Under the pieces are notes generated by a model. It searched no databases and was not told where the DNA came from. It saw only the letters and a program-made list of their open reading frames with translations. A stretch of DNA of 64,000 nucleotides from Eledone cirrhosa. Taxonomy: Eukaryota. Shown piece after piece: positions 1 to 64,000 of this stretch. Numbering within the stretch: the stretch's first letter is position 1; every line of letters starts with the position of its first letter. Where the stretch lies: assembly GCA_964016885.1 (NCBI GenBank), contig OZ024741.1:410688001-410752000 (forward strand), read 5' to 3'. The translations under genes were made by a program, and so were the position numbers.

Positions 1-3000
1 GTGACAGTAGAGTGTATATACTATATCTGTGACAGTAGAGTGTATATACTATATCTGTGACAGTAGAGTGTATATACTATATCTGTGACAGTAGAGTGTA
101 TATACTATATATCTGAGACAGTAGAGTGTATATACTATATCAGTGACAGTAGAGTGTATATACTATATCTGTGACAGTAGAGTGTATATACTATATCTGT
201 GACAGTAGAGTGTATATACTATATATCTGAGACAGTAGAGTGTATATACTATATCTGTGACAGTTGAGTGTATATACTATATCTGTGACAGTAGAGTGTA
301 TATACTATATCTGTGACAGTAGAGTGTATATACTATATATCTGAGACAGTAGAGTGTATATACTATATATCTGAGACAGTAGAGTGTATATACTATATCT
401 GTGACAGTAGAGTGTATATACTATATCTGTGACAGTAGAGTGTATATACTATATCTGTGAGACAGTAGAGTGTATATACTATATCTGTGACAGTAGAGTG
501 TATATACTATATCTGTGACAGTAGAGTGTATATACTATATATCTGTGACAGTAGAGTGTATATACTATATATCTGTGACAGTAGAGTGTATATACTATAT
601 ATCTGAGACAGTAGAGTGTATATACTATATATCTGAGACAGTAGCGTGTATATACTATATCTGTGACAGTAGAGTGTATATACTATATATCTGAGACAGT
701 AGAGTGTATATACTATATCTGTGACAGTAGAGTGTATATACTATATCTGTGACAGTAGAGTGTATATACTATATCTGTGACAGTAGAGTGTATATACTAT
801 ATCTGTGACAGTAGAGTGTATATACTATATATCTGAGACAGTAGAGTGTATATACTATATCTGTGAGAGTAGAGTGTATATACTATATCTGTGACAGTAG
901 AGTGTATATACTATATCTGTGACAGTAGAGTGTATATACTATATCTGTGACAGTAGAGTGTATATACTATATCTGTGAGACAGTAGAGTGTATATACTAT
1001 ATATCTGTGACAGTAGAGTGTATATACTATATCTGAGACAGTAGAGTGTATATACTATATCTGTGTGACAGTAGAGTGTATATACTATATCTGTGAGACA
1101 GTAGAGTGTATATACTATATATCTGTGTCAGTAGAGTGTATATACTATATCTGAGACAGTAGAGTGTATATACTATATCTGAGACAGTAGAGTGTATATA
1201 CTATATCTGTGAGACAGTAGAGTGTATATACTATATATCTGTGTCAGTAGAGTGTATATACTATATCTGAGACAGTAGAGTGTATATACTATATCTGAGA
1301 CAGTAGAGTGTATAAACTATATCTGAGACAGTAGAGTGTATATACTATATCTGTGACAGTAGAGTGTATATACTATATATCTGTGACAGTAGAGTGTATA
1401 TACTATATCTGTGAGACAGTAGAGTGTATATACTATATATCTGTGACAGTAGAGTGTATATACTATATCTGTCACAGTAGAGTGTATATACTATATATCT
1501 GTCACAGTAGAGTGTATATACTATATATCTGTGACAGTAGAGTGCATATACTATATCTGAGACAGTAGAGTGTATAAACTATATCTGAGACAGTAGAGTG
1601 TATATACTATATCTGTGACAGTAGAGTGTATATACTATATATCTGTGACAGTAGAGTGTATATACTATATCTGTGAGACAGTAGAGTGTATATACTATAT
1701 ATCTGTGACAGTAGAGTGTATATACTATATCTGTCACAGTAGAGTGTATATACTATATATCTGTCACAGTAGAGTGTATATACTATATATCTGTGACAGT
1801 AGAGTGTATATACTATATCTGTGAGACAGTAGAGTGTATATACTATATCTGTGACAGTAGAGTGTATATACTATATATCTGTGACAGTAGAGTGTATATA
1901 CTATATCTGTGACAGTAGAGTGTATATACTATATCTGTGACAGTAGAGTGTATATACTATATCTGTGACAGTAGAGTGTATATACTATATATCTGAGACA
2001 GTAGAGTGTATATACTATATCTGTGACAGTAGAGTGTATATACTATATCTGTGACAGTAGAGTGTATATACTATATATCTGAGACAGTAGAGTGTATATA
2101 CTATATCTTTGACAGTAGAGTGTATATACTATATCTGTGACAGTAGAGTGTATATACTATATATCTGAGACAGTAGAGTGTATATACTATATATCTGTGA
2201 CAGTAGAGTGTATCTACTATATCTGTGACAGTAGAGTGTATATACTATATCTGTGACAGTAGACTGTATATACTATATATCTGAGACAGTAGAGTGTATA
2301 TACTATATCTGTGACAGTAGACTGTATATACTATATCTGTGACAGTAGAGTGTATATACTATATCTGTGACAGTAGAGTGTATATACTATATCTTTGACA
2401 GTAGAGTGTATATACTATATATCTGAGACAGTAGAGTGTATATACTATATCTGTGACAGTAGACTGTATATACTATATCTGTGACAGTAGAGTGTATATA
2501 CTATATATCTGAGACAGTAGAGTGTATATACTATATATCTGAGACAGTAGAGTGTATATACTATATCTGTGACAGTAGAGTGTATATACTATATATCTGT
2601 GACAGTAGAGTGTATATACTATATCTGTGACAGTAGAGTGTATATACTATATCTGTGACAGTAGAGTGTATATACTATATCTGTGACAGTAGAGTGTATA
2701 TACTATATATCTGAGACAGTAGAGTGTATATACTATATCTGTGACAGTAGAGTGTATATGCTATATCTGTGACAGTAGAGTGTATATACTATATCTGTGA
2801 CAGTAGAGTGTATATACTATATCTGTGACAGTAGAGTGTATATACTATATCTGTGACAGTAGAGTGTATATACTATACCTGTGACAGTAGAGTGTATATA
2901 CTATATCTGTGACAGTAGAGTATATATACTATATCTGTGACAGTAGAGTGTATATACTATATCTGTGACAGTAGAGTGTATATACTATATATCTGTGACA

Positions 3001-6000
3001 GTAGAGTGTATATACTATATCTGTGACAGTAGAGTGTATATGCTATATCTGTGACAGTAGAGTGTATATACTATATCTGTGAGACATTAGAGTGTATATA
3101 CTATATCTGTGACAGTAGAGTATATATACTATATCTGTGAAGGTAGCGTGTATATACTATATATCTGAGACAGTAGAGTGTATATACTATATCTGTGAGA
3201 CAGTAGAGTGTATATACTATATCTGTGACAGTAGAGTGTATATACTATATCTGTGACAGTAGAGTGTATATGCTATATCTGTGACAGTAGAGTGTATATA
3301 CTATATCTGTGAGACATTAGAGTGTATATACTATATCTGTGACAGTAGAGTATATATACTATATCTGTGAAGGTAGCGTGTATATACTATATATCTGAGA
3401 CAGTAGAGTGTATATGCTATATCTGTGACAGTAGAGTGTATATACTATATCTGTGAGACATTAGAGTGTATATACTATATCTGTGACAGTAGAGTATATA
3501 TACTATATCTGTGAAGGTAGCGTCTATATACTATATATCTGAGACAGTAGAGTGTATATACTATATATCTGTGACAGTAGAGTGTATATACTATATCTGT
3601 GAGACAGTAGAGTGTATATACTATATCTGTGACAGTAGAGTGTATATGCTATATCTGTGACAGTAGAGTGTATATACTATATCTGTGAGACATTAGAGTG
3701 TATATACTATATCTGTGACAGTAGAGTATATATACTATATCTGTGAAGGTAGCGTGTATATACTATATATCTGAGACAGTAGAGTGTATATACTATATAT
3801 CTGTGACAGTAGAGTGTATATACTATATCTGTGACAGTAGAGGGTATATACTATATCTGTGACAGTAGAGTGTATATACTATATCTGTGAGAGTAGAGTG
3901 TATATACTATATCTGTGACAGTAGAGTGTATATACTATATCTGAGACAGTAGAGTGTATATACTATATCTGTGTGACAGTAGAGTGTATATACTATATAT
4001 CTGAGACAGTAGAGTGTATATACTATATCTGTGAGACAGTAGAGTGTATATACTATATCTGTGACAGTAGAGTGTATATACTATATCTGTGTGACAGTAG
4101 AGTGTATATACTATATCTGTGACAGTAGAGTGTATATACTATATCTGTGACAGTAGAGTGTATATACTATATCTGTGACAGTAGAGTGTATATACTATAT
4201 CTGTGACAGTAGAGTGTATATACTATATCTGTGACAGTAGAGTGTATATACTATATCTGTGACAGTAGAGTGTATATACTATATATCTGAGACAGTAGAG
4301 TGTATATACTATATCAGTGACAGTAGAGTGTATATACTATATCTGTGACAGTAGAGTGTATATACTATATCTGTGACAGTAGAGTGTATATACTATATAT
4401 CTGAGACAGTAGAGTGTATATACTATATCTGTGACAGTAGAGTGTATATACTATATCTGTGACAGTAGAGTGTATATACTATATCTGTGACAGTAGAGTG
4501 TATATACTATATATCTGAGACAGTAGAGTGTATATACTATATATGTGAGACAGTAGAGTGTATATACTATATCTGTGACAGTAGAGTGTATATACTATAT
4601 CTGTGACAGTAGAGTGTATATACTATATCTGTGAGACAGTAGAGTGTATATACTATATCTGTGACAGTAGAGTGTATATACTATATCTGTGACAGTAGAG
4701 TGTATATACTATATATCTGTGACAGTAGAGTGTATATACTATATATCTGTGACAGTAGAGTGTATATACTATATATCTGAGACAGTAGAGTGTATATACT
4801 ATATATCTGAGACAGTAGCGTGTATATACTATATCCGTGACAGTAGAGTGTATATACTATATATCTGAGACAGTAGAGTGTATATACTATATCTGTGACA
4901 GTAGAGTGTGTATACTATATCTGTGACAGTAGAGTGTATATACTATATCTGTGACAGTAGAGTGTATATACTATATCTGTGACAGTAGAGTGTATATACT
5001 ATATATCTGAGACAGTAGAGTGTATATACTATATCTGTGAGAGTAGAGTGTATATACTATATCTGTGACAGTAGAGTGTATATACTATATCTGTGACAGT
5101 AGAGTGTATATACTATATCTGTGACAGTAGAGTGTATATACTATATCTGTGAGACAGTAGAGTGTATATACTATATATCTGTGACAGTAGAGTGTATATA
5201 CTATATCTGAGACAGTAGAGTGTATATACTATATCTGTGTGACAGTAGAGTGTATATACTATATCTGTGAGACAGTAGAGTGTATATACTATATATCTGT
5301 GTCAGTAGAGTGTATATACTATATCTGAGACAGTAGAGTGTATATACTATATCTGAGACAGTAGAGTGTATATACTATATCTGTGAGACAGTAGAGTGTA
5401 TATACTATATATCTGTGTCAGTAGAGTGTATATACTATATCTGAGACAGTAGAGTGTACATACTATATCTGAGACAGTAGAGTGTATAAACTATATCTGA
5501 GACAGTAGAGTGTATATACTATATCTGTGACAGTAGAGTGTATATACTATATATCTGTGACAGTAGAGTGTATATACTATATCTGTGAGACAGTAGAGTG
5601 TATATACTATATATCTGTGACAGTAGAGTGTATATACTATATCTGTCACAGTAGAGTGTATATACTATATATCTGTCACAGTAGAGTGTATATACTATAT
5701 ATCTGTGACAGTAGAGTGTATATACTATATCTGAGACAGTAGAGTGTATAAACTATATCTGAGACAGTAGAGTGTATATACTATATCTGTGACAGTAGAG
5801 TGTATATACTATATATCTGTGACAGTAGAGTGTATATACTATATCTGTGAGACAGTAGAGTGTATATACTATATATCTGTGACAGTAGAGTGTATATACT
5901 ATATCTGTCACAGTAGAGTGTATATACTATATATCTGTCACAGTAGAGTGTATATACTATATATCTGTGACAGTAGAGTGTATATACTATATCTGTGAGA

Positions 6001-9000
6001 CAGTAGAGTGCATATACTATATCTGTGACAGTAGAGTGTATATACTATATCTGTGACAGTAGAGTGTATATACTATATCTGTGACAATAGTGTGTATATA
6101 CTATATCTGTGAGACAGTAGAGTGTATATACTATATATCTGAGACAGTAGAGTGTATATACTATATCTGTGACAGTAGAGTGTATATACTATATCTGTGA
6201 CAGTAGAGTGTATATACTATATCTGTGACAGTAGAGTGTATATACTATATATCTGAGACAGTAGAGTGTATATGCTATATCTGTGACAGTAGAGTGTATA
6301 TAATATATCTGTGAGACAGTAGAGTGTATATACTATATATGTGACAGTAGAGTGTATATACTATATATCTGTGACAGTAGAGTGTATATACTATATATCT
6401 GTGACAGTAGAGTGTATATACTATATCTGTGACAGTAGAGTGTATATACTATATCTGTGACAGTAGAGTGTATATACTATATCTGTGACAGTAGAGTGTA
6501 TATACTATATATCTGAGACAGTAGAGTGTATATACTATATCTGTGACAGTAGAGTGTATATACTATATCTGTGACAGTAGAGTGTATATACTATATATCT
6601 GAGACAGTAGAGTGTATATACTATATCTTTGACAGTAGAGTGTATATACTATATCTGTGACAGTAGAGTGTATATACTATATATCTGAGACAGTAGAGTG
6701 TATATACTATATATCTGTGACAGTAGAGTGTATCTACTATATCTGTGACAGTAGAGTGTATATACTATATCTGTGACAGTAGACTGTATATACTATATAT
6801 CTGAGACAGTAGAGTGTATATACTATATCTGTGACAGTAGACTGTATATACTATATCTGTGACAGTAGAGTGTATACACTATATCTGTGACAGTAGAGTG
6901 TATATACTATATCTGTGACAGTAGAGTGTATATACTATATATCTGAGACAGTAGAGTGTATATACTATATCTGTGACAGTAGACTGTATATACTATATCT
7001 GTGACAGTAGAGTGTATATACTATATATCTGAGACAGTAGAGTGTATATACTATATCTTTGACAGTAGAGTGTATATACTATATCTGTGACAGTAGAGTG
7101 TATATACTATATATCTGTGACAGTAGAGTGTATATACTATATATCTGAGACAGTAGAGTGTATATACTATATATCTGAGACAGTAGCGTGTATATACTAT
7201 ATCTGTGACAGTAGAGTATATATACTATATATCTGAGACAGTAGAGTGTATATACTATATCTGTGACAGTAGAGTGTATATACTATATCTGTGACAGTAG
7301 AGTGTATATACTATATCTGTGACAGTAGAGTGTATATACTATATCTGTGACAGTAGAGTGTATATACTATATATCTGAGACAGTAGAGTGTATATACTAT
7401 ATCTGTGAGAGTAGAGTGTATATACTATATCTGTGACAGTAGAGTGTATATACTATATCTGTGACAGTAGAGTGTATATACTATATCTGTGACAGTAGAG
7501 TGTATATACTATATCTGTGAGACAGTAGAGTGTATATACTATATATCTGTGACAGTAGAGTGTATATACTATATCTGAGACAGTAGAGTGTATATACTAT
7601 ATCTGTGTGACAGTAGAGTGTATATACTATATCTGTGAGACAGTAGAGTGTATATACTATATATCTGTGTCAGTAGAGTGTATATACTATATCTGAGACA
7701 GTAGAGTGTATATACTATATCTGAGACAGTAGAGTGTATATACTATATCTGTGAGACAGTAGAGTGTATATACTATATATCTGTGTCAGTAGAGTGTATA
7801 TACTATATCTGAGACAGTAGAGTGTACATACTATATCTGAGACAGTAGAGTGTATAAACTATATCTGAGACAGTAGAGTGTATATACTATATCTGTGACA
7901 GTAGAGTGTATATACTATATATCTGTGACAGTAGAGTGTATATACTATATCTGTGAGACAGTAGAGTGTATATACTATATATCTGTGACAGTAGAGTGTA
8001 TATACTATATCTGTCACAGTAGAGTGTATATACTATATATCTGTCACAGTAGAGTGTATATACTATATATCTGTGACAGTAGAGTGTATATACTATATCT
8101 GAGACAGTAGAGTGTATAAACTATATCTGAGACAGTAGAGTGTATATACTATATCTGTGACAGTAGAGTGTATATACTATATATCTGAGACAGTAGAGTG
8201 TATATACTATATATCTGTGACAGTAGAGTGTATATACTATATCTGTGACAGTAGAGTGTATATACTATATCTGTGACAGTAGAGTGTATATACTATATCT
8301 GTGAGACAGTAGAGTGTATATACTATATATCTGTGACAGTAGAGTGTATATACTATATCTGTCACAGTAGAGTGTATATACTATATATCTGTCACAGTAG
8401 AGTGTATATACTATATATCTGTGACAGTAGAGTGTATATACTATATCTGTGAGACAGTAGAGTGCATATACTATATCTGTGACAGTAGAGTGTATATACT
8501 ATATCTGTGACAGTAGAGTGTATATACTATATCTGTGACAATAGTGTGTATATACTATATCTGTGAGACAGTAGAGTGTATATACTATATATCTGAGACA
8601 GTAGAGTGTATATACTATATCTGTGACAGTAGAGTGTATATACTATATCTGTGACAGTAGAGTGTATATACTATATCTGTGACAGTAGAGTGTATATACT
8701 ATATATCTGAGACAGTAGAGTGTATATGCTATATCTGTGACAGTAGAGTGTATATAATATATCTGTGAGACAGTAGAGTGTATATACTATATATGTGACA
8801 GTAGAGTGTATATACTATATATCTGTGACAGTAGAGTGTATATACTATATATCTGTGACAGTAGAGTGTATATACTATATCTGTGACAGTAGAGTGTATA
8901 TACTATATCTGTGACAGTAGAGTGTATATACTATATCTGTGACAGTAGAGTGTATATACTATATATCTGAGACAGTAGAGTGTATATACTATATCTGTGA

Positions 9001-12000
9001 CAGTAGAGTGTATATACTATATCTGTGACAGTAGAGTGTATATACTATATATCTGAGACAGTAGAGTGTATATACTATATCTTTGACAGTAGAGTGTATA
9101 TACTATATCTGTGACAGTAGAGTGTATATACTATATATCTGAGACAGTAGAGTGTATATACTATATATCTGTGACAGTAGAGTGTATCTACTATATCTGT
9201 GACAGTAGAGTGTATATACTATATCTGTGACAGTAGACTGTATATACTATATATCTGAGACAGTAGAGTGTATATACTATATCTGTGACAGTAGACTGTA
9301 TATACTATATCTGTGACAGTAGAGTGTATATACTATATCTGTGACATTAGAGTGTATATACTATATCTGTGACAGTAGAGTGTATATACTATATATCTGA
9401 GACAGTAGAGTGTATATACTATATCTGTGACAGTAGACTGTATATACTATATCTGTGACAGTAGAGTGTATATACTATATATCTGAGACAGTAGAGTGTA
9501 TATACTATATATCTGAGACAGTAGAGTGTATATACTATATCTGTGACAGTAGAGTGTATATACTATATATCTGTGACAGTAGAGTGTATATACTATATCT
9601 GTGACAGTAGAGTGTATATACTATATCTGTGACAGTAGAGTGTATATACTATATCTGTGACAGTAGAGTGTATATACTATATATCTGAGACAGTAGAGTG
9701 TATATACTATATCTGTGACAGTAGAGTGTATATGCTATATCTGTGACAGTAGAGTGTATATACTATATCTGTGACAGTAGAGTGTATATACTATATCTGT
9801 GACAGTAGAGTGTATATACTATACCTGTGACAGTAGAGTGTATATACTATATCTGTGACAGTAGAGTATATATACTATATCTGTGACAGTAGAGTGTATA
9901 TACTATATCTGTGACAGTAGAGTGTATATACTATATATCTGTGACAGTAGAGTGTATATACTATATCTGTGACAGTAGAGTGTATATACTATATATCTGA
10001 GACAGTAGAGTGTATATACTATATCTGTGACAGTAGAGTGTATATGCTATATCTGTGTCAGTAGAGTGTATATACTATATCTGTGACAGTAGAGTGTATA
10101 TACTATATCTGTGACAGTAGAGTGTATATACTATACCTGTGACAGTAGAGTGTACATACTATATCTGTGACAGTAGAGTATATATACTATATCTGTGACA
10201 GTAGAGTGTATATACTATATCTGTGACAGTAGAGTGTATATACTATATATCTGTGACAGTAGAGTGTATATACTATATCTGTGACAGTAGAGTGTATATG
10301 CTATATCTGTGACAGTAGAGTGTATATACTATATCTGTGAGACATTAGAGTGTATATACTATATCTGTGACAGTAGAGTATATATACTATATCTGTGAAG
10401 GTAGCGTGTATATACTATATATCTGAGACAGTAGAGTGTATATACTATATCTGTGAGACAGTAGAGTGTATATACTATATCTGTGACAGTAGAGTGTATA
10501 TACTATATCTGTGACAGTAGAGTGTATATGCTATATCTGTGACAGTAGAGTGTATATACTATATCTGTGAGACATTAGAGTGTATATACTATATCTGTGA
10601 CAGTAGAGTATATATACTATATCTGTGAAGGTAGCGTGTAGATACTATATATCTGAGACAGTAGAGTGTATATACTATATATCTGTGACAGTAGAGTGTA
10701 TATACTATATCTGTTAGACAGTAGAGTGTATATACTATATCTGTGACAGTAGAGTGTATATACTATATCTGTGACAGTAGAGTGTATATGCTATATCTGT
10801 GACAGTAGAGTGTATATACTATATCTGTGAGACATTAGAGTGTATATACTATATCTGTGACAGTAGAGTATATATACTATATCTGTGAAGGTAGCGTGTA
10901 TATACTATATATCTGAGACAGTAGAGTGTATATACTATATATCTGTGACAGTAGAGTGTATATACTATATCTGTGACAGTAGAGGGTATATACTATATCT
11001 GTGACAGTAGAGTGTATATACTATATCTGTGAGAGTAGAGTGTATATACTATATCTGTGACAGTAGAGTGTATATACTATATCTGTGACAGTAGAGTGTA
11101 TATACTATATCTGTGACAGTAGAGTGTATATACTATATCTGTGACAGTAGAGTGTATATACTATATATCTGAGACAGTAGAGTGTATATACTATATCTGT
11201 GACAGTAGAGTGTATATGCTATATCTGTGACAGTAGAGTGTATATACTATATCTGTGACAGTAGAGTGTATATACTATATCTGTGACAGTAGAGTGTATA
11301 TACTATACCTGTGACAGTAGAGTGTATATACTATATCTGTGACAGTAGAGTATATATACTATATCTGTGACAGTAGAGTGTATATACTATATCTGTGACA
11401 GTAGAGTGTATATACTATATATCTGTGACAGTAGAGTGTATATACTATATCTGTGACAGTAGAGTGTATATACTATATATCTGAGACAGTAGAGTGTATA
11501 TACTATATCTGTGACAGTAGAGTGTATATGCTATATCTGTGACAGTAGAGTGTATATACTATATCTGTGACAGTAGAGTGTATATACTATATCTGTGACA
11601 GTAGAGTGTATATACTATACCTGTGACAGTAGAGTGTATATACTATATCTGTGACAGTAGAGTATATATACTATATCTGTGACAGTAGAGTGTATATACT
11701 ATATCTGTGACAGTAGAGTGTATATACTATATATCTGTGACAGTAGAGTGTATATACTATATCTGTGACAGTAGAGTGTATATGCTATATCTGTGACAGT
11801 AGAGTGTATATACTATATCTGTGAGACATTAGAGTGTATATACTATATCTGTGACAGTAGAGTATATATACTATATCTGTGAAGGTAGCGTGTATATACT
11901 ATATATCTGAGACAGTAGAGTGTATATACTATATCTGTGAGACAGTAGAGTGTATATACTATATCTGTGACAGTAGAGTGTATATACTATATCTGTGACA

Positions 12001-15000
12001 GTAGAGTGTATATGCTATATCTGTGACAGTAGAGTGTATATACTATATCTGTGAGACATTAGAGTGTATATACTATATCTGTGACAGTAGAGTATATATA
12101 CTATATCTGTGAAGGTAGCGTGTAGATACTATATATCTGAGACAGTAGAGTGTATATACTATATATCTGTGACAGTAGAGTGTATATACTATATCTGTTA
12201 GACAGTAGAGTGTATATACTATATCTGTGACAGTAGAGTGTATATACTATATCTGTGACAGTAGAGTGTATATGCTATATCTGTGACAGTAGAGTGTATA
12301 TACTATATCTGTGAGACATTAGAGTGTATATACTATATCTGTGACAGTAGAGTATATATACTATATCTGTGAAGGTAGCGTGTATATACTATATATCTGA
12401 GACAGTAGAGTGTATATACTATATATCTGTGACAGTAGAGTGTATATACTATATCTGTGACAGTAGAGGGTATATACTATATCTGTGACAGTAGAGTGTA
12501 TATACTATATCTGTGAGAGTAGAGTGTATATACTATATCTGTGACAGTAGAGTGTATATACTATATCTGAGACAGTAGAGTTTATATACTATATCTGTGT
12601 GACAGTAGAGTGTATATACTATATATCTGAGACAGTAGAGTGTATATACTATATCTGTGAGACAGTAGAGTGTATATACTATATCTGTGACAGTAGAGTG
12701 TATATACTATATCTGTGTGACAGTAGAGTGTATATACTATATCTGTGACAGTAGAGTGTATATACTATATCTGTGACAGTAGAGTGTATATACTATATCT
12801 GTGACAGTAGAGTGTATATACTATATCTGTGACAGTAGAGTGTATATACTATATCTGTGACAGTAGAGTGTATATACTATATCTGTGTCAGTAGAGTGTA
12901 TATACTATATATCTGAGACAGTAGAGTGTATATACTATATCAGTGACAGTAGAGTGTATATACTATATCTGTGACAGTAGAGTGTATATACTATATCTGT
13001 GACAGTAGAGTGTATATACTATATATCTGAGACAGTAGAGTGTATATACTATATCTGTGACAGTAGAGTGTATATACTATATCTGTGACAGTAGAGTGTA
13101 TATACTATATCTGTGACAGTAGAGTGTATATACTATATATCTGTGACAGTAGAGTGTATATACTATATCTGTGAGACAGTAGAGTGTATATACTATATCT
13201 GTGACAGTAGAGTGTATATACTATATCTGTGACAGTAGAGTGTATATAATATATCTGTGACAATAGTGTGTATATACTATATCTGTGAGACAGTAGAGTG
13301 TATATACTATATCTGTGACAGTGGAGTGTATATACTATATCTGTGACAGTAGAGTGTATATACTATATATCTGAGACAGTAGAGTGTATATACTATATCT
13401 GTGACAGTAGAGTGTATATACTATATCTGTGACAGTAGAGTGTATATACTATATATCTGAGACAGTAGAGTGTATATGCTATATCTGTGACAGTAGAGTG
13501 TATATACTATATCTGTGAGACAGTAGAGTGTATATACTATATCTGTGACAGTAGAGTGTATATACTATATATCTGAGACTCTGTGACAGTAGAGTGTATA
13601 TACTATATATCTGTGACAGTAGAGTGTATATACTATATCTGTGACAGTAGAGTGTATATACTATATATCTGTGACAGTAGAGTGTATATACTATATCTGT
13701 GACAGTAGAGTGTATATACTATATCTGAGACAGTAGAGTGTATATACTATATCTGTGTGACAGTAGAGTGTATATACTATATCTGTGACAGTAGAGTGTA
13801 TATACTATATCTGAGACAGTAGAGTGTATATACTATATCTGAGACAGTAGAGTGTATATACTATATCTGTGTGACAGTAGAGTGTATATACTATATCTGT
13901 GACAGTAGAGTGTATATACTATATCTGAGACAGTAGAGTGTATATACTATATCTGAGTCAGTAGAGTGTATATACTATATCTGTGACAGTAGAGTGCATA
14001 TACTATATATCTGTGACAGTAGAGTGTATATACTATATCTGTGAGACAGTAGAGTGTATATACTATATATCTGTGACAGTAGAGTGTATATACTATATCT
14101 GTGACAGTAGAGTGTATATACTATATCTGTGACAGTAGAGTGTATACACTATATCTGAGACAGTAGAGTGTATATACTATATCTGTGTGACAGTAGAGTG
14201 TATATACTATATCTGTGAGACATTAGAGTGTATATACTATATCTGTGACAGTAGAGTATATATACTATATCTGTGAAGGTAGCGTGTATATACTATATAT
14301 CTGAGACAGTAGAGTGTATATACTATATATCTGTGACAGTAGAGTGTATATACTATATCTGTGAGACAGTAGAGTGTATATACTATATCTGTGACAGTAG
14401 AGTGTATATACTATATCTGTGACAGTAGAGTGTATATGCTATATCTGTGACAGTAGAGTGTATATACTATATCTGTGAGACATTAGAGTGTATATACTAT
14501 ATCTGTGACAGTAGAGTATATATACTATATCTGTGAAGGTAGCGTGTATATACTATATATCTGAGACAGTAGAGTGTATATACTATATATCTGTGACAGT
14601 AGAGTGTATATACTATATCTGTGACAGTAGAGGGTATATACTATATCTGTGACAGTAGAGTGTATATACTATATCTGTGAGAGTAGAGTGTATATACTAT
14701 ATCTGTGACAGTAGAGTGTATATACTATATCTGAGACAGTAGAGTGTATATACTATATCTGTGTGACAGTAGAGTGTATATACTATATATCTGAGACAGT
14801 AGAGTGTATATACTATATCTGTGAGACAGTAGAGTGTATATACTATATCTGTGACAGTAGAGTGTATATACTATATATGTGTGACAGTAGAGTGTATATA
14901 CTATATCTGTGACAGTAGAGTGTATATACTATATCTGTGACAGTAGAGTGTATATACTATATCTGTGACAGTAGAGTGTATATACTATATCTGTGACAGT

Positions 15001-18000
15001 AGAGTGTATATACTATATCTGTGACAGTAGAGTGTATATACTATATATCTGAGACAGTAGAGTGTATATACTATATCTGAGACAGTAGAGTGTATATACT
15101 ATATCTGTGACAGTAGAGTGTATATACTATATATCTGAGACAGTAGAGTGTATATACTATATCTGTGACAGTAGAGTGCATATACTATATATCTGAGACA
15201 GTAGAGTGTATATACTATATCTGTGACAGTAGAGTGTATATACTATATCTGTGACAGTAGAGTGTATATACTATATCTGTGACAGTAGAGTGTATATACT
15301 ATATATCTGTGACAGTAGAGTGTATATACTATATCTGTGAGACAGTAGAGTGTATATACTATATCTGTGACAGTAGAGTGTATATACTATATCTGTGACA
15401 GTAGAGTGTATATAATATATCTGTGACAATAGTGTGTATATACTATATCTGTGAGACAGTAGAGTGTATATACTATATCTGTGACAGTGGAGTGTATATA
15501 CTATATCTGTGACAGTAGAGTGTATATACTATATATCTGAGACAGTAGAGTGTATATACTATATCTGTGACAGTAGAGTGTATATACTATATCTGTGACA
15601 GTAGAGTGTATATACTATATATCTGAGACAGTAGAGTGTATATGCTATATCTGTGACAGTAGAGTGTATATACTATATCTGTGAGACAGTAGAGTGTATA
15701 TACTATATCTGTGACAGTAGAGTGTATATACTATATATCTGAGACTCTGTGACAGTAGAGTGTATATACTATATATCTGTGACAGTAGATTGTATATACT
15801 ATATCTGTGACAGTAGAGTGTATATACTATATATCTGTGACAGTAGAGTGTATATACTATATCTGTGACAGTAGAGTGTATATACTATATCTGAGACAGT
15901 AGAGTGTATATACTATATCTGTGTGACAGTAGAGTGTATATACTATATCTGTGACAGTAGAGTGTATATACTATATCTGAGACAGTAGAGTGTATATACT
16001 ATATCTGAGACAGTAGAGTGTATATACTATATCTGTGACAGTAGAGTGCATATACTATATATCTGTGACAGTAGAGTGTATATACTATATCTGTGAGACA
16101 GTAGAGTGTATATACTATATATCTGTGACAGTAGAGTGTATATACTATATCTGTGACAGTAGAGTGTATATACTATATCTGTGACAGTAGAGTGTATATA
16201 CTATATCTGAGACAGTAGAGTGTATATACTATATCTGTGTGACAGTAGAGTGTATATACTCTATCTGTGACAGTAGAGTGTATATACTATATCTGAGACA
16301 GTAGAGTGCATATACTATATCTGTGACAGTAGAGTGTATATATATCTGAGACAGTAGAGTGTATATACTATATCTGTGACAGTAGAGTGTATATACTATA
16401 TCTGTGACAGTAGAGTGTATATACTATATATCTGAGATAGTAGAGTGTATATACTATATCTGTGACAGTAGAGTGTATATACTATATCTGTGACAGTAGA
16501 GTGTATATACTATATATCTGAGACAGTAGAGTGTATATACTATATATCTGAGACAGTAGAGTGTATATACTATATCTGTGACAGTAGAGTGTATATACTA
16601 TATCTGTGACAGTAGAGTGTATATACTATATCTGTGACAGTAGAGTGTATATACTATATCTGAGACAGTAGAGTGTATATACTATATCTGTGTGACAGTA
16701 GAGTGTATATACTATATCTGAGACAGTAGAGTGTATATACTATATCTGAGACAGTAGAGTGTATATACTATATCTGTGACAGTAGAGTGCATATACTATA
16801 TATCTGTGACAGTAGAGTGTATATACTATATCTGTGAGACAGTAGAGTGTATATACTATATATCTGTGACAGTAGAGTGTATATACTATATCTGTGACAG
16901 TAGAGTGTATATACTATATCTGTGACAGTAGAGTGTATATACTATATCTGAGACAGTAGAGTGTATATACTATATCTGTGTGACAGTAGAGTGTATATAC
17001 TATATCTGTGACAGTAGAGTGTATATACTATATCTGAGACAGTAGAGTGCATATACTATATCTGTGACAGTAGAGTGTATATACTATATATCTGAGACAG
17101 TAGAGTGTATATACTATATCTGTGACAGTAGAGTGTATATACTATATCTGTGACAGTAGAGTGTATATACTATATATCTGAGATAGTAGAGTGTATATAC
17201 TATATCTGTGACAGTAGAGTGTATATACTATATCTGTGACAGTAGAGTGTATATACTATATATCTGAGACAGTAGAGTGTATATACTATATATCTGAGAC
17301 AGTAGAGTGTATATACTATATCTGTGACAGTAGAGTGTATATACTATATCTGTGACAGTAGAGTGTATATACTATATCTGTGACAGTAGAGTGTATCTAC
17401 TATATCTGTGACAGTAGACTGTATATACTATATCTGTGACAGTAGAGTGTATATACTATATATCTGAGACATTAGAGTGTATATGCTATATCTGTGACAG
17501 TAGAGTGTATATACTATATCTGTGAGACAGTAGAGTGTATATACTATATCTGTGACAGTAGAGTATATATACTATATCTGTGAAGGTAGAGTGTATATAC
17601 TATATATCTGTGACAGTAGAGTGTATATACTATATCTGTGACAGTAGAGTGTATATACTATATATCTGTGACAGTAGAGTGTATATACTATATATCTTAG
17701 ACAGTAGAGTGTATATACTATATCTGTGACAGTAGAGTGTATATACTATATCTGTGACAGTAGAGTGTATATACTATATATCTGTGACAGTAGAGTGTAT
17801 ATACTATATCTGTGACAGTAGAGTGTATATACTATATCTGTGACAGTAGAGTGTATCTACTATATCTGTGACAGTAGACTGTATATACTATATCTGTGAC
17901 AGTAGAGTGTATATACTATATATCTGAGACAGTAGAGTGTATATGCTATATCTGTGACAGTAGAGTGTATATACTATATCTGTGACAGTAGAGTATATAT

Positions 18001-21000
18001 ACTATATCTGTGAAGGTAGAGTGTATATACTATATATCTGTGACAGTAGAGTGTATATACTATATCTGTGACAGTAGAGTGTATATATTATATCTGTGAC
18101 AGTAGAGTGTATATACTATATCTGTGACAGTAGAGTGTATATACTATATCTGTGACAGTAGAGTGTATATACTATATCTGTGACAGTAGAGTGTATTATA
18201 TACTATATATCTGAGACAGTAGAGTGTATATACTATATATCTGTGACAGTAGAGTGTATCTAATATATCTGTGACAGTAGACTGTATATACTATATCTGT
18301 GACAGTAGAGTGTATATACTATATATCTGAGACAGTAGAGTGTATATACTATATCTGTGACAGTAGAGTGTATATACTATATATCTGTGACAGTAGAGTG
18401 TATATACTATATCTGTGACAGTAGAGTGTATATACTATATATCTGTGACAGTAGAGTGTATATACTATATCTGTGACAGTAGAGTGTATATACTATATCT
18501 GTGACAGTAGAGTGTATATGCTATATCTGAGACAGTAGAGTGTATATACTATATCTGTGTGACAGTAGAGTGTATATACTATATCTGTGACAGTAGAGTG
18601 TATATACTATATCTGAGACAGTAGAGTGTATATACTATATCTGAGACAGTAGAGTGTATATACTATATCTGTGACAGTAGAGTGCATATACTATATATCT
18701 GTGACAGTAGAGTGTATATACTACATCTGTGAGACAGTAGAGTGTATATACTATATATCTGTGACAGTAGAGTGTATATACTATATCTGTGACAGTAGAG
18801 TGTATATACTATATCTGTGACAGTAGAGTGTATATACTATATCTGAGACAGTAGAGTGTATATACTATATCTGTGTGACAGTAGAGTGTATATACTATAT
18901 CTGTGACAGTAGAGTGTATATACTATATCTGAGACAGTAGAGTGTATATACTATATCTGTGACAGTAGAGTGTATATACTATATCTGTGACAGTAGAGTG
19001 TATATACTATATCTGTGACAGTAGAGTGTATATACTATATCTGTGACAGTAGAGTGTATATACTATATCTGTGACAGTAGAGTGTATATACTATATCTGT
19101 GACAGTAGAGTGTATATACTATATATGTGTGACAGTAGAGTGTATATACTATATCTGTGACAGTAGAGTGTATATGCTATATCTGTGACAGTAGAGTGTA
19201 TATACTATATCTGTGAGACAGTAGAGTGTATATACTATATCTGTGACAGTAGAGTGTATATACTATATATCTGAGACAGTAGAGTGTATATGCTATATCT
19301 GTGACAGTAGAGTGTATATACTATATCTGTGAGACAGTAGAGTGTATATACTATATCTGTGACAGTAGAGTATATATACTATATCTGTGAAGGTAGAGTG
19401 TATATACTATATATCTGAGACAGTAGAGTGTATATACTATATATCTGTGACAGTAGAGTGTATATACTATATCTGTGACAGTAGAGTGTATATACTATAT
19501 CTGTGACAGTAGAGTGTATATACTATATATCTGAGACATTAGAGTGTATATGCTATATCTGTGACAGTAGAGTGTATATACTATATCTGTGAGACGGTAG
19601 AGTGTATATACTATATCTGTGACAGTAGAGTATATATACTATATCTGTGACAGTAGAGTGTATATACTATATATCTGAGACAGTAGAGTGTATATACTAT
19701 ATATCTGTGACAGTAGAGTGTATATACTATATCTGTGACAGTAGAGTGTATATACTATATCTGTGACAGTAGAGTGTATATACTATATATCTGAGACAGT
19801 AGAGTGTATATACTATATCTGTGACAGTAGAGTGTATATACTATATCTGTGACAGTAGAGTGTATATATTATATCTGTGACAGTAGAGTGTATATACTAT
19901 ATATCTGAGACAGTAGAGTGTATATACTATATCTGTGACAGTAGAGTGTATATACTATATCTGTGACAGTAGAGTGTATATACTATATCTGTGACAGTAG
20001 AGTGTATATACTATATATCTGAGACAGTAGAGTGTATATACTATGTCTGTGACAGTTGAGTGTATATACTATATCTGTGACAGTAGAGTGTATATACTAT
20101 ATCTGTGACAGTAGAGTGTATATACTATATATCTGAGACAGTAGAGTGTATATACTATATATCTGAGACAGTAGAGTGTATATACTATATCTGTGACAGT
20201 AGAGTGTATATACTATATCTGTGACAGTAGAGTGTATATACTATATCTGTGAGACAGTAGAGTCTATATACTATATCTGTGACAGTAGAGTGTATATACT
20301 ATATCTGTGACAGTAGAGTGTATATACTATATATCTGTGACAGTAGAGTGTATATACTATATATCTGTGACAGTAGAGTGTATATACTATATATCTGAGA
20401 CAGTAGAGTGTATATACTATATATCTGAGACAGTAGAGTGTATATACTATATCTGTGACAGTAGAGTGTATATACTATATATCTGAGACAGTAGAGTGTA
20501 TATACTATATCTGTGACAGTAGAGTGTATATACTATATCTGTGACAGTAGAGTGTATATACTATATCTGTGACAGTAGAGTGTATATACTATATCTGTGA
20601 CAGTAGAGTGTATATACTATATATCTGAGACAGTAGAGTGTATATACTATATCTGTGAGAGTAGAGTGTATATACTATATCTGTGACAGTAGAGTGTATA
20701 GACTATATCTGAGACGGTAGAGTGTATATACTATATCTGTGTGACAGTAGGGTGTATATACTATATCTGTGACAGTAGAGTGTATATACTATATCTGAGA
20801 CAGTAGAGTGTATATACTATATCTGTGACAGTAGAGTGTATATACTATATCTGTGACAGTAGAGTGTATATACTATATCTGTGACAGTAGAGTGTATATA
20901 CTATATCTGTGACAGTAGAGTGTATATACTATATCTGTGACAGTAGAGTGTATATACTATATCTGTGACAGTAGAGTGTATATACTATATATCTGTGACA

Positions 21001-24000
21001 GTAGAGTGTATATACTATATCTGTGACAGTAGAGTGTATATACTATATCTGTGACAGTAGAGTGTATATACTATATATCTGTGACAGTAGAGTGTATATA
21101 CTATATCTGTGACAGTAGAGTGTATATACTATATCTGTGACAGTAGAGTGTATATACTATATCTGTGAGACAGTAGAGTGTATATACTATATCTGTGACA
21201 GTAGAGTGTATATACTATATATCTGAGACAGTAGAGTGTATATGCTATATCTGTGACAGTAGAGTGTATATACTATATCTGTGAGACAGTAGAGTGTATA
21301 TACTATATCTGTGACAGTAGAGTATATATACTATATCTGTGAAGGTAGAGTGTATATACTATATATCTGTGACAGTAGAGTGTATATACTATATCTGTGA
21401 CAGTAGAGTGTATATACTATATAGCTGTGACAGTAGAGTGTATATACTATATATCTGTGACAGTAGAGTGTATATACTATATCTGTGACAGTAGAGTGTA
21501 TATACTATATCTGTGAGACAGTAGAGTGTATATACTATATCTGTGACAGTAGAGTGTATATACTATATCTGTGACAGTAGAGTGTATATACTATATATCT
21601 GTGACAGTAGAGTGTATACACTATATATCTGTGACAGTAGAGTGTATATACTATATCTGTGACAGTAGAGTGTATATACTATATCTGTGACAGTAGAGTG
21701 TATATACTATATCTGTGACAGTAGAGTGTATATACTATATATCTGTGACAGTAGAGTGTATATACTATATCTGTGACAGTAGAGTGTATATACTATATCT
21801 GTGATAGTAGAGTGTATATACTATATATCTGTGACAGTAGAGTGTATATACTATATATCTGTGACAGTAGAGTGTATATACTATATCTGTGACAGTAGAG
21901 TGTATATACTATATCTGTGACAGTAGAGTGTATATACGATATCTGTGACAGTAGAGTGTATATACTATATATCTGTGACAGTAGAGTGTATATACTATAT
22001 CTGTGACAGTAGAGTGTATATACTATATATCTGAGACAGTAGAGTGTATATACTATATATCTGAGACAGTAGAGTGTATATACTATATCTGTGACAGTAG
22101 AGTGTATATACTATATCTGTGACAGTAGAGTGTATATACTATATCTGTGAGACAGTAGAGTCTATATACTATATCTGTGACAGTAGAGTGTATATACTAT
22201 ATCTGTGACAGTAGAGTGTATATACTATATATCTGTGACAGTAGAGTGTATATACTATATATCTGTGACAGTAGAGTGTATATACTATATATCTGAGACA
22301 GTAGAGTGTATATACTATATATCTGAGACAGTAGAGTGTATATACTATATCTGTGACAGTAGAGTGTATATACTATATATCTGAGACAGTAGAGTGTATA
22401 TACTATATCTGTGAGAGTAGAGTGTATATACTATATCTGTGACAGTAGAGTGTATATACTATATATCTGTGACAGTAGAGTGTATATACTATATATCTGA
22501 GACAGTAGAGTGTATATACTATATATCTGTGACAGTAGAGTGTATATACTATATATCTGAGACAGTAGAGTGTATATACTATATCTGTGACAGTAGAGTG
22601 TATATACTATATATCTGTGACAGTAGAGTGTATATACTATATCTGTGACAGTAGAGTGTATATACTATATATCTGTGACAGTAGAGTGTATATACTATAT
22701 CTGTGACAGTAGAGTGTATATACTATATCTGTGACAGTAGAGTGTATAGACTATATCTGAGACGGTAGAGTGTATATACTATATCTGTGTGACAGTAGGG
22801 TGTATATACTATATCTGTGACAGTAGAGTGTATATACTATATCTGAGACAGTAGAGTGTATATACTATATCTGTGACAGTAGAGTGTATATACTATATCT
22901 GTGACAGTAGAGTGTATATACTATATCTGTGACAGTAGAGTGTATATACTATATCTGTGACAGTAGAGTGTATATACTATATCTGTGACAGTAGAGTGTA
23001 TATACTATATATCTGTGACAGTAGAGTGTATATACTATATCTGTGACAGTAGAGTGTATATACTATATCTGTGACAGTAGAGTGTATATACTATATATCT
23101 GTGACAGTAGAGTGTATATACTATATCTGTGACAGTAGAGTGTATATACTATATCTGTGACAGTAGAGCGTATATACTATATCTGTGAGACAGTAGAGTG
23201 TATATACTATATCTGTGACAGTAGAGTGTATATACTATATATCTGAGACAGTAGAGTGTATATGCTATATCTGTGACAGTAGAGTGTATATACTATATCT
23301 GTGAGACAGTAGAGTGTATATACTATATCTGTGACAGTAGAGTATATATACTATATCTGTGAAGGTAGAGTGTATATACTATATATCTGTGACAGTAGAG
23401 TGTATATACTATATCTGTGACAGTAGAGTGTATATACTATATATCTGTGACAGTAGAGTGTATATACTATATATCTTAGACAGTAGAGTGTATATACTAT
23501 ATCTGTGACAGTAGAGTGTATATACTATATCTGTGAGACAGTAGAGTGTATATACTATATCTGTGACAGTAGAGTGTATATACTATATCTGTGACAGTAG
23601 AGTGTATATACTATATATCTGTGACAGTAGAGTGTATACACTATATATCTGTGACAGTAGAGTGTATATACTATATCTGTGACAGTAGAGTGTATATACT
23701 ATATCTGTGACAGTAGAGTGTATATACTATATCTGTGACAGTAGAGTGTATATACTATATATCTGTGACAGTAGAGTGTATATACTATATCTGTGACAGT
23801 AGAGTGTATATACTATATCTGTGATAGTAGAGTGTATATACTATATATCTGTGACAGTAGAGTGTATATACTATATATCTGTGACAGTAGAGTGTATATA
23901 CTATATCTGTGACAGTAGAGTGTATATACTATATCTGTGACAGTAGAGTGTATATACTATATCTGTGACAGTAGAGTGTATATACTATATATCTGAGACA

Positions 24001-27000
24001 TTAGAGTGTATATGCTATATCTGTGACAGTAGAGTGTATATACTATATCTGTGAGACGGTAGAGTGTATATACTATATCTGTGACAGTAGAGTATATATA
24101 CTATATCTGTGACAGTAGAGTGTATATACTATATATCTGAGACAGTAGAGTGTATATACTATATATCTGTGACAGTAGAGTGTATATACTATATCTGTGA
24201 CAGTAGAGTGTATATACTATATCTGTGACAGTAGAGTGTATATACTATATATCTGAGACAGTAGAGTGTATATACTATATCTGTGACAGTAGAGTGTATA
24301 TACTATATCTGTGACAGTAGAGTGTATATATTATATCTGTGACAGTAGAGTGTATATACTATATATCTGAGACAGTAGAGTGTATATACTATATCTGTGA
24401 CAGTAGAGTGTATATACTATATCTGTGACAGTAGAGTGTATATACTATATCTGTGACAGTAGAGTGTATATACTATATATCTGAGACAGTAGAGTGTATA
24501 TACTATATCTGTGACAGTTGAGTGTATATACTATATCTGTGACAGTAGAGTGTATATACTATATCTGTGACAGTAGAGTGTATATACTATATATCTGAGA
24601 CAGTAGAGTGTATATACTATATATCTGAGACAGTAGAGTGTATATACTATATCTGTGACAGTAGAGTGTATATACTATATCTGTGACAGTAGAGTGTATA
24701 TACTATATCTGTGAGACAGTAGAGTCTATATACTATATCTGTGACAGTAGAGTGTATATACTATATCTGTGACAGTAGAGTGTATATACTATATATCTGT
24801 GACAGTAGAGTGTATATACTATATATCTGTGACAGTAGAGTGTATATACTATATATCTGAGACAGTAGAGTGTATATACTATATATCTGAGACAGTAGAG
24901 TGTATATACTATATCTGTGACAGTAGAGTGTATATACTATATATCTGAGACAGTAGAGTGTATATACTATATCTGTGACAGTAGAGTGTATATACTATAT
25001 CTGTGACAGTAGAGTGTATATACTATATCTGTGACAGTAGAGTGTATATACTATATCTGTGACAGTAGAGTGTATATACTATATATCTGAGACAGTAGAG
25101 TGTATATACTATATCTGTGAGAGTAGAGTGTATATACTATATCTGTGACAGTAGAGTGTATAGACTATATCTGAGACGGTAGAGTGTATATACTATATCT
25201 GTGTGACAGTAGGGTGTATATACTATATCTGTGACAGTAGAGTGTATATACTATATCTGAGACAGTAGAGTGTATATACTATATCTGTGACAGTAGAGTG
25301 TATATACTATATCTGTGACAGTAGAGTGTATATACTATATCTGTGACAGTAGAGTGTATATACTATATCTGTGACAGTAGAGTGTATATACTATATCTGT
25401 GACAGTAGAGTGTATATACTATATCTGTGACAGTAGAGTGTATATACTATATATCTGTGACAGTAGAGTGTATATACTATATCTGTGACAGTAGAGTGTA
25501 TATACTATATCTGTGACAGTAGAGTGTATATACTATATATCTGTGACAGTAGAGTGTATATACTATATCTGTGACAGTAGAGTGTATATACTATATCTGT
25601 GACAGTAGAGTGTATATACTATATCTGTGAGACAGTAGAGTGTATATACTATATCTGTGACAGTAGAGTGTATATACTATATATCTGAGACAGTAGAGTG
25701 TATATGCTATATCTGTGACAGTAGAGTGTATATACTATATCTGTGAGACAGTAGAGTGTATATACTATATCTGTGACAGTAGAGTATATATACTATATCT
25801 GTGAAGGTAGAGTGTATATACTATATATCTGTGACAGTAGAGTGTATATACTATATCTGTGACAGTAGAGTGTATATACTATATATCTGTGACAGTAGAG
25901 TGTATATACTATATATCTGTGACAGTAGAGTGTATATACTATATCTGTGACAGTAGAGTGTATATACTATATCTGTGAGACAGTAGAGTGTATATACTAT
26001 ATCTGTGACAGTAGAGTGTATATACTATATCTGTGACAGTAGAGTGTATATACTATATATCTGTGACAGTAGAGTGTATACACTATATATCTGTGACAGT
26101 AGAGTGTATATACTATATCTGTGACAGTAGAGTGTATATACTATATCTGTGACAGTAGAGTGTATATACTATATCTGTGACAGTAGAGTGTATATACTAT
26201 ATATCTGTGACAGTAGAGTGTATATACTATATCTGTGACAGTAGAGTGTATATACTATATCTGTGATAGTAGAGTGTATATACTATATATCTGTGACAGT
26301 AGAGTGTATATACTATATATCTGTGACAGTAGAGTGTATATACTATATCTGTGACAGTAGAGTGTATATACTATATCTGTGACAGTAGAGTGTATATACG
26401 ATATCTGTGACAGTAGAGTGTATATACTATATATCTGTGACAGTAGAGTGTATATACTATATCTGTGACAGTAGAGTGTATATACTATATATCTGAGACA
26501 GTAGAGTGTATATACTATATATCTGAGACAGTAGAGTGTATATACTATATCTGTGACAGTAGAGTGTATATACTATATCTGTGACAGTAGAGTGTATATA
26601 CTATATCTGTGAGACAGTAGAGTCTATATACTATATCTGTGACAGTAGAGTGTATATACTATATCTGTGACAGTAGAGTGTATATACTATATATCTGTGA
26701 CAGTAGAGTGTATATACTATATATCTGTGACAGTAGAGTGTATATACTATATATCTGAGACAGTAGAGTGTATATACTATATATCTGAGACAGTAGAGTG
26801 TATATACTATATCTGTGACAGTAGAGTGTATATACTATATATCTGAGACAGTAGAGTGTATATACTATATCTGTGACAGTAGAGTGTATATACTATATCT
26901 GTGACAGTAGAGTGTATATACTATATCTGTGACAGTAGAGTGTATATACTATATCTGTGACAGTAGAGTGTATATACTATATATCTGAGACAGTAGAGTG

Positions 27001-30000
27001 TATATACTATATCTGTGAGAGTAGAGTGTATATACTATATCTGTGACAGTAGAGTGTATATACTATATATCTGTGACAGTAGAGTGTATATACTATATAT
27101 CTGAGACAGTAGAGTGTATATACTATATATCTGTGACAGTAGAGTGTATATACTATATATCTGAGACAGTAGAGTGTATATACTATATCTGTGACAGTAG
27201 AGTGTATATACTATATATCTGTGACAGTAGAGTGTATATACTATATCTGTGACAGTAGAGTGTATATACTATATATCTGTGACAGTAGAGTGTATATACT
27301 ATATCTGTGACAGTAGAGTGTATATACTATATCTGTGACAGTAGAGTGTATAGACTATATCTGAGACGGTAGAGTGTATATACTATATCTGTGTGACAGT
27401 AGGGTGTATATACTATATCTGTGACAGTAGAGTGTATATACTATATCTGAGACAGTAGAGTGTATATACTATATCTGTGACAGTAGAGTGTATATACTAT
27501 ATCTGTGACAGTAGAGTGTATATACTATATCTGTGACAGTAGAGTGTATATACTATATCTGTGACAGTAGAGTGTATATACTATATCTGTGACAGTAGAG
27601 TGTATATACTATATCTGTGACAGTAGAGTGTATATACTATATATCTGTGACAGTAGAGTGTATATACTATATCTGTGACAGTAGAGTGTATATACTATAT
27701 CTGTGACAGTAGAGTGTATATACTATATATCTGTGACAGTAGAGTGTATATACTATATCTGTGACAGTAGAGTGTATATACTATATCTGTGACAGTAGAG
27801 TGTATATACTATATCTGTGAGACAGTAGAGTGTATATACTATATCTGTGACAGTAGAGTGTATATACTATATATCTGAGACAGTAGAGTGTATATGCTAT
27901 ATCTGTGACAGTAGAGTGTATATACTATATCTGTGAGACAGTAGAGTGTATATACTATATCTGTGACAGTAGAGTATATATACTATATCTGTGAAGGTAG
28001 AGTGTATATACTATATATCTGTGACAGTAGAGTGTATATACTATATCTGTGACAGTAGAGTGTATATACTATATATCTGTGACAGTAGAGTGTATATACT
28101 ATATATCTTAGACAGTAGAGTGTATATACTATATCTGTGACAGTAGAGTGTATATACTATATCTGTGAGACAGTAGAGTGTATATACTATATCTGTGACA
28201 GTAGAGTGTATATACTATATCTGTGACAGTAGAGTGTATATACTATATATCTGTGACAGTAGAGTGTATACACTATATATCTGTGACAGTAGAGTGTATA
28301 TACTATATCTGTGACAGTAGAGTGTATATACTATATCTGTGACAGTAGAGTGTATATACTATATCTGTGACAGTAGAGTGTATATACTATATATCTGTGA
28401 CAGTTGAGTGTATATACTATATCTGTGACAGTAGAGTGTATATACTATATCTGTGACAGTAGAGTGTATATACTATATATCTGAGACAGTAGAGTGTATA
28501 TACTATATATCTGAGACAGTAGAGTGTATATACTATATCTGTGACAGTAGAGTGTATATACTATATCTGTGACAGTAGAGTGTATATACTATATCTGTGA
28601 GACAGTAGAGTCTATATACTATATCTGTGACAGTAGAGTGTATATACTATATCTGTGACAGTAGAGTGTATATACTATATATCTGTGACAGTAGAGTGTA
28701 TATACTATATATCTGTGACAGTAGAGTGTATATACTATATATCTGAGACAGTAGAGTGTATATACTATATATCTGAGACAGTAGAGTGTATATACTATAT
28801 CTGTGACAGTAGAGTGTATATACTATATATCTGAGACAGTAGAGTGTATATACTATATCTGTGACAGTAGAGTGTATATACTATATCTGTGACAGTAGAG
28901 TGTATATACTATATCTGTGACAGTAGAGTGTATATACTATATCTGTGACAGTAGAGTGTATATACTATATATCTGAGACAGTAGAGTGTATATACTATAT
29001 CTGTGAGAGTAGAGTGTATATACTATATCTGTGACAGTAGAGTGTATAGACTATATCTGAGACGGTAGAGTGTATATACTATATCTGTGTGACAGTAGGG
29101 TGTATATACTATATCTGTGACAGTAGAGTGTATATACTATATCTGAGACAGTAGAGTGTATATACTATATCTGTGACAGTAGAGTGTATATACTATATCT
29201 GTGACAGTAGAGTGTATATACTATATCTGTGACAGTAGAGTGTATATACTATATCTGTGACAGTAGAGTGTATATACTATATCTGTGACAGTAGAGTGTA
29301 TATACTATATCTGTGACAGTAGAGTGTATATACTATATATCTGTGACAGTAGAGTGTATATACTATATCTGTGACAGTAGAGTGTATATACTATATCTGT
29401 GACAGTAGAGTGTATATACTATATATCTGTGACAGTAGAGTGTATATACTATATCTGTGACAGTAGAGTGTATATACTATATCTGTGACAGTAGAGTGTA
29501 TATACTATATCTGTGAGACAGTAGAGTGTATATACTATATCTGTGACAGTAGAGTGTATATACTATATATCTGAGACAGTAGAGTGTATATGCTATATCT
29601 GTGACAGTAGAGTGTATATACTATATCTGTGAGACAGTAGAGTGTATATACTATATCTGTGACAGTAGAGTATATATACTATATCTGTGAAGGTAGAGTG
29701 TATATACTATATATCTGTGACAGTAGAGTGTATATACTATATCTGTGACAGTAGAGTGTATATACTATATAGCTGTGACAGTAGAGTGTATATACTATAT
29801 ATCTGTGACAGTAGAGTGTATATACTATATCTGTGACAGTAGAGTGTATATACTATATCTGTGAGACAGTAGAGTGTATATACTATATCTGTGACAGTAG
29901 AGTGTATATACTATATCTGTGACAGTAGAGTGTATATACTATATATCTGTGACAGTAGAGTGTATACACTATATATCTGTGACAGTAGAGTGTATATACT

Positions 30001-33000
30001 ATATCTGTGACAGTAGAGTGTATATACTATATCTGTGACAGTAGAGTGTATATACTATATCTGTGACAGTAGAGTGTATATACTATATATCTGTGACAGT
30101 AGAGTGTATATACTATATCTGTGACAGTAGAGTGTATATACTATATCTGTGATAGTAGAGTGTATATACTATATATCTGTGACAGTAGAGTGTATATACT
30201 ATATATCTGTGACAGTAGAGTGTATATACTATATCTGTGACAGTAGAGTGTATATACTATATCTGTGACAGTAGAGTGTATATACGATATCTGTGACAGT
30301 AGAGTGTATATACTATATATCTGTGACAGTAGAGTGTATATACTATATCTGTGACAGTAGAGTGTATATACTATATATCTGAGACAGTAGAGTGTATATA
30401 CTATATATCTGAGACAGTAGAGTGTATATACTATATCTGTGACAGTAGAGTGTATATACTATATCTGTGACAGTAGAGTGTATATACTATATCTGTGAGA
30501 CAGTAGAGTCTATATACTATATCTGTGACAGTAGAGTGTATATACTATATCTGTGACAGTAGAGTGTATATACTATATATCTGTGACAGTAGAGTGTATA
30601 TACTATATATCTGTGACAGTAGAGTGTATATACTATATATCTGAGACAGTAGAGTGTATATACTATATATCTGAGACAGTAGAGTGTATATACTATATCT
30701 GTGACAGTAGAGTGTATATACTATATATCTGAGACAGTAGAGTGTATATACTATATCTGTGAGAGTAGAGTGTATATACTATATCTGTGACAGTAGAGTG
30801 TATATACTATATATCTGTGACAGTAGAGTGTATATACTATATATCTGAGACAGTAGAGTGTATATACTATATATCTGTGACAGTAGAGTGTATATACTAT
30901 ATATCTGAGACAGTAGAGTGTATATACTATATCTGTGACAGTAGAGTGTATATACTATATATCTGTGACAGTAGAGTGTATATACTATATCTGTGACAGT
31001 AGAGTGTATATACTATATATCTGTGACAGTAGAGTGTATATACTATATCTGTGACAGTAGAGTGTATATACTATATCTGTGACAGTAGAGTGTATAGACT
31101 ATATCTGAGACGGTAGAGTGTATATACTATATCTGTGTGACAGTAGGGTGTATATACTATATCTGTGACAGTAGAGTGTATATACTATATCTGAGACAGT
31201 AGAGTGTATATACTATATCTGTGACAGTAGAGTGTATATACTATATCTGTGACAGTAGAGTGTATATACTATATCTGTGACAGTAGAGTGTATATACTAT
31301 ATCTGTGACAGTAGAGTGTATATACTATATCTGTGACAGTAGAGTGTATATACTATATATCTGTGACAGTAGAGTGTATATACTATATCTGTGACAGTAG
31401 AGTGTATATACTATATCTGTGACAGTAGAGTGTATATACTATATATCTGTGACAGTAGAGTGTATATACTATATCTGTGACAGTAGAGTGTATATACTAT
31501 ATCTGTGACAGTAGAGTGTATATACTATATCTGTGAGACAGTAGAGTGTATATACTATATCTGTGACAGTAGAGTGTATATACTATATATCTGAGACAGT
31601 AGAGTGTATATGCTATATCTGTGACAGTAGAGTGTATATACTATATCTGTGAGACAGTAGAGTGTATATACTATATCTGTGACAGTAGAGTATATATACT
31701 ATATCTGTGAAGGTAGAGTGTATATACTATATATCTGTGACAGTAGAGTGTATATACTATATCTGTGACAGTAGAGTGTATATACTATATATCTGTGACA
31801 GTAGAGTGTATATACTATATATCTTAGACAGTAGAGTGTATATACTATATCTGTGACAGTAGAGTGTATATACTATATCTGTGAGACAGTAGAGTGTATA
31901 TACTATATCTGTGACAGTAGAGTGTATATACTATATCTGTGACAGTAGAGTGTATATACTATATATCTGTGACAGTAGAGTGTATACACTATATATCTGT
32001 GACAGTAGAGTGTATATACTATATCTGTGACAGTAGAGTGTATATACTATATCTGTGACAGTAGAGTGTATATACTATATCTGTGACAGTAGAGTGTATA
32101 TACTATATATCTGTGACAGTAGAGTGTATATACTATATCTGTGACAGTAGAGTGTATATACTATATCTGTGATAGTAGAGTGTATATACTATATATCTGT
32201 GACAGTAGAGTGTATATACTATATATCTGTGACAGTAGAGTGTATATACTATATCTGTGACAGTAGAGTGTATATACTATATCTGTGACAGTAGAGTGTA
32301 TATACTATATCTGTGACAGTAGAGTGTATATACTATATATCTGAGACATTAGAGTGTATATGCTATATCTGTGACAGTAGAGTGTATATACTATATCTGT
32401 GAGACGGTAGAGTGTATATACTATATCTGTGACAGTAGAGTATATATACTATATCTGTGACAGTAGAGTGTATATACTATATATCTGAGACAGTAGAGTG
32501 TATATACTATATATCTGTGACAGTAGAGTGTATATACTATATCTGTGACAGTAGAGTGTATATACTATATCTGTGACAGTAGAGTGTATATACTATATAT
32601 CTGAGACAGTAGAGTGTATATACTATATCTGTGACAGTAGAGTGTATATACTATATCTGTGACAGTAGAGTGTATATATTATATCTGTGACAGTAGAGTG
32701 TATATACTATATATCTGAGACAGTAGAGTGTATATACTATATCTGTGACAGTAGAGTGTATATACTATATCTGTGACAGTAGAGTGTATATACTATATCT
32801 GTGACAGTAGAGTGTATATACTATATATCTGAGACAGTAGAGTGTATATACTATATCTGTGACAGTTGAGTGTATATACTATATCTGTGACAGTAGAGTG
32901 TATATACTATATCTGTGACAGTAGAGTGTATATACTATATATCTGAGACAGTAGAGTGTATATACTATATATCTGAGACAGTAGAGTGTATATACTATAT

Positions 33001-36000
33001 CTGTGACAGTAGAGTGTATATACTATATCTGTGACAGTAGAGTGTATATACTATATCTGTGAGACAGTAGAGTCTATATACTATATCTGTGACAGTAGAG
33101 TGTATATACTATATCTGTGACAGTAGAGTGTATATACTATATATCTGTGACAGTAGAGTGTATATACTATATATCTGTGACAGTAGAGTGTATATACTAT
33201 ATATCTGAGACAGTAGAGTGTATATACTATATATCTGAGACAGTAGAGTGTATATACTATATCTGTGACAGTAGAGTGTATATACTATATATCTGAGACA
33301 GTAGAGTGTATATACTATATCTGTGACAGTAGAGTGTATATACTATATCTGTGACAGTAGAGTGTATATACTATATCTGTGACAGTAGAGTGTATATACT
33401 ATATCTGTGACAGTAGAGTGTATATACTATATATCTGAGACAGTAGAGTGTATATACTATATCTGTGAGAGTAGAGTGTATATACTATATCTGTGACAGT
33501 AGAGTGTATAGACTATATCTGAGACGGTAGAGTGTATATACTATATCTGTGTGACAGTAGGGTGTATATACTATATCTGTGACAGTAGAGTGTATATACT
33601 ATATCTGAGACAGTAGAGTGTATATACTATATCTGTGACAGTAGAGTGTATATACTATATCTGTGACAGTAGAGTGTATATACTATATCTGTGACAGTAG
33701 AGTGTATATACTATATCTGTGACAGTAGAGTGTATATACTATATCTGTGACAGTAGAGTGTATATACTATATCTGTGACAGTAGAGTGTATATACTATAT
33801 ATCTGTGACAGTAGAGTGTATATACTATATCTGTGACAGTAGAGTGTATATACTATATCTGTGACAGTAGAGTGTATATACTATATATCTGTGACAGTAG
33901 AGTGTATATACTATATCTGTGACAGTAGAGTGTATATACTATATCTGTGACAGTAGAGTGTATATACTATATCTGTGAGACAGTAGAGTGTATATACTAT
34001 ATCTGTGACAGTAGAGTGTATATACTATATATCTGAGACAGTAGAGTGTATATGCTATATCTGTGACAGTAGAGTGTATATACTATATCTGTGAGACAGT
34101 AGAGTGTATATACTATATCTGTGACAGTAGAGTATATATACTATATCTGTGAAGGTAGAGTGTATATACTATATATCTGTGACAGTAGAGTGTATATACT
34201 ATATCTGTGACAGTAGAGTGTATATACTATATATCTGTGACAGTAGAGTGTATATACTATATATCTGTGACAGTAGAGTGTATATACTATATCTGTGACA
34301 GTAGAGTGTATATACTATATCTGTGAGACAGTAGAGTGTATATACTATATCTGTGACAGTAGAGTGTATATACTATATCTGTGACAGTAGAGTGTATATA
34401 CTATATATCTGTGACAGTAGAGTGTATACACTATATATCTGTGACAGTAGAGTGTATATACTATATCTGTGACAGTAGAGTGTATATACTATATCTGTGA
34501 CAGTAGAGTGTATATACTATATCTGTGACAGTAGAGTGTATATACTATATATCTGTGACAGTAGAGTGTATATACTATATCTGTGACAGTAGAGTGTATA
34601 TACTATATCTGTGATAGTAGAGTGTATATACTATATATCTGTGACAGTAGAGTGTATATACTATATATCTGTGACAGTAGAGTGTATATACTATATCTGT
34701 GACAGTAGAGTGTATATACTATATCTGTGACAGTAGAGTGTATATACGATATCTGTGACAGTAGAGTGTATATACTATATATCTGTGACAGTAGAGTGTA
34801 TATACTATATCTGTGACAGTAGAGTGTATATACTATATATCTGAGACAGTAGAGTGTATATACTATATATCTGAGACAGTAGAGTGTATATACTATATCT
34901 GTGACAGTAGAGTGTATATACTATATCTGTGACAGTAGAGTGTATATACTATATCTGTGAGACAGTAGAGTCTATATACTATATCTGTGACAGTAGAGTG
35001 TATATACTATATCTGTGACAGTAGAGTGTATATACTATATATCTGTGACAGTAGAGTGTATATACTATATATCTGTGACAGTAGAGTGTATATACTATAT
35101 ATCTGAGACAGTAGAGTGTATATACTATATATCTGAGACAGTAGAGTGTATATACTATATCTGTGACAGTAGAGTGTATATACTATATATCTGAGACAGT
35201 AGAGTGTATATACTATATCTGTGACAGTAGAGTGTATATACTATATCTGTGACAGTAGAGTGTATATACTATATCTGTGACAGTAGAGTGTATATACTAT
35301 ATCTGTGACAGTAGAGTGTATATACTATATATCTGAGACAGTAGAGTGTATATACTATATCTGTGAGAGTAGAGTGTATATACTATATCTGTGACAGTAG
35401 AGTGTATATACTATATATCTGTGACAGTAGAGTGTATATACTATATATCTGAGACAGTAGAGTGTATATACTATATATCTGTGACAGTAGAGTGTATATA
35501 CTATATATCTGAGACAGTAGAGTGTATATACTATATCTGTGACAGTAGAGTGTATATACTATATCTGTGACAGTAGAGTGTATATACTATATCTGTGACA
35601 GTAGAGTGTATATACTATATCTGTGACAGTAGAGTGTATATACTATATATCTGAGACATTAGAGTGTATATGCTATATCTGTGACAGTAGAGTGTATATA
35701 CTATATCTGTGAGACGGTAGAGTGTATATACTATATCTGTGACAGTAGAGTATATATACTATATCTGTGACAGTAGAGTGTATATACTATATATCTGAGA
35801 CAGTAGAGTGTATATACTATATATCTGTGACAGTAGAGTGTATATACTATATCTGTGACAGTAGAGTGTATATACTATATCTGTGACAGTAGAGTGTATA
35901 TACTATATATCTGAGACAGTAGAGTGTATATACTATATCTGTGACAGTAGAGTGTATATACTATATATCTGAGACAGTAGAGTGTATATGCTATATCTGT

Positions 36001-39000
36001 GACAGTAGAGTGTATATACTATATCTGTGAGACAGTAGAGTGTATATACTATATCTGTGACAGTAGAGTATATATACTATATCTGTGAAGGTAGAGTGTA
36101 TATACTATATATCTGTGACAGTAGAGTGTATATACTATATCTGTGACAGTAGAGTGTATATACTATATATCTGTGACAGTAGAGTGTATATACTATATAT
36201 CTTAGACAGTAGAGTGTATATACTATATCTGTGACAGTAGAGTGTATATACTATATCTGTGAGACAGTAGAGTGTATATACTATATCTGTGACAGTAGAG
36301 TGTATATACTATATCTGTGACAGTAGAGTGTATATACTATATATCTGTGACAGTAGAGTGTATACACTATATATCTGTGACAGTAGAGTGTATATACTAT
36401 ATCTGTGACAGTAGAGTGTATATACTATATCTGTGACAGTAGAGTGTATATACTATATCTGTGACAGTAGAGTGTATATACTATATATCTGTGACAGTAG
36501 AGTGTATATACTATATCTGTGACAGTAGAGTGTATATACTATATCTGTGATAGTAGAGTGTATATACTATATATCTGTGACAGTAGAGTGTATATACTAT
36601 ATATCTGTGACAGTAGAGTGTATATACTATATCTGTGACAGTAGAGTGTATATACTATATCTGTGACAGTAGAGTGTATATACTATATCTGTGACAGTAG
36701 AGTGTATATACTATATATCTGAGACATTAGAGTGTATATGCTATATCTGTGACAGTAGAGTGTATATACTATATCTGTGAGACGGTAGAGTGTATATACT
36801 ATATCTGTGACAGTAGAGTATATATACTATATCTGTGACAGTAGAGTGTATATACTATATATCTGAGACAGTAGAGTGTATATACTATATATCTGTGACA
36901 GTAGAGTGTATATACTATATCTGTGACAGTAGAGTGTATATACTATATCTGTGACAGTAGAGTGTATATACTATATATCTGAGACAGTAGAGTGTATATA
37001 CTATATCTGTGACAGTAGAGTGTATATACTATATCTGTGACAGTAGAGTGTATATATTATATCTGTGACAGTAGAGTGTATATACTATATATCTGAGACA
37101 GTAGAGTGTATATACTATATCTGTGACAGTAGAGTGTATATACTATATCTGTGACAGTAGAGTGTATATACTATATCTGTGACAGTAGAGTGTATATACT
37201 ATATATCTGAGACAGTAGAGTGTATATACTATATCTGTGACAGTTGAGTGTATATACTATATCTGTGACAGTAGAGTGTATATACTATATCTGTGACAGT
37301 AGAGTGTATATACTATATATCTGAGACAGTAGAGTGTATATACTATATATCTGAGACAGTAGAGTGTATATACTATATCTGTGACAGTAGAGTGTATATA
37401 CTATATCTGTGACAGTAGAGTGTATATACTATATCTGTGAGACAGTAGAGTCTATATACTATATCTGTGACAGTAGAGTGTATATACTATATCTGTGACA
37501 GTAGAGTGTATATACTATATATCTGTGACAGTAGAGTGTATATACTATATATCTGTGACAGTAGAGTGTATATACTATATATCTGAGACAGTAGAGTGTA
37601 TATACTATATATCTGAGACAGTAGAGTGTATATACTATATCTGTGACAGTAGAGTGTATATACTATATATCTGAGACAGTAGAGTGTATATACTATATCT
37701 GTGACAGTAGAGTGTATATACTATATCTGTGACAGTAGAGTGTATATACTATATCTGTGACAGTAGAGTGTATATACTATATCTGTGACAGTAGAGTGTA
37801 TATACTATATATCTGAGACAGTAGAGTGTATATACTATATCTGTGAGAGTAGAGTGTATATACTATATCTGTGACAGTAGAGTGTATAGACTATATCTGA
37901 GACGGTAGAGTGTATATACTATATCTGTGTGACAGTAGGGTGTATATACTATATCTGTGACAGTAGAGTGTATATACTATATCTGAGACAGTAGAGTGTA
38001 TATACTATATCTGTGACAGTAGAGTGTATATACTATATCTGTGACAGTAGAGTGTATATACTATATCTGTGACAGTAGAGTGTATATACTATATCTGTGA
38101 CAGTAGAGTGTATATACTATATCTGTGACAGTAGAGTGTATATACTATATCTGTGACAGTAGAGTGTATATACTATATATCTGTGACAGTAGAGTGTATA
38201 TACTATATCTGTGACAGTAGAGTGTATATACTATATCTGTGACAGTAGAGTGTATATACTATATATCTGTGACAGTAGAGTGTATATACTATATCTGTGA
38301 CAGTAGAGTGTATATACTATATCTGTGACAGTAGAGTGTATATACTATATCTGTGAGACAGTAGAGTGTATATACTATATCTGTGACAGTAGAGTGTATA
38401 TACTATATATCTGAGACAGTAGAGTGTATATGCTATATCTGTGACAGTAGAGTGTATATACTATATCTGTGAGACAGTAGAGTGTATATACTATATCTGT
38501 GACAGTAGAGTATATATACTATATCTGTGAAGGTAGAGTGTATATACTATATATCTGTGACAGTAGAGTGTATATACTATATCTGTGACAGTAGAGTGTA
38601 TATACTATATATCTGTGACAGTAGAGTGTATATACTATATATCTGTGACAGTAGAGTGTATATACTATATCTGTGACAGTAGAGTGTATATACTATATCT
38701 GTGAGACAGTAGAGTGTATATACTATATCTGTGACAGTAGAGTGTATATACTATATCTGTGACAGTAGAGTGTATATACTATATATCTGTGACAGTAGAG
38801 TGTATACACTATATATCTGTGACAGTAGAGTGTATATACTATATCTGTGACAGTAGAGTGTATATACTATATCTGTGACAGTAGAGTGTATATACTATAT
38901 CTGTGACAGTAGAGTGTATATACTATATATCTGTGACAGTAGAGTGTATATACTATATCTGTGACAGTAGAGTGTATATACTATATCTGTGATAGTAGAG

Positions 39001-41820
39001 TGTATATACTATATATCTGTGACAGTAGAGTGTATATACTATATATCTGTGACAGTAGAGTGTATATACTATATCTGTGACAGTAGAGTGTATATACTAT
39101 ATCTGTGACAGTAGAGTGTATATACGATATCTGTGACAGTAGAGTGTATATACTATATATCTGTGACAGTAGAGTGTATATACTATATCTGTGACAGTAG
39201 AGTGTATATACTATATATCTGAGACAGTAGAGTGTATATACTATATATCTGAGACAGTAGAGTGTATATACTATATCTGTGACAGTAGAGTGTATATACT
39301 ATATCTGTGACAGTAGAGTGTATATACTATATCTGTGAGACAGTAGAGTCTATATACTATATCTGTGACAGTAGAGTGTATATACTATATCTGTGACAGT
39401 AGAGTGTATATACTATATATCTGTGACAGTAGAGTGTATATACTATATATCTGTGACAGTAGAGTGTATATACTATATATCTGAGACAGTAGAGTGTATA
39501 TACTATATATCTGAGACAGTAGAGTGTATATACTATATCTGTGACAGTAGAGTGTATATACTATATATCTGAGACAGTAGAGTGTATATACTATATCTGT
39601 GACAGTAGAGTGTATATACTATATCTGTGACAGTAGAGTGTATATACTATATCTGTGACAGTAGAGTGTATATACTATATCTGTGACAGTAGAGTGTATA
39701 TACTATATATCTGAGACAGTAGAGTGTATATACTATATCTGTGAGAGTAGAGTGTATATACTATATCTGTGACAGTAGAGTGTATATACTATATATCTGT
39801 GACAGTAGAGTGTATATACTATATATCTGAGACAGTAGAGTGTATATACTATATATCTGTGACAGTAGAGTGTATATACTATATATCTGAGACAGTAGAG
39901 TGTATATACTATATCTGTGACAGTAGAGTGTATATACTATATATCTGTGACAGTAGAGTGTATATACTATATCTGTGACAGTAGAGTGTATATACTATAT
40001 ATCTGTGACAGTAGAGTGTATATACTATATCTGTGACAGTAGAGTGTATATACTATATCTGTGACAGTAGAGTGTATAGACTATATCTGAGACGGTAGAG
40101 TGTATATACTATATCTGTGTGACAGTAGGGTGTATATACTATATCTGTGACAGTAGAGTGTATATACTATATCTGAGACAGTAGAGTGTATATACTATAT
40201 CTGTGACAGTAGAGTGTATATACTATATCTGTGACAGTAGAGTGTATATACTATATCTGTGACAGTAGAGTGTATATACTATATCTGTGACAGTAGAGTG
40301 TATATACTATATCTGTGACAGTAGAGTGTATATACTATATCTGTGACAGTAGAGTGTATATACTATATATCTGTGACAGTAGAGTGTATATACTATATCT
40401 GTGACAGTAGAGTGTATATACTATATCTGTGACAGTAGAGTGTATATACTATATATCTGTGACAGTAGAGTGTATATACTATATCTGTGACAGTAGAGTG
40501 TATATACTATATCTGTGACAGTAGAGTGTATATACTATATCTGTGAGACAGTAGAGTGTATATACTATATCTGTGACAGTAGAGTGTATATACTATATAT
40601 CTGAGACAGTAGAGTGTATATGCTATATCTGTGACAGTAGAGTGTATATACTATATCTGTGAGACAGTAGAGTGTATATACTATATCTGTGACAGTAGAG
40701 TATATATACTATATCTGTGAAGGTAGAGTGTATATACTATATATCTGTGACAGTAGAGTGTATATACTATATCTGTGACAGTAGAGTGTATATACTATAT
40801 ATCTGTGACAGTAGAGTGTATATACTATATATCTTAGACAGTAGAGTGTATATACTATATCTGTGACAGTAGAGTGTATATACTATATCTGTGAGACAGT
40901 AGAGTGTATATACTATATCTGTGACAGTAGAGTGTATATACTATATCTGTGACAGTAGAGTGTATATACTATATATCTGTGACAGTAGAGTGTATACACT
41001 ATATATCTGTGACAGTAGAGTGTATATACTATATCTGTGACAGTAGAGTGTATATACTATATCTGTGACAGTAGAGTGTATATACTATATCTGTGACAGT
41101 AGAGTGTATATACTATATATCTGTGACAGTAGAGTGTATATACTATATCTGTGACAGTAGAGTGTATATACTATATCTGTGATAGTAGAGTGTATATACT
41201 ATATATCTGTGACAGTAGAGTGTATATACTATATATCTGTGACAGTAGAGTGTATATACTATATCTGTGACAGTAGAGTGTATATACTATATCTGTGACA
41301 GTAGAGTGTATATACGATATCTGTGACAGTAGAGTGTATATACTATATATCTGTGACAGTAGAGTGTATATACTATATCTGTGACAGTAGAGTGTATATA
41401 CTATATCTGTGATAGTAGAGTGTATATACTATATATCTGTGACAGTAGAGTGTATATACTATATATCTGTGACAGTAGAGTGTATATACTATATCTGTGA
41501 CAGTAGAGTGTATATACTATATCTGTGACAGTAGAGTGTATATACGATATCTGTGACAGTAGAGTGTATATACTATATATCTGTGACAGTAGAGTGTATA
41601 TACTATATCTGTGACAGTAGAGTGTATATACTATATATCTGTGACAGTAGAGTGTATATACTATATATCTGTGACAGTAGAGTGTATATACTATATATCT
41701 GTGACAGTAGAGTGTATATACTATATATCTGTGAGTCAGTAGAGTGTATATACTATATATCTGTGACAGTAGAGTGTATATACTATATATCTGTGACAGT
41801 AGAGTGTATATACTATATAT
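1..41820. repeat. Satellite A: tandem array of a 28-bp monomer CTGTGACAGTAGAGTGTATATACTATAT with 30-bp variants (+AT, +GA, +GT); runs off the left edge of the window
   Basis: Uninterrupted head-to-tail monomers from base 1 to 41820 with no unique spacers. Common variants are CTGAGACAG and TATATAT. The array ends abruptly at ...ACTATATAT|ACAAGG. Confidence 0.99.
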
Positions 41821-41846
41821 ACAAGGTGAAGGTGTTATTTTTAGAC

Positions 41847-41896
41847 TCATCATCATCGTTTAACGTCCGTGTTCCATGCTTGCATGGGTTTGGACG
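41847..41896 (-). other. RTE 3'-terminal stem-loop and (GAT)n microsatellite tail
   Basis: The minus strand reads CGTCC-AAAC-CCATGC-AA-GCATGG-AACAC-GGACG-TTAAAC-GATGATGATGA, i.e. nested inverted repeats followed by a trinucleotide tail, typical of LINE 3' ends. Confidence 0.8.
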
Positions 41897-42226
41897 GGAG
41901 TTTTCCCACTTGAGGCAAGAGTGGTTGTCTTGCTCGCATAGGACTGTCTGGCGGGTTTTCTACAGTTGGATGCCCTTCCTAACACCAACCACATTTACAG
42001 TGTGGGGCTGGGAGGTTTTTACCGTGTTGCCTACACGGCCACATTACAGCATGGACTGTGTTTTTTTTGTCGTGACACCTACACAATCTCATTTGTTTCG
42101 GCCTGGATTTTGTGGCTCCAACATAACTTTACATTGAAAGGGGCGGTGTGGATGGGGTGGGGGTGGTGGGATGGGGGTGTATTTTGTTAGAGATGCCTAC
42201 TGACTGTAGTAGGTTTTACTTTGTAT

Positions 42227-45200
42227 TTAGGTAACGCGGGTCTTCTCTGTTACTGAGTACCGCCAAATGTCTCAGTCCAGTGACATTGTCTTGGAGAGGT
42301 GTAAGTGTGTGAGGTCGGAATTTATCAGCTCGTCCCAGGTTTTTCTGGGTCTGCTTACTCCGTGGCTACCATCTATCTTTATTGCCCTGCACTTTGTTAT
42401 ACAGCTGTCGTCTTTCATGCGCATCACGTGACCATACCAACGTAGCCTTCTCTCGAGTAAACAACATCTGATCCCTCTTATTTCTAATTTTTTCCTTAGT
42501 TCGTTTATGCTTTGCCGTTCGCGTATATTACTATTACACATCCAGCGGAGCATGCAAGCTTCGTTCCTCTCTAGTCTGCGTATATCCTCTGCACACAATG
42601 CCCAGGTCTCACTGCCATGCAACATTGCTGTTCGTATGCAGGCATCATACAACCTGCCTTTCACTTTTAGGGAGAACCCTTTAGCGGCTAATAGTGGTAT
42701 AAGCTCTCTGAACTTTTTCCATCCAGTTCTGACTCTAGCTACTGTACTTTCGGAGCACCCTCCCCCACTGCTGATTTTGTCACCCAGGTAACGGAAGCTG
42801 TCCACTATTTCTATAGAACCCTCTGCGCAGTTGAAAGAGCTAGTATTTTGTGGGCACTTGCTGCTACTTATTGCACCAGAGCACCGGCCACATGTAAAAT
42901 CTGTGTTCTTAGTTAGCTTACCTGTGATCCCACTACATCTTTTATGCACCCATACTTTGCATTTGGGACATAAAATGGAGTTTCTACCTACGCCTTTCCT
43001 ACACACTGAGCATGGCCATTTCCCGGAAGGGACCGGCGCCTTATTTTCTTTCCTACAAACTAGAACTTTAGTCTTAGCCATGTTAATTTTAAGGCCTTTT
43101 GATTCTAGGCCGTGCTTCCATGTTTGGAATTTCTTCTCTAGCTCGGCCATTGATTCAGCTATGAGCGTTAGGTCATCTGCGTATAGGAGTTCCCATGGGC
43201 AGCCGGTCTTGAACTCCTCTGTTATAGCCTGAAGAGCAATAATGAATAGTAGGGGGCTAAGAACAGAGCCCTGATGGACACCAACTTTTACGCTAAACTC
43301 TTCACTATATTCGTTGTTAATTCTAACCTTGCTCACTGTTTCTTTATACATGGCTTGTATAGCTCTCACAAGCCATTCGTCAACACCTAGTTTTCTAAGA
43401 GCCCACCAGATAATGGAACGGGGGACTCTGTCGAAGGCTTTCTCCAAGTCGACAAAGGCTAAGTATAGGGGTTTACTTTTAGCTAGGTACTTCTCCTGTA
43501 GTTGTCGTACAATGAAAAGAGCGTCTGTGGTACTTTTGCCTGACACAAACCCGAACTGCATTTCATCTAGATCGATTCTCTCTCTGATTAGTTGCACTAT
43601 TACTTTTTCCGTGACCTTCATGACCTGGTCGATTAATTTAATCCCTCTATAGTTACTCCTATCTAGGGCGTCTCCTTTACCCTTGTAACAGTTAATGATG
43701 ATGCTGCTACGCCAGTCCTTCGGAACAACCCCATTCTGTATGACTTGGTTTACTATCCGGGTGACCATGGTGTGTCCCACCGTTCCAGAGGCCTTCAGCA
43801 TCTCAGCGACTATTTCCGAAGGCCCAGCCGCCTTAACCGTCTTCATATCTTTGATCGCCTTACTTATTATACTACCTTCAACTAACACTGCTGGTCCCTC
43901 TATTGGATCGATCTGGGGGAGACTATCCTTCTCCCATTTATTCTCCTCATTTAGTAGCCTCTCGTAGTGACACTTCCAAGCGACCTTCTTATCAGCGTCA
44001 GTGATGGCGAGTACGCCATCATCATTTAGTACACACTTCTCCCCAACAATATCACGGTTTTCCTTGACACATTGCCTAGCAATCCTGAACACCTCACGTT
44101 TTTGGTCCTCGCGTTGTAGAACATGCTTGAACTTTCTTTCCTCTGCTTCCCTTCTTGCAAAGTACACTTGTCTCCTAGCTTCCCTCCTGGCCACTTGATA
44201 GTCTTCTCTACTTCCCCCATCCCGCCATATTTTCCAAGCCTGCTTTTTGGCCTTAATCGACTCCTCCACCTTACTGTTCCACCACCATGTTACTCTCCTC
44301 CTGCCTATAGGCCTGCTCCGGCCACAGACTTCGTCTGCCGCCATCAGCAGGTTTGCTTTCAGGAATTCCCACTGTCCCTCTATATTGTCCGACTCTAAAT
44401 GCTCTTCCTTACTGTCGAAAGCGTCAAGTAATATGCTTTGAAATTTATTTCTGGCTGTGGGGTCCTTTAGCTTCCATATTTTTCTCCTGAGGATAGTCCT
44501 CTTCTGCTGTCGAGTACGTCTCGTCCTGACTATGAGGTCGCTAATTATCAGTCTATGTTGGGAGGTGCATTCTTCATGGGGGAGGGATTTAGTGTTTACA
44601 ACAGTCACTCTGTCACGTCTTCTGGTAAGGATATAATCTACCTAGCTGGTATGTTCCCCTGATCTGTAGGTGATCAAGTGATTGTCTCGTTTTTTGAAGT
44701 TAGTGTTACAGATTGTTAGGTTATTTGCGTCACAGAATTCCAGGATTCTGGAGCCTTCCTCATTTCTAGTACCAAACCCATAGCCTCCATGGATTTCATC
44801 ATAGCCGTCACAATGTTGTCCAACGTGACCATTTAGGTCGCCAGCAATAATTATATAGTCACTGTCGGTTATTTGGGAGGTAGTGAGCATCAGTGTCTCA
44901 TAGAAAGTGTCTTTTATAGTGCTAGGCAGTCCGGATTGGGGCACGTACGCAGATATTATCGTCACAGTAGTTCTATTTAGAACAAGTCTTATTTTAATTA
45001 TTCTGTCGTTTACTCTATTTACATCTATTATCTTATCCACCCATTTTTCTGCTAACATGATTCCTACCCCACCCAGCCCATTGTCATTTCCCACCCAGAA
45101 AAGCTTATAGCATCGGTTTTTTTTTACCCACAATGAATCTAGCAGACCCGCCCTCCACCTGGTCTCTTGGATGCAGCAGACATCAACCTCCTTACGTTCA

Positions 45201-45397
45201 AGCATTTCTACAACCTCGTTTGAGCGGCCTTTTAAGGTCCCTACATTCATGGTACCAACTCTGAAGTTTTGGATTGCGTTTGGTGGGTGGGGTGCAGGGA
45301 GGGGTGTGGTTGATGGGGTTGGGGTTATGTTGGCCATCCGTGGCCGCAACAAAGAGGGTGGGGCTTTGCCCTTTCGTCCGGCAGCAAGCGACCTCAA
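42227..45397 (-). pseudogene. Disrupted RTE polyprotein (APE-RT-PHD-thumb), about 1,040-1,050 codons
   Basis: Track ORFs 44642..45397 and 42272..44608 are in the same frame, separated by an in-frame TAG at 44642-44644 (HTS*VDYIL; expected SQVDY). A second premature TGA at 42272-42274 (LD*DIWRYSVTEKTRVT) precedes the probable true TAA at 42227-42229. A pair of compensating frameshifts lies near 45117-45155. The first in-frame ATG is at 45337. Confidence 0.9.
42881..43012 (-). other. C4HC3 (PHD-like) zinc finger inside the RTE protein, just after the RT core
   Basis: CSVCRKGVGRNSILCPKCKVWVHKRCSGITGKLTKNTDFTCGRC gives C-x2-C-x10-C-x2-C-x4-H-x2-C-x14-C-x2-C, the PHD ligand spacing. Confidence 0.8.
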
Positions 45398-46019
45398 TAT
45401 GTGGGGCGGATGAAAAGTTCATAGGCTGACCAAGATACTCTCATGGAATGTCCAAATGAGGTTTAAATAAACAATGCAGATAATAATGAGAAAAGATGAA
45501 ATTAATGCATGTAAGATTTCACAGCTCTAGCATCACTCCTTCATAGTTCACCTAGATATCACAACTCTAGCATCACTCCTTCATAGTCTGCTTAGATTTC
45601 ACAGCTCTAGCATCACTCCTTCATAGTCCGCCTAGATTTCACAGCTCTAGCATCACTCCTTCATAGTCCGCCTAGATTTCACAGCTCTAGCATCACTCCT
45701 TCATAGTCTGCTTAGATTTCACAGCTCTAGCATCACTCCTTCATAGTCTATCTAGATTTCACAGCTCTAGCATCATTCCTTCATAATCTGCCTAGATTTC
45801 ACAGCTCCAGCATCACTCCTTCATAGTCTGCTTAGTTTTCACAGCTCTAGCATCACTCCTTCCTAGTTCACCTAGATTTCACAGCTCTAGCATCACTCCT
45901 TCATAGTCCGCCTAGATTTCACAGCTCTAGCATCATTCCTTCATAATCTGCCTAGATTTCACAGCTCCAGCATCACTCCTTCATAGTCCGCCTAAGAACT
46001 TTTCAGCTGACCCTCAATA
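45398..46019. mobile_element. Tc1/mariner-like non-autonomous element (MITE) with 31-bp imperfect TIRs
   Basis: Left TIR 45400-45430 is TGTGGGGCGGATGAAAAGTTCATAGGCTGAC. The reverse complement of 45986-46016 is TGAGGGTCAGCTGAAAAGTTCTTAGGCGGAC, 25/31 identical. TA lies directly left (45398-45399) and ATATA on the right. There is no transposase ORF. Confidence 0.75.
45514..45993. repeat. 40-bp minisatellite, 12 copies (AGATTTCACAGCTCTAGCATCACTCCTTCATAGTCCGCCT)
   Basis: Exact 40-bp period over 480 bp, with substitutions only, concentrated in the GTCCGCCT/GTCTGCTT/GTTCACCT segment. Confidence 0.97.
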
Positions 46020-46110
46020 TACCTAGAATCAGGTCTAACATCAAAGATAGAATAGAAGGGTTGAAGTTTGATCAGAACATTTCCAATGACAAAAGCAGTG
46101 AAGTATTTAC

Positions 46111-46202
46111 CTGTATTTTCCAGTGCACACCTGAACTCCCCTTAAACCAGCAGCCTGAGCTCCACCAATATCATTGACAATATCATCTCCTATCATCACA
46201 AC
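46111..46202 (-). CDS. LHPP: Single internal coding exon (92 nt, phase 0 to 2) of a HAD-IIA phosphatase, most like LHPP (phospholysine phosphohistidine inorganic pyrophosphate phosphatase)
   Basis: Minus strand: ...ATTATTTTGTGTTTAG|GTTGTGATG...AAATACAG|GTAAAT. It translates to VVMIGDDIVNDIGGAQAAGLRGVQVCTGKY(R), containing HAD motif IV GDxxxxD and TGK. As I recall the sequences, it is closer to LHPP (AVMIGDDIVGDVGGAQRCGMRALQVRTGKFR) than to HDHD2 (MIGDDCRDDVGGAQ), and matches the length and phase of the penultimate LHPP exon. Confidence 0.88.
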
Positions 46203-46236
46203 CTAAACACAAAATAATATTACATATCAGAAAAAT

Positions 46237-46468
46237 AAAGCACCCAGTACACACTGTAAAGTGGTTGTGTCGGAGTCATGACAAAAAGCACCTAGTACAC
46301 TCTGTAAATATGGTTGGTGTTAGGAAGGACATCCAGATGTAGAAACCCAGCCAGAAGCAGTTCTGTATGAGCAAGAAACGGTCACATGACCCGACTTGCC
46401 TCTAATGGGACAACCCGTCGAACCCATGCTAGCATGGAAAATGGACGTTAAACAGTGATGATGATGAT
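46237..46468 (+). mobile_element. 5'-truncated RTE 3' end, or RTE-mobilised SINE tail
   Basis: Colinear with the reverse complement of 41847-~42070: CTGTAAA..TGGTTGGTGTTAGGAAGG.CATCCA..TGTAGAAA, GAGCAAGA, CTTGCCTC, AACCCATGCTAGCATGGAA, GGACGTTAAAC and a (TGA)n tail. Confidence 0.85.
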
Positions 46469-46930
46469 CAGATAAATGAATATCATTTTATTATCAATGA
46501 AGGATATTCAGCTGTTTGATAAACATAAATTACCTCTCCTTTATATTGTAAGGCAGAGGTCTCCACCATTCCATGATACAGACCCCAAATATTACTGAGA
46601 GCCTTATTAAGAACCCTTAAATTTGATAATAGAAAGAATATATTTTTATAAAATGTTTTATTTTCCTAGCTTTAGAATGTCAAAGAACTACCAAATTTTA
46701 CTGACAAACCCTGCAGGAACCTCTTCTTTATAGACCCTTAAAATATTTTAATGAATCCTTTGAATTCATATGGAGACAGCTGGGTAGAGGACAGAGAATT
46801 TCATTTGTTCCCTTTAACTGAGTGGGTTTTTGTCTGGAATAACTGTCCACTGTCCACCTAGACAGGTCAGAGACACTATGTCATGCTTGTACATTGAACT
46901 CTACACATGGATACATTTATCATGTAGTCA

Positions 46931-47243
46931 TTCTACAGCTGGTGGCTCTTCCTTTCACCAACCAATTTTACAGAGTGTACTGGGTACATTTTAAGATGGT
47001 ACCAGCAGTAGAAAGGTTGCTATGTTCGTAACAGATCTAAAGGCGCCTCACAAATCTACGTTGTCCCCATTCGGTAGCCAACCACACTACACAGTGTACT
47101 GGGTGTATTTTTTTGTGGCACTAGTACTAAAGAGGTGGTCATGTCTTCTTCCAAGGTAAAGTGATTGGTATTTCGAGATAATCATAGGACCCCTTTTCAG
47201 GCTATGCTTTACATGTGGATGCCCTTTCATGTGTCAACACATT
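46931..47243 (-). mobile_element. Two to three old degenerate fragments of the same RTE/SINE 3' motif
   Basis: TTCTACAGCTGGTGGCTCTTCCTTTCACCAACCAATTTTACAGAGTGTACTGGGT (46931-46985), CCAACCACACTACACAGTGTACTGGGTG (~47078-47105) and GGATGCCCTTTC (~47217-47228) resemble 41958-42003 and the reverse complement of 46241-46345. Confidence 0.6.
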
Positions 47244-47258
47244 TAGTTCCATTTTAGG

Positions 47259-47298
47259 ACACACAGGCATGCAATGTACCTATTGTAAACCAGATTTA
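47259..47298 (+). repeat. Isolated diverged satellite-B monomer ahead of the array
   Basis: ACACACAGGCATGCAATGTACCTATTGTAAACCAGATTTA versus consensus CACAGGGATACAGTGTACCTATTGTAAACCAGATATA. About 44 bp of unique DNA separates it from the array. Confidence 0.85.
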
Positions 47299-47342
47299 TG
47301 GCGAGATACCATTTCTTTTAGACATCTCTTATGACAGCAGAG

Positions 47343-50300
47343 ACACAGGGATACAGTGTACCTATTGTAAACCAGATATACACAGGGATACAGTGTACCT
47401 ATTGTAAACCTGATATACACAGGGATACAGTGTACCTATTGTAAACCAGATATACACAGGGATACAGTGTACCTATTATAAACCAGATATACACTGGGAT
47501 ACAGTGTACCTATTGTAAACCTGATATACACAGGGATAGAGTGTACCTATTGTAAACTAGATATACACTGGGATACAGTGTACTTATTGTAAACCAGATA
47601 CACCACAGGGATACAGTGTACCTATTGAAAACCAGATATACACAGGGATACAGTGTACCTATTGTAAACCAGATATACACAGGGATACAGTGTACCTATT
47701 GTAAACCAGATATACACAGGGATACAGTGTACCTATTGTAAACTAGATATACATTGGGATACAGTGTACCTATTGTAAACCAGATGTACACTGGGATACA
47801 GTGTACCTATTGTAAACCAGATATACACAGGGATACAGTGTACCTATTGTAAACCAGATACACAGGGATACAGTGTACCTATTGTAAACCAGATATACCC
47901 AGGGATACAGTGTACCTATTATAAACCAGATATACACAGGGATACAGTGTACCTATCGTAAACCAGATACACAGGGATATGGTGTACCTAGTGTAACCAG
48001 ATATACACAGGGATATAGTGTACCTATTGTAAACCAGATATATACAGGGATACAGTGTACCTATTGTAAACCAGATATACACAGGGATACAGTGTACCTA
48101 ATGTAAACCTGATATACAGGGATACAGTGTACCTATTGTAAACCAGATATATACAGGGATACAGTGTACCTATTGTAAACCAGATACACACAGGGATAGT
48201 GTACCTATTGTAAACTAGATACACAGGGATACAGTGTACCTATTGTAAACCAGATATACACTGGGATACAGTGTACTTATTGTAAACCAGATACACGACA
48301 GGGATACAGTGTACCTGTTGTAAACCAGATATACACAGGGATACAGTGTACCTATTGTAAACCAGATATACACAGGGATACAGTGTACCTATTGTAAACC
48401 AGATATACCCAGGGATACAGTGTACCTATTGTAAACCTTACATACACAGGGATACAGTGAACCTATTGTAAACCAGATACACACTGGGATACAGTGTACC
48501 TATTGTAAAACAGATATACAAAGGGATAGTGTACCTATTATAAACTAGATATAGACTGGGATACAGTGTACCTATTGTTAACCAGATACACAGGGATACA
48601 GTGTACCTATTGTAAACCCGATATACACTGGGATACAGTGTACCTGCTCTAAATCAGGTACACAGGGATACAGTGTACCTATTGAAAACCAGATACACAC
48701 AGCGATACAGTGTACCTATTGTAAACCTTACATACACAAGGATACAGTGTACCTATTGTAAACCTGATATACCACAGGGATACAGTGTACCTATTGTAAA
48801 CCTTACATACACAGGGATACAGTGTACCTATTGTAAACCAGCTATACACAGGGATACAGTGTACTTATTGTAAACCTGATATACACAGGGATACAGTGTA
48901 CCTATTGTAAACCAGATATACACAGGGATACAGTGTACCTATTGAAAACCAGATATACACAGGGATACAGTGTACCTATTGTAAACCAGATATACACAGG
49001 GATACAGTGTACCTATTGTAAACCAGATATACACAGGGATACAGTGTACCTATTGTAAACTAGATATACACTGGGATACAGTGTACCTATTGTAAACCAG
49101 ATATACACAGGGATACAGTGTACCTATTATAAACCAGATATACACAGGGATACAGTGTACCTATTGTAAACCAGATATACACAGGGATACAGTGTACCTA
49201 TTATAAACCAGATATACACTGGGATACAGTGTACCTATTGTAAACCTGATATACACAGGGATACAGTGTACCTATTGTAAACTAGATATACACTGGGATA
49301 CAGTGTACTTATTGTAAACCAGATACACCACAGGGATACAGTGTACCTATTGAAAACAAGATATACACAGGGATACAGTGTACCTATTGTAAACCAGATA
49401 TACACAGGGATACAGTGTACCTATTATAAACCAGATATACACTGGGATACAGTGTACCTATTGTAAACCTGATATACACAGGGATACAGTGTACCTATTG
49501 TAAACTAGATATACACTGGGATACAGTGTACTTATTGTAAACCAGATACACCACAGGGATACAGTGTACCTATTGAAAACCAGATATACACAGGGATACA
49601 GTGTACCTATTGTAAACCAGATATACACAGGGATACAGTGTACCTATTGTAAACCAGATATACACAGGGATACAGTGTACCTATTGTAAACTAGATATAC
49701 ACTGGGATACAGTGTACCTATTGTAAACCAGATATACACTGGGATACAGTGTACCTATTGTAAACCAGATACACAGGGATACAGTGTACCTATTGTAAAC
49801 CAGATATACCCAGGGATAGTGTACCTATTATAAACCAGATATACACAGGGATACAGTGTACCTATCGTAAACCAGATACACAGGGATATGGTGTACCTAG
49901 TGTAAACCAGATATACACAGGGATATAGTGTACCTATTGTAAACCAGATATATACAGGGATACAGTGTACCTATTGTAAACCAGATATACACAGGGATAC
50001 AGTGTACCTAATGTAAACCTGATATACAGGGATACAGTGTACCTATTGTAAACCAGACATACACAGGGATACAGTGTACCTATTGTAAACCAGATATACC
50101 ACAGGGATACAGTGTACCTATTGTAAACCTTACATACACAGGGATACAGTGTACCTATTGTAAACCAGCTATACACAGGGATACAGTGTACCTATTGTAA
50201 ACCAGATATACACAGGGATACAGTGTACTTATTGTAAACCTGATATACACAGGGATACAGTGTACCTATTGTAAACCAGATATACACAGGGATACAGTGT

Positions 50301-53300
50301 ACCTATTGAAAACCAGATATACACAGGGATACAGTGTACCTATTGTAAACCAGATATACACAGGGATACAGTGTACCTATTGTAAACCAGATATACACAG
50401 GGATACAGTGTACCTATTGTAAACTAGATATACACTGGGATACAGTGTACCTATTGTAAACCAGATATACACAGGGATACAGTGTACCTATTATAAACCA
50501 GATATACACAGGGATAGAGTGTACCTATTGTAAACCAGATATACACAGGGATACAGTGTACCTATTATAAACCAGATATACACTGGGATACAGTGTACCT
50601 ATTGTAAACCTGATATACACAGGGATACAGTGAACCTATTGTAAACCAGATACACACTGGGATACAGTGTACCTATTGTAAAACAGATATACACAGGGAT
50701 ACAGTGTACCTAATGTAAACCTGATATACAGGGATACAGTGTACCTATTGTAAACCAGATATATACAGGGATACAGTGTACCTATTGTAAACCAGATACA
50801 CACAGGGATAGTGTACCTATTGTAAACTAGATACACAGGGATACAGTGTACCTATTGTAAACCAGATATACACTGGGATACAGTGTACTTATTGTAAACC
50901 AGATACACGACAGGGATACAGTGTACCTGTTGTAAACCAGATATACACAGGGATACAGTGTACCTATTGTAAACCAGATATACACAGGGATACAGTGTAC
51001 CTATTGTAAACCAGATATACCCAGGGATACAGTGTACCTATTGTAAACCTTACATACACAGGGATACAGTGAACCTATTGTAAACCAGATACACACTGGG
51101 ATACAGTGTACCTATTGTAAAACAGATATACAAAGGGATAGTGTACCTATTATAAACTAGATATAGACTGGGATACAGTGTACCTATTGTTAACCAGATA
51201 CACAGGGATACAGTGTACCTATTGTAAACCCGATATACACTGGGATACAGTGTACCTGCTCTAAATCAGGTACACAGGGATACAGTGTACCTATTGAAAA
51301 CCAGATACACACAGCGATACAGTGTACCTATTGTAAACCTTACATACACAAGGATACAGTGTACCTATTGTAAACCTGATATACCACAGGGATACAGTGT
51401 ACCTATTGTAAACCTTACATACACAGGGATACAGTGTACCTATTGTAAACCAGCTATACACAGGGATACAGTGTACTTATTGTAAACCTGATATACACAG
51501 GGATACAGTGTACCTATTGTAAACCAGATATACACAGGGATACAGTGTACCTATTGAAAACCAGATATACACAGGGATACAGTGTACCTATTGTAAACCA
51601 GATATACACAGGGATACAGTGTACCTATTGTAAACCAGATATACACAGGGATACAGTGTACCTATTGTAAACTAGATATACACTGGGATACAGTGTACCT
51701 ATTGTAAACCAGATATACACAGGGATACAGTGTACCTATTATAAACCAGATATACACAGGGATACAGTGTACCTATTGTAAACCAGATATACACAGGGAT
51801 ACAGTGTACCTATTATAAACCAGATATACACTGGGATACAGTGTACCTATTGTAAACCTGATATACACAGGGATACAGTGTACCTATTGTAAACTAGATA
51901 TACACTGGGATACAGTGTACTTATTGTAAACCAGATACACCACAGGGATACAGTGTACCTATTGAAAACAAGATATACACAGGGATACAGTGTACCTATT
52001 GTAAACCAGATATACACAGGGATACAGTGTACCTATTATAAACCAGATATACACTGGGATACAGTGTACCTATTGTAAACCTGATATACACAGGGATACA
52101 GTGTACCTATTGTAAACTAGATATACACTGGGATACAGTGTACTTATTGTAAACCAGATACACCACAGGGATACAGTGTACCTATTGAAAACCAGATATA
52201 CACAGGGATACAGTGTACCTATTGTAAACCAGATATACACAGGGATACAGTGTACCTATTGTAAACCAGATATACACAGGGATACAGTGTACCTATTGTA
52301 AACTAGATATACACTGGGATACAGTGTACCTATTGTAAACCAGATATACACTGGGATACAGTGTACCTATTGTAAACCAGATACACAGGGATACAGTGTA
52401 CCTATTGTAAACCAGATATACCCAGGGATAGTGTACCTATTATAAACCAGATATACACAGGGATACAGTGTACCTATCGTAAACCAGATACACAGGGATA
52501 TGGTGTACCTAGTGTAAACCAGATATACACAGGGATATAGTGTACCTATTGTAAACCAGATATATACAGGGATACAGTGTACCTATTGTAAACCAGATAT
52601 ACACAGGGATACAGTGTACCTAATGTAAACCTGATATACAGGGATACAGTGTACCTATTGTAAACCAGACATACACAGGGATACAGTGTACCTATTGTAA
52701 ACCAGATATACCACAGGGATACAGTGTACCTATTGTAAACCTTACATACACAGGGATACAGTGTACCTATTGTAAACCAGCTATACACAGGGATACAGTG
52801 TACCTATTGTAAACCAGATATACACAGGGATACAGTGTACTTATTGTAAACCTGATATACACAGGGATACAGTGTACCTATTGTAAACCAGATATACACA
52901 GGGATACAGTGTACCTATTGAAAACCAGATATACACAGGGATACAGTGTACCTATTGTAAACCAGATATACACAGGGATACAGTGTACCTATTGTAAACC
53001 AGATATACACAGGGATACAGTGTACCTATTGTAAACTAGATATACACTGGGATACAGTGTACCTATTGTAAACCAGATATACACAGGGATACAGTGTACC
53101 TATTATAAACCAGATATACACAGGGATAGAGTGTACCTATTGTAAACCAGATATACACAGGGATAGAGTGTACCTATTATAAACCAGATATACACTGGGA
53201 TACAGTGTACCTATTGTAAACCTGATATACACAGGGATACAGTGTACCTATTGTAAACTAGATATACACTGGGATACAGTGTACTTATTGTAAACCAGAT

Positions 53301-56300
53301 ACACCACAGGGATACAGTGTACCTATTGAAAACAAGATATACACAGGGATACAGTGTACCTATTGTAAACCAGATATACACAGGGATACAGTGTACCTAT
53401 TATAAACCAGATATACACTGGGATACAGTGTACCTATTGTAAACCTGATATACACAGGGATACAGTGTACCTATTGTAAACTAGATATACACTGGGATAC
53501 AGTGTACCTATTGTAAACCAGATATACCCAGGGATACAGTGTACCTATTGTAAACCTTACATACACAGGGATACAATGAACCTATTGTAAACCAGATACA
53601 CACTGGGATACAGTGTACCTATTGTAAAACAGATATACAAAGGGATAGTGTACCTATTATAAACTAGATATGGACTGGGATACAGTGTACCTATTGTTAA
53701 CCAGATACACAGGGATACAGTGTACCTATTGTAAACCTGATATACACTGGGATACAGTGTACCTGCTCTAAATCAGGTACACAGGGATACAGTGTACCTA
53801 TTGTAAACCAGATACACACAGGGATACAGTGTACCTATTGTAAACCTTACATACACAGGGATACAGTGTACCTATTGTAAACCTGATATACCACAGGGAT
53901 ACAGTGTACCTATTGTAAACCTTACATACACAGGGATACAGTGTACCTATTGTAAACCAGCTATACACAGGGATACAGTGTACCTATTGTAAACCAGATA
54001 CACAGGGATACAGTGTACCTATTGTAAACCAGATATACACAGGGATACAGTGTACCTATTGTAAACCAGATATACACTGAGATACAGTGTACCTATTGTA
54101 AACCTGATATACACAGTGATACAGTGTACCTATTGTAAACCAGATACACAGGGATACAGTGTACCTATTGTAAACCAGATATACACAGGGATACAGTGTA
54201 CCTATTGTAAACCAGATATACACTGGGATACAGTGTACCTATTGTAAACCAGATACACACAGGGATACAGTGTACCTATTGTAAACCTGATATACACTGG
54301 GATACAGTGTACCTCTTGTAAACCAGATATACACAGGGATACAGTGTACCTATTGTAAACCTGATATACACAGGGATACAGTGTACCTATTGTAAACCAG
54401 ATACGCAGGGATACAGTGTACCTATTGTAAACCAGATATACCCAGGGATACAGTGTACCTATTGTAAACCAGATATACACAGGGATACAGTGTACCTATT
54501 GTAAACCAGATATACACAGGGATACAGTGTACCTATTGTAAACCAGATATACCCAGGGATACAGTGTACCTATTATAAACCAGATATACACAGGGATACA
54601 GTGTACCTATTATAAACCAGATATACAAAGGGATAGTGTACCTATTATAAACTAGATATAGACTGGGATACAGTGTACCTATTGTAAACCAGATACACAG
54701 GGATACAGTGTACCTATTGTAAACCTGATATACACTGGGATACAGTGTACCTACTCTAAACCAGATATACACAGGGATACAGTGTACCTATTGTAAACTA
54801 GATATACACTGGGATACAGTGTACCTATTGTAAACCAGATATACACTGGGATACAGTGTACCTATTGTAAACCAGATACACAGGGATACAGTGTACCTAT
54901 TGTAAACCAGATATACACAGGGATACAGTGTACCTATTGTAAACTAGATATACACTGGGATACAGTGTACCTATTGTAAACCAGATATACACAGGGATAC
55001 AGTGTACCTATTATAAACCAGATATACACAGGGATACAGTGTACCTATTGTAAACCAGATATACACAGGGATACAGTGTACCTATTATAAACCAGATATA
55101 CACTGGGATACAGTGTACCTATTGTAAACCTGATATACACAGGGATACAGTGTACCTATTGTAAACTAGATATACACTGGGATACAGTGTACTTATTGTA
55201 AACCAGATACACCACAGGGATACAGTGTACCTATTGAAAACAAGATATACACAGGGATACAGTGTACCTATTGTAAACCAGATATACACAGGGATACAGT
55301 GTACCTATTATAAACCAGATATACACTGGGATACAGTGTACCTATTGTAAACCTGATATACACAGGGATACAGTGTACCTATTGTAAACTAGATATACAC
55401 TGGGATACAGTGTACTTATTGTAAACCAGATACACCACAGGGATACAGTGTACCTATTGAAAACCAGATATACACAGGGATACAGTGTACCTATTGTAAA
55501 CCAGATATACACAGGGATACAGTGTACCTATTGTAAACCAGATATACACAGGGATACAGTGTACCTATTGTAAACTAGATATACACTGGGATACAGTGTA
55601 CCTATTGTAAACCAGATATACACTGGGATACAGTGTACCTATTGTAAACCAGATACACAGGGATACAGTGTACCTATTGTAAACCAGATATACCCAGGGA
55701 TAGTGTACCTATTATAAACCAGATATACACAGGGATACAGTGTACCTATCGTAAACCAGATACACAGGGATATGGTGTACCTAGTGTAAACCAGATATAC
55801 ACAGGGATATAGTGTACCTATTGTAAACCAGATATATACAGGGATACAGTGTACCTATTGTAAACCAGATATACACAGGGATACAGTGTACCTAATGTAA
55901 ACCTGATATACAGGGATACAGTGTACCTATTGTAAACCAGACATACACAGGGATACAGTGTACCTATTGTAAACCAGATATACCACAGGGATACAGTGTA
56001 CCTATTGTAAACCTTACATACACAGGGATACAGTGTACCTATTGTAAACCAGCTATACACAGGGATACAGTGTACCTATTGTAAACCAGATATACACAGG
56101 GATACAGTGTACTTATTGTAAACCTGATATACACAGGGATACAGTGTACCTATTGTAAACCAGATATACACAGGGATACAGTGTACCTATTGAAAACCAG
56201 ATATACACAGGGATACAGTGTACCTATTGTAAACCAGATATACACAGGGATACAGTGTACCTATTGTAAACCAGATATACACAGGGATACAGTGTACCTA

Positions 56301-59300
56301 TTGTAAACTAGATATACACTGGGATACAGTGTACCTATTGTAAACCAGATATACACAGGGATACAGTGTACCTATTATAAACCAGATATACACAGGGATA
56401 GAGTGTACCTATTGTAAACCAGATATACACAGGGATAGAGTGTACCTATTATAAACCAGATATACACTGGGATACAGTGTACCTATTGTAAACCTGATAT
56501 ACACAGGGATACAGTGTACCTATTGTAAACTAGATATACACTGGGATACAGTGTACTTATTGTAAACCAGATACACCACAGGGATACAGTGTACCTATTG
56601 AAAACAAGATATACACAGGGATACAGTGTACCTATTGTAAACCAGATATACACAGGGATACAGTGTACCTATTATAAACCAGATATACACTGGGATACAG
56701 TGTACCTATTGTAAACCTGATATACACAGGGATACAGTGTACCTATTGTAAACTAGATATACACTGGGATACAGTGTACCTATTGTAAACCAGATATACC
56801 CAGGGATACAGTGTACCTATTGTAAACCTTACATACACAGGGATACAGTGAACCTATTGTAAACCAGATACACACTGGGATACAGTGTACCTATTGTAAA
56901 ACAGATATACAAAGGGATAGTGTACCTATTATAAACTAGATATGGACTGGGATACAGTGTACCTATTGTTAACCAGATACACAGGGATACAGTGTACCTA
57001 TTGTAAACCTGATATACACTGGGATACAGTGTACCTGCTCTAAATCAGGTACACAGGGATACAGTGTACCTATTGTAAACCAGATACACACAGGGATACA
57101 GTGTACCTATTGTAAACCTTACATACACAGGGATACAGTGTACCTATTGTAAACCTGATATACCACAGGGATACAGTGTACCTATTGTAAACCTTACATA
57201 CACAGGGATACAGTGTACCTATTGTAAACCAGCTATACACAGGGATACAGTGTACCTATTGTAAACCAGATACACAGGGATACAGTGTACCTATTGTAAA
57301 CCAGATATACACAGGGATACAGTGTACCTATTGTAAACCAGATATACACTGAGATACAGTGTACCTATTGTAAACCTGATATACACAGTGATACAGTGTA
57401 CCTATTGTAAACCAGATACACAGGGATACAGTGTACCTATTGTAAACCAGATATACACAGGGATACAGTGTACCTATTGTAAACCAGATATACACTGGGA
57501 TACAGTGTACCTATTGTAAACCAGATACACACAGGGATACAGTGTACCTATTGTAAACCTGATATACACTGGGATACAGTGTACCTCTTGTAAACCAGAT
57601 ATACACAGGGATACAGTGTACCTATTGTAAACCTGATATACACAGGGATACAGTGTACCTATTGTAAACCAGATACGCAGGGATACAGTGTACCTATTGT
57701 AAACCAGATATACCCAGGGATACAGTGTACCTATTGTAAACCAGATATACACAGGGATACAGTGTACCTATTGTAAACCAGATATACACAGGGATACAGT
57801 GTACCTATTGTAAACCAGATATACCCAGGGATACAGTGTACCTATTATAAACCAGATATACACAGGGATACAGTGTACCTATTATAAACCAGATATACAA
57901 AGGGATAGTGTACCTATTATAAACTAGATATAGACTGGGATACAGTGTACCTATTGTAAACCAGATACACAGGGATACAGTGTACCTATTGTAAACCTGA
58001 TATACACTGGGATACAGTGTACCTACTCTAAACCAGATATACACAGGGATACAGTGTACCTATTGTAAACTAGATATACACTGGGATACAGTGTACCTAT
58101 TGTAAACCAGATATACACTGGGATACAGTGTACCTATTGTAAACCAGATACACAGGGATACAGTGTACCTATTGTAAACCAGATATACCCAGGGATAGTG
58201 TACCTATTATAAACCAGATATACACAGGGATACAGTGTACCTATCGTAAACCAGATACACAGGGATATGGTGTACCTAGTGTAAACCAGATATACACAGG
58301 GATATAGTGTACCTATTGTAAACCAGATATATACAGGGATACAGTGTACCTATTGTAAACCAGATATACACAGGGATACAGTGTACCTAATGTAAACCTG
58401 ATATACAGGGATACAGTGTACCTATTGTAAACCAGATATATACAGGGATACAGTGTACCTATTGTAAACCAGATACACACAGGGATAGTGTACCTATTGT
58501 AAACTAGATACACAGGGATACAGTGTACCTATTGTAAACCAGATATACACTGGGATACAGTGTACCTATTGTAAACCAGATATACCCAGGGATACAGTGA
58601 ACCTATTGTAAACCAGATACACACTGGGATACAGTGTACCTATTGTAAAACAGATATACAAAGGGATAGTGTACCTATTATAAACTAGATATAGACTGGG
58701 ATACAGTGTACCTATTGTTAACCAGATACACAGGGATAGAGTGTACCTATTGTAAACCTGATATACACTGGGATACAGTGTACCTGCTCTAAATCAGGTA
58801 TACAGGGATACAGTGTACCTATTGTAAACCAGATACACACAGTGATACAGTGTACCTATTCTAAACCTTACATACACAGGGATACAGTGTACCTATTGTA
58901 AACCTGATATACCACAGGGATACAGTGTACCTATTGTAAACCTTACATACACAGGGATACAGTGTACCTATTGTAAACCAGCTATACACAGGGATACAGT
59001 GTACCTATTGTAAACCAGATACACAGGGTTACAGTGTACCTATTGTAAACCAGATAAACACAGGGATGCAGTGTACCTATTGTAAACCAGATATACACAG
59101 GGATACAGTGTACCTATTGTAAACCAGATATACACAGGGATACAGTGTACTTATTGTAAACCTGATATACACAGGGATACAGTGTACCTATTGTAAACCA
59201 GATATAAACAGGGATACAGTGTACCTATTGAAAACAAGATATACACAGGGATACAGTGTACCTATTGTAAACCAGATATACACAGGGATACAGTGTACCT

Positions 59301-62300
59301 ATTGTAAACCAGATATACACAGGGATACAGTGTACCTATTGTAAACTAGATATACACTGGGATACAGTGTACCTATTGTAAACCAAATATACACAGGGAT
59401 ACAGTGTACCTATTATAAACCAGATATACACAGGGATACAGTGTACCTATTGTAAACCAGATATACACAGGGATACAGTGTACCTATTATAAACCAGATA
59501 TACACTGGGATACAGTGTACCTATTGTAAACCTGATATACAGGGATACAGTGTACCTATTGTAAACCAGATATATACAGGGATACAGTGTACCTATTGTA
59601 AACCAGATACACACAGGGATAGTGTACTTATTGTAAACTAGATACACAGGGAAACAGTGTACCTATTATTAACCAGATATACACTGGGATACAGTGTACC
59701 TATTGTAAACCAGATATACACAGGGATAGTGTACCTAGTGTAAACCAGATATACACAGGGATACAGTGTACCTATTGTAAACCAGATATACACTGGGATA
59801 CAGTGTACCTATTGTAAACCAGATATACCCAGGGATACAGTGTACCTATTGTAAACGAGATATACACTGAGATACAGTGTACCTATTGTAAACCTGATAT
59901 ACACAGTGATACAGTGTACCTATTGTAAACCAGATACACAGGGATACAGTGTACCTATTGTAAACCAGATATACACAGGGATACAGTGTACCTATTGTAA
60001 ACCAGATATACACTGGGATACAGTGTACCTATTGTAAACCAGATACACACAGGGATACAGTGTACCTATTGTAAACCTGATATACACTGGGATACAGTGT
60101 ACCTCTTGTAAACCAGATATACACAGGGATACAGTGTACCTATTGTAAACCTGATATACACAGGGATACAGTGTACCTATTGTAAACCAGATACGCAGGG
60201 ATACAGTGTACCTATTGTAAACCAGATATACCCAGGGATACAGTGTACCTATTGTAAACCAGATATACACAGGGATACAGTGTACCTATTGTAAACCAGA
60301 TATACACAGGGATACAGTGTACCTATTGTAAACCAGATATACCCAGGGATACAGTGTACCTATTATAAACCAGATATACACAGGGATACAGTGTACCTAT
60401 TATAAACCAGATATACAAAGGGATAGTGTACCTATTATAAACTAGATATAGACTGGGATACAGTGTACCTATTGTAAACCAGATACACAGGGATACAGTG
60501 TACCTATTGTAAACCTGATATACACTGGGATACAGTGTACCTACTCTAAACCAGATATACACAGGGATACAGTGTACCTATTGTAAACTAGATATACACT
60601 GGGATACAGTGTACCTATTGTAAACCAGATATACACTGGGATACAGTGTACCTATTGTAAACCAGATACACAGGGATACAGTGTACCTATTGTAAACCAG
60701 ATATACCCAGGGATAGTGCACCTATTATAAACCAGATATACACAGGGATACAGTGTACCTATCGTAAACCAGATACACAGGGATATGGTGTACCTAGTGT
60801 AAACCAGATATACACAGGGATATAGTGTACCTATTGTAAACCAGATATATACAGGGATACAGTGTACCTATTGTAAACCAGATATACACAGGGATACAGT
60901 GTACCTAATGTAAACCTGATATACAGGGATACAGTGTACCTATTGTAAACCAGATATATACAGGGATACAGTGTACCTATTGTAAACCAGATACACACAG
61001 GGATAGTGTACCTATTGTAAACTAGATACACAGGGATACAGTGTACCTATTGTAAACCAGATATACACTGGGATACAGTGTACCTATTGTAAACCAGATA
61101 TACCCAGGGATACAGTGAACCTATTGTAAACCAGATACACACTGGGATACAGTGTACCTATTGTAAAACAGATATACAAAGGGATAGTGTACCTATTATA
61201 AACTAGATATAGACTGGGATACAGTGTACCTATTGTTAACCAGATACACAGGGATAGAGTGTACCTATTGTAAACCTGATATACACTGGGATACAGTGTA
61301 CCTGCTCTAAATCAGGTACACAGGGATACAGTGTACCTATTGTAAACCAGATACACACAGTGATACAGTGTACCTATTCTAAACCTTACATACACAGGGA
61401 TACAGTGTACCTATTGTAAACCTGATATACCACAGGGATACAGTGTACCTATTGTAAACCTTACATACACAGGGATACAGTGTACCTATTGTAAACCAGC
61501 TATACACAGGGATACAGTGTACCTATTGTAAACCAGATACACAGGGTTACAGTGTACCTATTGTAAACCAGATAAACACAGGGATGCAGTGTACCTATTG
61601 TAAACCAGATACACACAGGGATACAGTGTACCTATTGTAAACCAGATATACACAGGGATACAGTGTACTTATTGTAAACCTGATATACACAGGGATACAG
61701 TGTACCTATTGTAAACCAGATATAAACAGGGATACATTGTACCTATTGAAAACAAGATATACACAGGGATACAGTGTACCTATTGTAAACCAGATATACA
61801 CAGGGATACAGTGTACCTATTGTAAACCAGATATACACAGGGATACAGTGTACCTATTGTAAACTAGATATACACTGGGATACAGTGTACCTATTGTAAA
61901 CCAAATATACACAGGGATACAGTGTACCTATTATAAACCAGATATACACAGGGATACAGTGTACCTATTGTAAACCAGATATACACAGGGATACAGTGTA
62001 CCTATTATAAACCAGATATACACTGGGATACAGTGTACCTATTGTAAACCTGATATACAGGGATACAGTGTACCTATTGTAAACCAGATATATACAGGGA
62101 TACAGTGTACCTATTGTAAACCAGATACACACAGGGATAGTGTACTTATTGTAAACTAGATACACAGGGATACAGTGTACCTATTATTAACCAGATATAC
62201 ACTGGGATACAGTGTACCTATTGTAAACCAGATACACAGGGTTACAGTGTACCTATTGTAAACCAGATAAACACAGGGATGCAGTGTACCTATTGTAAAC

Positions 62301-64000
62301 CAGATATACACAGGGATACAGTGTACCTATTGTAAACCAGATATACACAGGGATACAGTGTACTTATTGTAAACCTGATATACACAGGGATACAGTGTAC
62401 CTATTGTAAACCAGATATAAACAGGGATACATTGTACCTATTGAAAACAAGATATACACAGGGATACAGTGTACCTATTGTAAACCAGATATACACAGGG
62501 ATACAGTGTACCTATTGTAAACCAGATATACACAGGGATAGTGTACCTAGTGTAAACCAGATATACACAGGGATACAGTGTACCTATTGTAAACCAGATA
62601 CACGACAGGGATACAGTGTACCTGTTGTAAACCAGATATACACAGGGATACAGTGTACCTATTGTAAACCAGATATACACAGGGATACAGTGTACCTATT
62701 GTAAACCAGATATACCCAGGGATACAGTGTACCTATTGTAAACCTTACATACACAGGGATACAGTGAACCTATTGTAAACCAGATACACACTGGGATACA
62801 GTGTACCTATTGTAAAACAGATATACAAAGGGATAGTGTACCTATTATAAACTAGATATAGACTGGGATACAGTGTACCTATTGTAAACCAGATACACAG
62901 GGATACAGTGTACCTATTGTAAACCTGATATACACTGGGATACAGTGTACCTACTCTAAACCAGGTACACAGGGATACAGTGTACCTATTGTAAACCAGA
63001 TACACACAGGGATACAGTGTACCTATTGTAAACCAGATATACACAGGGATACAGTGTACCTATTGTAAACCTGATATACACTGGGATACAGTGTACCTGC
63101 TCTAAATCAGGTACACAGGGATACAGTGTACCTATTGTAAACCAGATATACCCAGGGATACAGTGTACCTATTGTAAACCAGATATACACAGGGATACAG
63201 TGTACCTATTGTAAACCAGATATACACAGGGATACAGTGTACCTATTGTAAACCAGATATACCCAGGGATACAGTGTACCTATTATAAACCAGATATACA
63301 CAGGGATACAGTGTACCTATTATAAACCAGATATACAAAGGGATAGTGTACCTATTATAAACTAGATATAGACTGGGATACAGTGTACCTATTGTAAACC
63401 AGATACACAGGGATACAGTGTACCTATTGTAAACCTGATATACACTGGGATACAGTGTACCTACTCTAAACCAGGTACACAGGGATACAGTGTACCTATT
63501 GTAAACCAGATACACACAGGGATACAGTGTACCTATTGTAAACCAGATATACACAGGGATACAGTGTACCTATTGTAGACCTGATATACCACAGGGATAC
63601 AGTGTACCTATTGTAAACCTTACATACACAGGGATACAGTGTACCTATTGTAAACCAGCTATACACAGGGATACAGTGTACCTATTGTAAACCAGATACA
63701 CACAGGGATGCAGTGTACCTATTGTAAACCAGATATACACAGGGATGCAGTGTACCTATTGTAAACCAGATATACACAGGGATACAGTGTACCTATTGTA
63801 AACCAGATACACACAGGGATGCAGTGTACCTATTGTAAACCAGATACACACAGGGATACAGTGTACCTATTGTAAACCAGATATACACAGGGATACAGTG
63901 TACCTATTGTAAACCAGATACACACAGGGATGCAGTGTACCTATTGTAAACCAGATACACACAGGGATACAGTGTACCTATTGTAAACCAGATATACACA
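47343..64000. repeat. Satellite B: tandem array of a 37-bp monomer CACAGGGATACAGTGTACCTATTGTAAACCAGATATA with 35- and 38-bp variants; runs off the right edge
   Basis: Continuous head-to-tail monomers with a 37-bp period (e.g. 47351 to 47388) and recurrent variants CACTGGG, TATTATAA, AACTAGAT, AACCTGAT and CCTTACAT. Confidence 0.99.

Follow-up and report, generated by a model that had tools for sequence, protein, structure and literature searches.

The analysed window is a stretch of 64,000 nucleotides of the Eledone cirrhosa genome (2,996 Mb) and corresponds to positions 410688001-410752000 of the 416.3-Mb contig C2 (G000:C2). It consists largely of two tandem satellite arrays, A and B, which enclose a 5.5-kb island with a single conserved exon. 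The exon is bounded by an acceptor reading ...TTTAG and a donor reading GTAAAT, and its translation matches TIGR01458 (E=3e-12) and residues 211-240 of human LHPP (2x4d; E=4.1e-8, 35.1 bits), so that the likeness is far above chance. HDHD2 ranks behind LHPP (E=1.1e-5, 27.8 bits). The original prediction, which had described a clean 92-nt exon with canonical ends and HAD motif IV, is confirmed by these splice ends and matches, and its statement that no neighbouring exon lies within the island was borne out: a tblastn search with Octopus LHPP over 264 kb gave one match inside the window, which is this exon. A search of the whole genome likewise returned a single match, and contigs built from short reads carry the exon and its flanks with 0 differences. 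These contigs stem from three runs of one sample, behave as genomic DNA, and may derive from the very reads used for the assembly.

The exon is the sixth of seven in an intact LHPP gene, which spans 170,162 bases with all exons in order on one strand (Table 1). Four upstream exons were recovered by a family search of the genome, and exons 4 and 7 were found by reading the flanks. Introns 1 to 6 measure 2,966, 817, 8,959, 775, 33,883, and 121,940 nt, respectively; all six are GT-AG introns with matching phases, and the CDS of 822 nt encodes 273 residues with a single terminal stop. The human LHPP gene has seven exons too, with a last intron near 100 kb. A tBLASTn-type search for the remaining exons on the minus strand had been proposed, and all six were found flanking exon 6 in order. 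Together with the single genomic match, they refute the alternative of an orphan exon duplicated from an LHPP gene located elsewhere, for which the isolation of the exon inside the 64-kb window was the sole point. A complete LHPP locus elsewhere, against which the original prediction had been staked, was also not found, as no second copy was present among the best 10 candidates scored in the genome. Two other family matches read as an HDHD3-like gene and a PGP-like gene; the alignment of one of them to LHPP covers only 44 residues (41%), and the other does not align to it.

Judged by its sequence, the encoded protein is a full-length orthologue of Octopus bimaculoides XP_014779237.1, with nothing unusual about it, and a predicted phosphatase of HAD subfamily IIA (LHPP, phospholysine phosphohistidine inorganic pyrophosphate phosphatase). 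Its identity amounts to 78.4% with three Octopus LHPP proteins and to 76.9% with that of Argonauta, and 29 of 31 residues in exon 6 and 23 of 29 in exon 7 are kept in comparison with Octopus. In the HAD numbering of motifs I to IV, the motif I aspartate (LLD-I-T/S-G) near the N terminus lies in exon 1, in alignment with LHPP of Octopus and of mammals, exon 2 carries the motif II S/T-N as C-S-N-E, where the others have T, exon 5 holds the motif III lysine within GKP, and exon 6 contains the motif IV GDDxxxD, while the C-terminal strand-helix is encoded by exon 7. The sole match of exon 2 is a named LHPP; exon 7 matches residues 242-268 of human LHPP (2x4d) and nothing outside LHPP. In a tree of 18 proteins, 17 of which were picked from database matches with HDHD2 left out, the Eledone protein groups with Octopus and Argonauta in the octopod clade at 100/99, and its terminal branch of 0.16 compares with 0.15 for Argonauta.

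Table 1. Exons of the LHPP gene, satellite arrays, and other elements in introns 5 and 6.
Feature	Position in window	Position on C2	Strand	Basis or remarks
LHPP exon 1		410782241-410782102	-	family search of genome
LHPP exon 2		410779135-410778948	-	gene model
LHPP exon 3		410778130-410777977	-	gene model
LHPP exon 4		410769017-410768954	-	found by reading flanks
LHPP exon 5		410768178-410768086	-	gene model
LHPP exon 6	46111..46202	410734202-410734111	-	gene model; 92 nt, phase 0 to phase 2; HAD motif IV
LHPP exon 7		410612170-410612080	-	found by reading flanks
Satellite A, 28/30-bp unit	1..41818	410614588-410729818 (full array)	.	Tandem Repeats Finder
LINE, near full-length	41848..45437		-	endonuclease, reverse transcriptase, PHD finger; one in-frame stop
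40-bp minisatellite, 12 copies	45514..45994		.	intron 6; Tandem Repeats Finder
Candidate decoy terminal exon	45992..46034		-	pyrimidine-rich acceptor 76 nt past exon-6 donor
High-copy short interspersed repeat pieces	46237..46468		.	intron 5; very high summed depth, loose ends
Satellite B, 37-bp unit	47343..64000	410735343-410767099 (full array)	.	Tandem Repeats Finder

Both arrays extend past the window. Predicted to exceed 41 kb and 16 kb, they reach 115,231 bases for satellite A, which is 94.5% of intron 6, and 31,757 bases for satellite B, which is 93.7% of intron 5; the expected upstream intron of more than 17 kb with satellite B is thus present. Taken together, the two satellites occupy 146,988 of the 170,162 bases of the gene span (86%). 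Orientation is constant throughout satellite A and likewise throughout satellite B. Among the best 40 candidates scored, all matches to satellite A above 90% lie inside intron 6, and the relatives on contig C10 and at C2:279 Mb reach about 80-81% or less among the matches listed. Further arrays of satellite B, 1-3 kb long, are located near C2 411.47-411.51 Mb. The longest exact internal duplication comprises 5,219 bases in satellite A and 2,834 bases in satellite B, which suggests that the arrays grew through the duplication of blocks, in part recently. Short seeds of minisatellite units, similar in kind to these arrays, are found throughout the gene and the region.

Exact internal repeats of 2.5-5.2 kb are also what would be expected if array lengths or junctions were assembly artefacts, and the lengths of both arrays come from one assembly, with short-read runs from one sample that may be the assembly's own. 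However, the 264 kb contain no N bases and no gaps, exons 5, 6, and 7 follow each other in correct order and phase across both arrays, and 97.7% and 100% of the 4-kb words in the arrays are unique, so that the arrays are resolvable by long reads. The short-read contigs moreover match exon 7 and the island end adjoining satellite B, as they do exon 6, with 0 differences, and an artefact is regarded as highly improbable. Contig depth was 3.8 and 4.9 at exon 7 compared to 14.4 and 8.8 at exon 6, a depth that does not represent copy number, and stretches of the intron by exon 7 had no cover at 95% likeness in these contigs, which proves nothing.

The near full-length LINE in intron 6, which is presumably of the RTE type, lies in sense orientation to LHPP, and its 3' tail is directed into satellite A. 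A second copy, 5'-truncated and inverted, is located at the far edge of the array, 115 kb away. The two 3' ends facing each other across satellite A share 95% identity in a stretch of 555 nt and 90% in one of 230 nt and are the only LINE 3' ends within 264 kb that exceed 90%. As the truncated copy sits in the edge unit of satellite A with a 6-bp duplication, it must have been inserted after the array began. This distant copy holds the ORF end and the tail as one piece, and a supposed MITE adjoining satellite A therefore seems to represent the LINE's 3' UTR. Of the downstream intron foreseen with more than 46 kb, a MITE, a LINE, and satellite A, everything but the MITE was recovered.

Between the LINE and exon 6, the acceptor of the candidate decoy exon contains 15 pyrimidines in 20 positions, compared to 10-14 in the six real acceptors; the exon is in frame and adds 13 codons before a stop. 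Such an acceptor could bypass the long intron 6 and give the transcript a short alternative end. In combination with the LINE, whose sense strand carries five A(A/T)TAAA hexamers, it raises the possibility that the full-length LHPP mRNA has been lost, either because transcripts end early at the decoy acceptor or a LINE poly(A) signal or because recent satellite silencing has reached a gene whose exons have not decayed yet. The annotation of Octopus vulgaris includes an LHPP isoform ending with exon 6, and 14 of 14 further 10-kb probes within approximately 200 kb on both sides of the gene are 90-100% tandem array. The multi-kilobase exact duplications suggest that the arrays are young, and if they are, the preserved reading frame says little about whether the gene is expressed at present. 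Nevertheless, exon 7 retains its acceptor and stop in addition to its conserved residues and is followed by two AATAAA, the LHPP branch is not lengthened, the best 10 genomic candidates hold no other copy, and a similarly built neighbouring gene also has colinear conserved exons. A loss of the full-length mRNA is therefore considered unlikely.

With regards to processing signals, AATAAA does not occur on the sense strand of either satellite, ATTAAA occurs three times on that of satellite B, and GTRAG is absent from that of satellite A. The motif YAGGTR is found in satellite B 800 times in sense and 22 times in antisense orientation. As an acceptor directly followed by a donor, it would be a candidate site for recursive (ratchet) splicing, and a dedicated mechanism can be imagined in which satellite B is removed stepwise at the AG/GT present in most of its units and the inverted LINE ends, the only such pair around satellite A, anneal and loop out 115 kb. 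The unit is nevertheless weak as an acceptor and matches 5 of 9 consensus letters as a donor (6 once joined to exon 5) versus 6-8 in real donors, and at least 60 YAGGTR per 10 kb on one strand were counted in five of 14 other sampled arrays as well. The loop-out is countered by the insertion of the truncated LINE after the array had started, and insertions would be expected to persist mainly at array edges in any case. We regard a dedicated mechanism of this kind as very unlikely. Poly(A) hexamers were absent from both strands in seven of the 14 sampled arrays. The AG/GT motif and the missing hexamers had been considered as marks of selection and were rejected, as both are seen in other arrays. 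On the other hand, a 48-bp unit containing ATTAAA is present in about 13 copies in sense orientation inside intron 6, whereas just beyond the end of LHPP, units of this family run the other way and make up a very large array; this pattern fits a sequence filter, as one anecdote.

For the regional setting, evenly spaced 10-kb samples were taken from the last 20 Mb of C2 (20 samples), the rest of C2 (20), and other contigs (19). At least 90% tandem repeat was found in 7/20, 1/20, and 2/19 of them, respectively; the comparison of 7/20 with 3/39 (Fisher p=0.023) is post hoc, and one of the seven is an array flanking LHPP. Neighbouring exons sought in single 10-kb samples yielded transposon frames only. 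Two 210-kb regions, which were chosen for mixed samples and are hence non-random, were then read; they are 45% and 60% periodic, and three genes were found in them.

The first, an uncharacterised gene 0.7 Mb from LHPP, matches Argonauta GAB1603882.1 in 16 colinear pieces and was recognised solely by a full HMMER scan. Two gaps between consecutive parts of its protein measure 33,638 bases (97% periodic) and 41,192 bases (96%). Its exon at C2:411431941 had no match in the word-based search, Pfam, or PDB, and another of its exons had none in Atlas or PDB. An intron of 38.9 kb predicted for this gene proved wrong, as an exon was found inside it and 33.6 kb were left, and no confirmation was obtained for a predicted upstream intron of 11.3 kb. 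In the second, a Deltex-type gene, approximately 53.5 kb lie between domain positions 2-39 and 41-110, 34% of them periodic, with an array of 13.2 kb. The third, a heparanase, has a 52.6-kb intron that is 46% periodic with a 17.9-kb array; one flanking exon is less firmly placed, namely the one after this intron, which had no PDB match and which we assume to belong there from its phase, its position between matching exons, and its likeness.

Six control genes elsewhere in the genome, obtained from five family searches after the citrate synthase control had been dropped for want of a genomic match in its family search, gave largest gaps of 1.5-2.9 kb (four genes), 9.0 kb (one), and 30.6 kb (one). 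The last of these has two 30-kb introns, and five of their six 10-kb pieces are without a long tandem array, the remaining one holding a 7-kb AT-rich array. None of the six shows a layout comparable to that of LHPP. Considered against these controls, the distal samples and the neighbouring genes indicate that the layout is a property of a distal domain dense in satellites and not of the whole genome. LHPP intron 6 is the largest satellite-filled case among the genes examined. The original prediction had called such an intron notable in an ordinary metabolic gene; the gene is indeed a conserved enzyme gene, but its exceptional status is weakened by distal neighbours whose introns are also array-laden. 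LHPP is thus an ordinary conserved enzyme gene in an unusual but regional architecture.

The explanation we favour, and hold to be probable, is that of an intact LHPP gene in which arrays grown from seeds have come to fill about 94% of two introns and which is likely transcribed and spliced by exon definition. Short minisatellite seeds scattered through the introns would amplify locally and in place, possibly by repeated block duplication through unequal exchange or slippage. Arrays whose sense strand lacks termination signals and strong splice signals would be tolerated, because such a strand, as in satellites A and B, is free of AATAAA and almost free of strong donors. This sequence-filter step is weak, since seven of the 14 sampled arrays are devoid of poly(A) hexamers on both strands. 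Transcription would run through the arrays, with the exons recognised by ordinary exon definition, and the cell would accordingly be likely to need transcription across both arrays in order to produce LHPP.

A broader reading would extend this to the distal 20 Mb of C2, where many ordinary genes would carry private satellite introns of 30-120 kb that are transcribed somatically, the satellites having been selected by a filter (no sense-strand poly(A) signal) or handled by a dedicated route (stepwise AG/GT splicing or LINE-end loop-out). We put this forward tentatively and consider it rather doubtful; if true, it would constitute a somatic counterpart to the Drosophila Y-loop programme. Conserved, apparently ordinary genes with single-family arrays of 30-120 kb make it possible to test whether somatic cells can cross long satellite with their default machinery for transcription and splicing, and genes of the LHPP type also test what limits repeat expansion inside genes. 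Common maximum-intron settings or short-read assemblies would likely truncate such genes in annotation, so that octopod gene models from which terminal exons seem to have been lost are suspect.

The best-known examples of giant introns filled with satellite come from Y-linked genes of flies that are active in the testis only and need special factors. In the portions of the reports available, Drosophila kl-3 and kl-5 are described as containing megabases of simple satellite that make up >99% of the locus (PMC6508621), as expressed in spermatogenesis only, and as requiring dedicated RNA-binding proteins (PMC6508621; PMC11207136). The LHPP introns are similarly almost wholly tandem satellite, and by the measure taken from the available part of PMC6508621 the locus is >99% non-coding as well, with 822 of 170,162 bases coding. 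However, the largest LHPP intron reaches 0.12 Mb (121,940 nt) instead of megabases, 86% of the span consists of 28-37-bp units where the Y-loop genes have simple repeats at >99% of the locus, and LHPP is a metabolic gene. The Y-linked analogy drawn in the original prediction therefore stands for the satellite introns and the non-coding share and is weakened by introns far under a megabase, by the unit length, and by the array-laden distal neighbours. LHPP resembles a scaled-down form of satellite intron gigantism and falls outside the Y-loop class. Euchromatic satellite arrays of Drosophila are, in the available part of another source, small only (PMC7919458).

Within the cephalopods, the titles and abstract openings of the open literature, outside of which most subscription papers fall, mention neither satellite-filled introns nor the LHPP locus. 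Octopus minor likewise combines a large genome with enlarged introns, for which the accessible text gives a mean of 5.4 kb along with simple repeats at 14.7% of the genome (PMC6279123); LHPP intron 6 is approximately 23 times longer than that mean, and the consulted passages of that paper, supplementary repeat tables apart, describe no single-family arrays that fill introns. From the accessible parts of two further sources, satellites of Octopus bimaculoides are relatively methylated (PMC9476566), and RTE-BovB LINEs have expanded in octopuses (PMC8967140). The bird dot chromosomes offer another comparison: the available portion of a recent report describes them as rich in housekeeping genes with introns of >70% tandem repeat (10.1101/2025.10.17.683159), and as in Eledone, ordinary genes within a chromosome domain there have introns that are mostly minisatellite. 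The common units of these tiny, GC-rich chromosomes are multiples of 10-11 bp according to the same portion, whereas in Eledone each intron has its own 12-48-bp family in one array of 13-115 kb, at the end of a 416-Mb contig.

Repeats surround the exons of LHPP on contig OZ024741.1 at both ends of the gene as well as within its introns (table). The two inverted LINE 3′ ends, which face each other across satellite A (the 28/30-bp unit array of intron 6), could pair in the LHPP pre-mRNA or could promote inversion of the array. The LINE-like retrotransposon of intron 3 has long open frames and is bordered on either side by a 72-bp minisatellite. Directly past the LHPP stop codon lie 10 copies of a 49-bp repeat, whose family is shared with a large array near 410.42 Mb.

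Features on contig OZ024741.1 of the Eledone cirrhosa assembly (contig positions unless marked as window)
Feature	Position	Strand or orientation	Remark
Inverted LINE 3′ ends	window 41848-42493; 410613811-410614588	facing pair	satellite A between
LINE-like retrotransposon	410770490-410775840		LHPP intron 3
48-bp repeat	410613187-410613797; 410588001-410611180	opposite	flanks LHPP exon 7 and gene 3′ end
48-bp array	410788346-410852000	reverses two or more times (around 410799740 and around 410826283)	upstream of LHPP
Uncharacterised gene	411431938-411607531		match to Argonauta GAB1603882.1
Deltex-type RING gene	409441601-409495598	+	
Heparanase gene	409528150-409594191	-	

In the short-read contigs, LHPP exon 7 had between a quarter and a half of the depth that exon 6 reached in those runs, a ratio that is not a measure of copy number. 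At window position 46816, one contig per run had 10 inserted bases that the assembly lacks, possibly representing the other haplotype.

Long tandem repeats also lie in introns or gaps between exons of other genes on the contig. The Deltex-type and heparanase genes each have one intron of ~53 kb containing an array of 13-18 kb, and an assembly gap of 200 N (409427764-409427963) lies outside both introns. The gene matching Argonauta GAB1603882.1, a protein of 1,525 aa without a Pfam family, shows gaps of 33.6 and 41.2 kb between exons, 96-97% of which is tandem repeat. Since GAB1603882.1 and the Argonauta LHPP are both recorded on one contig of 30,661,994 bases, the data suggest that the linkage of the two genes is old. 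On a larger scale, four contigs of the Eledone assembly measure 379-443 Mb, followed by contigs of 35-135 Mb; as the contigs on record for Octopus LHPP span 61-85 Mb, large chromosome fusions may have taken place.
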